A DNA stretch of 64,000 nt from assembly GCA_036785375.1 (NCBI GenBank), contig JAWMAR010000201.1, forward strand, positions 310,001-374,000. Reading direction: 5' to 3'. The stretch comes from Leucoraja ocellata. Its lineage: Eukaryota. The first letter of the stretch is position 1. Each line of letters begins with the position of its first letter. A program made the position numbers and the translations under genes. The notes beneath the pieces are model-generated. The model searched no databases. It was not told where the DNA came from and saw only the letters and a program-made list of their open reading frames with translations. Shown here in pieces: positions 1-64,000 of the stretch.

Positions 1-185
1 AAATAATATGGGAATGCTTCATTGAATATAATTCCGACTGGTAACTACGCGCTTCGTCCGAGCATTTTATCGCATGCGTCATGCAAGCCATCTTAAATGA
101 CCACCTAAACTGTCATTTGGTAACCTAAAAAGCTGCCAAGGTTGCCCGGCTGGCAACAGAGAAAAAAGGTTAAGCGAGAGCCCTG
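1..185 (-). mobile_element. End of a non-autonomous hAT-like DNA transposon (runs off the window start)
   Basis: Terminus ...GAGAGCCCTG (CAGGGCTCTC on minus). 1-140 is the near reverse complement of 3711-3850. Confidence 0.6.
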
Positions 186-476
186 AACAGTTCAGCCTGG
201 TCCAGTCCCACAGTTGCGCACACTCACTAACCACAGATGATCACTTTTCCCAACTGTGTCATGGAACCCCAAGATCCCATCCTTACACTCCCCACCCATC
301 CTTTCCAACCCATCCCACCTCCACACATATTACTGTAGCTCTCCCACCTATCCACACCCACTGCTGCCGATGAGCTGAGATTAGTGGGATCCTCTCCATC
401 CCAACACCACGGGAACATCTGTCCAGAGATAAGTACATGCCCTTGGATCCAGGGTGGAGTATGGTCAACACCTGAC

Positions 477-695
477 CTATAAAGGGTGGGATTTTCCATG
501 GGCTCGTCCTCTACCCTTGATTGAGGCAAAGTGTGGGATCCCAGAATAATTCACTGTTTCATACTCTTGGATCATGCTCTCCCTGGGGTTTCTGTGCCCT
601 CCTCGTCTGGCTGGTCCAGGAACTGGCATCACAGGAGATTTCACTGTGTCATATATGGTGGCAGGAATCTCCAGCCTCTCCTTGTTCTGAGCCTG
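477..695 (-). CDS. SLAM/CD2-family receptor, last coding exon (cytoplasmic, ITSM)
   Basis: Polypyrimidine tract + CAGCAG acceptor. Phase-0 frame QAQNKERLEIPATIYDTVKSP...IQEYETVNYSG...HPL*, stop TAG at 479-477. TIYDTV fits the ITSM consensus TxYxxV/I. Confidence 0.85.
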   Translation of the reverse strand, partial: QAQNKERLEIPATIYDTVKSPVMPVPGPARRGGHRNPRESMIQEYETVNYSGIPHFASIKGRGRAHGKSHPL

Positions 696-714
696 CTGAG
701 AAAGCAGAGAGAGT

Positions 715-1100
715 TCAGAGGATTAGAGTTTATAAATTATGAGAGCGTTAGATAAGACAGGCCGTCAGAACCTTTCTCCCAGGGTGGAAATGTCAAAGAT
801 TAGAGGGCATAACTTTAAGGTGAGCCGAGACTCAAAAGTGTTTAATTGTCATATGTATTGAAAACAGAAGAATTACATTCTTATTTGGAAGGGCAAATTT
901 TAAAAGAAATGTGCGGGACAATTATTTTACTCAGAGATGCTGGGTGCCAGTAATGCCCCACTTAAGAGGCTTTTTAACAGGCACAATTATGGATGGATGT
1001 GGATCACATACAAACAGAGATTAGTTTAACGTGGCTTCTTGTTCAGTGTTGATATTATGGGCTGCAGGGAGCTTGTTTCTATATGTACTGTTCTATATTG
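715..1100 (+). mobile_element. Degraded CR1 LINE 3' fragment
   Basis: Diverged similarity to the RT C-terminus/3' UTR of the younger CR1 copies in the window. Confidence 0.6.
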
Positions 1101-1147
1101 TCCTTAGTCACCCATTGCATGGGCAAATTCATGAAGGCGTAAACACT

Positions 1148-1312
1148 AACTAGGTGTGTGGGGGTACACAGTGTACCCCAGTAACTGGGTGTGTGAGGTC
1201 AATGTACCCCAGTAACTGTGTGTTGGGACAGTGTACCCCAGTGACTGGGTGTGGAGTCAGTCTACCCCAATCACTGGGGATTTGAGGGGGGGGGGGGACA
1301 GTGTATTACCAG
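1148..1312. repeat. Intronic minisatellite, ~30-bp unit (CAGTGTACCCCAGTAACTGGGTGTG...)
   Basis: About 5 imperfect tandem copies visible. Confidence 0.75.
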
Positions 1313-1616
1313 TGAGAGTGGAGATGGATGAAGCAGCATCTCCTGTCCAACCTGAAGTGGATGTTGCTGAGATAAGTTTCAGTCTGATCTGAATTTTTTT
1401 CATTGAGTGCTTGGGATATTTCTGTGCCTTGTTATTGCTTTGAACTGTGGCAGAGTTCGGTGAGAGCTTACTCAACTATGATTTCTAATTCAGTGTGAGG
1501 TTGTGTTGTGCCTATATGGGATTCTGTGTCCTGCCTGCTGCAGAGATAGTAAGGATGGCCCCAGAGAACTGAGGGGTTCAGATCGCCCATCCCTGAGGCA
1601 ATATGTGTCCCTTTAC

Positions 1617-1705
1617 CATCTCGTTCTCCTCCCGAGGCTGTCTGTTGGCTGGATGTCTCTGTGATGGCTGGGGTTGTGCATAGATAGTCTCCATGTTTGA
1701 TGGGC
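1617..1705 (-). CDS. SLAM/CD2-family receptor, cytoplasmic exon 1
   Basis: CTCTCCCCCACAG acceptor. Phase 1 frame (G)PSNMETIYAQPQPSQRHPANRQPREENEM; donor ATG|GTAAAG (phase 0), compatible with the last exon. Confidence 0.8.
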
Positions 1706-2155
1706 CTGTGGGGGAGAGTAAGAAGGATTAGTACCTGCCCTCACCACGCATCATCTCCTTTCCATCCCAGTCACTTTAACCCTCATCCCTGTCAACCATT
1801 CTATCCCTCCCCTCCTCACCCTTAGCCCTTCCCGATCTACCTCCTGATCATCCCAGTCCCTCCCACCTTTGTACTTCCTTCCCTCCCGATACTGCCCCCT
1901 TCCCCTACCTGCAATCAACCCTCGTGCTGTGACTCATTTCCCTTTCCAACCTTCATATTTCTCTGTTCTCAAATCTCTACCCCTTTTACCCACTATTCCC
2001 TCCCCTCACCACTTCCTCTTCTCCCTGAGTGCACCTTCTCCATTTCATCCTCTGTCCTCTCCTGCTCCAATTCATCATCTCCCATCTAGCACCATGTGCA
2101 GTCTTTCCTGGGACTGCGACCACTCTGGCTCATGGGCTGGGTATCAGATACTTGC

Positions 2156-2293
2156 CTCCAGTGACTAGAGCGTTTTGACCTCCTCCTGTTCTCCTCCTTA
2201 CGATGAAGCAGACCAGAAAAATGATGCAAACAGCTACACAAGCTGCAACAACCGAAATAATAATAATAATTTGATTCCATGATCTCCTTCGTC
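2156..2293 (-). CDS. SLAM/CD2-family receptor, transmembrane exon
   Basis: TTGTTTTAG acceptor. Phase 1 frame (G)RRRSWNQIIIIISVVAACVAVCIIFLVCFIVRRRTGGGQNALVTG = hydrophobic helix plus RRR stop-transfer; donor GAG|GCAAGT. Confidence 0.85.
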
Positions 2294-2619
2294 CTAAAAC
2301 AACAGAGGAGTCAAAATTTAATTATTCCATTTCCATTCTAGCTCTCCCACGGACAGAGAGTTGATGGGATCCATCTAGCCACATGGGTTTTGATGAAGTC
2401 CTCCATTAATACAGTTTCGGTGCCCTCAGTCCACCCTCTATTCACCCCTCAAAACATTCCCCTCCATCCCCACGTGGAATCCAAGGTGAGCTACCTAATT
2501 GGATCCAAAATTAGCTTGGTGATGGGAGGCAAAGGGTAAAGGTGGAAGAATATATTTTTGATAGGATGTATTTGACTAGTGGTGCAACATAAAGGTGAAA
2601 GAAGATGTTGGTTTACCAG

Positions 2620-2880
2620 AAAAAGATACAATGTGCTGGAATAACTCAGTGGGTCAGGCGGCATCTCTGGAGAACGTAGATAGGTAATGTTTCGGGTCAG
2701 AACCCTTCTTCGGACTGATTGTGGTGCATGGGGGAGGGGCGCATGGGGAATGCTGGATGAGTGCTGGGCAAAGCCAGGCAAATGATAGGTAGAAACAGGA
2801 AAGGGGGTTGATAGGCAGAAAGTTGGGCAAAGTCCAGCGATTTAAAAGACAAAAGGTGAGATAAGGATAGAAGAAATACT
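2620..2880 (-). mobile_element. Penelope-like element terminal fragment with degenerate hammerhead core
   Basis: Matches the recurrent GCTGGAG.AACTCAGCGGGT.AGGCAGCATCT...TTTCGGGTC..ACCCTTCTTCAGAC motif seen elsewhere in the window next to GIY-YIG remnants. Confidence 0.65.
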
Positions 2881-2889
2881 TTATTGTAT

Positions 2890-3430
2890 TTTAAATGTTG
2901 TTATGGTACCCGCTGCAACCACTTCATCAGGTTGCACATTCCATTTATGTACCACCTTCTGTGTGGAAAACATTGTCCAAACGTTTCCACTAAATCTTTT
3001 CCCTCGCACATTAAAGCTATGACTTCTAGTTCTTGATTCTAAAGCCCTGGAGAAAAGACCATGTTCACCCTATCTATGCTACACGTGATTTTATACACCC
3101 CTGTAAGATCACTCAGCCTCCTACTCTCCAAGGAATAAAGTTCTAGCCTGCTCTACTTCTCTGTCTTTTGAGTCATGTCAACGTCCTTGTACATCTTTCT
3201 GTACGCTTTCCAACAATGGCATATCTCCTATAGCATGTTGACCAAAATTGAACTCAATACCCCTAATTGTGGCTTCATCACGGTTTTGTACAACTGCAAC
3301 ATAGCATCCCAACTTCTATATTGAATGCCTATACTGATAAATGGCACAGTGCCAAAAGCCTTCTTCACCATCCTGTCAACCTGTGATGTTATTTTCAGGG
3401 AACTATGCACCTGTACTCAGTTCCTCTGTC
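2890..3430 (-). mobile_element. Old CR1 LINE RT/3' fragment
   Basis: ORF 3228..3410 (MHSSLKITSQVDRMVKKAFG...YRSWDAMLQLYK) resembles the CR1 RT C-terminus. Confidence 0.75.
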
Positions 3431-3701
3431 GTATGAGACCCTCCAGAGATCAATGTTATAATACGTTGATTAAGCCAGCTGGAATATATTGTGTACAATT
3501 TTGGCCATCACACTATAGAAAGGGTGTGATTTCACTGAAGCAGTGCAGATATTCACCAAAATGTCTGAGATTGAATGTTTCAGTTATGAGCGGAGACTGG
3601 ACTGGTTGGGATTCTTTTCTTTAGAGTGGAGGCGGCTGGGAGTGGAGGAGTACTATTATAGATGCATCACATTATGAGGGACCGAGATAGGGGAGATAGT
3701 G

Positions 3702-4290
3702 CAGGGCTCCCTTGGCAGCTTTTTAGGTTGCCAAATGACAATTTAGGTGGTCATTTGAGATGGCTTGCATGACGCGTGCGATAATGTGCTCGGACGAAGT
3801 GCGTAGTTACCAGTCAGAATTATACTCAATGAAGCATTCACATATTATTTCCGCTTCAAGTAAAGTCACTAGACATTCACAAAACTAGACATTCACCAAT
3901 CAAGACATGATATATCTCACAATGACATGCGGCAAAATTATAAGACAGTATCTCAACTCTTTTTACACATTGCGTTGTAATTTCTATTAGTTCTTTCCAC
4001 TTCCAAACAAAAATGTGGTTGGATTATTCAGCGTATGATCAACCCGTGTCAATAAATCCTGGACCATGGTAACATATATGCGTACGTATAGTTGTGAATG
4101 TTGCTCATTAAATAACTACAGTACTGATACTCCATATTAAGAGCATTGATTTGCCGTTAAAATGAATTCTGTATTAACTTGTCAACGGTAACAGTGACAA
4201 TCGAACACTGCGGTTTTAATGTTTCATGTGTTCACAATTTCATTAATCCATCTTTATAGATTAAAACAAATAATAACATTGGGAATTAAA
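3702..4290 (+). mobile_element. Second, truncated copy of the hAT-like element at 1-185, opposite orientation
   Basis: Starts CAGGGCTC, has a short internal deletion, then matches the reverse complement of 1-140. Right boundary approximate. Confidence 0.6.
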
Positions 4291-4299
4291 AGGCAGAAT

Positions 4300-4815
4300 G
4301 GTTAGAAGGCAGTCGGTGCAGAATGGATGGATTGAGGCAGGTGAATTAGTACGTGTTGGTTGGAGTAGGTAAAATTGTGAGGGGAGAGCACGGGTGATGT
4401 CAGTGGTGTTGAATGGAGGGTTCAGTACGGGATGGATGGGGGTAGACAAAAGTGCTGGAGAAACTCAGCGGGTGAGGCAGCATCTATGGAGCGAAGGAAA
4501 TAGGCAACGTTTCGAGTCGAGACCCTTCTTCAGACCTTTCCCCCCATTCTTCTTGAATGGGAGGATCAGTACAGGATGGATGGGGGGGGGGGGGGGGGGG
4601 GAGATCAGTGCAGGATGAATGGAAGGGGGGGGGTCAGTACAGTGTGGATCGGAGGGTCAGTGCAGGATAAATGGGGAATCACTACAGGATGAATGGGGGA
4701 AGGTGCAGTGTAAATGGAGGGTGGGCCAGTACGGGATGAATGCGTGGATTAGTACAGGATGGATGGGTGAATCAGTACAGGATAGATGGAGGAGGTGCAG
4801 GATGGATGGGAAAGG
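4300..4815. repeat. Degenerate G-rich minisatellite (~23-bp CAGTACAGGATGGATGGGG unit) interrupted by a Penelope terminal piece at 4441-4535
   Basis: Repeated CAGT(A/G)CAGGAT(G/A)GATGG cores. Confidence 0.7.
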
Positions 4816-5039
4816 GGTAAGTATCTTGTAGCGGGAACAGCCCCCTCCTTTGCGTAGTTTCCCTTGCATTGTATTGCTTTAACACACACTGCACAAAATT
4901 AAATTTAACGTATACATTTATATGTGAGAGGCAAGTTAGAGATAGTTAAGTTTATTCTCATGGATCAGAAGCAACTTTGATTTAAATAATCACTATTAAT
5001 TTATTTGTCTTGTAAGATGATATACATAAACCATAAAGG

Positions 5040-5332
5040 NNNNNNNNNNNNNNNNNNNNNNNNNNNNNNNNNNNNNNNNNNNNNNNNNNNNNNNNNNNNN
5101 NNNNNNNNNNNNNNNNNNNNNNNNNNNNNNNNNNNNNNNNNNNNNNNNNNNNNNNNNNNNNNNNNNNNNNNNNNNNNNNNNNNNNNNNCATATGGATACA
5201 TTTNNNNNNNNNNNNNNNNNNNNNNNNNNNNNNNNNNNNNNNNNNNNNNNNNNNNNNNNNNNNNNNNNNNNNNNNNNNNNNNNNNNNNNNNNNNNNNNNN
5301 NNNNNNNNNNNNNNNNNNNNNNNNNNNNNNNN
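5040..5332. other. Assembly gap (N runs with a 15-bp island at 5189-5203)
   Basis: Ns in sequence; lies in the intron between C2 copy B and the TM exon. Confidence 1.
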
Positions 5333-6512
5333 GTAGAGGAACCAACGAGAGAGCAGGCTATTTTAGACTGGGTATTGAGTAATGAGGAAGGGTTAGTTAG
5401 CAATCTTGTTGTACGTGCCCCCTTGGGCAAGAGTGACCATAATATGGTTAAGTTCTTCATTAGGCAGGCAGTGACTAGTGGGGTACCACAAGGCTCAGTG
5501 CTGGGACCCCAGCTATTTACAATATATATTAATGATCTGGATGAGGGAATTGAAGGCAATATCTCCAAGTTTGCGGATGACACTAAGCTGGGGGGCAGTG
5601 TTAGCTGTGAGGAGGATGCTAGGAGACTGCAAGGTGACTTGGATAGGCTGGGTGAGTGGGCAAATGTTTGGCAGATGCAGATGCAGTATAATGTGGATAA
5701 ATGTGAGGTTATCCATTTTGGTGGCAAAAACAGGAAAGCAGACTATTATCTAAATGGCGGCCGACTAGGAAAAGGGGAGATGCAGCGAGACCTGGGTGTC
5801 ATGGTACACCAGTCATTGAAAGTAGGCATGCAGGTGCAGCAGGCAGTGAAGAAAGCGAATGGTATGTTAGCTTTCATAGCGAAAGGATTTGAGTATAGGA
5901 GCAGGGAGGTTCTACTGCAGTTGTACAGGGTCTTGGTGAGACCACACCTGGAGTATTGCGTACAGTTTTGGTCTCCAAATCTGAGGAAGGACATTATTGC
6001 CATAGAGGGAGTGCAGAGAAGGTTCACCAGACTGATTCCTGGGATGTCAGGACTGTCTTATGAAGAAAGACTGGATACACTTGGTTTATACTCTCTAGAA
6101 TTTAGGAGATTGAGAGCGGATCTTATAGAAACTTACAAAATTCTTAAGGGGTTGGACAGACTAGATGCAGGAAGATTGCTCCCGATGTTGGGGAAGTCCA
6201 GGACAAGGGGGTCACAGCTTAAGGATAAGGGGGAAATCCTTTAAAACCGAGATGAGAAGAACCTTTTTCACACAGAGAGTGGTGAATCTCTGGAACTCTC
6301 TGCCGCAGAGGGTAGTCGAGGCCAGTTCATTGGCTATATTTAAGAGGGAGTTAGATGTGGCCCTTGTGGCTAAGGGGATCAGAGGGTATGGAGAGAAGGC
6401 AGGTACGGGATACTGAGTTGGATGATCAGCCATGATCATATTGAATGGCGGTGCAGTCTCGAAGGGCCGAATGGCCTACTCCTGCACCTAATTTCTATGT
6501 TTCTATGTTTCT
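5333..6512 (+). mobile_element. Young CR1 LINE, internally deleted, 3' end intact
   Basis: APE end (PTREQAILDWV...SDHN) fused to RT (GVPQGSVLGP, FADDTKL); (TTTCTATG)n tail. Confidence 0.92.
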
Positions 6513-7751
6513 ATTATTTTCCAACGATCAATAGATTTACGATCAGTTCCTGTGGATTGGAGGATAGCTAATGCTATCCCACTTTTCAAGAAAGGAGCGA
6601 GAGAGAAAACGGGGAATTACAGACCAGTTAGCCTGACTTTGGTGGTGTGAAAGATGCTGGAGTCAATTATTAAAGATGTAATAATGGGGCATTTGGATAG
6701 CAGTAAAAGGATTAGTCCAAGTCAACATGGATTTATGATTTTACAATGCATTTAAGCCTCTCCCATTTTTATGAGATGAATTCCTGGAATATGTAGGAAG
6801 TTTATTGTAACCTTCTCTAGGATCTTTGTTTGCAAGTAACGGCCGCTATCAGGGCGGGCGGGGTGCGGGAGGAGGAGGAGATGGAGCCGCTGTTCGGTGC
6901 CCGTCATTCGCTTCGACCCTTCGTCACCACGCACCTAGTATCTTTCTCACGCAATACAGCCGTCACCGCCGACACAAAACGTCTCGTTCCCTTTCTCCTG
7001 AGATGCTGCCTGACACGCTGAGTTACTCCAGTTTTTTGTGTCTATCTTCGGTACAAACCAGTATCTGGTTGCCAAGCCGGGCAAAATGACTCGGTGTTTG
7101 GTTGCCCAGCGGCGCTTTGAGTGGTCAATGGCACCCAGGCAACCGTTAATTTCGAGCCCTGTAGTGTGAATAGATTTTTCTAATAGAAGATATATATTTA
7201 AGGAGAGTAGTGAAAGGTTATAGAGGATCTGTGGAAGATTTGTTTCGCCTGGAGGGCAGACAAAATCTGAAACACACTCCCTAAGTAGGTGGTGGGGCAA
7301 ATATTCTCACAGTATTAAAGCCTCTGGGCAAGGGCATAAATTTCCAAGGCTAGAAAGCTATGATCAAGTACTGGTCCCATTGGGCCAACTATACAAACAT
7401 TTACAACCACGCACTACCAGCCCAGGACTCTAACTCAGGAGTCAAACTACTGAATGGTCCACCCATAAGCCAGGTATAATCCTGATCTTGCAATCTACCA
7501 CATTGCCAACATTTGACTTTTTCTTTGAAACTAACATTACAATGCTGCAAATATATATTCTGCATTCCGGTATTTTTCTTTTTGCTTGTGTATAGCTTGA
7601 TTGTAGTTATATATATGTTTAAGAAGGAACTGTAGATGATGGAAAATCAAATGTAGACAAAAATCCTGGAGAAACTCAGCGGGTGAGGCAACATCTATGG
7701 AGCGAAGGAAATAGGCAACATTTCGGGTCGAAACCCTTCTTCAGTCTGAAC

Positions 7752-10232
7752 ATGTTACCCACATTATTCTACATTTGTTAGATCATTGCCTGCTCACTTA
7801 ACTTGCCTTATTAGCCTTTAATAATTACCTTATGCTCACTTCATAACTTACTTTCCTACGTTTTGGGCCTTTTACACGAGTCATGTTAAAATTCATATAC
7901 TGGTGGAGGCTCCAGAACGAGCCCTTTGGCAATATTATATGTTGTTCATTTATGCCTACTCTGTTTCCTGTTATCCTGCCAGTCTTCTGTTCACTCCAAC
8001 ACAAATTCTGCTGCACTACAAGCTTTTATTTTCTTCAATAACGTTTGATGGAACATCTCCATGAAATGCCTTATGGAAATCTAATAACAGTGCACCTTCA
8101 TTGGTTTCTGTTCCTTCTTGTTTGTAACAAAGTGCCCTAAGACACATTTCTTCCCTCAGTGATTCTCTCTGGAGCTAACTTATTTCACATAGATTCAAAT
8201 TGCAATTTCACTTTTTGTATTTTGGACCCACCCAAGCTTGCAGGTCTGTTCAGCATGATGTTGAATAAAAGTTTGGAATCCTACAGTTCCAGCATGGATT
8301 TCTTTCTCTCTTCTGTAATTCATCTCCTATTTGCACCTTCTACAGCCAGGTTCTGTACAGAAAACAAGTATTCACCATCTCTCAGCCAGCATCACCATCG
8401 CCTCTGTTATGTGTGTGTCTCTCTGTCGCTATCATTGGCATTCTCTCAGTATTTCCGATTCCACCTCTCTGTCACATAAAATACATTTGATTTCTAATTT
8501 TTCCAATTTCTGACATAAAATCATCGACCTGGAATGTTGGTTATCTTTCTCTCATATCGTTGGCTGTTGAACCGTTGGAGCATTTCCAATATCTTCTGTT
8601 TTTATTGCATATTTCCAAAATCAGCAGTGTGTTTCACTCACCCGATGTGGCCTGTTTGCAGTCGTCCGTCAGCCAGATCTGGGCCGTGCCCTTACTGACC
8701 AGGTTCCTGGCCTCACACTTGTACTCAACGTCCCCGACCCCTGCTGTGTGATGAACCTCTATCGTCTCTCCGTGTCGCCAGGGGTGATGAGTGCTGCCGT
8801 TTCCCAGAGGTTCTTGTCCCTTCCACCACCTGAAGCTGGTGGGGTTGCCAGAGGTCACGGAGCAGGTCAGCTTGCAAATCCCGGTGATGTTCTGAATCTT
8901 AATCTGTGTTCCTGCCATGGGCTCTGAGGTTGCGGCAGAGAGAAGAAAGATGAATAAAGGAGATTCTTGTGGACCCCTCAATACCCAACACCCCGTCTCC
9001 AAGAGCCACGTGAACATTAAGCCACTCCCAGCTAATTTCCACCCACCAGTTTAACTCTTCCCTGCCCCCCCCCCCTTCAGTTCAGCGAGTTGTTGCTGTG
9101 AGAAGTCCACACGTGATGCGCCCTCTTCACATCCACCAACTCTCCACCATGTCCTGCTTATGGCTCTGTATCTTAAGTGATAGGAGTTGAATTAAACCAT
9201 TTGGCCCATCAAATCTACTCCACCATTCAATCATGGATGATTGAACCTGGGGATTCTCTCCAGGCGCAGGGTTTTTTTCACTTCCTCAAAAGGTCCCTGC
9301 GTCCCTTGTGCACCTGAGTGTGACCCAGCCCAGACCGGTCCTGAACCTGATCCAAGAGTGTCAGCCCTGTGACTGTGATGAGCACAGACCCAGACTGGGA
9401 TAGTGTGCCATGTTCCAGAGTGAATCCAGCACCATGCAGATCCTGGGTCACACACCGTCTCCCCCACAGAGACTGAAACAGCTCACAAATCGGGGGTGTA
9501 AATAGCAAGTTGTTCCCAGTCTTGTGATGGGACACATTCTGAGAGGGGAACCAAGTTGTCAGAATGGAGAAAATGTCAAAATGGACAGAGCAGAGATCTG
9601 GGGCTGCAGAGTCACCCTCACTGAAAGCAGATACATGGGCAGGGAAATCTCCTGATCACTGCCCCCCCCCCCCCCCCCCCCCCCCCATCCTCAGCAGATG
9701 AACTAGCTCTACCCCATGTTGGACCACACTTAGAATGCGTCCTGAGACCAGCAAAGGCCAGAACGTCCTCTAGGTGGGGATTTCAATGTCCAACATGGGA
9801 GTGGGTTGGTAGCACCTCCACAGACTGAGCCTCCAACTCCTGAGGGACAGCGGGCCATGGTGGGCTGCGACCAGGGATAATCTGGCCTGACCTGGCCATC
9901 CCCAGGCTACCAGTGGCAGGTGCATCTGTCCCTGACACCAATGATGAGACTTATCACTGTACAGTCCTTGTGGAGACAAGTCTGGTCTTCACACCAAAGG
10001 CTCATCCCCATCATATTGTGTGGCACCTACAATTGAGCTCAGTGGGAGAGGCTCAGAATAGATCATGCAGCTGACAACTGGGGTCTATGCGTTCCTGTGG
10101 ATAGCAGCAGAACTGTCCACCACGCAGACTGTAACCTCATGGTTCACGCCACCATTCCTGTCACCGAGGGGGGGTCAACCCTGGTTTACTGAGGAGCGCA
10201 GAGGACATGAAGCAGCACCAGGTGGAGATAAA
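7752..10232. repeat. Tandem segmental duplication unit B (contains C2 exon B)
   Basis: Colinear, high identity with 10607-14120 across intron and exon. Confidence 0.9.
8642..8923 (-). CDS. SLAM/CD2-family receptor, Ig C2 exon copy B
   Basis: 282 bp, CAG acceptor, G|GTGAGT donor, phase 1/1. (E)PMAGTQIKIQNITGICKLTC...FRWW...YKCEARNLVS...DDCKQATS has the four Cys typical of CD2/SLAM C2 domains. Confidence 0.88.
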
Positions 10233-11487
10233 CACGACAATGTTATATTCACAAATATGGCTTTATTTTCTCCCTATGTGAACAACACACGTAAATATTA
10301 TTTTATTTACTCCCTTGCTGGGTCAGCAGAGCTTGAGAGACATTATAAACACACATCAAGCAGGATTAAAGAGGGCCTTAAATTGTTCAGTTCCAGCTGC
10401 ATTCTTAAGTAAAAACCAAAAATGCTGAAAATAGTTAGAAGGTCAGGCCGCATCTGTGGCAAGAGAAACAGTTAATATTTTAGGTTGAAGACTCGTCTTC
10501 AGTCATAGTCTTTGACCTAACGTCTGTATGACGTTATGACTGCAATCACTTACTAGTTGGGTAATGTGCTTCTTTGTTATTCTTCCTGCAAATATTAAAC
10601 AATTTACCATGTTATTCTACATTTGTTAGATCCTTGCCCGCTCACTTATCTTGCCTTATTATCCTTTAATAATTACCTTATGTCCACTTCATATCTTACT
10701 TTCCTACATTTTGGGCCTTTTACACGAGCCATGTTAAAATTCATATACTAGTGGAGGCTCCAGAACGAGCCCTATGGCAATATTATATGTTGTTCATTTA
10801 TACCTACTCTGTTACCTGTTATCCTGCCAGCCTTCTGTTCATTCCAACACAAATCCTGCTGACCTACAAGCTTTTATTTTCTTCAATAACTTTTGATGGA
10901 ACATCTCCATCAAATGCTTTATGGAAATCTAATAACAGTGCACCTTCATTAGTTTCTGTTCCTTCTTATTTGTAACAAAGTGCCCTAAGACACATCTCTT
11001 CCCTCAGTGACTCTCTCTTTGGAGCTAACTTATTTCGTGTAGATTCTAATTGCTATTTCTCTTTTTGTATTTTGGACACACCTAAGCTTGCAGGTCTGTT
11101 CAGCGTGATGTTGATTAAAAGTTTGGAATCCTACAGTTCCAGCATGGATTGTTTTCTCTCTTCTGTAATTCATCTCGTAATTGCACCTTCTACAATCAGG
11201 TTCTGTACAGAAAACAAGTATTCACCATCTCTCAGCCAGCATCACCATCGCCTCTGTTATGTGTCTCTCTGTCGCGATCATTGGCATTCTCTCTGTATTT
11301 CCGATTCCACCTTTCTGTCACATAAAATACATTTGATTTCTAACTTTTCCAATTTCTGACATAAAATCATCGACCTGGAATGTTGGTTATCTTTCTCTCA
11401 TATCATTGGCTGTTGAACCATTGGAGTATTTCCAATATCTTCTGTTTTTATTGCATATTTCCAAAATCAGCAGTGTGTTTCACTCAC

Positions 11488-11769
11488 CCGATGTGGCCTG
11501 TTTGCAGTCGTCCGTCAGCCAGATCTGGGCCGTGCCCTCACTGACCAGGTTGCTGGCCTCACACTTGTACTCAACGTCCCCGACCCCTGCTGTGTGATGA
11601 ACCTCTATCGTCTCTCTGTGTCGCCGGGGGCGATGGATGGTGTCGTTTCCCAGAGGTTCTCCTCCCCTCCACCACCTGAAGATGGTGGGGTCGCCAGAGG
11701 TCACAGAGCAGGTCAGGTTGCAAATCCCGGTGATGTTCTGAACCTTAATCTGTGTTCCTGCCACGGGCT
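11488..11769 (-). CDS. SLAM/CD2-family receptor, Ig C2 exon copy A
   Basis: 282 bp, CAG acceptor, G|GTGAGT donor, phase 1/1. (E)PVAGTQIKVQNITGICNLTC...YKCEASNLVS...DDCKQATS. Confidence 0.9.
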
Positions 11770-12580
11770 CTGATGTTGCGGCAGAGAGAAGAAAGATGAG
11801 TAAAGGAGATCCTTGTGGGACCCTCAATACCCAACACCCCGTCTCCAACAGCCACAAGTGAACTTTAACGATCCCAGCTCATTTCCACCCACCAGTTTAA
11901 CTCTTCCCTCCTCTTCACTTCAGTTCAGCGAGTTGTTGCTTTACGAAGTCCACACGTGATGCGCCCCCTTCCCAACTACTGACCGCAATTATCCACCAAC
12001 TCTCCACCATCTCCTGTTTATGTAGTGTATCATAAGTGATAGGAGTAGAATTAAACCATTTGGCCCATCAAATCTACTCCGCCATTCAATCACGGATGAT
12101 TGAAGCTAGGGATACTATCCAGATGCAGGGTTTTTTTTTCACTTCTGCAAATGGTCCCTGTGTCCCTTATGCACCTGAGTGTGACCCAGCCCAGACCGGT
12201 CCTGAACCTGGTCCTAGAGTGTGAGCCCTGGGACTGTGATGGGCACAGACCCAGACTGGGATAGTGTGCCATGTTCCAGAGTGAATCCAGCATCATGCAG
12301 ATCCTGGGTCTCACACCGTCTCCCCCACAGAGACTGAAACAGCTCACAAATTGGGGGTGTAAATAGGAAGTTATTCCCAGTCTTGTGATGGGACACATTC
12401 TGAGAGGGGAACCTACGAGTCAGAATGGAGAAAATGTCAAAAGGGACAGAGCAGAGATCTGGGGCTGCAGAGTCACCCTCACTGAAAACAGATACATGGG
12501 CAGAGAAATCACTGTACAGTCCTTGTGGAGACAAGTCTGGTCTTCACACCGAACGCTCATCCCCATCATAATGTGTAGTA

Positions 12581-13923
12581 CAGGTGCACAACCTTTTATC
12601 CGAAATTCCAAATAATGAAAAGCTCCGAATAGCGGACATTTTTTCGGTCCTTGAAGAAAGGTCCTTGAAGACGTTCACCGAGGGCGGCCCGCAGAGGTGA
12701 CAGCGGAACCTCCGGTCGGTCCTCGAAGAAAGGGGAACTTAATCCCAATTCATAAAAGAGAAGGTGAGGGTATATTAAGCGGGAGGGTTAATAATTGACA
12801 ATCTGCTGCTGCCTGCCCGCTGAGTTAAAAAGTTCCCACAGTAGACTCACGATACACAGTGTATCGTGAGTCTTGCGTGGGAACTTTTTAACTCAGCGGG
12901 CAGGCAGCAGCAGAATGTCGCTCCCTTCAGTTTCACCCCACATACACCCCTCTGCTTCCCGGCCATGTGTGTGACCCCTTCCCTCCCCTCTCCAGCTCCC
13001 CGCCCATTGCACCGACGCGGGGGCTTTGCACTGTCTTCACGTCGGCGATGCCAGCAGGTCAGTGCCAGTCACCGGAGACGTCAGGACCAACGGGACACCG
13101 ACCCCCAGGCCCACTGCAAGCACGGAGATCCCAGAGACCCACAGCCAGCAGCAGCCCAGCCCCGTTCCAACTCCAGAAGAAAATTGCAAACTGGCCGGAG
13201 ACGTCAGGACCACCAGAAGCCGCTCCCCGATGGGCCGCTATGGCGACAAGTGGCAGTTCATCCACAGCCCGAGCAGCGCCCCCTCATCGGGACACCGAAC
13301 CCCAGGCCCACTGCAATCACGGAGATCCCAGATCAGCAACTCCAGCCCAGCCCCGCTCCAACTCCAGAGGAACACGCTCCCCGTAGGGGCAGAAGCTGAT
13401 GGTGTGCAAGGTACATCTTGTTCGTGGGGTGGCGTAACTCGGGCTGTGGGCGAACTGCCACTTGTCGCCGTAGCGGCCCATCGGGGAGCGGATTCCTCTG
13501 GAGTTGGAGGGGGAGGGGGTATTGTGCTGTTTGCTCGTCCCCTGCTATTCCAGGGACAGGGAGACACAGCGGCTTTTGAGAATGGTGGGCAATCACTTCC
13601 AACGTTCTGCCCACACAGTCAGTACACCTCTCCTACACTTGTCTCCTGCACTAAGATCATCTCGCAGAGAATGATCCCAGCCTAACCCTCCCTATTCTCT
13701 CCTATTCTGCAAGAAAAAACTACATTGAAGACTCAAACTCGTGATCGAGTAACTGCCGGGATCGAGGCGCAAACTCGCAACCTTGCGGATATGAGCCGAG
13801 CACTCTACCACTGAGCCAGCCGTTAAAATCTACACTAAAAATCTTTCATTCCGAAAGCCGAAAAATTCCGAATTACGAAAAGTCTCTGGTCCCAAGGCTT
13901 TCGGATAAAAGGTTGTGCAGCTG
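12581..13923. mobile_element. Non-autonomous Tc1/mariner-superfamily (Tigger/pogo-like) DNA transposon
   Basis: 25-bp TIR CAGGTGCACAACCTTTTATCCGAAA / TTTCGGATAAAAGGTTGTGCAGCTG; TA TSD at 12579-80 and 13924-25; empty site in the paralogous unit near 10024. Confidence 0.92.
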
Positions 13924-15729
13924 TACCTACAATTGTGCTCAGTGGGAGAGACTCAGAAGAGATCATGCAGCTGACAACTGGGGTCCATGCGGTCCTGTGG
14001 ACAGCAGCAGTCTGTAACCTCATGGTTCACATCACCATTCCTGTCACCGAGGGGGTCAACCCTGGTTCACTGAGGAGCGCAGAGGACATGAGGAAGCAGC
14101 ACCAGGTGGAGATACACATAACGAGGTGCCAGCCTGGTGAAGCTGCGACAGAGGACAACATGGGAGCTCATCAGCAACAACAGCCGCAAAAAAAGAGCTG
14201 AGGGACCTCGCAGCCTTTGGCTCGGTCAAAGCTCTACAGTCCTACTTACTACATCTGAACATGAATAGTGGTGGACAATTCAACAGCTCATCGAATGCAG
14301 CAGCCAAAATAGCATCCCCACCCTCAGCGATAATGTGACCCAGCATGTGAGTACTGGAGACAAGGCTGATCATTTACAACCTCGATCAGTCAGAGTGCTG
14401 AAGTGGATAATCTCTGTTCTTCTGAGATCCTACCGTCACAGAAACCAGTTACCAGACAATTTAGTTGACTGAATGCAAGATCATGTTTATAAGTTATAGG
14501 AGCAGAATTAGGCCATTTGGCCCATCATGTCTAGGTCGCCATCTAAATCACAGTTGATCTATCTTTCCCTCAAACTCATTCTCCTGCCTTCTCCCCATAA
14601 CCTCTGACACCTGTACTAAAGAATATATCACTCTCCGCCTTAAAAATATCCATTGACTTGGCCTCCAAAGCCTCCTGTGACAGATTCATCACCTTCTGAC
14701 AAAATTAATTCCTCTTCATCTCCTATCTAAAGGTACTATATGTCCTTTTATTCCGAGGCTATGGCCTCGGGTCCTGGACTCAATCATTAATGGAAACATC
14801 TTCTTCACATCCAGTGTATCCAGGTAACAGCAGAGGGCCGCTATACATACCCAGCTCCAGGCAACATCCCAGCTATAGTACGTAGTGAAGACATGTACTC
14901 CTGAAGTCGGGGCACGTCTGGCCAAGTTGTTTTTGCAACATTGGCATCCAGTGACAATGAAAAATTGCCCTCATGTCTGCTGTTCAAAAACAGGATGAAT
15001 CCAATCAGCTGATCACCTTCCAATTGATCTACTCTAGATCAGCAGCAAAGTAAGAGAGGAGCTATTGGTGACACTTTTCTCATGCAATAACCTGCTCACT
15101 GAAGTTGAAGATCTTATCTGAAGATCTCATCACGGCTTTGGTCCAAGACTGCAACGAAGAGCTGAGTTGCAGAGGCTGACTGTCCTCAACATCAACGCAT
15201 TGTTTGACTGAGTGACATTAGGGAGCCCTTATAAAACTAAAGTCAATGAACATCCAGAGGTTAACACTCTGACATGTAGCCACACCTCACACGGAGGAAG
15301 ATGGTTGTGGTCATTGGAGGTCAGTCAACCCAGCCACAGGTCATCACTGCAGGTGTTCCACAGGGCAGTGTCCTGGGCCCAACCAGCTGCTTCATCAATT
15401 ACCTGCCTGGCATTGCAACATTTGATTGATGATGGCACAATGTTCAGTTCCATTATCAACTCAACTGCATGCAGCAGGACCCAGAGAACATTCAGGCAGG
15501 GGCTGATAAGTGGGAAGTTTGCAACCACGTAATGGAAGTGTCAGCAGGAGACAGCCCAGTGCTTGAGACTCAATGATTCTCCCAGCAGCAAGTCCCACAT
15601 CATCAAAACAACGGAACAGCAACTCAACAATACTAATCACACATACTCTGTGGCTATTGGAGAAAGTTTGAGGATGGGTATCCCGTAGGAGTGAATCACT
15701 TCCTGACACCCTGACCTTTCCCCGTCTAC

Positions 15730-16177
15730 AGGGCATGCGTCTAACGCGACCAAACATGGTCGCTTGAGGCGTACGGCCGCGCGGGTCCCACTTCGAACTG
15801 CTGAGGCGTATGGAGTTGTGCGGGACTGGTCCGGACATCATACTCGCCAATCAGCTGGGCAGGCGGGCCGACTGAATTTGGACGTCGTACGGCGTCGGGC
15901 GGTGACGTCATCAAACAGCAGCACACCGGGTGGTGACATCATCACGCAATGCCACGCGCTAGGAGTGCGCCGTCAAGCCGCTGCATACGCCATCAATCCA
16001 CCTGCGGGCCAACAGGCCGTTGGCGCGCGGAATTTTCAACCATTCCGCGGGATTTTCGGAGCCCTGCGCGATATCGGGACCAGCCCCACACAACTCCATA
16101 CGCCTCCGCGGTTGAAGTGGGTCCAGCCCCGCGCGGCGGTACGCCTCAAGCAATCGCATGCTGGTGGGACAAGCCCT
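15730..16177. mobile_element. PIF/Harbinger-like MITE, left end degenerate
   Basis: Right end GGTGGGACAAGCCCT followed by TAA; long internal inverted repeats (GGCGTATGGAGTTGTG / CACAACTCCATACGCC); CpG-rich. Confidence 0.55.
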
Positions 16178-16896
16178 TAAAGGAACGTGACCTTTCCTCA
16201 TTTACAGGACATGTCAGGAGTGTAAGGGAACACTCTTCAAATATCTGGGTGAGTGCAGCTCCAACATCTCTCGAGAAATTTTCATCACCTGCAACTGAAG
16301 CAGCTGCTTAGTCAGATCCCTACCCACTTCCCAAAATACTCCCACCCTCCATCAGCCTAAGTACTTCCTCCCCCATCCTAATATCATCCTTCTGCCACTC
16401 TAAACACTCCCACCACCACCCCAAGCATTCCCTCTGTCCAATCCCTAAACATTCCATCCCTCTATGGAATGGGATAAAGAAGGGTCTCGACCCAAAACAT
16501 TGCCTATTTCCTTTGCTCCATAGATGCTGCCCCACCCGCTGAGTTTCTCCAGCATTTTTGTCATCCCTCTATCAATGTGGGTGGTGTGTATGTAATCCAG
16601 AAAATTCACCCGGGAGCCTGGAACAAATTCCTTCCTCATGGAGCAGTGGGAACGTGGGAACCGTTGACGGTTCGATGCTTCACGGCCCCTGGCCCAATGA
16701 CCGGGGATGTGGTGCGCCTGTCCCCCAGCCTAGCACTGCCCCAGTCCCACTACACTGGGACCGTGACGCCCACTCTACATACTGGCATTCAGTGGGGTTC
16801 AGTAAACTGGGGAACGCACAGGATCTGCCCTCGCCCATTAATTAGAGCGGTTCAGGAGCCGGTGAAAGCCGGAACATCCGCGGCAGTCTCACTCAC

Positions 16897-17753
16897 TAGC
16901 AATGTTACAAAATTTTGAGATTTTAAAAATCAAGTCTGCAATTTATCCCATCAGATAAAGCATAACAATAAGTTTAATTTGACACCAAATTCACTTTCAT
17001 ATCTCAAGTATTAAAAAAGGTATGGCCATTTTCATACTCGGAAATTAGCATCTTGTTCCCTATTGATTTTCAATGGACATTACAAATAAGCTGTGATCGT
17101 AGACAGTCAAAAGCCCATTTCTTAAGGAAAGATTAACATTTTTAAATAGCCTAAGTGTCCAAAGATTATTCACAAATAATTCACAATATAACATGATTTT
17201 TATATCTAATTTACATTAATTTATAGGCCAAATGGAAGGAATTTAGTGTTCAATTGCTGTAAATAAATGCCCATTTAAATCGGCTTTCTAGTGGGTTCAT
17301 GTGAACGCGCTGGTTTAGAACGTTCGCATCGCGCTGGATTAGTGCCCTCAAATGCCGAGAAAAATACTGCGGGATATAAAAAGCCCAAAATGAACTACTC
17401 GCTATAACTTTAATTACAGGGTTATATACATGCCCCATTTAATGTAAAAATAAGGTACATACCTTTAATTGTTTGCTTTATAAAACCCTGGGGCTGCGAG
17501 AGGTTGCGGAGTGAGACAGTAATTTTAAAACTATTATAACTATTATTCGAGGCCTATAAAACTAATAATACCTTTTGCGACCCGGTCTTGCAGCGATTTT
17601 TCGTTAATGATTTACTAGGCTGAACATCTGCGATTAGAACAGCCTAGTAAAAATCGCGTTTTAAACCCGCCCCCTCCAAACAGCGCCAAAATCGCGGACA
17701 TGGCTTTGGGCAGATTCCCAATGACAATTCAGGTAGGTTTTGTAACATACCTA
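16897..17753. mobile_element. Non-autonomous DNA transposon with TAG...CTA ends and 3-bp TSD (Academ-like)
   Basis: Imperfect TIR TAGCAATGTTACAAAA / TTTTGTAACATACCTA; CAC duplicated at 16894-96 and 17754-56. Superfamily inferred from termini and TSD length only. Confidence 0.7.
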
Positions 17754-17760
17754 CACTCAC

Positions 17761-18078
17761 CGTACACCTCCAGTCGGACTCCCGCTGAAGTTGTAACTCC
17801 TGAACTTGTAATAACAACCACCTGGTAATCACCAGCATCATCTCTCCGTAGACCACGGATTTCCAGACTGAAGTTCCCGCGGTGAAGAGTTACCCGTCCA
17901 TTGTAATTGGTGGTATAGTATTTAATATTCTCAGCCGAGTACTTGGCTATCTTGGTGCTGGCTGATGTCCGGCTCCACTCAACGCTGCCAACATCCGGTG
18001 TGACTGTGATCCCAGCAGGTAAGGAGACCGAGTGTCCCCGAGCTCCAGTCACGGTGCCAGCGGCGGCCCCAGTCCCAG
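17761..18078 (-). CDS. SLAM/CD2-family receptor, Ig V-set exon
   Basis: 318 bp, CTCCTCAG acceptor, TACG|GTGAGT donor, phase 1/1. Motifs GHSVSLP, VEW, YNGRVTL..NFSLEI..LRRDDAGDY, LEVY; no B/F-strand Cys, as in CD2/SLAM N-terminal domains. Confidence 0.92.
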
Positions 18079-19039
18079 CTGAGGAGACAAGAGAGGCAGT
18101 CAGCAGGAGAGCTCGGTGACTGGAGGAGGAATCGGAGCTGGGAGAATCACAGAGCACAGGAGTAGGCCATGGGGCCCATCGTCTGTCTCCAGGCTCTGTG
18201 AGAGACCCGGCCCACAGTTCCTACATCACATAGTGAGCCCACGGGGGGAACAGAGTGAAGACTTTCTGCACCGGGGCCGAGGAAAGAAGTTACTGCCTGC
18301 AGCCAGATATAGACGGATGGGTCAGGGGGAACAGACACGGCAAATGGGATCTGGTCTGAAAAGTAGCGATGGGGTGAGTTTGGAGAGAGTGAACATGGTG
18401 GAGGAACGGGGTAAATAGGACTTTGTGTGTGTGTGTGTGATATGGGGGGGGGGGGGGGGACAAGGAGCGGACCCTTGGAGTGCACTTATACAGATCTCTA
18501 AAAGAGGAAGTGAGGACAGGTGGGTGACTGAATACCACACAAGCAACTGGATCAAAAGGTGAGAGCACACGATCCAGGGAAAATTGGCAAATCGGATGCA
18601 AATTTATCTGGGTGATTGGAGGCAGAAGATATTGGGAGAGGGTTGGTTTTGTTATTGGAACCCTGTGACCAGTCGTGTACTGCAGGGATTGTTGTTGTGA
18701 TTCTTACTGCCCGACTACAGTAAAAAGGAGGTTGAAGTTTGCAGATGACACAAAAAAAATCAGTGGTGTCATTGATCGGAGCATAGTCATAGACTGCAGA
18801 ATATACTGTTCAATTGTTAAGATGGGCAGAGCGATTACAGGTGGAATTTGCGCCTAATAAGTGCAAAATTAGATATTTTGGGAAGAGTTATAAAATTAGG
18901 ACATATTAAGAATGGTAGGATCATAAGCAGTGTCGAAACACAGAGGGATCTTGATATACTCGTCCAATGATCTCTACTGGTAGTAGCACAGGTGGATATG
19001 GTGGTGAAGGTATACGGAATATTTTCCTTAATTGATTGG

Positions 19040-19545
19040 ACATAGGTTCACCTGCACTTTGTCTAACCTCATCCACTGCATCTGGTGTTCCATGTTGCCT
19101 CTTTTACATCAACAGGATGCAGCATAGATTAGGCAACCATTTTACCGAGCACTAGCGCTGGGTCTGCCAAGGCCTGCTGCATCTCTTGGCTGCTAACTAT
19201 TTTTAAATCCCATGGGCCTTTCTGTCCTGTTCCTCCTCCATTGTCAAAATGAGGCCACATGCAAGCTGGAGGATAGCACCTCAAATTCCACCTGTGTAGC
19301 TTACAACCTAATGGTATGAACATAGAATTCTCCAATATTAGGTAACTGTTCTGTCCTGGCCGCTGTTCTTTTCCACATTATCCCCGCACACCCCATTTCC
19401 CAGCACAATCAGTCTGGAGGATGGGTTCCAAGACAAAATGTCACCTATCCATGTTCACCAGAGATGCTGCCCGCAGCAGTTACTCCAGCACTTTATATCT
19501 TTGGTTCTTTTTTTAGTAAACCAGAATTTGCAGTTCCTTATATCT
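19040..19545 (+). mobile_element. Degraded Penelope-like element (GIY-YIG remnant plus terminus) inside old CR1 fragments
   Basis: TCTLSNLIHCIWC...RLGNHFTEH-type remnant followed by the terminal motif. Confidence 0.65.
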
Positions 19546-20360
19546 CCATACCAGAAGTGTCAGAGGTTATGGGGAAAAGGCAGGAGAATGGGGTTAGGAG
19601 GGAGAGATAGATCAGCCATGATTGAATGGCAGACTAGACTTGATGGGCCGAATGGCCAAATTCTATTATAATTTCCGACCTTATGACTATAGATCTTCTT
19701 TACGCTTGATCTACTTGTGTTGTCACTTTCGGGGAGTTGCGCATTTGAACCCCAAGATCCCGCAGTACATCAATACTGTTAAGAGTCTTGCAATTAACAA
19801 TATACTTTTCCCTTACATTGGCCTTCCCAAAATGTAGCACCTCACCCTTGCTTAGTTAGATCCAACCACCTGCCATTTCACTGCTCATTTCTGTAGTTGA
19901 TCTATATTCTGCTGTAATCTTTGACACCTTCCTCACTATCTGCAACTCCACCAATATAAAACGTTATATATAATATTAAACACCCAACACACATCCTTTT
20001 GGAACTCCATTGGTTACAGACCTCCAGCCAGAATAACACTCTTCCCCCACAACCTTCTGCCTTCTATGAGTGAGCCAGTTCTGAATCTGAATGTCCAAGT
20101 CACTGTTGATCCCATGAATCTTAAATCAGGCACTTCAGCCCAGTGCTACGAAACTACCTGGCTTAACACCTCTCAATTCCAAACACCAACCATTTGCTGG
20201 TGAAAAAGCTCTTCATTTATTGTGTATTCCCAACCTTGTTTTGCCTCTCCAAACATTTCAGCCCACACCTCTCTGGAGTAAACTTAATTTCCCTGCCCAG
20301 CTGACCAGATTTCTCCTCCTCAGTTCTTCTTTCTCCTCATTGTCAACGACACATAATTTT

Positions 20361-20505
20361 NNNNNNNNNNNNNNNNNNNNNNNNNNNNNNNNNNNNNNNN
20401 NNNNNNNNNNNNNNNNNNNNNNNNNNNNNNNNNNNNNNNNNNNNNNNNNNNNNNNNNNNNNNNNNNNNNNNNNNNNNNNNNNNNNNNNNNNNNNNNNNNN
20501 NNNNN
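20361..20505. other. Assembly gap in intron 1 of the receptor gene
   Basis: Ns in sequence. Confidence 1.
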
Positions 20506-21239
20506 TCCTCCTCCGTTTGCGTGTGCGTGCGAGGAACTGTCTCTGCTGTGTTGTGCCATTCTGTTATTAGACAGTTCACTTGGAGTTGGAGTTCATTACT
20601 GTTATCTATCAGAGCTGATGGTCTGAATGCCCAGAGCCCTGTTGGTCAGAAGCTGCTGTCTGGGTGCAATGAGCTGGTTCTGATAGGGAGGGTGTTTGGT
20701 CAAACATTGCATCAAATGGAGGCAGGAAGTGGTTCAGCCTCAGAACACTTTGTTGAACAAGAAGTATGTGAAGCGAAAAATAGAGCTGGACTGCGGATGT
20801 AAAGCGAGAGTAGTGGAATGGTGGAGGGCGGGAGGGGGAGGGAGGGGGGGGGGGCAGGGAGAGAGAGAGAGATAGCGAGGCACAAATGGCAATACAATGT
20901 TAACTGCAGAGCGGTTTGTGGAGATGTCAGGAACCAGCAGAAAGAGACAGAACTGGGGAAAGAGGCACAGAAATAGGGTCAGTGAGAGAAGGAGTGTTAG
21001 GTTAGAGAGCGAGATAAAGAGAGATAACATCAGCAGAATGTAAGAGGGGCTGTGAATGACAGAGAAAGGGACAGAATGAGAAACCAGTTTGTCCCACCTT
21101 TATGACAGTGTGGCAGCATTTGGGATAGCATAAAGCCAGGAAATGACCACAATGGGTTGAATGGCCCTTATATGCACCGAAAACCTGCACAAGCCTCACA
21201 CTCATTGATAACCAGTTGATCATTAATATCTGTACTTAC

Positions 21240-21306
21240 CTACACAGAAGGCGATGAGGGATGCACAGAGCAGGGAGGGGATCCTCCTCAAAGAAAAGTG
21301 CCACAT
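21240..21306 (-). CDS. SLAM/CD2-family receptor, signal-peptide exon
   Basis: ATG at 21306; MWHFSLRRIPSLLCASLIAFCV; perfect G|GTAAGT phase-1 donor joining in frame to the V exon (..FCV-A-GTGAAAG). Confidence 0.85.
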
Positions 21307-22924
21307 CTTGAAGTGATGTTTCAGCGCTGCAAGATTTAATAAGAGTGAAAAGATCAGGAACTGACTCCTCCTCAGACCCGCCTGTGATAGGGTAATAGGC
21401 AGCATGTTCTGCATGTGACAGAGGATACATACAGAGAAGAAACACGTTACACTGACCTCTTCCGTACCAACATTCTGACTTGTTTTTCATTTTGTTTTAA
21501 TTAGAATCTCTCATCTCGGTCTCTATGCATCGGTTGCTCTCTCATTCTCATGGCCCCCATTTTTGTGACTCTCTACATATGTGACTCTACATCATTGCAT
21601 GTAACTCTCCATACACACATCCACACAGTCCTGTTCTCTCTCTCCGTTTCTTTTTTACTTCCAGTCTCTCTTTTTTCAAAGACATTATTCAGCACAAATG
21701 CATAATACATCACATCAAAAACACAATCAGAGGTTACAATACATCAAGTAATCATTATGGTACAATGATGCGTTCATTATTTACCAATCCTCTCAACCCC
21801 ACGCGGTGACCAGCACCCACGGAAGGCCTCCAGAGTCCCCGTGGACACCGTATGTTCCCTCTTCAGCGACACACGTGCACGGACGTAGGCCCAAAAGGGG
21901 CAGGCAGCCGACTCTAGCCTGACCATTGACCACCCGCTGCCTGGCCCAGGAGCAAACCGACAGGGAGGTGTGTGTTCCCCCCACGATCGGCTCTCCCCAC
22001 TCCCTGCCTTGTGTCGAAACACTAGAATCATGGGACTAAAATGCAACCAAAACTTGAGGAACAACCCCTTCACAAATTGGTACAGGGGCAGTAACTGCTC
22101 ACACTCCATATACGCGTGGAACGTCCCTCTTCTAACGGGAGACTCAGGACCGCTGTGAAAACCAAGTGCTTCCTATTTCCCCAAATTAAATCCACCAGCT
22201 TCTTTCTGTAAAGCAGTTACAACGATAGAGGGCGGGACAAGTGTAGCTAGCCGGTACCATAACATGGAGGCCACCAGCTGGTTTATGACCAGCACCCTCC
22301 CCTGAAAAGAAAGAACAAGCAGGCCTGACCAGCGTCCCAGCCGGGTGGCACATTTCATCTCCAGCTCCAGCCAGTTCCTCAGTGCGACTCGGGTACACCA
22401 CCAGATGGAGGAGGTGTGTGGTGCTCCACGCATATAATGTCACCGCCGGCAGGGTGTCTATCTGCCACTGACCCACTAAAAGTCCAGAACACTCACTCCA
22501 GTTAATCCCGGAGATGACGCGGCCAAGAAAACCTTTTGGCTGTCACACATCCTCTGCAGGTCACCAGGATCAGTGAACGTAAGGAGTACATCATCGGCAT
22601 AAACCGAAAGAACCACCTCCACCCCTGGACATGGTAGAGCTAGGCCTGTCAACCGCCTCCGAAGAAGACACAGGAATGGCACCACACAGAATACAACTGA
22701 CCAGACTTGGGGCACCCCTGACGAACCCCCCTCCCAAAATGAATGGGAGCCAACAACACACCATTAACCTTCACAAGACACTCCACTGCAGCATACAAAA
22801 GCCGGACCTGGGCTACAAAATGCGGTCCAAACCCGAACGTTTGCAACGTCCCGAAGAGGTATTCATGCTCTACTCTGTCAAAAGCCTTCTCCTGATCAAG
22901 AGACAGAAAAGCAGCTGACTGACC

Positions 22925-23730
22925 AGTACTGACCAGGTAGGCGGCGCGACTCTGGTCAGCAGCGGCCACTGCAGCCTGTCCGCGTTTTAATTATTTTTTG
23001 TCTGTGTTTTTATGTAGTTTTTGTTATTTTATGTTGGGGTGTGTGTGTGGGGGGGCGGGGGTGGGGGTGGGGTGGGAGGGGGGGGGAAACTTTTGCATCT
23101 CTCCCTGCACTGGAGACCCGACTTTTTCTCGTCGGGCCTCAGTTGTCGTTGGGGCCGCAACGAGGAGCGGCCTCCAACAGGAAGAAGCCGGGGACTCCGG
23201 TGCCGACTCACCTCACCGTCGCGGAGCTGGCCGAGACCGGAGCGGGTGGAGCGGTGGAGGAGCGCTGCCGCTGCCGCTGCTGCTGCCGCTGCCGCTGCTG
23301 CTGCTGATGCGGAGGCTCCAACGACAGGTCTGTGGACGGCGGCACCGGGAGCCCGCGGCTCCCTGGAGGGAGACCGCTTTTCGGGGCTCCTGCAACGGCG
23401 ACTTCTCCCGCCCGAGTTGCGGGGTCGAAGAGCTCCTGGAGCGGGGCCTAACACCACTGACCCGGCGTGGCTTTAATGGCCGCGGGACAATCGCCATCGC
23501 CAGCCGGGGGCTTTGACTTTGACTCTGACATCGGGGGGGGGGGGGGGGGGGAGAGTGCAGTGGAGAGATAAGTTTTTTTGGCCTTCCATCACAGCTATGT
23601 GATGGATGTTTATGTAAAATGTAATTATGTTGTGTCTGGGGTCTATTTGTGTGTAATGTATGGCTGCAGAAACGGCATTTCATTTGGACCTCCAGGGGTC
23701 CAAATGACAAATAAATAGACTATTGACTAT
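22925..23730 (+). mobile_element. Non-coding retroposon with Rex1/Babar-type tail, nested in the Tx1 RT
   Basis: TGACC duplicated at 22920-24 and 23731-35; removal restores HLAQGQSAAFLSLDQEKAF. 3' stem-loop, then AATAAA and a (GACTATT)2 tail. Confidence 0.8.
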
Positions 23731-24258
23731 TGACCCTGTGCTAGATGAATCAGGTCCCTAACCAGGTGGATGTTATCCTGAATGGACCGGCCAGGGACTG
23801 CATAGGACTGGTCAGGGTGAATCAGTTGAGACAACACAGAGCCCAGGCAATTTGCCATCGCCCGTGCAAAAACTTTGTACTCTGTACAGAGGAGAGAGAC
23901 TGGACGCCAGTTCTTCAACATGCGGAGTTCGCCCTTCTTGGGCAGCAAGACCACGACTGCCCTACGCCACGAGAGGGGCATCTCCCATCGCCAGGCTCTC
24001 CCCCAGAACCTTCATGTAATCACCCCCCAGGATATCCCAGAAGGCTCTAACAAATTCTACCATCCAGCCCAGGGGACTTGCCCCTCCTGAGCTGGTGCAG
24101 GGCACGTCAACTTCTCCAATGATAATGGGTCATCAAGAAGTTCGGACACCTCCCTATCTACTGTCGGTAGAAGCTCCCACAGGCCCTGCTGAGCCTCCCC
24201 GCTGAATTCATCTGCGGAGAACAGGGACCCATAAAAGGACCAGACTAAAGCACTGTTC

Positions 24259-26331
24259 GGGACCTGGAGGTGTTCACAGACAGTGTACTGTGTTACATTA
24301 AAAACTGCATGGACACGGTCACAGTGGACAAACGCATCCGGGTCTATCCCAACCAGAAGCCCTGGATGACCCGGGAGGTCCAGCGGCTGTTGAAAGAGAG
24401 GAACACCACTTTTAGGTCTGGCGATAGGGCTTTATACAGCACGGCCCAAGCTAACCTGAAGAGAGGCATCAGAGAGGCCAAATCAAACTACAGGAGGAAG
24501 ATAGAGGACCACCTAGACAGTAACAACAGCAGGCAAGTGTGGCAGGGGATCCAGTATATCACCAACTATAAGACCAACCTTGGAGCTGTTGAAGGTGACG
24601 CCTCGTTGGCAGAGGAGCTGAGCCACTTCTTTGCTCGCTTTGAAGTGGAGCCACCCGAGACAGCCACATCACAGCACAGGGTTCACAGCAGCCCAACCCT
24701 CAAGATAGAGGAGCATGAGGTGAGGCGCACGCTGCGGGCCATCAATCCAAGGAAGGCTACTGGACCTGACGTCGTCTCTGGACACGTGTTGAAGGACTGC
24801 GCAGACCAGCTGGCTGGAGTCTGTACGAGGATTTTTAACCAGTCTCTGGCACAGTCCACTGTTCCACCCTGTCTGAAGTCCTCCACCATAGTCCCCTTGC
24901 CCAAAAAAAACAACATCTCCAGCCTCAACAACTACTGGCCAGTCGCACTCACACCAGTGGTGATGAAGTGTTTTGAAAAACTGGTCCGGGGTCATATCAC
25001 ATCACTCCTGCCCTGAAGCTTTGACCCCCACCAGTTTGCGTACAGAGCAAATAGATCTACAGAGGACGCTGTAGCCACAGCTCTCCATGCTGCACTGTCC
25101 CACCTGGAGCAGCGGGGGAGCTATGTGCGGATGCTCTTTGTGGACTACAGCTCTGCTTTTAATACCATCCTTCCCCACAAACTGATGGACAAACTGGGGG
25201 ACTTGGGACTTCCACACTCCACCTGCATGTGGATAAATAGCTTCCTGTCGGGTCGCAGCCAGAGAGTCAGAGTGGGCCATCACACATCCACGGCCCTCAG
25301 CCTCAGTACCGGCTCTCCACAGGGCTGCGTACTGAGCCCCCTGCTCTACACCATCTACACACATGACTGCACCCCCGCCCACCACAGCAACACCATTGTC
25401 AAATTTGCGGATGACACTACGGTGGTGGGACTCATCTCCGGGGGGGGACGAGTACGCCTACCGGGATGAGGCGGAGCAGCTGACAGTGTGGTGTGAAGAA
25501 AATAACCTGCTCCTGAACACCTTAAAGACAAAGGAAATAATAATAGACTTTAGGAAGAATAAAACGGACATGGTACCATTGATTATCAGAGGGGACTGTG
25601 TAGAGAGGGTGGCGGATTTCCGCTTCCTGGGAATCCATATTGAGGAGGACCTGACATGGAGCATGAACACCACTGCGCTGCTGAAAAAGATCCAGCAGAG
25701 ACTGCACTTCCTGAGGGTGCTCAGGAAGAATAACATCACTCAGAGACTGCTGCTGTCCTTTTATCGGTGCTCCATTGAGAGCATCCTAACATACTGTGTA
25801 TGCGTATGGTACACCAGCTGCACAGCGGCTCAGAGGAAAGCGCTCCAGAGGGCCATTGACAATGCCCAGAGGATTGTCGGCTGCCCTCTCCTTACCTTGG
25901 AGGACTTACACAGTTCCCGCTGCATCAAAAAATCCCAGAGTATTATAAAGGACATTTCCCACCCCGGACACTCCCTGTTTGAACTGTTGCCGTCAGGCAG
26001 ACGGTACAGGTCTACAAGGACAAACAGACTTAAAAACAGTTTTTACCCCACTGCTATAAAGGCACTAAATGTAGCCGCCAAGGAACGCAGGGGCGATACA
26101 TACTAAGGGACTGTGGTACACTGTGAAATCGACAGAAGGATGTAGGGTTGGGTGTTTATGCGTGCTATTTTCATGATATTTATTTTAGTTGTTTATCTTT
26201 TAATATTTTACCTTGTATGTATCGTTAGCTTTTAGAAATGTTTGAATGGTGCACTGACTGGCTGACATTTTTAAATTTTGTTGTACATGGTTCATGTTAC
26301 AATGACAATAAATAAACTATTCTATTCTATT
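24259..26331 (+). mobile_element. 5'-truncated Rex1/Babar LINE nested in Tx1
   Basis: RT motifs NQKPW, KATGPD, PVALTPVVMKCFE, LFVDYSSAFNTI, GSPQGCVLSPLL, KFADD, LPSGRRYRS; (CTATT)n tail; TSD CTGTTC at 24253-58 and 26332-37. Confidence 0.93.
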
Positions 26332-29300
26332 CTGTTCCTCTCTGGATCTGTGACAGAGGAGCCACCATCTGCGAGCAGCTCTACGAGCTGTTCGCGGGCT
26401 CCCCGCCCTTTCTCCAGAGAGAAAAAGAAAGGTGAAGCACGGTCCACATCGTCCAACATCTGGACCCGCGACCTCACCTAAGCGTCTCAAGTCTGCTCAA
26501 GCAGCAGGTTCCTCAAGGCTTCCTTCTCCTGAAACTCCCCTTACACAGGAGTCCTCACCAATCCGACCCAGGCGAGACTGCGTCTAGTAGCTCCCTCTCA
26601 AGCCCCTCAACTGTTGAGTACCACCTTCCAGTCGACCCCCACGTGTATTGCTTACATAAGAGACGGATGTGAGCTTTCCCCATACCCCAGCACTGCCTAA
26701 GGGAAAAGAAGCTCCTCTGCCGCTCTCTCCACTTCACCCAAAACCGACTGGTTGACTCCCGGAAACATTGATTCTCCAGCAGCCGGTTATTAAATGCCAG
26801 TGTGCGGACCCAGCCCATGAGCGCGCTGGATTAAAGTCCACACACACCAGACAGTGGTCTGAGCACAGCACCAGCCGCTTTGAGCCGCTGAGACATGGGA
26901 GACATACGCACCAGAGATGTATATGTGATCGATGCGGGAGCCACCCCCCTCAGACGTCTGCGAAAAAGCATTGGAATCAGGGTGGAGGTTCCGCCGTGCA
27001 TCAACCAGCTCAAAGGAATCAATCAAACCTCTCAGCTTGTTCGCTACAGCAGGAGTACCAGAACGATCTTGCACCTCAAGTGTGCAATTGAAATCACCCC
27101 AAGGAAGACGCACTCTTCGCTATCAATAGTGCTCAACAGAGCAGTCACCTGAAGTAGGCAGGCCTGCATCGTGCCGGTGCTGGGGGCGTACACATTAATA
27201 AATTGCAACGGCATGCCATCCAGGCTCAGGGCCAGATAGAGCAAATGACCTGGCACAACTTCCTGCACATTCAGGATCTCTGGCTGAAAAGTCGGGGCCA
27301 ACAGAAAAGCCACCCAACTCGAATTCATGCTGAGGTGGCTCATGTAGACCCCCCCCCCCCCCCCCCCTTCCCACTCCAGTCGCCAGGTGGGCTCGTCACT
27401 GACAACTGTATGCGTCTCTTGCAGAAAACTCCCTGCATATTTCCCCTCTCTGAGGACTGACAGATGATGAAATCTACGAAAGCTGGCTCTACTACCATTT
27501 AAATTTAAAGTAGCAACTATGAATGTGCAAACACACTAGATTGTGTTCCTCACACTCCTCGTGGACTCGGATACTTTCTGAGGAACTTCAAAAAGTCCCC
27601 AAACTGACGCATCTCAGACTCAGGAAGATCACTGTCTTTGCTGCCAAGGATAATATCAAATCTTAAGATCTGTCCACCATCTCCGAGCTGCTTCAATTCT
27701 AGTCCTAGCACTCCTGTTTGTTTTTAGAAAGGCCCGTAACTCACAGATAATGACTGTTCAAGACACAGCCCTGGAATCCAGGCATTCCGCCAACCCACTC
27801 ACACCTGGAGCAGCATCCTCCCCTGTACTGCGTTCAAGGTCATTGTCAGAGTTCGAGAGACTACAACTCGCTGAAAGCTCACTCACCCCACTGCACAAGC
27901 CGGCCCCATCACTCTCCCCCTCCTCCGGCATGACACCACCCCCTGGATCAATGCCGAGGGAGGGTCCCGATACCCCTGTCAGCAACGAGCTGTCCAGTGA
28001 AATGTCAGGCTCCTACACTCCACCACCACCCCCCACATCTGGGCCTGGGGAAGAAAAAACAAGAGGCACCCCCAGGGCCCGTGGCATGCAGGCACCCCCA
28101 GAATCCGAAAGAGGGTCACAACCCGAAACAGCTCCGACCCCCAGAGTACCCGCTCCACTGGCAACATCCAGAGTCTCCACCCTCCACCACCAGGGGAGCA
28201 ACCTCACCAAGACCCACTGAAAGAGCTGGTGTTTTTGGAATCACCCCTACTACCTCAGCCGGTGAGGCAGCATATCCCACAGCACCTCCATTGGCTCTAA
28301 TAGGGAGCACAGACTGGAACATTGGTACTCCCAAGCCACCCCCTTCAGGCCGACTCAGCTCATCCCCCATCCCAGGGGACACATTTCCAGGGGAGCCAAC
28401 ACCAACAACTGGCATGCCAACACCCTCTGAAGACTTCTGAAATGAGGGGACCTCCGACCCAGAAGACACACTCCCAGGGGAGCTAACCTCAATACCCGGT
28501 GAGATAACCCAAGGCCCAACCTCCGCCCCAGAAGACACCAGTTCATGGCCACCATCCTTATCAGGGGTGGAAGGTCTCGAAGTAGGTGTCCCCCTTACTT
28601 TGGGCCCACAACCTTGCTCTCCCTCGCCGGTAGCACACCTTCCTTTAATCCCGCTGCCATGCGACAGTATGGTGACCTCCATAAAGGAAGGGTCCTCCAC
28701 CTCCACACTACCTGCTGCCTCTTTTCCACTCCCATGTTTTACCTCCCCTGCCCGCTTCTGAACCACCTCAGCTCCTTGCTGAGCCACACCAGGTCCTGGA
28801 CCTCACTGGGGCCAACAGGCACCCCTTGGGTGGGCTCAGGTCTAGGCAAGGGCCCATCCGCTTGCATTTGACCTGCTTGGAGGAGCTTATTCTACTTCTT
28901 AGACCTCTTCTGCACCACCCAACCGCCCCCCCCTTGCCCTGCGCCTCGCCATCATCATCAGGTTCAGGACATGGGGGCCATCACTGCCCTGGGTCGCCAA
29001 GCCAGAGCTGACAGTCCCAGATGGGTTACCGAGGCGGAGCTAGCAGCCCGGACGGGCCAGCAAAGTAATCCTGGGCCAATGCGCTAGAATTTCTAGCAGC
29101 GGCCCGGCAATTGGGCCAATCCCTGCGGAGATGTCCAACCTCTCTGCACACATGACACTGTGCCTCTCCGCAACTCCAATACACACGGTTGGGGACACCC
29201 TTATGCTCCAAAACGAAGCTCCCCTCAGCGCCCAACCCCTCTTCCACCTTCATAAAAACCCGCCTCTTGAAACTCAAGACCCATTTTTCATACGGGTCAT

Positions 29301-30142
29301 TCCCGGGGTGCATAAACCAGGTAAGCTTAAACCGCACCTCCCCAATCTTTCCCAAGTGTGGAAGAATTTTTGCATCCCGGAGAAACGCCGGATAATTTCG
29401 CAGGAGAACCAGTTTCACAGTGGACACCCACGGTTCCCCCGGTATAAAGACCCCATCTACTGTGAGCCCCCTCGCCAATGCTAGCGCCACATCCTCCCGG
29501 GACTTTAATATCAACCAAACCTTCCTTCCTGCAATCTCGGAAGAGACAATAACATCCCTCTTAAAAAGGTCATGCAAGCCCTTCGCAATTACACCCCTGC
29601 TCCACAGGAACCTGGTTTGGACCGAGATCCCGTATATCTCGCCATCCAAGTCAACATAAGGCTCATCCTCAAATGGCCCCGAAACTGCCGCCAAATCCAC
29701 AGCTGCATAGCTCCGAGCCCAAGGCCAAGCCCCCGCCATCTTGACAGTGGCACAAACCAGCTCCAGGAACATCAGCAACTCCGTTCAAAGGCGATCTCAG
29801 AGACAGACAAAGTCCGGATAAGCAGCAGAAGCATTTTCCTCCAACCGAAGTAAGGAAAGTCCCCACGCTCAACTCCACAGCCAAGAGTAGCTTTTGGGAG
29901 GCTCTTTAAAGCCCTTCCGAAATTTCCAGAAACTGCCGGAAGCGAAAAGTACCTTCTTCACATTAAGCCCAGGCAGCTGCACTGAGCAAAACGGTGTTGG
30001 CGCAGAGAATCGTTTAGAAACGTCAAAGACACCAAAGTCTTTCGTACCCTTGATCTCTTGGTAATCAGCCAGCCATGGCCGCATCAACAGCGGAAAAACT
30101 CAGGAATTCCACACTAATCTCTATTCCTCTCTCTCTCTCTCT

Positions 30143-30174
<32 letters not shown>

Positions 30175-30175
30175 A

Positions 30176-33100
30176 TGGGTGACTTTAATGTACATACAGA
30201 TCGGGCCAACCAAATTGGTAAGTGCTGAGGAGGAGGATTTCCTGGAATGTATACGGGATTGGTTTTACAAACCAATATGTAGAGGAACCGACTGGATGGC
30301 GGGCCATCCTAGACAGGGTAACTGGGTAAGGATTAGTTAGCGATTTTGTTGTGCAAGGCGGCTTGGGCAAGAGTGACCAGAATATGGTGGAATATTGCAT
30401 TAGGATGGAGTGTGACATGGACAATTCAGAGACTAGGGTCCTGAACTTGAATACTGAAGGAATCAGACAGGAATTGGCTAGGATAGACTGGCAAATTATA
30501 CTTAAAGGGTTGGCAATGGAGATGCAATCGCGAAGATTTAAAGACCGCATGGATGAACTCCAGAAATTGTTCATCCCTGTATGGCAAAAAAATAAGACTG
30601 GGAAGGCGGCTCAACCGTGGCTGACGAGAGAAGTCAAGGATAGTGTTAAAGCCAAGGAAGAGGCATATAACTTGGCCAGAAGAAGCGGCAATTCAGAAAA
30701 CTGAATTTAGAACAAAACCGAGGAGGACAAATGGGTTAATTAAGAGGGGGGGAAAAGAGCATGAAAAAAAGCTTGCGGGAAATATAAAAACTGACTGTAA
30801 AAGTTTCTATAGGTTTGTAAAAAGGAAAAGATTAGTGAAGATGAATGTAGGTCCCTGGCAGTCAGAGACAGGTGAATTTTTAATGGGAAATGAGGATATG
30901 GCAGAACTGTTAAACAAGTACTTTGGTTCTATCTTCACTAAGGAAGACACAAACAATCTCCCGGAAATACAAGGGGACTGAGGATCTAGTGGGAGGAAAT
31001 GGAAGAGAATTCACATTAGTCAGAAAATAGTGTTAGGTAAACTGTTGGGACTGAAGGCAGATAAATTCCCAGGGCCTGGTGGCCTGGATCCCAGAGTAGT
31101 CGTGGAGGTGACCCAAGAAATCATGGATGCATTGGTGATCATTTTCCAATGTTCTCTTGACTCTGGATCAGTTCCTGTGGACTGGAGGGTAGCCAATGTA
31201 ACTCCACTTTTTCAGAATGGAGGGAGTGAGAAAAGGGGGAATTATAGACCAGTTAGCCTGACATCGGTAGCGGGGAAGAGCTGGAGTCGATTATTAAAGA
31301 TGTTATAGCAGCGCATTTGGAAAGCAGTGACGGGATTGGTGAAATTCAGCATGGATTTATGAAGGAGATATCATGCTTGACTAATCTTTTTGAATTTTTT
31401 GAGGATGTAACAAGTTGAATGTATAAGGGAGAGCCAGAGGATGTGGTGTATCTGGACTTTCAAAAAGCCTTTGAAAGGTTCCCACACAAGAGATTAGTGT
31501 GCAAATTTAGAGCACATGGTATTGGGGGTAGGGTACTGACATGGATAGAGAACTGGTTGGCAGACATGAAGCAAAAAGTAGGAATTAATGAGTCCTTTTC
31601 AGAATGGCAGGCAGTGACTAGTGGGATGTCACAAGGCTCGGTGTTGGGACTCCAATTGTTTACAATATATATTAACGATTTAGACAAGGGCATTAAATGA
31701 AACATCTTTAAGTTTGGGGATGACACAAAGCTGGGTGGCATTGCGAGCTACGAGGAGGATGCTATGAGGCTGCAGGGTGACTTGGATAGGTTGGGTGAGT
31801 GGGCAAAAGCATGGCAGATGCAGTATAATGTGGATAAATGTGAGGTTATCCACTTTGGTGGCAAGAACAGGAAGGCAGATTATTATCTGAATGGTGCCAG
31901 ATTAGGAGAAGGGGAGGGGTGCAACGAGACCTGGGTGTGCTTGTACATCAGTCACTGAAAGCATGCAGCTACAGCAGGAAGTGAAGAAAGTCAATGGCAT
32001 GTTGAATTAAATTTCCTTTATTGTCATTCAAACAATAGTTTGAACGAAATTGCATACCTTGCAGCCATGACAGAAAAAAAGCAACAAAACACACAATGAA
32101 CACAGTTTAACACAAACATCCATCACAGTGAATCTCCATGAAGCTCTTCACTGTGATGGAAGACAAAAAGTCTCATCTCCTCCCGCTGCGTCGAGGCGAT
32201 CGAGGCTATCGGTGTTGAACCCCCGCCGGTTGATGGTAAGTCCCACGGCCAATTCCAAGCTCCGTGAACGGGCCGATTCAAATTCCGCGAACCGGGGCGG
32301 ACAAAGCTGCCACCCTCCAGTCCAGCGGACCAAGCTGTCGTTGCGGGAGCTCCCAAGAATCGGTCACCAACCTGGGACCTGCGAGCTCCCAATGTTACCG
32401 TCTACAGGGCCCGCGGCCAAGGCCTCCGAATCGGGTCGCAGCCACAGCACCACCACAACCTCAGATGTCAGCCAGCTCTGCGATGGTAAGTCCACAGGCT
32501 CTGTCACCTGAGCCTCAAGGTCGTTTCCAGTTGGAGGCCCCCAGCTCTACGATATTAGGCCTCTGCGCAGATGGAGACAGAGAAACGACAAGGAAAAGAT
32601 CGCATCTCTGTTGAAGGAAGAGGTTTAGCCCCACCCCCCACACATACACAACTAAAAATAAACTAAAACACATCTAACAAGACAAAAGAAAACAAAAAAA
32701 AAGAAAAGATAGCCGGACTGCAGGCGGCCCTCATCTGCTTGGCAGCGCCGCCACCTGGTAGTTTTGAAAAAATTATGAGTGGATTTGAGTTTAGGAGCAT
32801 GGAGGTCCTACTGTTGTACAGGCCCTTGGTGAGACCACACCTGGAGTATTGTGTGCAATTTTGGTCTTATTTGAGGAAGGACATTATTGCTATTGAGGGA
32901 GTGCAGTGGAGGTTCACCAGGTTAATTCCCAGGAGGGCGGGACTGACGTATGATGAAAGAATGGGTCGACTGGGCTTCTAATCGCTGGAATTTAGAAGGA
33001 TGAGGGAATCTTATAGAAACATAAAACTTAGAGGATTGGACAGAGTAGATGCAGGGAAAATGTTTCCAATGTTGGGGGAGTCCAGAACTAGGGATCACAG

Positions 33101-33360
33101 TTTAAGCATAAGGGGTAGACCATTTAGGACAGAGATGAGGAAAACCTTTTTCACCCAGGGAGTTGTGAATCTGTGGAATTCTCTGCCATAGAAGGGTGGA
33201 GGCCAATTCACTGGATGTTTTCAAGAGTGAGTTAGATTTAGTCTTAGGGCTAAGGGATATGGGGTATTGATATTGGATGATCAGCCATGGTCATATTGAA
33301 TGGCGGTGCTGGCTCAAAGGGCCGAATAGCCTACTCCACCTATTTTCTATGTTTCTTTGG
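30176..33360 (+). mobile_element. CR1 LINE ORF2 (APE-RT), multiply disrupted, with 3' UTR
   Basis: MGDFN, QPWLTRE, NYRPVSLTS, YLDFQKAF, QGSVLG motifs in fragmented ORFs. Confidence 0.92.
32004..32760 (-). mobile_element. Non-coding retroposon with Rex1-type tail, nested in CR1
   Basis: Interrupts CR1 between NGML and GFEFRS. Minus strand starts TACCAGGTGGCGGCGC and ends with a stem-loop plus ATGACAATAAA. Confidence 0.75.
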
Positions 33361-34048
33361 TTCTCTCTCTCACTTAATCTCTCTGCCAACATCACTCTTA
33401 CTTTAATTTAGCCGGTCTGCCTGTTCCAATATATGTCTCCATCCATCCCTCTTATTCTCACCTGCAGTTGCTCTGGATCTTTCTCCATGTGTCTCTCCCT
33501 GTCAGTCTCCACCATTCTTTCTCAGCATCTTCCTCTCTCAATCTCTTTGTATCTCACTCTGACAGTGTCATTCTTTTAATCTGAGCTTGCCTCTCTCCCT
33601 TCACCTTTCTCAATTTCTGTGAACCTCTTCTACAATCTCTGTGTATCTCTGCCAGTTTCTCTGCTCTCTCTTAATTTCGGTACATACTCCCTTACAATCT
33701 ATGTATGTGTCAAATATCTTTGTGTCGCCCTCTCAAAAATGAATGCATCTCTTCTATCGCTCTGCATCTCCCTTCCTCTATCTTTGCGTTTCCCTATATC
33801 TCTCTGTGTTGCACTGACACTCTGTTTCTCTCCTTGTCTACATGCTGTTGGTACAGGCTGGAGGAGCCAAGCAGTGTCCTGTGCTGCAACCATCCTGTAT
33901 CCATCTGTGACAGATCTGAGGCCAATGTCCAGCCTTGCACCAGAATGGTGCAGTGTGTGGATCCCAGCCGGAGATGCACAGTTCCGACTAATGACTGGGT
34001 GATGTTACATGCAGATGTGGTGAACCCAATGTACTCTGGGTTACTGTG

Positions 34049-37000
34049 ATTTTACTTCGGAGTCACGTGAGTGACTACGTGAAGAAGCCCGCTTCCACGC
34101 ATGCGTGTCATATCGCTACACGCATTGCAACGAGTCACACAGGGGGAACGGCGTTCCCCAAGCGGGAGATTTGAAAGTCGGGAACAGCAGGTAAGAGACT
34201 CTGCGTTCCTTTTTACTACTTACTTTTAGGAGGCTGCGGAAAGCTGGCGGGGAGACCCGTGGAGGGCGAGCAGCCAGCAGCAGCAACAGCACGAGTTTCC
34301 CTGGAGGGGAACAACCTGAGCCCGACTTTGCTCCCGCACCGGCAAAATTCACCTCTCGGCCGGGCGGGAAGCAAAGTAAAAAAGGTCCCTATGCCAGTCT
34401 CAAACGAGACTGGCTTGGGACCAGTCGCTAGCAGCCAGCACAGAGGCTGCGGGACAGACAGCTCGGACCAGCGGTACCGGGGCTCGAAACGCTCAGCGAG
34501 TGCAGCGGCACTTATGGAGTCGGAACGGGACGTTCGGGCTGAAAACCTTGTTCACAAGGTAAGCACCAGGGTCCAGGGGATCTATAGGAACAGCCGGGGT
34601 TACCGGCTGCGGAACTGCCGCGAAGGACCAGGCCCGTGAACACCGGGGTCGGTCCAAGCGGCTCGAACCCGACACAGGGAACGACGGTCACCGGCGGGAG
34701 AAGGAAAGTCGGGAACAGCAGGTAAGAGACCCTGCGTTTCCTTCAACTTACCTTTCTAGGTGCAGACATGGACCAGGTCCATGTAAGGTGCAGAAGGCCG
34801 GCGGGAGAACCGCGGAGGAGCGGCAGCAGCAGCGGCAGCGGCAGCAGCAGTGGCAGCCGGCAGTTTGCAGTAGCACAGACAGCAGCAGTGGCAGCTGGCA
34901 CTTCGTGAGGAGCTGGCAACGGCAGGAGCAGCATGGGCACATCGATTCCCGGAGGGGGAAAAACACCTGTGCCCAACTTCGCTCCAGCACGGTGAGAAAG
35001 TTCATTTCTCGGCAGCAAAGGACTTTGCAGTTGACTGGCTGCAATCTACTACAAGGGACCAGTATGTGAGTACCAGGATCGGTCCCAGCGGGGTTTTAGT
35101 TACAATAATCGCTTCTCGGCTTTTTGGCTAAGATCAAGTGTAGTATCTGTTCTTATCAGTTTAATATCTGATACACCCCTTATCTAGGGACTATATATAT
35201 TATATAAAAACTATAGTAGCTGTTATCATCAGTTTTAATGTCTTATATGTCCCTTATCTAAGGACCATATAAGTAGGAGTGCCCAGAATTGAGGGCATTA
35301 GAGTGGGGTTGACCGGCTGCAACGACCATAAGGGACCAGTACCGTCAGTACGGGGGTGGGTCCCAGGGGTCTAAGATAAAGGAGCAGCCAGGAGTGCTGA
35401 GAGCGTTGAAGTCAGGTTAAAGGAATAGATGGAAGCAGCTGTGCCAGTTATCCTCCACACCGGCCATATCCACTTCACGGAAGGAAGGACAACACTGGAG
35501 AAGGAGGACCATGGAACAGCGGGCAGCCAGCAGCAGCCAGCGGCTCTTGGATCAACCGTAGTGGGATCAGCTGTGCCCGATGTCGGCCCCGCACCGGCCA
35601 GATCCATGTGACCGAGCGGTAGGCTAGACACAAATAAAACAAGGTAGTGGACTCGGAAGGGTCCGACTTTGCATAAAACCGCCGGAAACCAGTGCCCGAG
35701 AGGGCTGGAGCGGGAAGAAGCGGTGTATGGAGCCTTGCTCCAACGTGATAAAACCACAGCAGTACCTCTTTGAGGGCTGCACAATGCTTTTACCCCATCA
35801 GAGGGGAGCACTGTGGGTCAGTTCTGGGCTGACCTGCAAGAGGGGTCCGCAGAACAAAAGACAAGTGGGCAGCAGTTTAGCCCCACATGGATACCCCGTG
35901 TGGGACCCTAGAGATCTCTAACTCTATAAAAAAGAGTAGGCAGGACCCTGATGGGCCAGAGCCTGGTAATACAGCGTCCCATGATCCTAACACAGCAGGG
36001 ACTCTGCTGGACATGGTGGCCGATTACTTTAGCCAAGTCAAACATGGGTAGACTTGGATCCAGGATGGCAATAGTATTACTATATGTCTGGCCACAAACG
36101 CCAACAAGAAAAAATTTACAGACACTGGCCAGACATCTGCCACCTGGCAACGGTGAGGCATTACAGGTGCCCAGTGTAAACCAATGCATTTGGCAGCATA
36201 TGGACGAACATCAGGAACCAGGACCTCAAGATCCAGAGAACTTTCAAGGGATTGACGGAAGGCATCATAGCACACACCAGCACCCTGGACTAAACGTAGG
36301 TAACCAAAGACCATCAAGACGCACTAGATCTGTTTAATAATATGCAATATAACCTGAACTACACGTGGAAGGCGGCCATTCAGCCAGCACTAGGACCCCA
36401 AAAATGCTACCATTTGCAAATAAAAACCGTGTGTGGACTAAGCCAAGACACTGGGGCTCATCAAGGCCAGCGCAAGGGCCTATTTTGGAGCATGATACCA
36501 TCCACAGGCAAGGCCATAAAAAATGTGGCTCATACCAGTAGCAGTGTCAGAAATCAATATAACCTGCAGGATCCGTTTTAGGGTATGGCCAGGGCGGCCA
36601 CCCTGGAAGATGCGGAAGCCTCAACCTCCCACACAACCCCGAACAAGAAATATTAAACCAGAACCTTATTTTCAAAAAACCAAGGAAATAACAAAACCAC
36701 CGGTAACCAGGGAGGTAGGTGGGTGGGGTTTTCTTCTGTTAAAATAGGGACCTACGAGGGTAGGGGAGGTTGCAACACTACAGTTATGTATGGTATATAA
36801 TCACTACAGATTCATATAATCTCAGCAGTATTCAGGGTTATCTGATAGGGTTTTTCTCATCCCATTAACCACAGTACATCATACACCAGAAGGGCATTTT
36901 GTCCTTACATAAACCAAACAATCTAAAACCCACATGGTGCTACAAGAATTGTACACAAAAGATGGGATTGAACATATTATTAAATATAAGATAGAGTAGG

Positions 37001-38727
37001 GTTGCAGGATTATCATTGATTTTAACCCTAAACACATTTGTTTTAGATATTCATTTTAAGATGGATGCTCTTATTATTGATATAGACTTGGTGTCAGTTG
37101 TGGGTTTCTATATGGCAGGCATTGACTCAATAGAGGAACTTTGGCAATATAGAGCTTACATAAGGGGCAATCATTAGCCCCATTATTATGTACTAAAATT
37201 CGTAAACCAGCTTGGCATTGTTATGTAAATAAGCCATAGGGTGAGGTTTTCCCCCGTTCGGACCCATCATTGGGGTACTAGGGATAATTCAACCACACTC
37301 GGCATCTGGAATTTTCAGAGTACCCGACTGACCTTCTCAATCATGGTATTTCAGTCTTACAGGGGATGGTGTTAGAACCATGTTCCCTATGAACATTGCC
37401 AAAAAATTATTGATTTATCCAGTGACTGGAGGCAGTCATCCATGCCATAACACTATGGATTTATTGATTTGTAGAGTCTAACAGACCCACTACACTGTCA
37501 GACAGGACGATGAATCTCATCTCATCTGCACTAAGACTGTCAACACGGAAGCAGTACCTTGGACACATCAAGAAATGGGGCATATACTGCTTGGACAACA
37601 ATCTCGACCAAAAGGCCAAGAACATTCTGGCCGTATTGGAATTTTTACAAGCCTCCATTAGGATAATCGATGGAGCTACATTGCCTTCAATAGTGCCACA
37701 AGTGCGCTCTCCAATTACCTATCACAAGGAACGGAGCGGCACGCGGTGGAAACGCACCCCTGGTAAGAAAACCAGGTACTCCGAAATCTGGGACGTGGGT
37801 GTCGTTTCTCAACATGCTGAGGAGCCTGTAGCTCATAACAGCGTTGTCACTTCAGTAACAGTCCAGGAAGATGGTTATGCTCATGGTGTTATTTACCGCA
37901 CAACAAGTCCAGCCATTAAGCAAACTGAGCCTGGACTCCCTGATCATCTCACCGAGAAACTGGTGTTGTCATACAGGATTTAATAAAAGAAAACAGATCG
38001 GGTTCCTCGGGTCAAGTGTTTGAATTTATGGTACACCCATATGGTAAACGACTGTATAGCAAGACACATCTAACAATACATAGAATATACTAAGAACATT
38101 CGAGGTCAGAGAATGGAGTTGTTTATCTCTTACAAGAAACCGCATGAAAGGGTCATGACTCAAACTATATCATTGTATTAAGAAAACATTTTATGTTCAA
38201 CAAAATAATTTGCCCGAAAGGTTACAGGGCTATGATTCTCAAATTTTTTAAAAATGTTATATATTTTTTCGTTATACCACACAACTCTTTGTATAATTGT
38301 GTTTAAAATTACTAATGATGCTCTCTCCCAATACCCAAGGCAGTTTGTGAAGCATGGACTCGTTCCACGGCATGAGGTCACAGAGCTTTGAAATCTTCAC
38401 GTAGTCACTCACGTGACTCCGAAGTAAAATAGTAAGATTAAACGAGAACTTACCAGTTTGAAGTTTGATCTGTATTTTATGAGGAGTTACGATGAGGGAT
38501 TACGTGCCCTCCGCTCCCACCCTCTTATGATCATATCAAAAACTGGTATCTCTTTGGTAATCTTACTATGTTAGATCATTATAGGTTCCTGTGACCTCAC
38601 ACCGCTGCTTTGAAGTATGACACGCATGCGTGGAAGCGGGCTTCTTCACGTAATCCCTCATCGTAACTCCTCATAAAATACAGATCAAACTTCAAACTGG
38701 TAAGTTCTCGTTTAATCTTACTATTTT
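34049..38727 (+). mobile_element. Complete-ended DIRS1-type tyrosine-recombinase retrotransposon with decayed coding core
   Basis: Left ITR from 34050; right ITR ~38616-38652 plus extension to 38727; ICR 38394-38506 is the exact reverse complement of both termini joined; ATTTT at both junctions. gag, RT and YR remnants (STRKQYLGHIKKW..VLEFL, RYSEIWDV). Confidence 0.93.
35108..35203 (+). pseudogene. RNU2: 3'-truncated U2 snRNA copy inside the DIRS element, followed by a second degenerate partial copy (~35211-35270)
   Basis: ATCGCTTCTCGGCTTTTTGGCTAAGATCAAGTGTAGTATCTGTTCTTATCAGTTTAATATCTGATAC differs at one position from vertebrate U2 nt 1-67 as I recall it. Stem IIb retained; Sm site and 3' domain absent. 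Confidence 0.95.
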
Positions 38728-38919
38728 CTATCATGTCCACAGGGAACTGAGCACTGCGCAAATCACTCATCAGAGCCCTCTCCCTGTCCAGAAACATGCA
38801 TAGTTTCTGTTCCACTTGTTCAACACATTCCTGACCAGATTTTAAAAGGCAGGCACTGGATTGGCTGAGTAAGTGAATTGCATTGGGAGAGCAAGGGGAG
38901 GTTTCAAAATGCAGCCCTT

Positions 38920-39480
38920 AGAGCTGTCGTGGTAGGTGACTCGTTAGTTACGAGGGGCACACGGGAATTTGTGGCAGCAATCGAGACTACGATTGTGTGG
39001 CCTCCCTGGTGAGGTGTGTGGCCTCCCTGGTGCCAGAGTCCAACACGTCTGAGTGGTTACATGGCATTGTCAAGGGGGAGGGGGAGCAGCCAGAAGTTGT
39101 GTGCCTGTTGGCACAAATTAAATAGGCAGAAAAAGGGATGAAGTCCTGCAAAATGAATATAGGGAGTTAAGCAAAAGGGCAAAAAGCAGGACCTCCAAGG
39201 CAGTGATCTCCCGATTACCCCTAATGGCACATGCTAATGGGGGTAGGTTTGCTTTATTGTTTAAAGAGAATGTCACAACAGCAGTCCAGATGGTGTTACT
39301 GATAGTTCACTCAGTGAGGCTATAAGGGTGGAGCTGAGAATTAAATTGGGGAAGTTTGAGAGTTTGTTGGGAGTTTATTTTAGGCCCCCAAATAGTCAAA
39401 GGAAATTAGAACAAAAATGATGGGAACTTTCAGGCAGCTGTAAGGCTAATAATATTGTCATAGTCGGGAATTACTTATTA
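38920..39480 (+). mobile_element. Old CR1 ORF1 (esterase-like)/APE remnants
   Basis: VVVGDSLV, CGLPGARV, VGTN, RPPNS remnants. Confidence 0.65.
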
Positions 39481-39639
39481 CTGAATATGAAGTTAGTTAT
39501 TGTCCTCAAGCATAAGTGTGTATAGGTAGTTTAGATACTACTTTGGCATTGGGCTTGGTTTTCTTGGTGAGCACTTATCCTGGTGTTATATCACGTACTT
39601 TGAGTTTTAAAGTAATTAAAATCTCACCCATACGTTTAT

Positions 39640-40345
39640 AAGTTACAGGAGCAGAATCAGTCCATTTGGCCCATCAAGTCTACTCTGCCCTGCAATCATG
39701 GCTGATCTATCTTTCCCTCTCTACCCCATTCTCCTGCCTTCTCCCCATATCCTTGGGCACCGTTACTAATCAAGAACCTGTCAATCTCTGCTTTAAAATA
39801 CCCAATGACTTGGCCTCCACAGCCATCTGTGGCAATGAATTCCACAGATTCACCACTCTGACTAAAGAAATGACCCCTCATCTCCGTTCTAAAGGTACCG
39901 GGTACTTCCTTTTATTCTAAGGCAGTGATCGCTAGTCCTAGATTCTCCCACGAGTGGAAACATCCTCTTCATATTCACTCTGTCCAGGCCTTTCACTATT
40001 CGATAAGTTTCAGTGAGATCCCCACATTCCTAAAATCCAACGAGTAGGCCATCCTTCAACTCAGTGGACATCTTCTCATGTTGGACCCACTGACATGCAG
40101 AGGCATGTATACTTCTGCTGCAGGGGAATAGACAATGGGTGCAGGAGTGGGCCATTTGGCCCTTAGAGCCAGCACCACCATTCAATGTAATTTTGGCTGA
40201 TCATCCCCAATGAGTACCCTGTTCCTGCCTTCTCCCAATATCCCCTGACTCCGCTATTTTTGAGAGCCCTATCTAGCTCTCTCTTGAAAGCATCCAGAGA
40301 ACCTGCCTCCACCGCCCTCTGAGCCAGAGAATTCCACAGAGTGAA
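39640..40345 (-). mobile_element. Two CR1 3' end fragments
   Basis: Reverse complement of the CR1 RT C-terminus and 3' UTR. Confidence 0.75.
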
Positions 40346-41388
40346 TCTTCTGATTCCATAACGCTGTCCTCTTGCTTAATTTCCTCGGGCCTTTGCAAAA
40401 GCCTGGGCCAAAGTGCAGGCTCTTGCTCCTTCAGGGTCTCGTTTGGAGGTGATTCTTCTTCGTACTCACTTTCTTTCCGGTCAGATGCTTCTCTCACCCC
40501 AGCATTACCCATACCACAAGCTTCCCTGGGATTTGATATGATATTAATTTAATTCTCATCATCACATCGCCTTTTACCGTGTCGACTCCGTCATTTGACT
40601 GTGGTTCCACAATTCCTACAGCTTCCATAGTCATGGCCCAGTGGGATAATAAGCACCTATAGACTATTTGACTGCACACATCCACCCTGGCCAGCACTGA
40701 AACCTACACATGATCAGGAGGGAAGATCCAGTTTCTGCTCCTTGACCTTAGTTGAGATTGGCAAACTCAACCCAAATTTGGAATTGAACTGTGAACACCC
40801 TGAGGTGTTTGAGTAATGAAGATATGTTTATCCCCAAGTACATGGAGCCACTCCTTGCAATGTCTTCATGTAAATGTATGTTGAGGTGGAGCAGTGCAAT
40901 CATGCATTCATGTGCTGCAAAATTTTAAGATGTGACTATCTTTGCACATTTACTACGTGCTCAAAACCCACAGGAGAGAGATCAAAATGAAGTTAGGGCG
41001 CTGCATAGAATAGTACAGTCCAGAACATGATTCATAGCAGTGTAGAAAAGAGGAACTCCACACAATGAGTCAGTGCATGTTCCTGGTAGAACATCCGCTC
41101 AGGCGGATCCTTGCAGGTTATTCTTGTGTCTGATCACGTCCCTTTCTGAGGACATTATTTTATCCTCAAATGGTCGTGAGTTCCAGATCGTGGTAGCTGT
41201 CTGAGCAAATGTTTTAATAAATAGGTGCAGGAGGAGGACATTCGGCCCTTCGAGCCAGCACCGACCGCCATTCATTGTAGTCATGGCTATTGTCCCCTAT
41301 CAATAACCTGTGCCTGCCTTCTCCCCACATCCCTTGACTCCACTAGCTCCTAGACCTCTATCTAACTCTTAAATCCTCTAACTCTCTC

Positions 41389-41724
41389 TTGTTCCCGATG
41401 TTAGGGAAGTCCAGGACAAGGGGTCACAGCTTAAGGATAAAGGGGAAATCCTTTAAAACCGAGATGAGAAGAACTTTTTTCACGCAGAGAGTGGTGAATC
41501 TCTGGAACTCTCTGCCACAGAGGGTAGTTGAGGCCAGTTCATTGGCTATATTTAAGAGGGAGTTAGATGTGGCCCTTGTGGCTAAGGGGATCAGGGGGTA
41601 TGGAGAGAAGGCAGGTACGGGATACTGAGTTGGATGATCAGCCATGATCATATTGAATGGCGGTGCAGGCTCGAAGGGCCGAATGGCCTACTCCTGCACC
41701 TAATTTCTATGTTTTTATGTTTCT
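41389..41724 (+). mobile_element. Young 5'-truncated CR1
   Basis: Nearly identical to 6180-6512. Confidence 0.9.
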
Positions 41725-41812
41725 AAATCCTCTAACGCTCTTAAATCCAGTTTTAGAACTGAAGAGACGAACAGACTGCCGGCGGAGCTGCCATCGTACG
41801 GCGCCCCTGGTT

Positions 41813-44800
41813 GTATTTGACTTTGAAGTTACGTGAGTGATTCCATGAAGTCCCGCCAGTGTGCATGCACATCATTACGTCTGACGCATGGCACACCGAC
41901 GGGCTGGCAGGCATGTAGCTCCACTAGCGGTAAGTTAAAAACCCTGAGGTAAGTTTTAAACTTAGCTGAGGTCGTTTTCTGCGGTCGGTAAATCTTGTTG
42001 TAGGAACAAGTCAGCCATGGAGAAGATGATTAAGGGAAGGTTGAGGCAGTCCGCTGGGAGAGCAGCTACAGAGGAGTGCGGGTAGCGTGTGGCCATCCAT
42101 CTCACCTTCAGAGTCACTGGCGGCACGGCCAGTGGCTTCCGATTTGGTGCCGGTGGAAAGTACCATGGCTACTCCGGTGGGCCGGAAAGCCACCAAAAAG
42201 TCGATAAGGCCCGTTGACTCTGATGAGTCGGGTCAGGACAATTCTCCTCCCATGATGGATGCCGTCTTTGGGCGGCTGTCCAGGATGGAGCTCCTGATGG
42301 AGAGGATACTCCATCACGATGTGCTCGAGAAAGACGAGCCTTATATCCGCGGGCCTTCTCGGGGGCCTGTTGAAGGGCTGCATAATGTCTCCCTCTTGGA
42401 GGAGGAGGAGAGTACACAGAATCTGAGGTCGGGGGTATAGCTGGTGAGCATACTTCCAGGCAAGAAAGCCACGAATCAGGGGTGCCAAGCATGGCATATA
42501 AATTTGCTATAATGGCCGGAACTGGGGGACCGCTGGATGAGGACCTGGCCATGACCATAAACTACATGGTCTCACACCAGCTACAAGATCTCACGATGGG
42601 TGAAACCTTCAAAAAACACCAGACACCCGCCAATTGTGCCTCACTTGAAGTCCCAACTGTGAACCACCCAATCTGGGGTCACATGGGTGCGGGTATCAGA
42701 GCCCAAGAACTGAGGCTCCAAAAAATACTAAACCTGCTTGCTTCAGGTATTACAGCATTCACTAGGTCAGTTGATGGTGGGCCCCTGTCTGAGGTACAGC
42801 AGGATGCTCTTGCCCTAATGTGCAATGCACATTTTGAGATAAACTGTCTCAGTAAGAGTGCTATCCATCCTACGCTGAACCTGAAGTTTGCGGCACTATG
42901 CAAGACATGCAACATGCAGCCGCCGAATTTACTGTTTGGTGATGACCTATCGAAACAAGTCCGAGAATTGGACGATGAGGCGAAAACAGTTGGCCGCATA
43001 AAAGCCCAACCAACCAGCAAGAATCCCCTCCAGCAGCAGCACCCCTACAAATGGTTCACTGAATCAGCTTCAGGCCAAGGACCAAGCCGGACCTTGCCAG
43101 CAGTGCGCAATTGGTGCACGTCAACATTCTTCCCCTCCAGAACCCGGGGGCAATTTATACCAATAACCACAAAGGTAGGTGGATCTGGTTCTTTTCAGAA
43201 CAAGCCATGTATCGGCCAGTTACAAGTTGGTGGGAGATTACACTTGTTTTTCAATGAGTGGTGTTGTATAACATCAGATTTGTTTATACTGCACAGTATA
43301 CAAGGGTTCCGACTTGAATTCCTTTTCAAATTGCGTCCACCTACACAGCATACACCAAGCCAGACTTTGTGTTTTTCACAACAACAGTCTTTAGAGGTAC
43401 AAGCTGAAATTGAAACGCTAGCTAAAAAAGGGGTAATTGAGAAAACTTTTCATCAATCTCACCAATTTGTGTCTAATAAATTCCCTAGACAAAAGAAGGA
43501 TGGAGGGTGTCGAATCATTCTTGATCTAACTCGGCATAACTCCTATGTGCAGTATAACCTTTTCAAAATGGAAATTTTTGTTACTGCCAAACAACTGGTT
43601 TCCAAAGGATGCTATATGGCATGCATAGACCTCAAACATGCATACTATTCAGTTCCCATTCATTACAATCACCGGAGATAAGTTTAACTGCATAAAGCAA
43701 TGATGGCAGTTTAAAGCATTGCCTAAAGGTTTAACTTTGGCTCCTAGATTATTTACAAAATTGCTAAAACCGTTGTTGGGCCTACTCCGAGCTCAGAATC
43801 ATATTGTAATGGCCTATTTGGATGATATCCTAATCATAGGCAAGACTCAGAAATCAGCTGAATTATCTTTCAGCTACCAAACTCATGTTTGAGAGATTGG
43901 GGTTTCTCATCCATCCAGTTAAATCCAAATTGATACCATCTAGAGTCACAGATTATTTGGGATTCACCATTAATTCAAGTCACATGTCTGTGACTCTACC
44001 TCCAGGCAAGAGATCAGAGTTAATAGAAGCCTGTAACAACCTTGTTAATGAGCAACAATCTTCTATTCGGCAGGTGGTTAGCGTAATTGGCAAATTAGTG
44101 ACTGCTTTTCCAGCCGCGCAGTTTGGACCTTTACATTATGAAAATTTGCAACGTGCAAAGGAGCAGGCACTTAAAAGGCATGCAGGTCATTTCAATAGAC
44201 CCATGCGGATACCAGCTGAAGCCGTTGCTGAGTTGTAATGGTGGATAGCGAATATTTGGCATTGCTCCAGTAAAATTCGGATTGATAAACCTTCAGTTAT
44301 TTTACAAACTGATGTTAGTGATCTAGGATGGGGAGCCACTGATACCATCTCCAGCTGTGGTGGCAGATGGAATATGCATGAGGCATTAATTCTTCAATCA
44401 CATGGTATTAACTATTTAGAGTTGTTGGGAGCACTTTATGACTTAAAGGCGTATTGTACTAGATTTGCATGTGCAGCTTCTGATTGACTACGCTACAGCA
44501 GTAGCATACGTTAATCATATGGGTGGAATCAAATCGGTATCATGTGATAAGTTGGCTAACTTTATTTGGCACTGGTGTATTACAAGAAACATCTGGATTT
44601 CAGCTATCTACTAACCAGGTAGATTTAACATAGTGGCAGACACCAGGCCACGAAAATTCAATGACAACATGGAATGGATGTTGAATTGTGAAATATTCAA
44701 TGATATTGTCGCTCGGTTATAGCTACCAGAGATTGGTTTGTTTGCATCCAGATTGAATCACCAGTTACCAAAGTACTTTTCATGGGAACCAGACCCTGGG

Positions 44801-45372
44801 GCAGTAGCGGTAGATGCATTCTCACTACACTGGGGTGGAATGTTTTTATATGCATTTCCCCCCATTTTGCCTCATCAGTCAGGGCTTGCTTAAGATCGAG
44901 CAGGACTCCACCTCAGGCATTTTGGTAGTTCCCGACTGGCCTACACAGCCATGGTTTCCACAAGTTCTGAGACTAATAACACATCCTTTTATGGCTGTCC
45001 CCAAAAGCAGTAACCTGCTGGTTCATCCTGAGACTGGGGAGAATCATCCACTACATGATCGTAATAATCTATTGATTTGCAGATTCTGAGGAGACCGTTC
45101 CTGCGGCTCGGACTATCAGGGCGTATGGTGGATGTGATTACTGCTGCCTGGGGGGGTAGAATTAAAAAACAATATATCTCTCATATCAAGAAATGGGAGG
45201 TGTTCTGTTTGCAGTCAAACATATCATATCACATGGCAAGCGTACCTGATGTGTTGGAATTTCTTTCCACACTATATTTTGATGAGCGATTAAGATATAG
45301 TGCCATCAACAGTGCCAGGAGTGTGTTATCGTCCTACCTGTGGCAAGGATAAGGACAACACTCTGTTGGGTC
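41813..45372 (+). mobile_element. Second DIRS1-type element: gag, RT-RNaseH-methyltransferase, start of YR; 3' truncated
   Basis: Left end resembles the first DIRS ITR. Motifs LLFGDDL, VGGRL, KKDGGCRIILDL, IDLKHAYYSVPI, AYLDDI, LQTD.SDLGWG, LFASRLNHQLP..DAF..FPPF, and SAINSARS (YR N-domain). Confidence 0.92.
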
Positions 45373-45374
45373 TC

Positions 45375-45960
45375 AAACCCCTTTCTCACGGGGCGACTTG
45401 ACGCAAGAGTTAACCAGAGTTGAACATCGTGGGAACCTCTTGCGATAACCGTACGGCATTCGTGGACCACCGTGGACCACCGTGGCGCTAACGGCAGGTA
45501 CTCGTGTAACTTGGTGACTCTGGAGAAAATTCAAACAAGCTTGAATTTCTCCAAGAGTGACTTGTACACTTGTGGTTGAACATTGCAACATTATATGCAC
45601 GTAGTGGCCAGTGCGATATCCGTACTGACTCTTGCGTGTACCGTGGGAACTCCTGCGAACGGTGAACCCGGAAGCTGGACAGAGGGGACAGAAGGTGAGT
45701 AAAAATTGTCTTCTGTGGGATTGAATTTAAAAAATAAAGATTTGCATCCACATATGGACATCAACTTATTCATGAGTTATGTTAATGAGATTCAAGAAAA
45801 TAACTATAATCTTTAAAAGGGACTTTACTGAAAGGTCCCGCATTTTTATGGTCCATGAGAAATTTTTCACATGTACTTCTTTGAGAGATACAGCTCGGAG
45901 TCCTCGCCGTCTGGCGATCAATGCCTTTCCGAAGCAGGGTCCGGAACGCTACCAATCAAT
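45375..45960. mobile_element. Probable Harbinger-like non-autonomous DNA element fragment truncating the DIRS
   Basis: Abrupt loss of YR similarity; CpG-rich internally repetitive sequence; no second terminus or TSD identified. Confidence 0.4.
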
Positions 45961-45994
45961 GTTCTCCAGAGACCCGTGTAAAGGAGTGAACTGC

Positions 45995-46300
45995 ACATGC
46001 TGGTTTAAACCGAAGACAGACACAAAAAGCTGGATTAACTCAGCGAGTCAAGCAGCATCTCTGGAGAAAAATAGGCGATGTTTCAGGACGAGACACATCT
46101 TCAGACTCAATTCCGATTAGGATGTCTGAAGAAGGGTTCTGATTTGAATCGCCACCTATTCTTTTTCTCCAGAGATGCTGCCTGACACGCTGACTTACTC
46201 CAGCTTTTTATGTTTTTCTTCCCAGATCTGACTTACCTGCTGAGTTACACCAACATTTTGTGTCCTTTTGTGCGTATTAACCAGCATCTACAGTTCCTTT
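45995..46300. mobile_element. Inverted pair of Penelope terminal repeats
   Basis: 46020-46106 and 46124-46210 are reverse complements around a 17-bp spacer; each has a degenerate CTGAAGA...GAA core. Confidence 0.75.
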
Positions 46301-46319
46301 AGACATTACCTAACATCAG

Positions 46320-46540
46320 ATTTTAGAGATATAGCGCGGAAACAGGCCCTTCGGCCCACCGAGTCCGCGCCGACCACCTATTCTTATACACTCCAGGGAC
46401 AATTTTACAATGTTACCAAAGCCGATTAACTTACAAACCAGTAATCTCTGGAGTGTGAGAGGAAACCGGTGCACCCATGGTCAGGATCGAACCCCGGTCT
46501 CTGGGGCTGTGAGGCAGCAACTCTACCACTGTGCTGCATG
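46320..46540 (-). mobile_element. tRNA-derived SINE (V-SINE/HE1-like), internally deleted
   Basis: Minus strand A-box/B-box-like head CAGTGGTAGAGTTGCTGCC...GGTTCGATCC; CR1-like tail GGGCCGAAGGGCCTGTT. Confidence 0.75.
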
Positions 46541-47334
46541 TAGTCAGATTTAATAAATTGCTGGTGTTGCTTCCAAAGACAGAGGCACTTTTAATATTAG
46601 ATCAGAATTGCATCTTTCCGCTAATAGAGTCAATTATTAGTCAATTAATAATAGAATCAATTATTGTTGGTGACATTTCACCTACGAATATCAGACTATT
46701 TTCGCAGAGGTAAGGATCAATTAGGCATAGCAAAAGGTATGAACACTTTTAAACATTTTTTTCCGACAATTTTGTCTAATGCAAATACAGGGAGAATGAT
46801 CAAAGTGCTCACATGGCTCACTCTGTTAGAAGCGTTCTGAGTTTAAATGTTCCGTGTATTCCTTCTTAAAGTATAAATTTTTGTGTGGCCAGGGGTGCGA
46901 TTGAGAACAGCTAGGAAAGGGCGGAGGGAGCGTCATGAATAACAGCGTTTCCCTGGCCATATTATGGCCCATTCCCCAACCGTAACATTAATCAAGCTCT
47001 GTCTAACTCCGCCTTCACACCATCCCCCTGTGACATGGGTAAGCCATCGCTGGGCTGTGGGCCGAATGGCCTGCCAACGGGAGTCAGAGACGTGACACTG
47101 AGATCCATTGTGCAGGAAGGAACTGCGGATGCTGGTTTTTACCGAAGATAGACACAAACGCCACCTGTTCATTTTCTCCAGAGATGTTGCCTGACCCATT
47201 GAGTTACTCCAACATTTTGTGTCTGTGTTCACTATGAACATTGAATTATTTAATTTGAGGTAACTTACCCTCTCTCTCTCTCCCCCGCCCACCCCCTAAG
47301 GGACAGGAGGGGGTGGGTGGGGGAGAGAGATTCT

Positions 47335-49325
47335 AAGGGGAGTAGGAGGCAACCGTGGCTGACGAGAAGTTAGGGATAGAATAAAACTAAAAGAAAAGAT
47401 GTATAACACAGCAAAGAGTAGCCGGAAGCCAGAGGATTGGGAAACTTTCATAGGACAACAAAAGGAAACAAAATGGACAATTAGGGCTGAAAAGATGAAG
47501 TACGAAGGGAAGCTGGCCAGGAATATAAAGAAGGAAAGTAAAAGCTTCTTTAGATATGTTAAAGGAAAAAGAGTAGCAAAGTCAAATGTGGGTCACTTGA
47601 AGGCAGACACGGGTGAAATTATTATGGGTAACAAGGAAATGGTAGAAGAGTTGAATAGGTACTTCGGATCTGTCTTCACTAAGGAAGACACAAACAATCT
47701 CCCAGATGTACTGGGGGACAGAGGATCTAAGGGGGTAGAGGAACTGAAAGAAATTTTCATTAGGCGAGAAATTGTATTGGGTAGGCTAATGGGACTGAAG
47801 GATGATAAATCCCCTGGACCTGATGGTCTGCATCCCAGGGTCCTCAGGGAGGTGGCTCTAGAAATAGTGGATGCATTGGTGATCATTTTCCAATGTTCAA
47901 TAGATTCAGGAACAGTTCCTGTGGATTGGAGGATAGCTAATGTTATCCCACTTTTCAAGAAAGGAGCGAGAGAGAAAACGGAGAATTACTGACCAGTTAG
48001 CCTGACTTTGGTGATGGGAAAGATGCTGGAGTCAATTTTTAAAGTGGTAATAATGGGGCATTTGGATAGCAATAAAAGGATTAGTCCAAGTCAACATGGA
48101 TTTATGAAAGGGAAATCATGTTTGACTAATCTTCTGGGTTTTTTTAAGGATGCAACAAGTAAAATGGATGAAGGAGTGCCAGTGGATGTAGTCCGTAGTG
48201 TATCTAGACTTCCAGAAAGCCTTTGATAAGGTCCTGCACTGGAGACTGGTGACTAAAATTAGAGCACATGGTATTGGGGGTAGGGTGTTGACATGGATAG
48301 AAAATTGGTTGGCAGACCGGAAGCAGAGAGTAGGAGTGACCAGGTCCTTTTCAGAATGGCAGGCAGTGGCGAGTGGAGTGCCACAAGGCTCAGTGTTGGG
48401 GCCGCAACTGTTTACCATATATATTAATGATCTGGAAGAGAGAATTAGGAGCAACACTTGCAAGTTTGCGGATGACACAAAGCTGGGTGGCTGTGTGAGC
48501 TGTGAAGAGGATGTTAGGACGTTGCAGGGTGACCTGGACAGGTTGAGTGAGTGGGCAGATGCAGTATAATATAGATAATGCAGATTATTATCTCAATGGG
48601 GTTAGGTTAGGTAAGGGTGAGGTGCAGCGAGACCTGGGCATCCTTGTACAGCGGTTACTGAAAGTTGGCTTATAGGTACAGCAGACAGTGAAGAAAGCTA
48701 ATGGAATGTTGGCCTTCATAACAAGAGGATTTCAGTATAGGAGTAAAGAGGTGCTTCTGCAGTTGTATAGGGCTCTGGTGAGATCACATCTGAAGTATTG
48801 TGTACAGTTTTGGTCTCCTAATTTGAGGAAGAACATCCTTATGTTCATGAGATTGATACCTGGGATTGCGGGACTGTCATATGAGGAAAGATTGAAAAGA
48901 CTAGGCTTGTATTCACTGGAGTTTAGAAGGATGAGGGGGCTCTTATAGAAACATATAAAATTATAAAAGGACTGGACAAGCTAGATGCAGGAAAAATGTT
49001 CCCAATGTTAGGCAAGTCCCAGAACCAGGGCCCACAGTCTTAGAAGAAAGGGGAGGTCATTTAAGACTGAGGTGAGAAAAAAAAAATTGCACCCAGAGAG
49101 TTGTGAATTTATGGAATTCCCTGCCACAGAGGGCAGTGGAGGCCAAGTCACTGGATGGATTTAAGAGAGAGTTAGATAGAGCTCTATGTTCAGTGCAGTC
49201 AAGGGATATAGGGAGAAGTCAGGCATGGGTTATTGATAGGTGACGATCAGCCATGATCACAATGAATGGCAGTGCTGGCTCGAAGGGCCAAATGGCCTCC
49301 TCCATCTATTTTCTATGTCTATGTT
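47335..49325 (+). mobile_element. 5'-truncated CR1 LINE (RT), disrupted
   Basis: KSPGPDGLHPRVL, QHGFMKGKSCLTNL, YLDFQKAFDKV, GVPQGSVLGP, FADD. Confidence 0.93.
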
Positions 49326-50911
49326 TCCACTGCCATGTTTTGATGGAGGTGAAAGATCAGGATAGCATGATTAGAGAATCCTGGGTGACAAATGTTGTGG
49401 ATGCAGAAAAGTTGATGAAGTAAAAGAGAGGCATATGACAGTATAGGCAGCTGAAAGTAACAGGGTCCTGTCAGGAGTTTAGAAAACTATTTTTAAAAGA
49501 AATTGGGAGTGCAAAAACAGGCCTTGAAATATTATCGGCAGACAGGATTAAGGTGAAACTGAAGAAGATTTCTATTAAGATGATAATGCTAGTAAATTGT
49601 ATGTGGAGTTGGGGGAATGGAAGCATGTTCCTAAATAAATACTTCTCACCTATATTTGCGGAGGAGAAGGACATGATAGACAAAGAGCCAGAGCAAGGAT
49701 GGTGATGTTCAGGAGCATGTTAGTAATAGGAAGGAGGGGGTGCTGGATGTCTTGTGTTACATCAAGACATACGGATTCCCAGAGCCAAATGAGATTCACC
49801 CCAGGCTGCAGTGGAATGCAAAGGTGGAGACTACATGTCCCTAATGGATATTTTACATCTTCATTAGCCACAGGTGAAATACCGGATGAATGGAGGATAG
49901 TAAATGTTCCTTTATTAAGAAGCTCAACAGATAACTACTGGTCAGTCAGTGGAAGAGTAACAATTGGAAAATGTCTAAGGAACAGGATATTTTTCACTTA
50001 GGAAGACGGGGATAGATTAGGGATAATCACCATGGCTTTGTTCGTGCAAAATCCATCTCACAAATATGACTCAATTTTTTGAGGATCTGACTGAACATGT
50101 TATTTAAGGGAGTGCGAAGGTCCATATGGACCTCAGAGTCATAGAGCATGGAAATAGATTGTGTGGTCCACCTCGTTCATGCCAACTAAAATATCCCATG
50201 GAAGCTATTCCCATTTAATCACTTTTGGCCCAAATCCCTCTTTCCTCTTCATGTAACCATCTAAATGTCTGTTATTGTCTACCTCGACTACTTCCTCTGG
50301 CAGTTTGTTCCATGTAACCACAACCCTCTGTGTGAAAAGGTTGTCCCTTACATCTTTTATATCTTTTCCCTCTCACCTTAAACCTGTGCCCTCTAGTTCT
50401 TGATTCCTCTATCCTGGGAAAAGGACTTTCTACATTCACTCTATCAATTCCCCTCATGATTTCAAACACCTCTCTTTGATCTTCTCTCATTCTCCAAGGA
50501 ATAGTGAGACATTTTATAAGGTCCTATGTACTTGGCCAATCAAGCAAGTTAAAGCTCACTGCGTTCAGAGCAAACAAGTAAATTAGATGCAAAGTTCTTT
50601 GGTAATAAGAGGCAGAGGGTGAGGGTGAAATTGTTTTTATGATTGGAATTCTGTGACCAAATCTGTACCACAGCATATTTAGACCTTTGATGTGAATGTA
50701 TGATAACTAGGTTTGCAGATAATATGAAAATTGGTGGTCTCATAGAAAGCCAGGTATTGAAGGTTGTCCGAGGCTCATGGTTTGGATCAGATGGAAAGTC
50801 TCGGTGAGAAAAGACAAATGTAATTTGACCCTGACAAATACAAGGGGGGGGGGGCGTTTTGGGAGGGCAAACAATGGTGAAACATTAACAGTAAATGGTG
50901 GAGCCCTAGAG

Positions 50912-51958
50912 CAAAGATCCTATAGCAGAGCAAGATAGGCTACTCCTGCTAAATGCAATGGACTGACGTGTAGTACGCTATGGAGGGGATCATGAGCATT
51001 TTTCCACGCCCATTTTAGCAACCTGAGCCTACCTGACCCGACCCGACTCGCACTGTAATCAATGTTGCGGGGCAACAGTTTGTGTCGGTTAGATTCATAA
51101 ATCTGTCAGTTCAAACTTCTTGTCAATAATAAAATTTGATTCTGGTAATTGTCTTTTTTTATGTTTTTTAAATCATTTCTTTTTAAATGGCTCACAAGCA
51201 GTGTTTGAGGTGATTTTGTAGTAACCGGAACCGACCCGACTCGCAGGTGATTGACAGGGGGGGACATTTTGAGCGTGATTAGAGGGTTAGATTCATAATT
51301 CTGTTAGTTCATAATTCTGTTGATTCTTGTTAAAGAATAAAATGTTTATAAACACACATACATGAAAATTATATAAATGTATATAACACACACAATTATA
51401 TTTCTTCTAATCCAATAATGAACTTTATTTCAGACTAGACAAGTGACATTAAATATGAAACATTGTAAACCTCCCTGCAACTGCACACACACTAGGCCTT
51501 ATCCTCCCCGGCACTCTCTCGCCTGCCCCCTTACTACAATGTCCCTCTCCTCGCCGCCCCGGGCCCCGCACTCCTTCTCCCCGCTGCCCCGGGCCCCGCA
51601 CTCTCTCTCCCCGCTGCCCCGGGCCCCGCACTCCTTCTCCCCGCTGCCCCGGGCCCCGCACTCTCTCTCCCCGCTGCCCCGGGCCCCGCACTCCTTCTCC
51701 CCGCTGCCCCGGGCCCCGCACTCTCTCTCCCCGCTGCCCCGGGCCCCGCACTCCTTCTCCTCGCTGCGGATCCAATCTTTGGCCGGAAGCAAGAAGGCGG
51801 GAGCAAGAAAGCAGAGCAAGATGGCGGAACAAGATGGCGGAACAAGATGGCGGAGGCAGGTTGCTAAAATGAGGCATAAAATCACCCATGAATCCGCCCA
51901 TGAGCGTACCGCACGTTTGCGTGAGAGTAACCTATCTTGCTCTGCTATAGGATCTTTG
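50912..51958. mobile_element. Non-autonomous DNA transposon with 8-bp TSD (hAT or P superfamily)
   Basis: Perfect 28-bp TIR CAAAGATCCTATAGCAGAGCAAGATAGG; TSD CCCTAGAG at 50904-11 and 51959-66; inserted in an old CR1. Confidence 0.92.
51545..51766. repeat. 30-bp GC-rich minisatellite, ~7 units alternating two variants
   Basis: CCCCGCTGCCCCGGGCCCCGCACTCCTTCT alternating with ...GCACTCTCTCT. Confidence 0.95.
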
Positions 51959-52349
51959 CCCTAGAGTATGTTGATGAACAGAAGAACCTTGGGGTGCTAG
52001 TCCACAGGTCCCTGAATGTCCCAGTGCAAATGGATGAGGGGTGAAGAAGCTCACTTCAACCTTTTTGTTTGTTTTATTATGTGATCAATTGAGTACTGTG
52101 TTTACAAACTTATGCTGCTGCAATTATAAATTTCATTGTTCCGTTTTGGTAACTATGACAACTAAACACTCTTCACACTTGAACCTTGTTTATTATGTAG
52201 CTTCCTCTACATGAGAAAAACAAGTGCACATGGAATTACCTTTTCACATGCATCTGTGTTCAATCAGCAGGTGTGTCCCTGAGCTTCCCTTTATCACCCA
52301 CTTTAATTCTCCATCCTACTCCCATTCTGACCACCCTGTCTGTGGCCAC

Positions 52350-53105
52350 CTGCACCTGTATGTAAGTTCCCCTTGTGACCGCGTGGGTTTTCTCCGGGTG
52401 CTCTGGTTTCCTCTCACACTCTGAAGACGTGCATGGCTTCCAGCGGACGCCACAGAGCCATGCAAGGAGGGACCCAGCCGGCCTGGCGAGAACGTGGGCA
52501 GACCCGGCAGCAGATGAGAACAACCGGCAGCATGACAAGAACAAGGATGGAACCTGCGGCCACCGTGTGGCCGTGGAATAGTAGACCCGGCTGGCCGGCT
52601 GAGAACAAGGACGGACACGGCACCAGCTAAATCCTTGTTGTCGTCGGCCATTGAGAGCAAAGCCCAGCAGGCCACCCCATGGCCGTGGGTGGCGGCAGGC
52701 CTGGGGCCCGGCGAGCTGCTGCCTGTAGGGGGAAACTAGGAAGCCCCAAAGACTGTCAAGTTGAGGAGGGAGCTGCTGGCAACTATGGATACGAGGAGTG
52801 GGCCTGTAGGGGAGGGACTGTGGTATTGCCTCCAGCGCCGTCAAGGTGAGCTGCAGGAGGCGCCCCCTGGGTCATAGAGGCGGTCGGGCGAGGAAAGGGA
52901 CGTCGGGTCGCGGGCCTGCAGCAGCCTGAGGTTTACCTCTGTATACCTGGATCAGGGGCGCTCCATTACTTCCAGCATGTGGACCGGACTTTGGGCTTTT
53001 CCTTTTTCTTTGTAAACAGTGCCAAAATATGGTGCCTGCGCATTTTTGGGTTATGCAAAATAATTTCACACTCCTGTGCATATGTGACAATAAAGAACAA
53101 TTGAA
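52350..53105 (+). mobile_element. V-SINE core fragment joined to a GC-rich non-coding retroposon with Rex1-type tail
   Basis: GTGACCGCGTGGGTTTTCTCCGGGTGCTC core; 3' end ATTTCAC...GTGACAATAAA. Confidence 0.55.
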
Positions 53106-53479
53106 CCTTTACAGAAACTGGTTTCCAGACAATTTAGTTCATTCCACTTGATTTTACGGAATGACTGAGAGCCCCGATACAGACAGCTCTGGAACATATC
53201 TCAGCTGCAGTATTGAAGGCCTGTACTTCAAAAATAGTGCATGTCTGACTGAGCTGTCACAGTCTAGTTGCAACACTCAGCATAGAACATAGAACAATAT
53301 AGCACAGGAAACAGGCCGTTGACCCACAAAGTCTGTGCTGAACATATGTTAAACTAATCTCCCCTGTCTGCACGTAATCTATATCCCTCCATTCCCTGCA
53401 TTTCCATGTGTCTAACAAAAAGCCTCTATTGTGTCTTCCTCCACCATCAAGGATGACTAAGGAGGGGGAGGGGGTAGGG

Positions 53480-54530
53480 GGCAAGGGAAGGGAGGGGAGG
53501 GAATGCAGGAGCTACTTGAAATGAGAGAAATCAATATCATTCCACTGAGTTGTAAGCTGCCCAAGCGAAATATGAGATGCTGCTCCTCCAATTTGCGTGT
53601 GGCCTCACTCTGACAGTGAAGGAACCCCTGGGCAGAAAGGCCAGTATGGGAATGGGAGATATAACCGGGAGATCATATAGGCCAAGACGGACTGAGCGTA
53701 AATGTTCAGCAAAACAATCAGCAAGTCTATGCTTGGTCTCGCTGATATATCGGAGCCATACTAGGAACACTGGATATAGTAGATGAGGTTGAAAGAGGTG
53801 CTAGTGAACCCATGCCTCACCTGAAAGGACTATCGGGGACCCAGGATGGAGTTGAGAGAGGATGTATAAGGACAGGTTGCAGGGGAAAGTCCATGAGGAA
53901 GGGGTGGTTTGGTTGGGAAGGGATGAGTAAACTAGGTCTTTGCAGAGAGAATCTCTACAGAAAGCAGAATGGGATGGAGGTGGGAAAATGTCACTAGTGG
54001 TGGAGTCCCATTGAAGGTGATGAAAATGTTGGAGGATGATGTATTGTATATGATGCTGATGGGGTGAAAGGTGTCCTCTCTCAGAATGAGGCCACATGCA
54101 AATTGGAGGAACAGCACCCCATATTTTGCTTTGGCAGCTAACAATCCAGAAGAATGAATGTTGATTTCCCTAATTAAGTACCTCCTGCATTCCCTCTCCT
54201 CCCTTCTCTTGCCCCCTCCCCCACTCTAGTCATCCTACCAGTTCCACTGTATGCATTTTGGTACCCTCTTATTATCACACCGTCCCTCGCCAACAATGGG
54301 CCATTATGGTCTCCACTGTTCCTGAGGTCATCAGTTGTGGTCCTAATTTGTTCTGGCCTTTTCTTGCCTCTAGTTTATTTCTACCCCCACCTCTACATTC
54401 AGTCTGAAGAAAGGTTCCGACCCGAAATGGCACGGATTATTTTTAACAAAATGGCTGCCTGACACTCTGTTACTCCAGCATTTTGTGTCTATCTTTGGTA
54501 TAAACCAGCATCTGGAGTTTCTTCCTACAC
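53480..54530 (-). mobile_element. Penelope-like element: GIY-YIG remnant plus inverted terminal piece
   Basis: YISETKHRLADCFAEHLRSV in ORF 53537..53770; terminal motif with CTGAAGA...GAAA at 54403-54427. Confidence 0.8.
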
Positions 54531-54678
54531 AATGCCGTTGCTGTCATTTGACTTCCTCATATGATCACTGGACCAAACCCCGCCTTTAGACGCTCAACGC
54601 TTCAACAGTCAGCACACATACCACAAATTTGTACAAGAGGAAGCCTCCCCTATCACACACTGCAGTACGTGGTGAGAT

Positions 54679-54733
54679 ATGGACTTCAGGTGCCTGCCAA
54701 TCTCCTTCTGGCTCGTGCTGGCCATTTCAGACT
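54679..54733 (+). CDS. Candidate exon, possibly the signal-peptide exon of a second gene (downstream exons not identified)
   Basis: ATG-initiated MDFRCLPISFWLVLAISD with a phase-1 T|GTAAGT donor. An alternative reading as a decayed DENN exon is given in findings. Confidence 0.3.
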
Positions 54734-55611
54734 GTAAGTTTAATCAAAAATAACCTTTCTGTTTAACTTTGTGTTTAACTTCTCTCTCCAGCAGAATCCC
54801 ATCTTGCACTCTCTGGACAGTGTTTCGATACTAAGTAAAGCTCTCTTTATAATGTTGTTTGAAATATTAGCTACAACAATCACCAAAGCACCAAACTCCC
54901 AAATAAAGATTGAAAATATAGTTCACCTTGAAGTATTTCCCCTAACGGCTCTCTGCCCACCATTTTGTTTATCTTAGATTTTAATTACTTTACTCTAGTT
55001 ATGGAGCAGAGATGTGTGTGAACCTTTGAGGTTTTCAATGTATATGTGTGGCGACTCTCTTTATGCTCAGCCTGAAATAAGGCATGCTGTCCTCTGGCCT
55101 CCAACTCCAGCTCACGCTTTCTCCTCCTCTTGAGTTCGCCCTCATTTATTTGCCTTCTCTGTCCTTAACTCAGTTTTGGTGTTTCAATTTATTTGCTTAT
55201 CTTCCAACACCTATTTCAGTGTCGCTCTCTCTCTCTGCAGATCAGTTGCTCTTTCTATCTCTTCATCTTTCTCTCTCTTTATTTTTCATTTCTCTCTCTT
55301 CATCGTACTCTCTCTAAATATTAGGGCCGCGCCATTTTCCGCCTTGCATCTTCACCAGAAGTGTTGTATGCTTCCTGCCACGATTTGACACATTGTTTGA
55401 CAAAACACTCTCTCTTTGTGAATCAACTTATTACAACTTGACAACAGTTCCCAATCACTAATGGGCTCTGAGCCTTCAGACCCATTTGTTCTTTGATAGA
55501 TTCCAGCAACTATCCTCAATCTATGCAGTCCATATTCCCAGGGCATGATTAGACATAGGATGAAGCTCCCTTTGCACATTCCCATCACACATTTTCAGAG
55601 TACAGATCAAC

Positions 55612-56228
55612 TTGGATTTCAGTATAGGAGTAGAGAGGTTCCTCTGCAGTTGTATGGGGCTCTGGTGAGACCACATCTGGAGTATTGTGTACAGTTTTGG
55701 TCTCCTAATTTGAGGAAGGACATCCTTGTGATTGAGGCAGTGCAGCGTAGGTTCACGAGATTGATCCCCGAGATGGCGGGACTGTCATATGAGGAAAGAT
55801 TGAAAAGACTAGGCTTGTATTCACTGGAGTTTAGAAGGATGAAGGGGATCTTATAGAAACATATAAAATTATAAATGGACTGGACAAGCTAGATGCAGGG
55901 AAAATGTTCCCTATGTTGGGTGAGTCCGGAACCAGGGGCCACAGTCTTAGAATAAAGGGGAGATCAATTTAGACTGAGGTGAGAAAAAACTTTTTGACCC
56001 AGAGAGTTGTGAATTTATGGAATTCCCTACCACAGACGGCAGTGAAGGCCAAATCACTGAATGGATTTAAGAGAGAGTTAGATAGAGCTCTAGGGGCTGG
56101 TGCAGTCAAGGGATATGGGGAGAAGGCAGGCAAGGGTTATTGATAGGGGACGATCAGCCATAATCACAATGAATGGCAGTGCTGGCTCGAAGGGCCGAAT
56201 GGCCTCCTTCTGCACCTATTTTCTATGT
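55612..56228 (+). mobile_element. 5'-truncated CR1
   Basis: GFQYRSREV...[13 protein letters not shown] and 3' UTR. Confidence 0.92.
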
Positions 56229-59200
56229 AACTACACAGAGAGTTTCCCTTTATACTGACACATGACAAATTACTGGGATATTCGACAGATGTCGAGTAAA
56301 CATGGGTCTGTCCGGTTAAAATTTCCAAAGACACAGTTTTGAAACAATGTGAAGTTCTATTTACACAATCTCCCTTAGACAGTCTCATGGCAAGGATGAA
56401 ATATAGCAGTTTAGGTTTATTATTGTCATGTGAACCGAGGTAAAGTGAAAAATATAGTTTTGCATGCTATCCAATCAGATCAGATAATACTATACATAAA
56501 TATAATCAAGACAAACTCAAGTACAATAGATAGAGGAAAGGGAAAGATACAGAGAGCGGAATGTATTTCTCAGTGTTGTAGAGATGAAGAAGGAAGAACC
56601 GGTGTGGGTCAAGTCTTGTTAGCTGATTTCCCAAGGCAGTTTGAAGTGCATGAGGAGTCAATGTGGACAGGCCAGTCTGTGTGGTGGACTGGGCGACATC
56701 CACTGCTAATCTTTTGCGGTCTTGTGCAGAGCTGTTCACAAATCAAGTTGTCATACAACCCGAAAATATGCTTTCTATGGTGCATCTGTAAAAGTTTGTA
56801 AGAGTCATTGGAGACGTGCTGAATTTCCTCTTACAGAAGTAACAGGAAAGCTCTGTTTACCACATCCAATCACTTACTCCTAGGGTGCAGCTCAGATCTT
56901 TTCTTGTCACTCTTTTTCTCCCTTTTGAGTTCTTTCTCACTATCCAAATGTTTTTTCCCCTATTTGGCACTTAGTCTCTCTCACTTTGTCTGCTTGTCTT
57001 CCATCACTTCCATGGGTCACACACTCTGCAGATTAGTCTGTCTGTCTCCTTCTTTCTCTCCCCCTTCTTTCTAACTCTCCCTCTCTTTCTCTCTCTCTCC
57101 CTCAGTTTGTCTCTCGATCAGCAACATTTTCTGCTTCATATATTTCGCAACCCCCTCCAGAATATGTTGCAAACCACTTCCTGCCACCATTTGATGGTTT
57201 GAGTAAACACCCTTCCTTATCGCAGCTTAACAGCAGGTTTCTGATCTCTCACAAGGGCTTAAGCTTAACAAGAGTTTCAGGCTTATCATTTTTTGATGAA
57301 TTTCTATGGTTGTTCATGCTCTGTACTGCCACAGTCCCAGTGCACATGCTGGATGCAGAGCAAAACTCCCTGTATAATGTCCCATCACATATGGGGCAGA
57401 GATTAAAAACAGTGTAAAGCTCCTTCTAAACTTACACAGATCTAGGACACAGGTTTAGATACTGAGTGAAACTCGAAGATTAAGCTGCAATCGTGAGGCT
57501 ATGACACAGATACCTGTAAAATATGACAATGCTTGCATGGGAAGGTGAAATTTAAGGACCGGGGAGGTATTTCTCGTTTCTCTCTGGGAGAGGTGGGTTG
57601 AGACTAGAAGTGTGGGAAATGGAGGAGATGCAGGTTGCAGAACGGGGAGTCATGTTTCTAGAGAATGGAGAACATGTAAGATTACTTGCATGGAAAGCCT
57701 CATCTTGACAACAGATGTAGTGGAGATGGAGAAACTGAAAGAAAGAGATGGTGTTCTCACAGGAGACAGGTGGAAGAGGTTAGTCCATATGGGATTCAGT
57801 GGATTGATTGTAAATATAAAGGGATAATTTTCTTCCGGAGATGAGACAGAGAGAAAGGGGAGAGAAATGTCAGAAATAGTCTAATCAAATTAGAGGACAG
57901 TCTGGAGGTTAATAGCAAAGGTGATAAAACTGACAAATTCCTCACAAGTGGAGGCAGCCCCAACTATTTATCTGTAACATTGCATATTACAACCTTCTTT
58001 GCCATGGCCCCCATGTGGTCTGGTACATTGAGAGCCTAGTTCAGGACGAGTTACACTACTCACCTGATGTCAGGAAGAATTCAGTCTTATTGTACATTTT
58101 AGAAACTGTGACAATGGCAAAAATGAATGGTAGGGGGCAATGTGTGCAAGCACCCAGACACTGGGAATACAGGGCTGAGATTAAATTAGGAATCAGAGGG
58201 GCATGTAACAAGGGCAATGCAGTGACCAGGAAGACCCAAATCCACACATAGACTGAGAGTGATGTGAAGGTCCTCTATGTGTGGAGCCACAGGAGATGGA
58301 CAAGGTCCTAAATTATTTCCCATCCCTATGCCTTTCATGCATGTTAGCGAGCTCAGGGAAGTCAATAGCGATGACTTGAAGAGAGCACATTATATCAGAG
58401 GAGCATTACACCACTACTGGAGGTCTTAAAACATGTAAAGGTAAATCCTCGGGACCTAATTAAGTGTATCATAGGACATTGTGATAAGGTAGGGAAGAAT
58501 TTAAGAGGTGCCTAACAAATATATTTGTATCAGCGATAGCAATGGTGAGGTGTTAGCAGACTGGAGGGTGGGCAAATTGTGTCTTTATTTAAGAAGGACT
58601 GCAGGACAAGGCTGGGAAGTACAGACCAATGAGTCTGACATCAATAAGCATAAGTTATTAAAGGGGATTCTGAGAGACAGGATCTACATGCATTTGGAAA
58701 GACAAAGATTGAATAGGGATGGTTACTATGGCTTTGTGCTTGAGAATATGTGTCTCAGAAATTTGAGTGAGTTTTTGACAAGGTGACTAGAAAGATGAAT
58801 ATTGGATAATAGATGTTGCCAATGTGGCCTTTGACAAGGTACAGTTTGGTAGGCTGGTCCAGAAGGTTATATCACATGGGGTCCAATTGAAAGAAAATTG
58901 GCTTGATGGTAGAAGAGACTTGGGAGTGGCATACATTTGTTTTAAGACCGGAGGTCTGTAACTCTACGTGTGCCGCAGGAATAGGTACTGGGTTGTTCAT
59001 CGTTTATATTAACAATTTGGATGAGAAACCAGGTGGCATTATTGGTAGGTTTGTATATGAAACTAAAATAGGTGTGTAGTGGACATGAAGACGATTATCC
59101 GTGATTACATTGGATCCACTGGGCCAGAGGGTTGACGAACGCTAGATCGAGTTTAATTCAGATAAATGTGAAGTATTGTATTTTGGTAGGACAAACCAGA

Positions 59201-59242
59201 GCACGACTTACATATTAAATAGTAGATAGGTATTGTAGGACA

Positions 59243-62200
59243 TAGAAACATAGAAAATAGGTGCAGGGTGAGGCCATTCAGCCCTTCGAGCCTGCACTGC
59301 CATTCAATATGATCATGGCTGATCATCCAACTCAGTATCCTGTACCTGCCTTCTCTCCATACCACCTGCCACATCTAACTCCCTCTTAAATATAGCCAAT
59401 GAACTGGCCTTAACTACCTTCTGCGGCAGAGAATTCCAGAGATTCACCACTCTCTGTGTGAAAAATTTTTTCCTCATCTCGGTCCTAAAAGATTTCCCCC
59501 TTATCCTTAAACTGTGACCCCTTGTTCTGGACTTCCCCAACATCGGGAACAATCTTCCTGCATCTAGCCTGTCCAACCCCTTAAGAATAAGAATTTTGTA
59601 AGTTTCTATAAGATCCCCCCTCAATCTTCTAAATTCTAGCGAGTACAAACCGAGTCTATCCAGTCTTTCTTCATATGAAAGTCGTGACATCCCAGGAATC
59701 AGTCTGGTGAACCTTCTCTATACTCCCTCTATGGCAAGAATGTCTTTCCTCAGATTAGGAGACCAAAACTGTACGCGAGCATCCTTACCAACTGTATCAC
59801 AGTACGGTATGGCAACTGCTCTATCTCCGACCGGAAGGCTTTGCAGAGGGTGGTGAAAATTGCCCAACGCATCACCGGTTCCTCGCTCCCCTCCATTGAG
59901 TCTGTCCAAAGCAAGCGTTGGGCGCTCAGCATCGCCAAGGACTGCTCTCACCCCAACCATGGACTGTTTACCCTCCTACCATCCGGGAGGCGCTACAGGT
60001 CTCTCTGTTGCCGGACCAGCAGGTCCAGGAACAGCTTCTTCCCGGCGGCTGTCACTCTACTTAACAACGTACCTCGGTGACTGCCAATCACCCCCCCCTC
60101 CCCCCCCCCGGACACTCCTCCCACAGGAAAAACACTATGTCTGTATATATGCTAATGTAAATATTTATTCAAATCATATGCTATGTCGCTCTTCCAGGGA
60201 GATGCTAAATGCATTTTGTTATCTCTGCACTGTACAGTGACAATGACAATTAAAGTTGAATCTGAATCTGAATCTGAATACTCCAGGTGTGGTCTCTCCA
60301 AGACCCTGTACAACTGCAGTAGAACCTCCCTGCTCCTATACTCAAATCCTTTTGCTATGAATGCTAACATACCATTCGCCTTCTTCACTGCCTGCTGCAC
60401 CTGCATGCCTACTTTTAATGACTGGTGTACCATGATACCCAGGTCTCGTTGCATCTCCCCCTTTCCTAATCGGCCACCATTCAGATAAAAGTCTACTTTC
60501 CAGTTTTTGCCACCAAAGTGGATAACCTCACATTTATCCACATTATACTGCATCTGCCTTGCATTTGCCCACTCACCCAACCTATCCAAGTCACCTTGCA
60601 GCCTCCTAGCATCTTCCACACAGCTAACACTGCCCCCCAGCTTCGTGTCATCCGCAAACTTGGAGATGTTGCATTCAATTCCCTCGTCCAAATCATTAAT
60701 ATATATCGTAAATAGCTGGGGTCCCAGCACTGAGCCTTGCAGTACCCCACTAGTCACTGCCTGCCATTGTGAAAAGGACCCGTTTACTCCTACTCTTTGC
60801 TTCCTGTCTGCCAGCCAGTTCTCTATCCACATCAATACTGAACCCCCAATACCGTGTGCTTTAAGTTTGTATACTAATCTCTTATGTGGGACCTTGTCGA
60901 AAGCCTTCTGAAAGTTCAGATATAACACATCCACTGGTTTTCCCTTATCCACTCTACTAGTTACATCCTCGAAAAATTCTATAAGATTCGTCAGACATGA
61001 TTTACCTTTCATAAATCCATGCTGACTTTGTCCAATGATTTCACCACTTTCCAAATGTGCTGCTATCCCATCTTTAATAACTGATTCTAGCAGTTTCCTC
61101 ACTACCGACGTTAGACTAACTGATCTGTAATTCCCCGCTTTCTCTCTCCCTCCCTTTTTAAAAAGTGGGGTTACATTAGCTACCCTCCAATCCTCAGGAG
61201 CTACTCCAGAATCTAAAGAGTTTTGAAAAATTATCAATAATGCATCCACTATTTCTGGGGCTACTTCCTTAAGTACTCTGGGATGCAGCCTATCTGGCCC
61301 TGGGGATTTATTGGCCTTTAATCCATTCAATTTACCTAATACCACTTCCCGGCTAACCTGGATTTCACTCAGTTCCTCCATCTCATTTGACCCCCGGTCC
61401 CCTGCTATTTCCGGCAGATTATTTATGTCTTCCTTAGTGAAGACAGAACCAAAGTAGTTATTCAATTGGTCTGCCATGTCCTTGTTCCCCATGATCAATT
61501 CACCTGTTTCTGACTGCAAGGGTCCTATATTTGTTTTAACTAATCTTTTTCTCTTCACATATCTATAAAAGCTTTTGCAGTTAGTTTTTATGTTCCCTGA
61601 CAGTTTTCTTTCATAATCTATTTTCCCTTTCCTAATTAAGCCCTTTGTCCTCCTCTGCTGGACTCTGAATTTCTCCCAGTCCTCTGGTAGGCTGCTTTTT
61701 CTGGCTAATTTGTATGCTTCATCTTTTGTTTTGATACTATCCCTGATTTCCCTTGTTATCCACTGATGCACTACCTTCCCTGATATATTCTTTTGCTAAG
61801 CTGGAATGAACAATTGTTGTAGTTCATCCATGCAGCCTTTAAATGCCTTCCATTGCATATCCGCCGTCAACCCATTAAGAATCAATTGCCAGTCTATCTT
61901 GGCCAATTCACGTCTCATACCCTCATAGTTACCTTTCTTTAAGTTCAGGACCCTTGTTTCTGAAGTAACAATGTCATACTCCATCCTAATGAAGAACTCA
62001 ACCATATTATGATCACTCTTGCCCAAGGGGCCACGCATAACAAGACTGCTAACTAACCCTTCCTCATTACTCAATACCCAATCTAGAATAGCCTGCTCTC
62101 TCGTTGGTTCCTCTACATGTTGGCTTAGAAAACCATCCCGCATACATTCCAAGAAATCCTCTTCCTCAGCACCCTTGCCAATTTGATTCACCCAATCTAT

Positions 62201-62266
62201 ATGTAGATTGAAGTCACCCATTATAACTGTTTTACCTTTGTTGCACGCATTTCTAATTTCCTGTTT
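59243..62266 (-). mobile_element. Young CR1 LINE ORF2 (APE-RT) interrupted by a Rex1 fragment
   Basis: ORFs 61796..62431 (MGDFN, SDHN) and 60152..61771 (full RT motifs); 3' part 59243-59776. Confidence 0.95.
59777..60277 (+). mobile_element. Rex1/Babar 3' fragment nested in CR1
   Basis: LQRVVKIAQRITG...LLPSGRRYRS...NSFFP; (TCTGAA)n tail; splits CR1 between LEY and VQFWSP. Confidence 0.9.
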
Positions 62267-62355
62267 GAGACCTAGGGGCGGAGGCAAATAGTTCCTTGAA
62301 AGTAGCAAAACAGCTGGGCAGGGTGGAAAAGGAGGTGTTTGACACATTTTGCTCT

Positions 62356-62995
62356 CATAGAAACATAGAAAATGGGTGCAGGAGGAGGCCATTGGGCCCT
62401 TCGAGCCAGCCCAGCCATTCATTGTGATCATGGCTGATCATTCCCAATCAATAACCCGTGCCTGCCTTCTCCCCATATCCCTTGACTCCACTAGCCCCTA
62501 GAACTCTATCTAACTCTTAAATCCATCCAGTGACTTGGCCTCCACTGCCCTGTGTGGCAGGGAATTCCATGAATTCACAACTCTCTGGGTGAAAAAGTTT
62601 TTTCTCACATTAGTCGTAAATTGCCACACCTTTATTCTAAGACTGTGGCCCCTGGTTCTGGACTCGTCCCACATTGGGAACATTTTTCCTGCATCTAGCT
62701 TGTCCAGTCCTTTTATAATTTTATATGTTTCTATAAGATCCCCCCTCTTCCTTCTAAACTCCAGTGAACACAAGCCTAGTTTTTTCAATCATTCCTCGTA
62801 TGACAGTCCCGCCATCCCAGGGATCAATCTCGTGAACCTACACTGCACCGCCTCAATCACAAGGATGTCCTTCCCCAAGTTAGGAGACCAAAACTGTACA
62901 CAGTACTCCAGATGTGGTCTCACCGGAGCCCTATACAACTGCAGAAGAACCTCTTTACTCCTATACTGAAATCCTCTTGTTATGAAGGCCAATAT
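62356..62995 (-). mobile_element. 5'-truncated CR1
   Basis: LAFITRGFQYRSKEV...; (TTTCTATG) tail. Confidence 0.9.
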
Positions 62996-63848
62996 TTCAT
63001 CAGTCAGGATATTGAGTGCAGGGCATATTACAGCTGTACAAGATGTTGATAATGCCACTTGTGGAGTAGTGCAACTATTCTGATCTCAATGCTCTTAGAT
63101 GATATCATTAAACAGGAAAAGATGCAAAAAACCTTACGAGGATGTTACCTGGATTGGTGGGTTAGATTTAAAGAGTCATAGTCATACAATACGGAAACAG
63201 GCCCATTGGCCCAACTTGACCATGCCCCATGCACGCAGTCCTACCTTCCCACATTTGGCTCACATCCCTCTCAACCTTTCCTATCCAGTCAAAAAAGGAG
63301 AGGCTGGATAGGCTACAACATTTTACGCTGGAGCATAAGAGGTTGAGGGGTGAGCTTATAGATGCTAATGAAATTCTGACAGACACAGATATAGTGAATA
63401 ACAATATTATTTTCCTAGAATAGGGGAATATAAATCTAAAGGGAATATATTTAAAATGAGAGGAGAGATTTAAAAAGGACCTTGTAGACACCTTTTTCAC
63501 ACTGTGGGTGGTCTGTATATGAAACAAGCTGCCAATAGAGGCAGATATAATTACGACATTTAAATGACACTTGGACAGGTGTATGAATAAGAAAGATTTT
63601 GAGGGATGTAGACAAAACGCAGGCAAATTGTACTAGCTCACTTCGGCAACTTGCTCAGCCTAGACTTGTTGAGACAAATGGCCTATTTCAGTGCTGTTAG
63701 TTTGATGACGCCATAGAGGACCAAACGCATGGATGATTTTATAGTTCAACGTGTTCAGGAATCAATAATGGAGAGGGCAATTTTAGACCCAGTATTGTGT
63801 AAAATGGAAGAGTTAACTGATAATCCAGTATTTATTAGTCAAGTCTGA

Positions 63849-63970
63849 AGGCGACATAGTAGTGCAGTAGTGGAGTTGCTGCCTTACAGTGCCAGAGACC
63901 TGAGTTTGATCATGTAAAGTTGCTGCCTGTACGGAGTTTGTCTGTTCTCCCTGTGTCCACGTGGGTTTTC
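63849..63970 (+). mobile_element. V-SINE 5' fragment
   Basis: tRNA-like head GAGTTGCTGCCTTACAG plus GGAGTTTG..GTTCTCCC..CGTGGGTTTTC core. Confidence 0.7.
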
Positions 63971-64000
63971 ATTGTTCATTGTTCATTTATTTATTGTCAT

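Follow-up and report, generated by a model that had tools for sequence, protein, structure and literature searches.

A skate SLAM-family receptor gene with an ITSM and an ITIM consensus in its tail, and its putative pairing with short-tailed neighbours

The window analyzed here, a stretch of 64,000 nt from the skate Leucoraja ocellata, contains a minus-strand gene whose seven exons (21306 down to 477) join without stop codons to encode a 464-amino-acid protein with a leader, one V and two C2 immunoglobulin (Ig) domains, a transmembrane (TM) helix and a cytoplasmic tail (Table 1). The intron phases are 1-1-1-1-1-0, in agreement with the original prediction of seven exons joined in frame. Further in-frame ATGs lie upstream of 21306, which leaves the start codon of the model unfixed. 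The donor 3' of the TM exon is GC instead of GT, as in the two paralogous TM exons inspected, and the acceptor of the last exon is a tandem CAGCAG. The gene cannot be put down to chance, because its exons match annotated skate proteins and motif shuffles rarely reproduce the tail.

Table 1. Features of the receptor gene and its surroundings (positions in the window)
Feature	Position	Strand	Remarks
Exon 1, leader	21240..21306	-	Hydropathy and homology suggest a signal peptide
Exon 2, V-set Ig domain	17761..18078	-	0 Cys; Pfam V-set 2e-13, Receptor_2B4 3.7e-6, both passing the cut-off
Post-V intron stretch, probable conversion tract	16188..16896	-	3.0% divergence from neighbour vs 6.2% in other shared intron stretches
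First copy of 1.9-kb tandem duplication, holds C2a	10612..12510		92% identical to 7764-9649
Exon 3, C2a	11488..11769	-	Four Cys (145, 149, 198, 217); phase 1-1
Second copy of 1.9-kb tandem duplication, holds C2b	7764..9649		92% identical to 10612-12510
Exon 4, C2b	8642..8923	-	Four Cys (239, 243, 292, 311); phase 1-1
Exon 5, uncharged TM helix	2156..2293	-	Followed by GC donor
Exon 6, cytoplasmic	1617..1705	-	Eroded ITSM TIYAQP at 1671-1688
Exon 7, cytoplasmic to stop	477..695	-	Acceptor at 695 or 692
TIYDTV (exon 7)	642-659	-	
QEYETV (exon 7)	552-569	-	
VNYSGI (exon 7)	537-554	-	
Next paralogue's leader exon	54679..54732	+	Its V exon lies just past the window end

A 492-nt contig of run X3, which comes from a related organism and is labelled 'RNA? 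probably DNA', maps to 426-691 and 2156-2267 with 90 letters in between that correspond exactly to exon 6 plus one base; this spacing supports use of the GC donor and, at the tandem acceptor, of the downstream position 692. A joint at the V donor (17761) is present in runs X3 and X4, probably derived from a paralogue. Among the predicted junctions, leader-V, C2a-C2b and C2b-TM are spanned by none of the reads shown. For the raw reads of X12, X13 and X16 (related organism; ~5-6% of each run read, exon coverage ~2x or less) the tables are filled by repeats, with no exon joint among the rows listed, and no RNA record is listed as carrying the last exon.

The closest proteins are RefSeq entries of skates named 'SLAM family member 5-like' (83% in V, 94% in TM and tail), which bears out the predicted origin from a cartilaginous fish. 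The SLAM family is defined by a Cys-less V domain, a four-Cys C2 domain and an ITSM (PMC12084948). The cysteine counts of V, C2a and C2b (0, 4 and 4) match this signature, as had been predicted, and the four Cys of each C2 would form its two disulfides. The best PDB matches are CD2, SLAMF5, SLAMF6 and CD48, and the top eight Foldseek rows comprise CD2, CD48, NTB-A and CD58; CD2 is both the best single-sequence PDB match and the best fold match for the ectodomain. The AlphaFold model, which has a mean pLDDT of 53, depicts the orthologue from Amblyraja and was used solely to set strand limits and to search by fold, and a phmmer search of structures with C2b alone found no CD2/SLAM structure. The tail of CD2 is proline-rich and carries no ITSM; the CD2-type proline-rich motif (PPPxH/PPPP) was not found in the skate tail, which has four tyrosines instead.

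CEACAM proteins come close in the profile search (CEACAM1 7.8e-12, behind SLAMF6 at 6.7e-13), and their N domains likewise have no disulfide, which counts in favour of a CEACAM origin. In a 41-row tree built without curated CD2, CD58 and SLAMF1-9 rows, the predicted separation from CEACAM is seen in that the CEACAM rows form a starred branch of their own (96/97), and is weakened in that the elasmobranch clade adjoins this branch (92/81, unstarred) on an unstarred backbone. The locus lies on one contig with COPA (861 kb), NCSTN (895 kb) and PEX19 (913 kb) and with an FcR-gamma-like exon (592 kb), that is, in a cluster within a 1q23-type block (COPA, NCSTN, PEX19, FCER1G) as expected for the SLAM family. 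No linked VANGL2 was found, VANGL being found only on contig C85 together with CASQ, a pair that marks the CD2-side paralogon. On the four-Cys C2, the ITSM and the COPA-NCSTN-PEX19 linkage, we assign the gene to the SLAM family rather than to CD2 or CEACAM, as originally proposed. This call is an ordinary one, since orthologues are already in RefSeq as SLAMF5-like or Ly9-like. Orthology had been considered indeterminable by eye; that holds with respect to any tetrapod SLAMF, and among batoids orthology can be resolved via the tail.

All three tail motifs named beforehand are found in their predicted places. TIYDTV is the one canonical ITSM that had been announced and the sole ITSM of the tail. 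Of the two supposed variants, TIYAQP is indeed an eroded ITSM that has lost Val at +3 (TIYAQV in the Rhinoraja and Pristis orthologues, a final Pro also in Amblyraja, Ala in Mobula); QEYETV, with no Thr and with Glu at -1, is not an ITSM. The fourth tail tyrosine, within VNYSGI, adjoins QEYETV and fits the ITIM consensus; it had been overlooked. When the tail was shuffled 100,000 times, 2.0% of the shuffled versions held an ITSM and 0.12% held both an ITSM and an ITIM. The ITSM is retained in all seven aligned long-tail orthologues and the ITIM in five of them, and TM and tail are 94% identical to Amblyraja, compared with 80-83% for the Ig domains.

The gene sits among 14 V exons, which would reduce to 11 loci should one block be a copy from the other haplotype. 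A neighbour at 287-261 kb of the contig (C201) has a V domain 91% identical in amino acids, with 11 nucleotide differences in the V exon, joined to an Arg-led TM helix and a tail that shows no tyrosine in its matched part. In the assembly this neighbour looks damaged: its first C2 has a 1-nt deletion, its second C2 is truncated and its tail end is altered. A CD3-zeta-like exon has also lost one nucleotide, which suggests indel errors in the assembly. The pairing of long and short tails on one type of V recurs in Amblyraja (98% V identity) and Rhinoraja (87%), where the partners are automatic gene models that could be chimeric. A near-identical binding domain on opposite tail types, as in paired receptors, is found at 91%, 98% and 87% and in a second pair. 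Short-tailed members from rays, turtle and gecko, and a shark-like one, likewise begin their TM with a basic residue.

The V domains cluster by species or cis-neighbour, and the tails and C2 domains by gene type. In the V tree, long- and short-tailed members join within species (98/95, 97/95, 92/93), and the AU test rejects a V clade of long-tail orthologues (p=0.0027). In the second pair, eight informative sites of V group by cis-neighbour and none by gene type, as opposed to none and ten in C2 (AU p=0.005 and 0.016). The post-V intron stretch of Table 1 differs from the neighbour at 21 of 709 positions, compared with 258 of 4145 in the other shared intron stretches (p=3e-4). These comparisons suggest that the near-copied V domains of neighbours likely arose by gene conversion, and the conflict between V and C2/tail trees reads as a paired-receptor signature, with concerted evolution of the binding domain. 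Conversion happens in any tandem array, which tells against this reading.

The V differences from Amblyraja fall mainly on the front face (15 of 18, on a face of 46 of the 105 positions; p=2e-4). None of 21 V pairs was significant in pairwise dN/dS (lowest p=0.061), and C2 diverges as fast as V. A V-V homodimer prediction, with the alignment not used, scored 0.00 and speaks neither for nor against such a dimer.

The two C2 domains, which differ at 15 residues, lie in a 1.9-kb tandem duplication, and the second is a recent duplicate; V-C2-C2 is not a family trait, orthologues being V-C2. A haplotype artefact was ruled out (8% divergence with indels, whereas identity within the block suspected to be a haplotype copy is mostly 96-99.8%). 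The dN between C2a and C2b (0.078) equals the intron divergence (5.5-7.5%), so that little purifying selection is visible, and their dN/dS is not significant (p=0.17).

With respect to candidate adaptors, the genome contains two SH2 exons with SAP as best match (6e-16 and 3e-12) in a survey in which 58 of 130 matches were read and 150 of 196 candidates scored; the SAP-like matches are exon 1 fragments only. A third SAP-family candidate, L113, is ambiguous, with SHP-2 first and EAT-2 as its best single-domain match. The TM motif of the neighbours is CxxR, without Asn and with Arg at the helix edge; NxxR is the TM motif shown to bind FcR-gamma (PMC2413239).

Taken together, the gene probably codes for a type I receptor of the SLAM family whose ectodomain has one V and two C2 domains and whose tail carries an ITSM and an ITIM consensus. 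On skate leukocytes it likely serves as a SAP-versus-phosphatase switch, and it is likely the braking member of a set paired with short-tailed neighbours that would signal through FcR-gamma. A ligand would be contacted through the GFCC'C'' face of V and the tail tyrosines phosphorylated, whereupon SAP would bind TIYDTV or, otherwise, SHP-1/2 would dock at the ITSM and ITIM. The Arg at the TM start of the neighbours would bind an adaptor, presumably FcR-gamma, making them activating decoys as in other paired receptors; a pathogen ligand would drive V diversification between species, and gene conversion would copy the diversified V onto the activating partners. More tentatively, we envisage a SLAM-based arms race in skates, in which pathogens exploit the V domain of ITSM/ITIM-tailed members, FcR-gamma-coupled short-tailed decoys are kept by repeated V-exon conversion, even per haplotype, while the gene for FcR-gamma itself lies in the cluster, and the extra C2 and eroded first ITSM are recent moves.

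It is possible, if somewhat doubtful, that this is a SLAM receptor of the usual kind whose cluster evolves by birth and death, with V homogenization a neutral by-product of the tandem array and the short-tailed genes being SLAMF8/9-like ligands or adhesion molecules rather than activating decoys. The dN/dS values not significantly above 1, the missing NxxR, the reach of the conversion tract into the intron and the chance that the immediate neighbour is a pseudogene are compatible with this account, as are the short, ITSM-less tails of mammalian SLAMF8/9 (PMC12084948). Against it, exchange in the second pair affects V alone and leaves C2 and tails untouched, it connects long-tailed with short-tailed genes in three genera of skates, and the basic TM-start residue is shared by short-tailed members as far apart as rays and gecko.

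The product may be mostly V-C2, one C2 exon being skipped or decaying, which we consider unlikely: both C2 exons are phase 1-1 cassettes diverging at the intron rate, orthologues have one C2 or none, and the C2a-C2b joint is in no read, but both exons have stayed in frame and, despite their 15 replacements, have lost neither the splice sites nor the four Cys nor the Trp pair, and gene models with V-C2-C2 or V-C2-C2-C2 exist in three other batoids. Improbable as well is a tail that acts as a PD-1/BTLA-like phosphatase dock with SAP in a minor role; it would fit the ITIM conserved in most long-tail orthologues and the first ITSM eroded in three genera, but TIYDTV has the hydrophobic -1 residue named as a requirement for SAP switch binding (PMC12151841), and SAP-like exons are in the genome. 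That the gene belongs to CEACAM or another Ig-superfamily group resembling SLAM is very improbable despite the close profile scores, the adjacent branch and V-exon conversion between paired receptors being a CEACAM trait (PMC5112662), and is already largely refuted by the COPA-NCSTN-PEX19 linkage. The separate CEACAM branch and the four-Cys C2, compared with two Cys per C2 in CEACAM sequence P0111, also speak against it.

In mammals, the SLAM family comprises nine mostly self-binding receptors. The skate gene shares with SLAMF1-9 (CD150, CD84, SLAMF6, 2B4, Ly9) the Cys-less V, four-Cys C2, ITSM and a cluster beside NCSTN/COPA (PMC12084948, PMC4718992; mouse SLAM genes are co-listed with NCSTN/COPA in one chromosome 1 QTL table, PMC6894729), but is V-C2-C2 rather than V-C2 or V-C2-V-C2 and has no one-to-one orthologue in the 41-row tree. 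CD2 resembles it in the ectodomain, with a proline-rich motif in place of tyrosine motifs in the tail. The SLAMF5-like isoform X2 of Amblyraja radiata (P0009) has the leader, V, C2 and TM segments of the skate gene and also its four-tyrosine tail. That protein and the orthologues from Rhinoraja (P0011), Pristis (P0019) and Hemitrygon (P0026) bear automatic names and are not studied genes; the two C2 exons set the present gene apart from them, and its first motif, like that of P0009, has Pro as its last residue where the other three have Val. The gene by itself adds little, since annotation of SLAM-like genes already spans the elasmobranchs and shark T cells are reported to contain Slamf6/sh2d1a-like transcripts (PMC10529500, PMC11372145). 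What is new, and more interesting than the gene itself, is the V-exon cluster with its paired short-tailed neighbour: the accessible parts of SLAMF reviews contain no skate-lineage expansion with V-exon exchange across tail types, and neither SLAM clusters of elasmobranchs nor gene conversion within SLAM pairs is the subject of any paper that we found in a literature whose subscription journals were mostly outside coverage. Xenopus also has an expanded CD2/SLAM family with Arg-led TM helices, of the NxxR rather than the CxxR type (PMC4536121), for which the parts of the sources available to us mention no gene conversion between pairs. The nearest likeness is to the CEACAM paired receptors (human CEACAM1/3; Xenopus, PMC5112662), in which conversion adjusts the binding domain between ITIM/ITSM and activating members amid between-species diversification, but in another family and locus, and with activators that own an ITAM-like motif, unlike the tyrosine-free skate tails, which would need an adaptor. 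If the pairing holds, the cartilaginous-fish SLAM family would have gone the same way as CEACAMs, Siglecs and LILRs, conversion-maintained paired receptors would extend to the oldest jawed lineage, pointing to an unknown skate pathogen ligand, and skates would offer defined, testable pairs with V of identical type, opposite tails and an adaptor gene next door.

The seven-exon receptor gene is almost certainly a member of the SLAM family, an identity decided by the genes with which it shares its contig, C201. The mammalian SLAM cluster at 1q23 is flanked by COPA, NCSTN, PEX19 and FcR-gamma genes, and the skate contig, on which the window occupies 310-374 kb, carries the first three and an FcR-gamma-like transmembrane (TM) exon (see table). 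One mouse chromosome 1 QTL lists Ncstn, Copa, Cd84, Ly9 and Slamf7 together (PMC6894729), and FcR-gamma has been mapped to 1q23-24 (PMC4536121). VANGL was not found linked to the focal cluster and lies instead with CASQ on contig C85. The FcR-gamma-like exon sits in the SLAM cluster region, with a distant SLAM-like gene (500-544 kb) on one side and four orphan C2 exon repeats (606-624 kb) on the other.

The V domain matches the Pfam families V-set (2e-13) and Receptor_2B4 (3.7e-6), and among solved structures CD2 and SLAMF5 match it best. A search profile drawn from nine relatives gives its top ranks to SLAMF6, a CD48/CD2 chimera and CD2, CEACAM1 following closely (6.7e-13 to 7.8e-12). For the Amblyraja orthologue, a structure model of low confidence (pLDDT 53) was used in a Foldseek search, which places CD2, CD48, NTB-A and CD58 within the first 8 rows and a CEACAM at rank 23. 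All 16 named proteins among the 17 found with this V domain are from skates and rays, the closest two being from Amblyraja (83% and 81%); names in the whole set include SLAM family member 5-like, Ly-9-like and CD48-like. The originally predicted SLAM/CD2-family receptor is upheld, as SLAM family, by V matches, nearest batoid proteins and synteny. The phylogeny proposed as a check gave a divided answer. The V-C2 tree, of 41 rows, separates the CEACAM-like rows as a branch by themselves (96/97) and puts the focal gene inside batoid (100/97) and skate (100/98) clades. The fork that sets the elasmobranch clade beside the CEACAM branch is unstarred, and the tree ties the gene to no tetrapod SLAMF with support; its rows were chosen by a profile of our own, with automatic labels and curated CD2, CD58 and SLAMF1-9 rows absent.

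Features of the focal gene and its surroundings (plain numbers are window positions; C numbers are contigs)
Feature	Location	Strand	Remark
Exon 1, leader	21306-21240	minus	in-frame join
Exon 2, V	18078-17761	minus	in-frame join
Exon 3, C2a	11769-11488	minus	in-frame join
Exon 4, C2b	8923-8642	minus	in-frame join
Exon 5, TM	2293-2156	minus	in-frame join
Exon 6, tail	1705-1617	minus	in-frame join
Exon 7, tail	695-477	minus	in-frame join
Leader exon of next cluster paralogue	54679-54732	plus	
Transposon fragments	5333-6740, 25000-26100, 27900-30100, 30175-32003, 43800-44900		classes by eye
COPA	C201 861-865 kb		
NCSTN	C201 895 kb		
PEX19	C201 913-916 kb		
FcR-gamma-like TM exon (L141)	C201:592449-592535		best match FcR-gamma
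Repeat with V-exon piece, example copies	C43:1527032, C172:3387050, C53:1132819, C201:1313147		

As anticipated, the exons join in frame, with compatible phases (1-1-1-1-1-0), into a product of 464 amino acids; further in-frame ATGs lie upstream of 21306. Every acceptor has AG and five donors have GT, and the donor after the TM exon is GC, a family trait that also follows both paralogous TM exons inspected. Reads from a related organism support some of the junctions. A 492-nt contig from sequencing run X3, labelled 'probably DNA', aligns to 426-691 and 2156-2267, and the 90 letters between are exon 6 (89 nt) plus base 692; it is what a TM-exon 6-exon 7 transcript, or a processed copy of one, would give if splicing chose the GC donor and, at the last exon, the second AG of CAGCAG, sites that the Amblyraja gene model uses too. 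No read showed the leader-V, C2a-C2b or C2b-TM joint, and a read joint with its end at 17761 is probably that of a paralogue.

Orthologues of the focal gene have a single C2. C2a and C2b lie within a 1.9-kb tandem duplication whose copies are 92% identical; they differ by 18 nt and 15 residues, and both retain frame, splice sites and four cysteines. Their dN (0.078) equals the divergence of the flanking introns (5.5-7.5%), with dS at 0.032 (p=0.17). Other elasmobranchs have V-C2-C2, V-C2-C2-C2, V-V-V and V-C2-V-C2 gene models, so shuffling of phase 1-1 exon cassettes is usual in these genes. The extra C2 would make the receptor longer and the cell contact wider.

On contig C201, 13 full V exons lie from 7 to 486 kb and a fourteenth, more distant, at 540 kb; all 14 are open. 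An inverted copy of bases 1-103 kb occupies 121-252 kb on the other side of an N gap, with mostly 96-99.8% identity; because SH2 matches also come in pairs, this block is probably a second haplotype, which leaves 11 loci. Both haplotypes were apparently kept in the assembly, inflating gene counts. Several tail types occur: that of the focal gene, one with TVYAQV and SVYDTI, and a short one with a TM starting CWLR and a tyrosine-free tail. Three related Ig-like exons of another family, possibly FcR-like, also lie in the cluster (C201:89212, 108460, 134354). Transposon debris, LINE-type reverse-transcriptase remnants among it, fills the introns and remainder of the window (classes by eye). About 295 bp of a cluster gene, comprising the 3' half of a V exon and about 110 bp of intron (closest paralogue C201:169 kb, 88%), sit inside a repeat that is dispersed, seems not to code for protein, measures up to about 1.9 kb and is sharply bounded on one side; it has 16 matches in the genome, 12 of them inspected (L121-L132), and looks like an exon captured by a non-autonomous mobile element.

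Under the consensus definitions of PMC12151841, the only ITSM of the tail is TIYDTV, the one canonical motif originally foreseen; its -1 residue is hydrophobic, a feature that the same source ties to SAP switch binding, and the site remains an ITSM in all seven aligned long-tail orthologues. Of the two supposed variants, TIYAQP is an eroded ITSM: the last residue is Pro in this gene and in Amblyraja, Ala in Mobula, and Val or Ile in Rhinoraja, Pristis, Hemitrygon and Narcine; QEYETV does not qualify, with no Thr at -2 and Glu at -1. Overlooked was the next tyrosine, VNYSGI, which matches the ITIM consensus and is retained in 5 of the 7 orthologues. TM and tail are 94% identical to Amblyraja, against 83% for V and C2a and 80% for C2b. 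Human has two SAP/EAT-2-type genes; here, among 58 of 130 SH2 matches, SAP is the best match of two SH2 first exons (6e-16, 3e-12) and a third is ambiguous. These three first exons of the SAP/EAT-2 family are L114 (C153), L112 (C109) and L113 (C175), the last sharing its contig with a CD3-zeta-like TM exon.

The next gene downstream (C201 287-261 kb) is of the short tail type, and its V exon differs from the focal one by 11 nt (9 residues). Long and short V domains are 98% identical in Amblyraja and 87% in Rhinoraja, the partners in both being automatic gene models; compared with the focal V, those of the long-tailed orthologues are 83% and 79% identical. In the V tree, each species has its long and short members joined (98/95, 97/95, 92/93), and an AU test on V rejects a clade of long-tailed orthologues (p=0.0027; three species, 2e-5). 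Between the neighbours, the intron shows a difference of 3.0% directly after V, versus 6.2% elsewhere (p=3e-4). The pattern recurs in a second pair, formed in the two duplicated blocks by the short gene and the ITSM-tailed gene, whose leaders differ: informative sites in V group by cis-neighbour (8, with 0 by gene type and 1 otherwise) and all 10 in C2 by gene type (AU tests, p=0.005 and 0.016). These p values are somewhat flattered because the groups were defined when the protein tree had already been seen. The focal V differs from that of Amblyraja at 18 positions, 15 of them on the C-C'-C'' and F-G strands, which make up 46 of 105 positions (p=2e-4), with strand limits taken from the weak structure model.

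Against a working pair, no test gave a significant dN/dS, and the divergence of C2 keeps pace with that of V. The Xenopus motif shown to bind FcR-gamma is NxxR (PMC2413239), whereas the skate short type has CxxR, at the helix edge. The short-tailed neighbour may be a dead gene: in the assembly its first C2 has lost 1 nt, its second C2 is truncated and the end of its tail is altered. Assembly indel errors are hinted at by a 1-nt loss, likely of that kind, in the TM exon L142 (C175:2976731), which is CD3-zeta-like by its Pfam match; the other short gene (C201 236-222 kb) has open C2, TM and tail exons.

Structure, motifs, locus, partners and tree conflict are observations. In SLAM receptors, V binds ligand and ITSM tyrosines become phosphorylated; SAP then acts in one of two ways, by recruiting Fyn or by blocking SHP-1/2, whose binding takes place when SAP is absent, and several SLAMs additionally bind microbes (PMC4718992, PMC12084948). 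The focal receptor would use the same SAP/phosphatase switch with one ITSM, which we consider likely, and its ITIM would tip the signal toward braking. The Arg-led short-tailed paralogues may signal via FcR-gamma. A pathogen ligand would push V divergence and gene conversion would hold the decoys in step with it, following a proposal made for Xenopus CEACAMs (PMC5112662). The chances of a functional paired system are about even; the whole account, a SLAM receptor with switch and paired neighbours, is modestly favoured.

The focal gene is an additional member of a known, already annotated family. A search of mostly open-access literature found no publication on SLAM clusters of elasmobranchs or on conversion of V exons between paired SLAM genes. 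Shark Slamf6 and sh2d1a-like transcripts have been published (PMC10529500, PMC11372145), and a white shark MHC figure shows a slamf gene (PMC10751288). The CD2/SLAM families described for Xenopus (PMC4536121) share with the skate cluster both their expansion and the presence of members with an Arg-led TM.

Follow-up and report, generated by a model that had tools for sequence, protein, structure and literature searches.

Tandem duplication of a C2 exon in a SLAM/CD2-family receptor gene of the skate Leucoraja ocellata

Introduction

Receptors of the SLAM/CD2 family such as CD84/SLAMF5, NTB-A/SLAMF6, 2B4 and CD2 combine a V domain free of cysteines with a C2 domain carrying four, a transmembrane (TM) segment and an ITSM of the form TxYxxV, and their genes are clustered; all these features recur in the skate gene described here. 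The membrane-distal IgV-like domain of the family is without the canonical disulfide. Binding to themselves or to other members of the family, and recruitment of SAP/EAT-2, are further traits of these receptors. Mammalian members are built as V-C2 or, in the case of Ly9, as V-C2-V-C2, whereas the skate gene has two consecutive C2 exons, with which the genome allows V-C2-C2 or V-C2.

The relatives used for comparison are predicted batoid proteins of the SLAMF5-like or Ly9-like kind. Two of them, Amblyraja XP_032898512.1 and Rhinoraja XP_078277103.1, have a leader, TM segment and tail of the same type as the skate gene and, judging from these sequence features, are its likely orthologues; their models contain one C2 domain, while the skate gene contains two. 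Rhinoraja XP_078277110.1 is predicted to be V-C2-C2 with the same TM type, and Hypanus XP_059828667.1 is predicted to have three C2 domains. The two skate copies, A and B, group together and apart from domains doubled in other species, so the duplication would be separate or the copies homogenised.

Comparable variation is described in the available parts of two reports on KIR genes, likewise clustered Ig receptors, in which domain number is altered by exon silencing (pseudoexon 3) or skipping (exons 4/5) (PMC6288254, PMC3504360). KIR belongs to a different family and is backed by RNA evidence, while the skate gene is known from genomic sequence. Mutually exclusive exons of the Dscam1 type are likewise homologous tandem exons, each coding for Ig sequence; the skate copies differ from them in being young and in that we found no exclusion mechanism. 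In the human catalogue, as far as its available part goes, mutually exclusive tandem exons are rare and mostly ancient (PMC8373072).

The size of CD2-family molecules matters in T-cell contacts: according to the available part of a study in a mouse system, CD48 lengthened by two or three Ig domains is strongly inhibitory, and a one-domain extension is not among the constructs it describes there (PMC2195552). If a cartilaginous fish naturally has a receptor longer by one domain, beside short paralogues, it would test whether this size rule is ancient. At the level of listings, we found no account in the open-access literature that SLAM-like genes of batoids vary in domain number; RefSeq already includes the multi-domain batoid proteins, as automatic predictions.

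Gene anatomy and family assignment

The window, that is, the whole stretch of 64,000 nucleotides that was analysed, contains on its minus strand a SLAM/CD2-family gene with the exon order leader, V, C2, C2, TM and tail with one ITSM. The leader exon (21240..21306, 67 bp, ATG at 21306, GT donor) is of the same type in the Amblyraja model P0004 and the Rhinoraja model P0007. It is followed by a V-set Ig exon of 318 bp without cysteines (17761..18078), which matches the Pfam V-set (2e-13) and Receptor_2B4 (4e-6) profiles above the cut-off and whose best six matches among PDB sequences are CD2 (four), an unnamed 99-residue chain and CD84/SLAMF5. The C2 exon adjoining V (B, 11488..11769) and the one adjoining TM (A, 8642..8923) are both 282 bp long and encode four cysteines, with three N-glycosylation sequons in B and two in A. 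The TM exon (2156..2293, 138 bp) has a non-canonical GC donor and one match in the assembly. The first cytoplasmic exon (1617..1705) carries TIYAQP, a second TxY motif that is not canonical, and the last exon (477..692) carries TIYDTV, which fits the ITSM TxYxxV/I, an ITIM-like VNYSGI and the stop codon. Between V and TM, profile searches outside the masked stretches of the A-TM intron revealed no further V- or C2-type exon.

Conserved cysteines are described for the C2-like domain of the family (PMC12506779). In the skate gene, C17, C21, C70 and C89 are present in both C2 exons; across 24 sequences C21 and C70 are invariant, and C17 and C89 nearly so. An Ig fold is predicted for exon B with a mean pLDDT of 76; residues 36-51 lie in a long loop of low confidence. 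The fold search ranks five Dscam entries first and CD2 and NTB-A sixth and seventh, so that the model indicates an Ig fold only and does not single out CD2 among Ig domains. The gene has an IgV-like domain, a four-cysteine C2, an ITSM and a place in a gene cluster, and the family, anatomy and coding capacity assigned in the first-pass annotation are borne out.

Structure and reality of the duplication

The same annotation had described a unit of about 2.5 kb, containing only the C2 exon, as tandemly duplicated, with both 282-bp exons open, and self-alignment agrees: positions 7749-9649 align with 10598-12510 at 91.7% over 1924 columns, and the alignment continues in 9953-10021/12508-12576 and 10025-10234/13925-14118. 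The upstream copy (B, 10598..14118, minus strand) contains an insertion resembling a DNA transposon (12580..13924), with 28-nt terminal inverted repeats and TA on both sides, which we take to be of the Tc1/mariner type, and it lacks 306 bp (9647-9952) of the downstream copy (A, 7749..10234, minus strand). Allowing for the transposon (1.34 kb) and this gap, the unit measures about 2.49 kb; the exon-to-exon period is 2846 bp. The copies are separated by a 363-bp filler (10235..10597), to which nothing else within 660 kb is homologous and whose first 166 bases have one match in the assembly. Both C2 exons are stop-free, phase 1/1 and bounded by AG and GT, with acceptors ending in CATCAG and CCTCAG and identical GTGAGT donors. 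The orders V-B-A, V-B and V-A, proposed earlier as possible products, and also V only, are all open to the natural stop.

That two alleles or paralogues were joined in tandem during assembly is suggested by the repeat-rich cluster with its near-identical blocks, by the fact that none of the run contigs spans both C2 exons, and by the circumstance that one run may be the source of the assembly. Against this, the copies are 6.4% apart, and the junction of unit, filler and unit is bridged by DNA contigs in three of the five contig runs examined, X1 (10143-10893), X3 (10143-10641) and X6 (10181-10628), which come from three studies under three organism labels; it is unbridged in X8 and X12. In each of the three runs the sequence departs from the window in a few small ways of its own, and X6 represents a relative about 1.5% diverged at the junction that has kept it. 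Depth at the junction resembles that of neighbouring pieces (X1, 44.1 vs 40.5-50.9; X3, 47.4 vs 42.6-50.3; X6, 76.9 vs 69.6-76.9). The haplotype mis-join that the first-pass annotation had named first among its refutations is unlikely, as contigs from these three independent studies cross the junction, and the depth there also speaks against it; an assembly artefact is already largely refuted and, in our judgement, hardly credible.

In X1, the bin 8348-8734, covering the 3' third of exon A, has an unexplained depth of 3 against about 45 elsewhere.

Relatives and the genomic cluster

Over its first 660 kb, the contig contains 14 V and 25 C-type loci (three of them weak); the C2 exon has 19 DNA matches, every one of them on the same contig. 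Among 49 predicted relatives, 24 are V-C2 and 17 have three Ig domains. The view that such receptors are normally V-C2 fits mammals and these 24 relatives, but three-Ig forms are frequent among the batoid predictions. V-C2-C2 is predicted in Rhinoraja P0002, with the same TM type, and in Amblyraja P0001, and V-C2-C2-C2 in Hypanus P0050; being predicted genes, these multi-domain relatives may be fusions of neighbours. The cluster has further duplicates of C2 alone: four copies at 606-624 kb of the contig, which have lost the canonical cysteines, and one of 2.4 kb at 410-412 kb for which no V was found; from their sequence, they look dead or orphaned.

Taken as a single locus, the duplication most likely arose through ordinary turnover of exons in an immune cluster that evolves fast. 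A wider reading holds that splicing and intronic poly(A) give a length-tunable SLAM receptor (V-C2-C2, two V-C2 and secreted forms), and that skates and rays generally reshuffle exons (V-V-V, V-V-C2, V-C2-V, V-C2-C2, V-C2-C2-C2) to vary SLAM/CD2 reach, unlike mammals; we consider it doubtful.

Divergence and descent of the two copies

Copies A and B have diverged by 6.4%, in the exon as much as in the intron (18/282 vs 102/1594; Fisher p=1.0), so purifying selection is not visible, and 15 of the 94 residues are changed. Of the exon changes, 16 are nonsynonymous and two synonymous (Fisher p=0.26, binomial p=0.12; about 0.05 for the excess of amino-acid changes in a codon-based simulation), and ordinary paralogue pairs show similar proportions, e.g. 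11/2 and 26/4; positive selection on A versus B was rejected because the excess is insignificant. The changes tend to fall in variable columns (p=0.08), and 10 of the 15 changed residues lie in codons 27-52 (p=0.015 for a window picked post hoc).

In the C2 tree, from which a frameshifted paralogue, one divergent C2 and the weak and partial C2 loci are omitted, A and B form a sister pair (99/90) with equal branch lengths of 0.091 and 0.096, and the polarised changes number 8 and 10, so neither copy seems singled out for decay. A neighbouring paralogue as the source of one copy was discarded, as in the C2 exon A and B group together. The unit of the nearest paralogue is 91.9% identical to B and 88.7% to A, and in the downstream intron 20 of 24 A/B differences are private to A, which makes conversion or an uneven history possible. 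We also looked for short fragments of homology and found none.

One copy could be a neutral, skipped pseudoexon caught before decay, leaving a V-C2 protein. The exon diverging at the intron rate is consistent with this, as are a probability of about 0.29 that one neutrally drifting copy would stay intact, the state of the other C2-only duplicates, the single C2 of the closest orthologue models (P0004 and P0007) and, in the available part of the report, the precedent of KIR pseudoexon 3 (PMC3504360). We nevertheless regard it as improbable, since divergence is symmetric, splice sites and structural core are kept in both copies (all four cysteines and the WW core), the junction persists in the relative X6, and C2-to-C2 joins occur in X12. 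Departures from 35 near-invariant columns number two and three in the two copies; seven rows with a single C2 have 0-2 of them, and the dead copies of the array 7-8.

Splicing of the two exons

A real, inherited tandem duplication whose two C2 exons would by default be spliced together, yielding a V-C2-C2 protein one Ig domain longer than the predicted single-C2 orthologues, is the reading that we hold to be somewhat probable. A local duplication within a cluster where exons are repeatedly gained and lost would have produced the tandem, exons B and A would be jointly included in the mRNA, the extra C2 would act as a spacer lifting the ligand-binding V domain, and the signal would pass through the ITSM. 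In-frame skipping of one copy might happen now and then, as a side product and not a dedicated switch.

The RNA-like run X12 contains three different C2-to-C2 joins in the SLAM/CD2-type family; none is letter-identical to the ends of A or B, one differing by one base, and a single-exon circle would produce the same type of join. X12 also contains a join from C2 to a TM of the type found in this gene, the joins to TM amounting to one loose end only, and its TM is a 3-nt indel apart from that of the window. These family-level joins point to co-inclusion. In the RNA runs X22, X23 and X24 (1-5% of each), the two C2-exon bins have at most about 0.7-fold depth, and none of the 15 joints listed (444 more exist) is a splice joint; with almost no C2-exon reads, these runs say nothing on splicing. 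X8, a possible RNA run, has thin cover over introns and is uninformative on this point.

Exclusion of one exon by the other has structural causes such as a very short intron, a frame clash, mixed splice-site classes or competing pairing. We found none of these, the inverted pairs among the 25 listed of 36 being repeat-derived only. The B-A intron has 2564 bp, both exons are multiples of three, and the splice sites of A and B are GT-AG, so that with identical donors nothing was found that forces an either/or use. The available part of the tandem-exon survey states that most such exons become constitutive (PMC8373072).

The first-pass annotation had proposed instead that alternative splicing gives substantial V-B-A, V-B and V-A and so tunes the length and surface of the ectodomain, which we judge unlikely. 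Every exon combination is in frame; the 10 clustered changes surround the low-confidence loop; at -5 the B acceptor carries an A that is derived, and in copy A a putative branch-point base has changed; both exons (86 nt, 91%), or B alone (43 nt, 74%), lie between the arms of inverted pairs; and skipping of Ig-domain exons is documented in the available part of a KIR report (PMC6288254). On the other side, the inverted pairs, among 25 listed of 36, are repeat-derived only, with arms in high-copy repeats, the donors, intron length and frame symmetry offer no basis for exclusion, the amino-acid changes are matched by ordinary paralogue pairs, and no junction of this gene appears in X22-X24, where C2-exon reads are near zero.

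The gene may also end after B or A, giving secreted V-C2 or V-C2-C2 decoys besides the membrane form, which we consider very improbable. AATAAA, a putative intronic poly(A) signal, lies on the minus strand 36 nt into the post-B intron (11447..11452), behind an in-frame stop at the donor, and in the same context 36 nt into the post-A intron (8601..8606). The hexamer is missing at this place in 9 of the 12 exons listed of 16 and is of single origin, which weighs against a secreted form; in its favour, both donors read through to G-E-stop, the hexamer is also present in the nearest paralogue, and the Amblyraja model P0003 terminates at the same read-through.

Organization of the gene

We lean towards reading this minus-strand gene as a V-C2-C2 receptor carrying an extra spacer domain. 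With B denoting the C2 exon that adjoins V and A the one that adjoins the transmembrane (TM) exon, the full frame, composed of the leader exon (21240-21306), V exon (17761-18078), B (11488-11769), A (8642-8923), TM exon (2156-2293) and two tail exons, is open over 463 residues, and it is kept when A, B or both are omitted. The anatomy proposed in the first-pass annotation is borne out, and the duplication is real. The Pfam profiles V-set and Receptor_2B4 both hit the V exon, whose top PDB matches include CD2 and CD84 and which contains no cysteine. Each C2 has four cysteines; the tail bears one ITSM (TIYDTV) and one ITIM-like motif. Four sequence or genomic features of SLAM-family membership are present, and the family features described in PMC12506779 agree with the V, C2 and tail of the skate gene. 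The nearest named proteins are from skates, with 83-86% identity. The predicted model of exon B, with a mean pLDDT of 76, shows an Ig fold of six strands; in a fold search it placed CD2 at rank 6 and NTB-A at rank 7, with Dscam domains ahead. The TM exon has a GC donor (position 2156); the Rhinoraja V-C2-C2 model runs past the same site and then stops.

The duplicated unit and its junction

Self-alignment of the window reveals a direct duplication of 7749-9649 against 10598-12510 (91.7% over 1924 columns), which carries on at 9953-10021/12508-12576 and then at 10025-10234/13925-14118. The upstream copy lacks 306 bp and has acquired an element of 1.34 kb bounded by terminal inverted repeats of 28 nt; once both are corrected for, the unit measures ~2.49 kb, in line with the ~2.5-kb tandem unit originally described. 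Each copy holds one 282-bp exon, and the earlier description of both exons as open, phase 1/1 and intact at their splice sites was confirmed; their acceptors end in AG, and both donors read GTGAGT. Both exons lie between two inverted copies of a short, high-copy repeat (7656-7741 and 16477-16562; 86 nt, 91%).

A 363-bp filler lies between the copies, and its initial 166 bases have a single match in the assembly. The first-pass annotation had named a haplotype mis-join as an outcome that would overturn the tandem. The passage from unit end through filler to next unit is bridged by contigs of X1 (10143-10893; depth 44.1, with one differing letter and one gap), X3 (10143-10641; depth 47.4, with one differing letter and 16 gap letters) and X6 (10181-10628; depth 76.9, with seven differing letters and 12 gap letters). 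These make up three of the five contig runs and represent three studies and three organism labels; one run may be the source of the assembly itself. Junction depths are similar to those of adjacent pieces, contig depth not being equivalent to copy number. Depths of 15.9 and 24.1 occur in two further X1 pieces, and one X1 bin across the 3' third of exon A has a depth of 3. X8 and X12 are sparse over introns and leave the junction unbridged, and no contig among the five runs covers both exons. A mis-join of the copies is unlikely, and we regard an assembly artefact as extremely improbable. In X6, some pieces over 9300-12000 are 243-377 deep against 70-77 for the junction contig, roughly fourfold, and may represent extra unit copies or paralogues in the X6 organism.

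Divergence of the two C2 exons

Exon and flanking introns differ equally between A and B, by 6.4% each (18/282 and 102/1594), and 15 of the 94 residues are changed. Codon paths give 16 non-synonymous and 2 synonymous changes, an excess that is not significant and a pattern resembling several ordinary paralogue pairs of the cluster. A protein tree of 50 rows pairs the two exons as sisters (99/90) on branches of equal length, and polarization by the nearest paralogue divides their changes 8 versus 10. Among 35 near-invariant columns the two copies are off-consensus at 2 and 3; the corresponding figure is 0-2 for seven rows with a single C2 and 7-8 for three dead copies. The probability of staying intact by chance is ~0.09 if both copies drift and ~0.29 if one does. 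Taken together, these results fit two working exons, short of proof. That one copy is instead a pseudoexon we consider unlikely; in KIR genes, both exon skipping and a silent pseudoexon are documented, and by analogy either outcome might occur in the skate gene.

Splicing

In the three raw RNA runs, the C2 exons are nearly devoid of reads. X12 is RNA-like, with depth concentrated on the exon, and one of its contigs fuses a C2 end to a TM of the studied gene's type, 3 nt apart from the TM in the window. It contains three distinct C2-to-C2 joins (depths 27.9, 22.1 and 14), which single-exon circles would mimic; their upstream ends read QAPP, QATL and QATF, only the inserted letters deriving from X12. 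Since none of the three has an exact A or B end and the TM differs, X12 probably derives from a relative or from an allele that has diverged. X12 suggests that tandem C2 exons of the SLAM family are spliced together; it does not suggest that the studied gene switches. Our search for a cause of mutual exclusion found none: the intron between the exons measures 2564 bp, both exons are frame-symmetric, their donors are identical, and the inverted pairs, among the 25 of 36 listed, are all repeat-derived. Most tandem exons end constitutive, according to PMC8373072, and regulated alternative use of A and B seems to us fairly unlikely. Secreted forms as the main outcome are very improbable. A stop codon and an AATAAA lie right inside the intron downstream of each C2 copy.

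Regarding the favored V-C2-C2 receptor, the ectodomain-size argument comes from the experiments of PMC2195552, in which the extension was by two or three domains and not by a single one. No paper dealing with domain variation among the SLAM genes of cartilaginous fishes came up in a catalogue-level literature search.

Cluster and relatives

Over 660 kb of the contig, the host cluster comprises 14 V loci and 25 C-type loci (3 weak), and duplication of C2 alone has happened there repeatedly. Four tandem C2 exons at contig positions 606517-624208, with ~5.8-kb spacing and 96-98% alike, have the canonical B-strand Cys replaced by Ser; three of them show a GTCAGA donor, the fourth is frameshifted, and no V exon was found closer than ~66 kb upstream. 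A 2.4-kb C2-bearing duplicate (92%) occupies 380695-383060 and 410033-412380, 29 kb apart; no V exon was detected for the latter copy. Counting isoforms, the automatic gene models of 49 predicted relatives include 24 V-C2 and 17 three-Ig layouts (8 V-V-V, 4 V-V-C2, 3 V-C2-V, 2 V-C2-C2); 22 more proteins, chosen from 150 matches and likewise automatic models, add one V-C2-C2-C2 and two V-C2-V-C2, and the likely orthologue models in Amblyraja and Rhinoraja have one C2 each.

At the nearest paralogue (contig 271793-287154), the V DNA is 97% identical, the C2 exon is one base short and thus frameshifted, and a TM of the studied gene's type is absent. Just downstream, a divergent C2 exon of 541-542 kb recurs as an inverted 1.2-kb copy (96%) that is oriented like the gene and may have arisen by exon shuffling. 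V and C2 exons of 6986-49744 recur nearly identically, partly inverted, at 168900-244656 (the V translations at 6986 and 244336, for instance, are identical), reflecting either a large recent segmental duplication or an uncollapsed haplotype. Three open frames that resemble one another (89014-89487, 108187-108951 and 133974-134450) are Ig-like but divergent, score weakly as C2 and probably belong to another Ig family. From ~base 140 onwards, the V exon's 3' half has 71-81% matches on many other contigs (G000:C43:1527030-1527210 and ~20 other places), either dispersed V-exon relatives or fragments beyond the cluster.

No further V or C2 exons were found in the window between 21.4 and 64 kb. At 24249-26103, 60155-63085 and similar places there are long open frames, together with segments of 1-2 kb that recur, all resembling LINE fragments, and an array of 30-bp tandem repeats spans 51542-51767.

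What the first reader, a model, noticed from the sequence alone, without database searches (positions are those of the whole stretch)
35108..35270. U2 snRNA 5' domain carried inside a DIRS retrotransposon
Seen: a near-perfect U2 5' domain starting exactly at nt 1, in sense orientation, including the branch-pairing GTAGTA and stems IIa/IIb, ending before the Sm site. A second degenerate copy of the GTAGTA-stem II part follows; no TSD is evident; it sits between duplicated DIRS segments. Known: this U2 region pairs with branch sites and U6 and contains the target site of U2-specific retroelements; snRNA chimeras are known mainly for LINEs. Inference: if shared by other copies, this is an snRNA-carrying tyrosine-recombinase retroelement. 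It might decoy splicing factors or pair with U6 (speculative); otherwise it is a one-off retrocopy.
Basis: partly seen in the sequence, partly recalled or inferred. Interest (0 to 1): 0.72.

Follow-up and report, generated by a model that had tools for sequence, protein, structure and literature searches.

The report
Jumping gene captured U2 RNA twice
A large family of protein-dead jumping genes carries the front half of the U2 splicing RNA, picked up on two separate occasions, likely by slips of the copying enzyme, and the piece decays as fast as its surroundings, so it is probably a passenger rather than a tool.

Summary
Confirmed and family-wide. A 4.68-kb non-autonomous DIRS1-like element (34049-38725) carries U2 nt 1-96 (35108-35205), three extra A, then a decayed U2 nt 29-90 (35209-35271). 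The genome holds 272 exact copies of this junction and 843 across subfamilies. Relatives preserve the history: empty site (L174, L177); one blunt U2 1-90 insert identical to host U2 (L229); stepwise decay that loses the branch-pairing GTAGTA; then a second capture of fresh host U2, which brings nt 91-96 found in no single-copy element. The second piece is thus the older insert, not a duplicate. Both pieces start at +1 and stop before the Sm site, like known U2 decay fragments. Neither changes more slowly than its flanks, and U2-less members transposed too, so decoy or U6-pairing roles are unsupported. Two other DIRS copies hold sense U1 and U6atac pieces. Best reading (0.6): template switching onto co-packaged snRNA fragments, then neutral hitch-hiking. 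Three paper searches found no DIRS-snRNA report; this scan noted the same kind in another genome (e1-8592903).

The parts
34049..38725 (+). Whole non-autonomous DIRS1-like element, 4677 nt, ATT at both ends, no target-site duplication
   Evidence: 20 of 20 fetched copies align end to end at 97.8-99.9% with unrelated flanks (L068 in two pieces); ITR/ICR pairs
34049..34112 (+). Left inverted terminal repeat
   Evidence: Complementary to 38394-38430 (37 nt, 100%) and to 38616-38660 (45 nt, 96%)
34191..34229 (+). Short GT-AG intron-like motif (a second copy at 34722-34759); use as an intron not shown
   Evidence: Sequence, repeat D7; the same motif precedes gag in 5 of 5 coding-type DIRS viewed; one contig of a run only guessed to be RNA leaves the element at this donor (weak)
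35026..35091 (+). Upstream copy of a duplicated DIRS module that predates the U2 insert
   Evidence: Both module copies are present in the empty-site elements L174 and L177
35108..35205 (+). Second (younger) capture: host U2 nt 1-96
   Evidence: 87/91 to host U2 here; 96/96 in L133; includes nt 91-96, absent from single-copy elements
35206..35208 (+). Three A not templated by U2 or by the older copy
   Evidence: Alignments of two-copy elements
35209..35271 (+). Remainder of the first (older) capture: U2 nt 29-90, decayed
   Evidence: Shares derived bases G31C, G33A, T39G, G63T, C67T, G80A with late single-copy elements L195 and L196
35292..35366 (+). Downstream copy of the duplicated module
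35488..36654 (+). Broken gag-like remnant (several frames)
   Evidence: tblastn with ORF1 of L109, 28-61% identity, E 4e-34
36764..37212 (+). Short broken remnant of the RT-bearing ORF
   Evidence: tblastn with pol of L101 (Pfam RVT_1), about 30% identity, E 5e-11
37495..38196 (+). Broken tyrosine-recombinase remnant with stops
   Evidence: tblastn with YR of L109 (PF00589), 28% identity, E 1e-21; stops in translation; no Pfam hit on its own
38394..38506 (+). Internal complementary region with the AAT circle junction at 38428-38430
   Evidence: 100% complementary to both ends (I8, I2)
38616..38725 (+). Right inverted terminal repeat and right extension
   Evidence: the 81-nt end core is 99-100% identical in coding-type elements L110, L111, L112, L115

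Best explanation
A protein-dead DIRS1-like retrotransposon family took up the 5' part of host U2 snRNA twice, likely by template switching of the helper's reverse transcriptase onto a co-packaged U2 decay fragment, and has carried it since as a probably neutral passenger. Shown: (1) U2 nt 1-90 went bluntly into the leader; (2) that copy decayed along successive subfamilies; (3) fresh U2 nt 1-96 plus AAA then replaced nt 1-28 of the old copy; (4) the two-piece form spread to hundreds of sites. Inferred: the donor was RNA cut before the Sm site; the first jump was non-homologous; the second was guided back by the old copy's matching 5' end; coding DIRS with the same termini supply the enzymes.
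For: Family-wide: 40 of 40 scored hits 100% over 501 nt; 272 and 843 junction counts, reversed-pattern control 0. Empty site: 2 of 7 pattern hits are family members joined without U2. Pristine first state: L229 90/90 to host; ordered decay series. Recapture: nt 91-96 in two-copy elements only, absent from all 25 single-copy elements and the 28 displayed (the sets overlap); the old remainder shares six derived bases with L195 and L196. [quoted passage not shown] MLV selectively packages pre-U2 from the cytoplasm (PMC4378196, passages); retroviral RT patches host RNA into its genome by template switching (PMC4997597, passages). No TSD or tail at capture 1, whereas the one lone genomic U2 retrocopy seen has an A-rich tail (L220, 1 of 30). 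Neutrality: non-CpG changes 24/82 in old U2 against 54/186 in flanks, p=1; 6/43 in fresh nt 24-67 against 40/259, p=1. Recurrence: U1 nt 43-127 (L321, ends at the Sm site, replaces about 80 nt of gag relative to L110) and a U6atac-like piece (L316) lie sense inside two other DIRS, 2 of 58 loci sampled; across 78 loci, 2 in 366 kb of DIRS against 0 in 379 kb outside.
Against: No direct evidence on which reverse transcriptase did it. The AAA at the second junction also fits LINE priming. The 2-versus-0 enrichment is not significant, and the U6atac hit is only 2.4 bits over its cut-off; neither piece was counted genome-wide. None of 30 loci (of 68) with an exact U1 5' end lay inside a DIRS. Rate tests have low power for a few sites: GTAGTA is intact in 25 of 25 fresh copies (about 0.9 change expected), shared changes in nt 24-67 are 1/43 against 17/259 (p=0.5), and 22 of 47 rows were dropped for flank deletions or short loci. 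Subfamilies are mosaic, which weakens tree-based counts. Packaging evidence is from mammalian retroviruses and vesicles, not DIRS. No read data cover the U2 piece.
Confidence: 0.6

Rival explanations
1. LINE machinery (L1, CR1-like or the U2-targeting Keno type) or RNA-templated break repair wrote U2 fragments into genomic DIRS copies, which then became masters; the piece is still a passenger.
For: A tailed lone U2 retrocopy ending at the same nt 90 exists (L220). Three A at junction 2. Tailless and A-tailed snRNA retrocopies are known LINE products (PMC4494074, passages). Keno-like neighbours of U2 fragments occur in this genome. About 10,000 DIRS copies give a large target (20,062 matches of a motif present twice per element).
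Against: No TSD at either event; no tail at event 1. Event 2 landed inside a 90-nt old copy and ended at the same +1 junction, which random insertion does not explain. Host U2 3' parts next to foreign DNA begin at nt 38 (L151, L152, L274), not at nt 29. Only 1 of 30 loci ending at nt 90 lay outside DIRS.
Confidence: 0.25
2. The U2 piece helps the element: an intact U2 5' domain would route the RNA into helper particles or hold back splicing of its leader, so the recapture that restored it was favoured.
For: Two-piece forms are the most numerous (753 matches of the old-copy motif, nearly all two-copy among those inspected). GTAGTA intact in 25 of 25 fresh copies. About 843 U2 junctions against 968 copies of the family's 3' motif. 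Pre-U2 is selectively packaged by MLV.
Against: Rates equal flanks. Single-copy lineages multiplied after losing GTAGTA (20 of 23). Stem I is destroyed by T-run growth in descendants; nt 1-24 are deleted and T27C is fixed in other subfamilies. No special pairing of U2 nt 29-46 with the element's own leader (-13.9 kcal/mol; 21 of 30 shuffles as good). U2-less members transposed; 0 of 20 coding-type elements hold U2. Young families dominate exact-match counts for age alone.
Confidence: 0.12
3. One capture followed by an internal tandem duplication (the natural reading of the window alone).
For: Two overlapping U2 pieces in tandem.
Against: The front copy carries U2 nt 91-96, which no single-copy element has, and matches host U2 96/96 in L133, while the rear copy carries the derived bases of late single-copy elements.
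Confidence: 0.03

Closest known systems
DIRS1-like tyrosine-recombinase retrotransposons (PMC3266345, passages and part of Table 3)
   Same: ITRs, split ICR with 3-nt circle junction, right extension, ATT ends, no TSD, gag-pol-YR order
   Different: All three ORFs broken; carries snRNA pieces; the word snRNA does not occur in that paper's main text
SINEU of crocodilians (PMC4494074, passages)
   Same: U1/U2-derived sequence in a multi-copy retroelement, with recurrent addition by template switch
   Different: SINEU are short poly(A)-tailed non-LTR elements with the snRNA as 5' head, moved by Tx1; here the piece is internal, about 1.06 kb into a 4.7-kb YR element
Host-RNA packaging and patch repair in retroviruses (PMC4997597, PMC4378196, passages)
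   Same: Pre-U2 and other surveillance substrates packaged; host RNA patched in by template switching
   Different: Known from virions and experiments; here a germ-line fossil series with a repeat capture in a non-viral YR element; packaging by DIRS not shown
Tailless and chimeric snRNA retropseudogenes made by LINEs (as summarised in PMC4494074; PMC4476161 seen only as listing and abstract start)
   Same: RNA-derived, +1 start, 3' truncation
   Different: Those are single events with TSDs or LINE tails; this has none and was amplified about 850-fold by its carrier
Cassandra, Helenus and Ajax TRIMs (PMC10886601, passages)
   Same: Non-autonomous retroelements with a small-RNA-derived piece
   Different: Their tRNA/5S pieces sit in LTRs and are conserved as Pol III promoters; U2 has no internal promoter (recalled) and shows no conservation here
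Keno and Utopia (PMC4640811, passages)
   Same: Retroelement next to U2 sequence
   Different: They insert into U2 genes; here U2 RNA is inside the element and the copies are dispersed at unrelated sites

Membership tests
DIRS1-like retrotransposon | Inverted terminal repeats | tested here: met
   34068-34112 / 38616-38660, 96%
DIRS1-like retrotransposon | Split ICR complementary to both ends, overlapping at a 3-nt circle junction | tested here: met
   38394-38506, 100%, AAT junction
DIRS1-like retrotransposon | Trinucleotide ends, no TSD | tested here: met
   Flanks of 20 full copies: unrelated flanks, ATT-type ends with occasional change of the last base
DIRS1-like retrotransposon | gag, RT/RNase H and YR coding regions | tested here: inconclusive
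   Present in order as broken remnants only; longest + strand open frame 171-244 aa in 19 of 20 copies evaluated. Filed as a non-autonomous derivative; relatives with 85-100% identical ends encode RVT_1 and Phage_integrase
DIRS1-like retrotransposon | Circular DNA intermediate | not testable with these tools
   Needs extrachromosomal circle sequencing
Functional U2 snRNA gene | Sm site, stems III-IV, snRNA promoter and 3' box | tested here: not met
   Ends at nt 96; no similarity to host U2 flanks
SINEU | snRNA head at the 5' end, poly(A) tail, non-LTR mobilisation | tested here: not met
   Internal position, DIRS termini, no tail
LINE-made snRNA retropseudogene | TSD and/or poly(A) tail or LINE 3' end | tested here: inconclusive
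   Capture 1: none (against 66); capture 2: three A, no TSD. Blunt LINE events cannot be excluded
Keno/Utopia insertion in a U2 gene | Element flanked by the 5' and 3' halves of a U2 gene | tested here: not met
   No U2 sequence beyond nt 96 and no U2 gene flanks in the element
TRIMp3 (Cassandra-like) | Small-RNA piece in LTRs, conserved as a Pol III promoter | tested here: not met
   No LTRs; piece not conserved

The most novel reading that the evidence does not exclude
The captured U2 5' domain is a stolen routing signal: because retroelement particles favour immature U2, a leader that looks like U2 gets the protein-dead RNA into helper particles more often, which is why a decayed copy was replaced by a fresh one and the refreshed form took over the family.
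Probability: 0.12. Interest if true: 0.82.

Novelty: new variant of a known kind. Interest (0 to 1): 0.5.

Why it matters
It extends snRNA capture from LINEs, SINEs and retroviruses to tyrosine-recombinase retrotransposons, whose replication is known mostly from a model. A complete series (empty, pristine, decaying, recaptured) in one genome is rare, and it predicts something testable: DIRS particles hold spliceosomal RNA decay fragments, and their reverse transcriptase jumps onto them. In practice, about 850 false U2 loci would mislead snRNA annotation and read mapping in this genome. It does not point to a new splicing regulator.

Tried and rejected
Slower change in single-copy U2 (p=2e-5) was an artefact of two rows with flank deletions (L181, L192) and a non-homologous downstream block; after dropping these rows and trimming to 142 columns the difference vanished. 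My early idea that the flanking module duplication was made by the insertion was rejected by L174 and L177. A third U2 capture was sought among 20 loci with odd spacing; all were T-run or TA-repeat variants, or deletions, of the same event. A backbone tree to order the subfamilies failed through mosaicism. Pfam found nothing in 5 ORFs of the element. The pattern also admitted true U2 genes, so its count (964) is not used. Expression: no RNA holder listed; four contig sets laid on the leader 5' of the piece gave patchy cover and no intron-shaped joint; this is no evidence either way, and no read data cover the U2 piece itself. Cis pairing with the element's branch-site-like TACTAC motifs was no better than shuffles. 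Paper searches for DIRS with snRNA listed 4, 15 and 0 papers, none on this by title or abstract start; subscription papers, Repbase entries and supplements were not seen and may hold a mention. PMC5798949 (U2 truncated forms) was not held; only its title was seen, in a reference list.

Full report
Observation. Rfam finds one hit in the window, U2 at 35108-35215, 103.7 bits. The host's U2 genes (48 scored; 20 read, all with the same 191 nt) give the reference. The front piece is U2 nt 1-91 at 87/91 and runs on to nt 96; three A follow; the rear piece (35209-35271) is U2 nt 29-90 at 53/63 columns. Nothing upstream of the piece resembles the U2 gene's flank, so it begins at the RNA's first base. 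The genome is 3.44 Gb; a cartilaginous fish is my inference from its repeats (recalled) and from earlier notes, not tested.

Carrier. Inverted repeats define a DIRS1-like element at 34049-38725: left ITR, ICR at 38394-38506 with an AAT junction, right ITR and extension, matching the definition in PMC3266345 (passages). gag, pol and recombinase survive only as broken remnants. Twenty of 20 fetched copies are full length at 97.8-99.9% with unrelated flanks, so the family was copied recently without its own enzymes. Coding-type DIRS with RT and recombinase exist; four of 20 share the 81-nt end core at 99-100% and are plausible helpers (inference). None of the 20 holds U2. A motif present twice per element matches 20,062 times, so there are roughly 10,000 DIRS copies.

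How common. All 40 scored hits to a 501-nt query across the piece are 100% identical. The exact junction occurs 272 times and a degenerate form 843 times, controls 0; a 3' motif of the family occurs 968 times. Of 20 copies chosen for lacking the exact junction, 9 have two U2 pieces, 5 have one and 6 have none.

History. A loose end suggested the sequence of an unfilled site; 2 of 7 genome matches (L174, L177) are family members in which the two flanks join directly and both copies of the flanking module are already there. The first insert, nt 1-90, is therefore blunt, without duplication or tail. L229 holds it 90/90 identical to host U2. Other single-copy elements form a ladder of added changes, ending in L195 and L196. 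The window's rear piece carries six derived bases of that last step. The front piece cannot come from the element: it has host nt 91-96, seen in no single-copy element (25, 28 displayed, overlapping sets), it is 96/96 host-identical in L133, and it lacks the old copy's changes in nt 10-20. Fresh U2 thus replaced old nt 1-28 and ended at the same +1 junction. Twenty loci with odd spacing showed no third event.

Is it under selection? In 23 single-copy elements, non-CpG parsimony changes are 24/82 sites in U2 and 54/186 in flanks (p=1; L181 and L192 dropped; an earlier apparent deficit came from them). The branch-pairing hexamer is intact in 3 of 23. In two-copy elements the fresh nt 24-67 show 6/43 against 40/259 (p=1; 25 of 47 rows kept); one search gave 15/96 against 40/212 (18 of 23 rows). 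Against neutrality: the hexamer is intact in 25 of 25 fresh copies and shared changes are few there (1/43 against 17/259), neither significant. Stem I is destroyed in descendants of the window's subfamily, and nt 1-24 are deleted in another. No special pairing with the element's leader was found.

Mechanism. Shown: two uptakes of host U2 sequence, order, junctions, spread. Inferred: an RNA donor, because both pieces start at +1 and stop before the Sm site, where U2 5' fragments are reported to end (PMC12745716, passages). Inferred: the helper's reverse transcriptase jumped from element RNA to the fragment and back. MLV packages pre-U2 from the cytoplasm (PMC4378196, passages) and retroviral RT patches host RNA into its genome (PMC4997597, passages). 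The second event must have been guided by homology, which template switching gives simply. The LINE route stays open: one tailed U2 retrocopy ending at nt 90 lies outside DIRS (1 of 30), and the AAA fits priming.

Is it a habit? None of 30 loci with an exact U1 5' end (68 in all; motif recalled) is inside a DIRS. Among 58 DIRS loci from contig C1 outside this family, one has U1 nt 43-127 (83.5%, sense, ending at the Sm site, in place of about 80 nt of gag) and one has a U6atac-like piece (35.4 bits, cut-off 33, sense). Over 78 loci that is 2 in 366 kb of DIRS and 0 in 379 kb outside: suggestive, not significant.

Expression. No RNA holder is on record; 20 runs under two organism labels (some unlabelled) hold part of the element. 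Contigs laid on the leader are patchy. Nothing is concluded.

Known and new. The nearest cases are SINEU (PMC4494074, passages), LINE-made snRNA retrocopies, TRIMs with small-RNA promoters (PMC10886601, passages) and U2-targeting Keno and Utopia (PMC4640811, passages); the piece fails the defining tests of SINEU, TRIMp3 and Keno/Utopia, and the LINE test is inconclusive. Searches found no report of snRNA in DIRS; Repbase, subscription papers and supplements were not seen. Verdict: real, a new variant of a known kind, probably a passenger; interest 0.5.

Noticed in passing
L321:3648-3732 (G000:C1, - strand): U1 nt 43-127, sense, inside a different 4.66-kb DIRS, ending at the Sm site and replacing about 80 nt of gag relative to L110. 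Copy number unknown.
   Followed up: partly
L316:1380-1474 (+): Decayed U6atac-like piece, sense, inside a DIRS related to L307 and L309, which lack it.
   Followed up: partly
L254, L267, L271 (from 1501): U1 genes with their normal upstream flank break off at nt 32, 50 and 44 into the same RT-bearing non-LTR element (92-99.5% alike). Could be a U1-array-targeting LINE or deletions into a neighbour; PMC4640811 names only Dada-U1 for U1. L263 breaks at nt 33 into another RT.
   Followed up: partly
L251, L252, L253, L272, L274, L275 (about 1716-1916): U2 5' scraps (within nt 3-55) followed, in the four loci viewed, by a shared element, 50-250 nt downstream of U1 genes; L274 also has U2 nt 38-81. 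Looks Keno-like (recalled; ORF not tested).
   Followed up: partly
L151, L152: U2 3' part starting at nt 38 behind unrelated repeat DNA, as expected at the 3' junction of a U2-targeting element.
   Followed up: no
L220 (G000:C16:11008606, -): Lone old U2 5' retrocopy ending at nt 90 with an A-rich tail, outside DIRS: the same break point as capture 1.
   Followed up: partly
window 34191-34229 and 34722-34759; L101, L108, L109, L111, L114: A 32-53-nt GT-AG motif just after a TATA-like box and before the gag ATG in 5 of 5 coding-type DIRS viewed; very short for a vertebrate intron (recalled).
   Followed up: partly
L130, L057, L062: Mosaic and nested copies: L130 has a single-copy leader on a window-type backbone; L057 sits in a relative's recombinase region and L062 abuts another element's start.
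   Followed up: no
window 35054-35086 and 35333-35364: The duplicated module holds a GGGACC...GGTCCC inverted repeat; no Rfam match; partly deleted in one subfamily.
   Followed up: no
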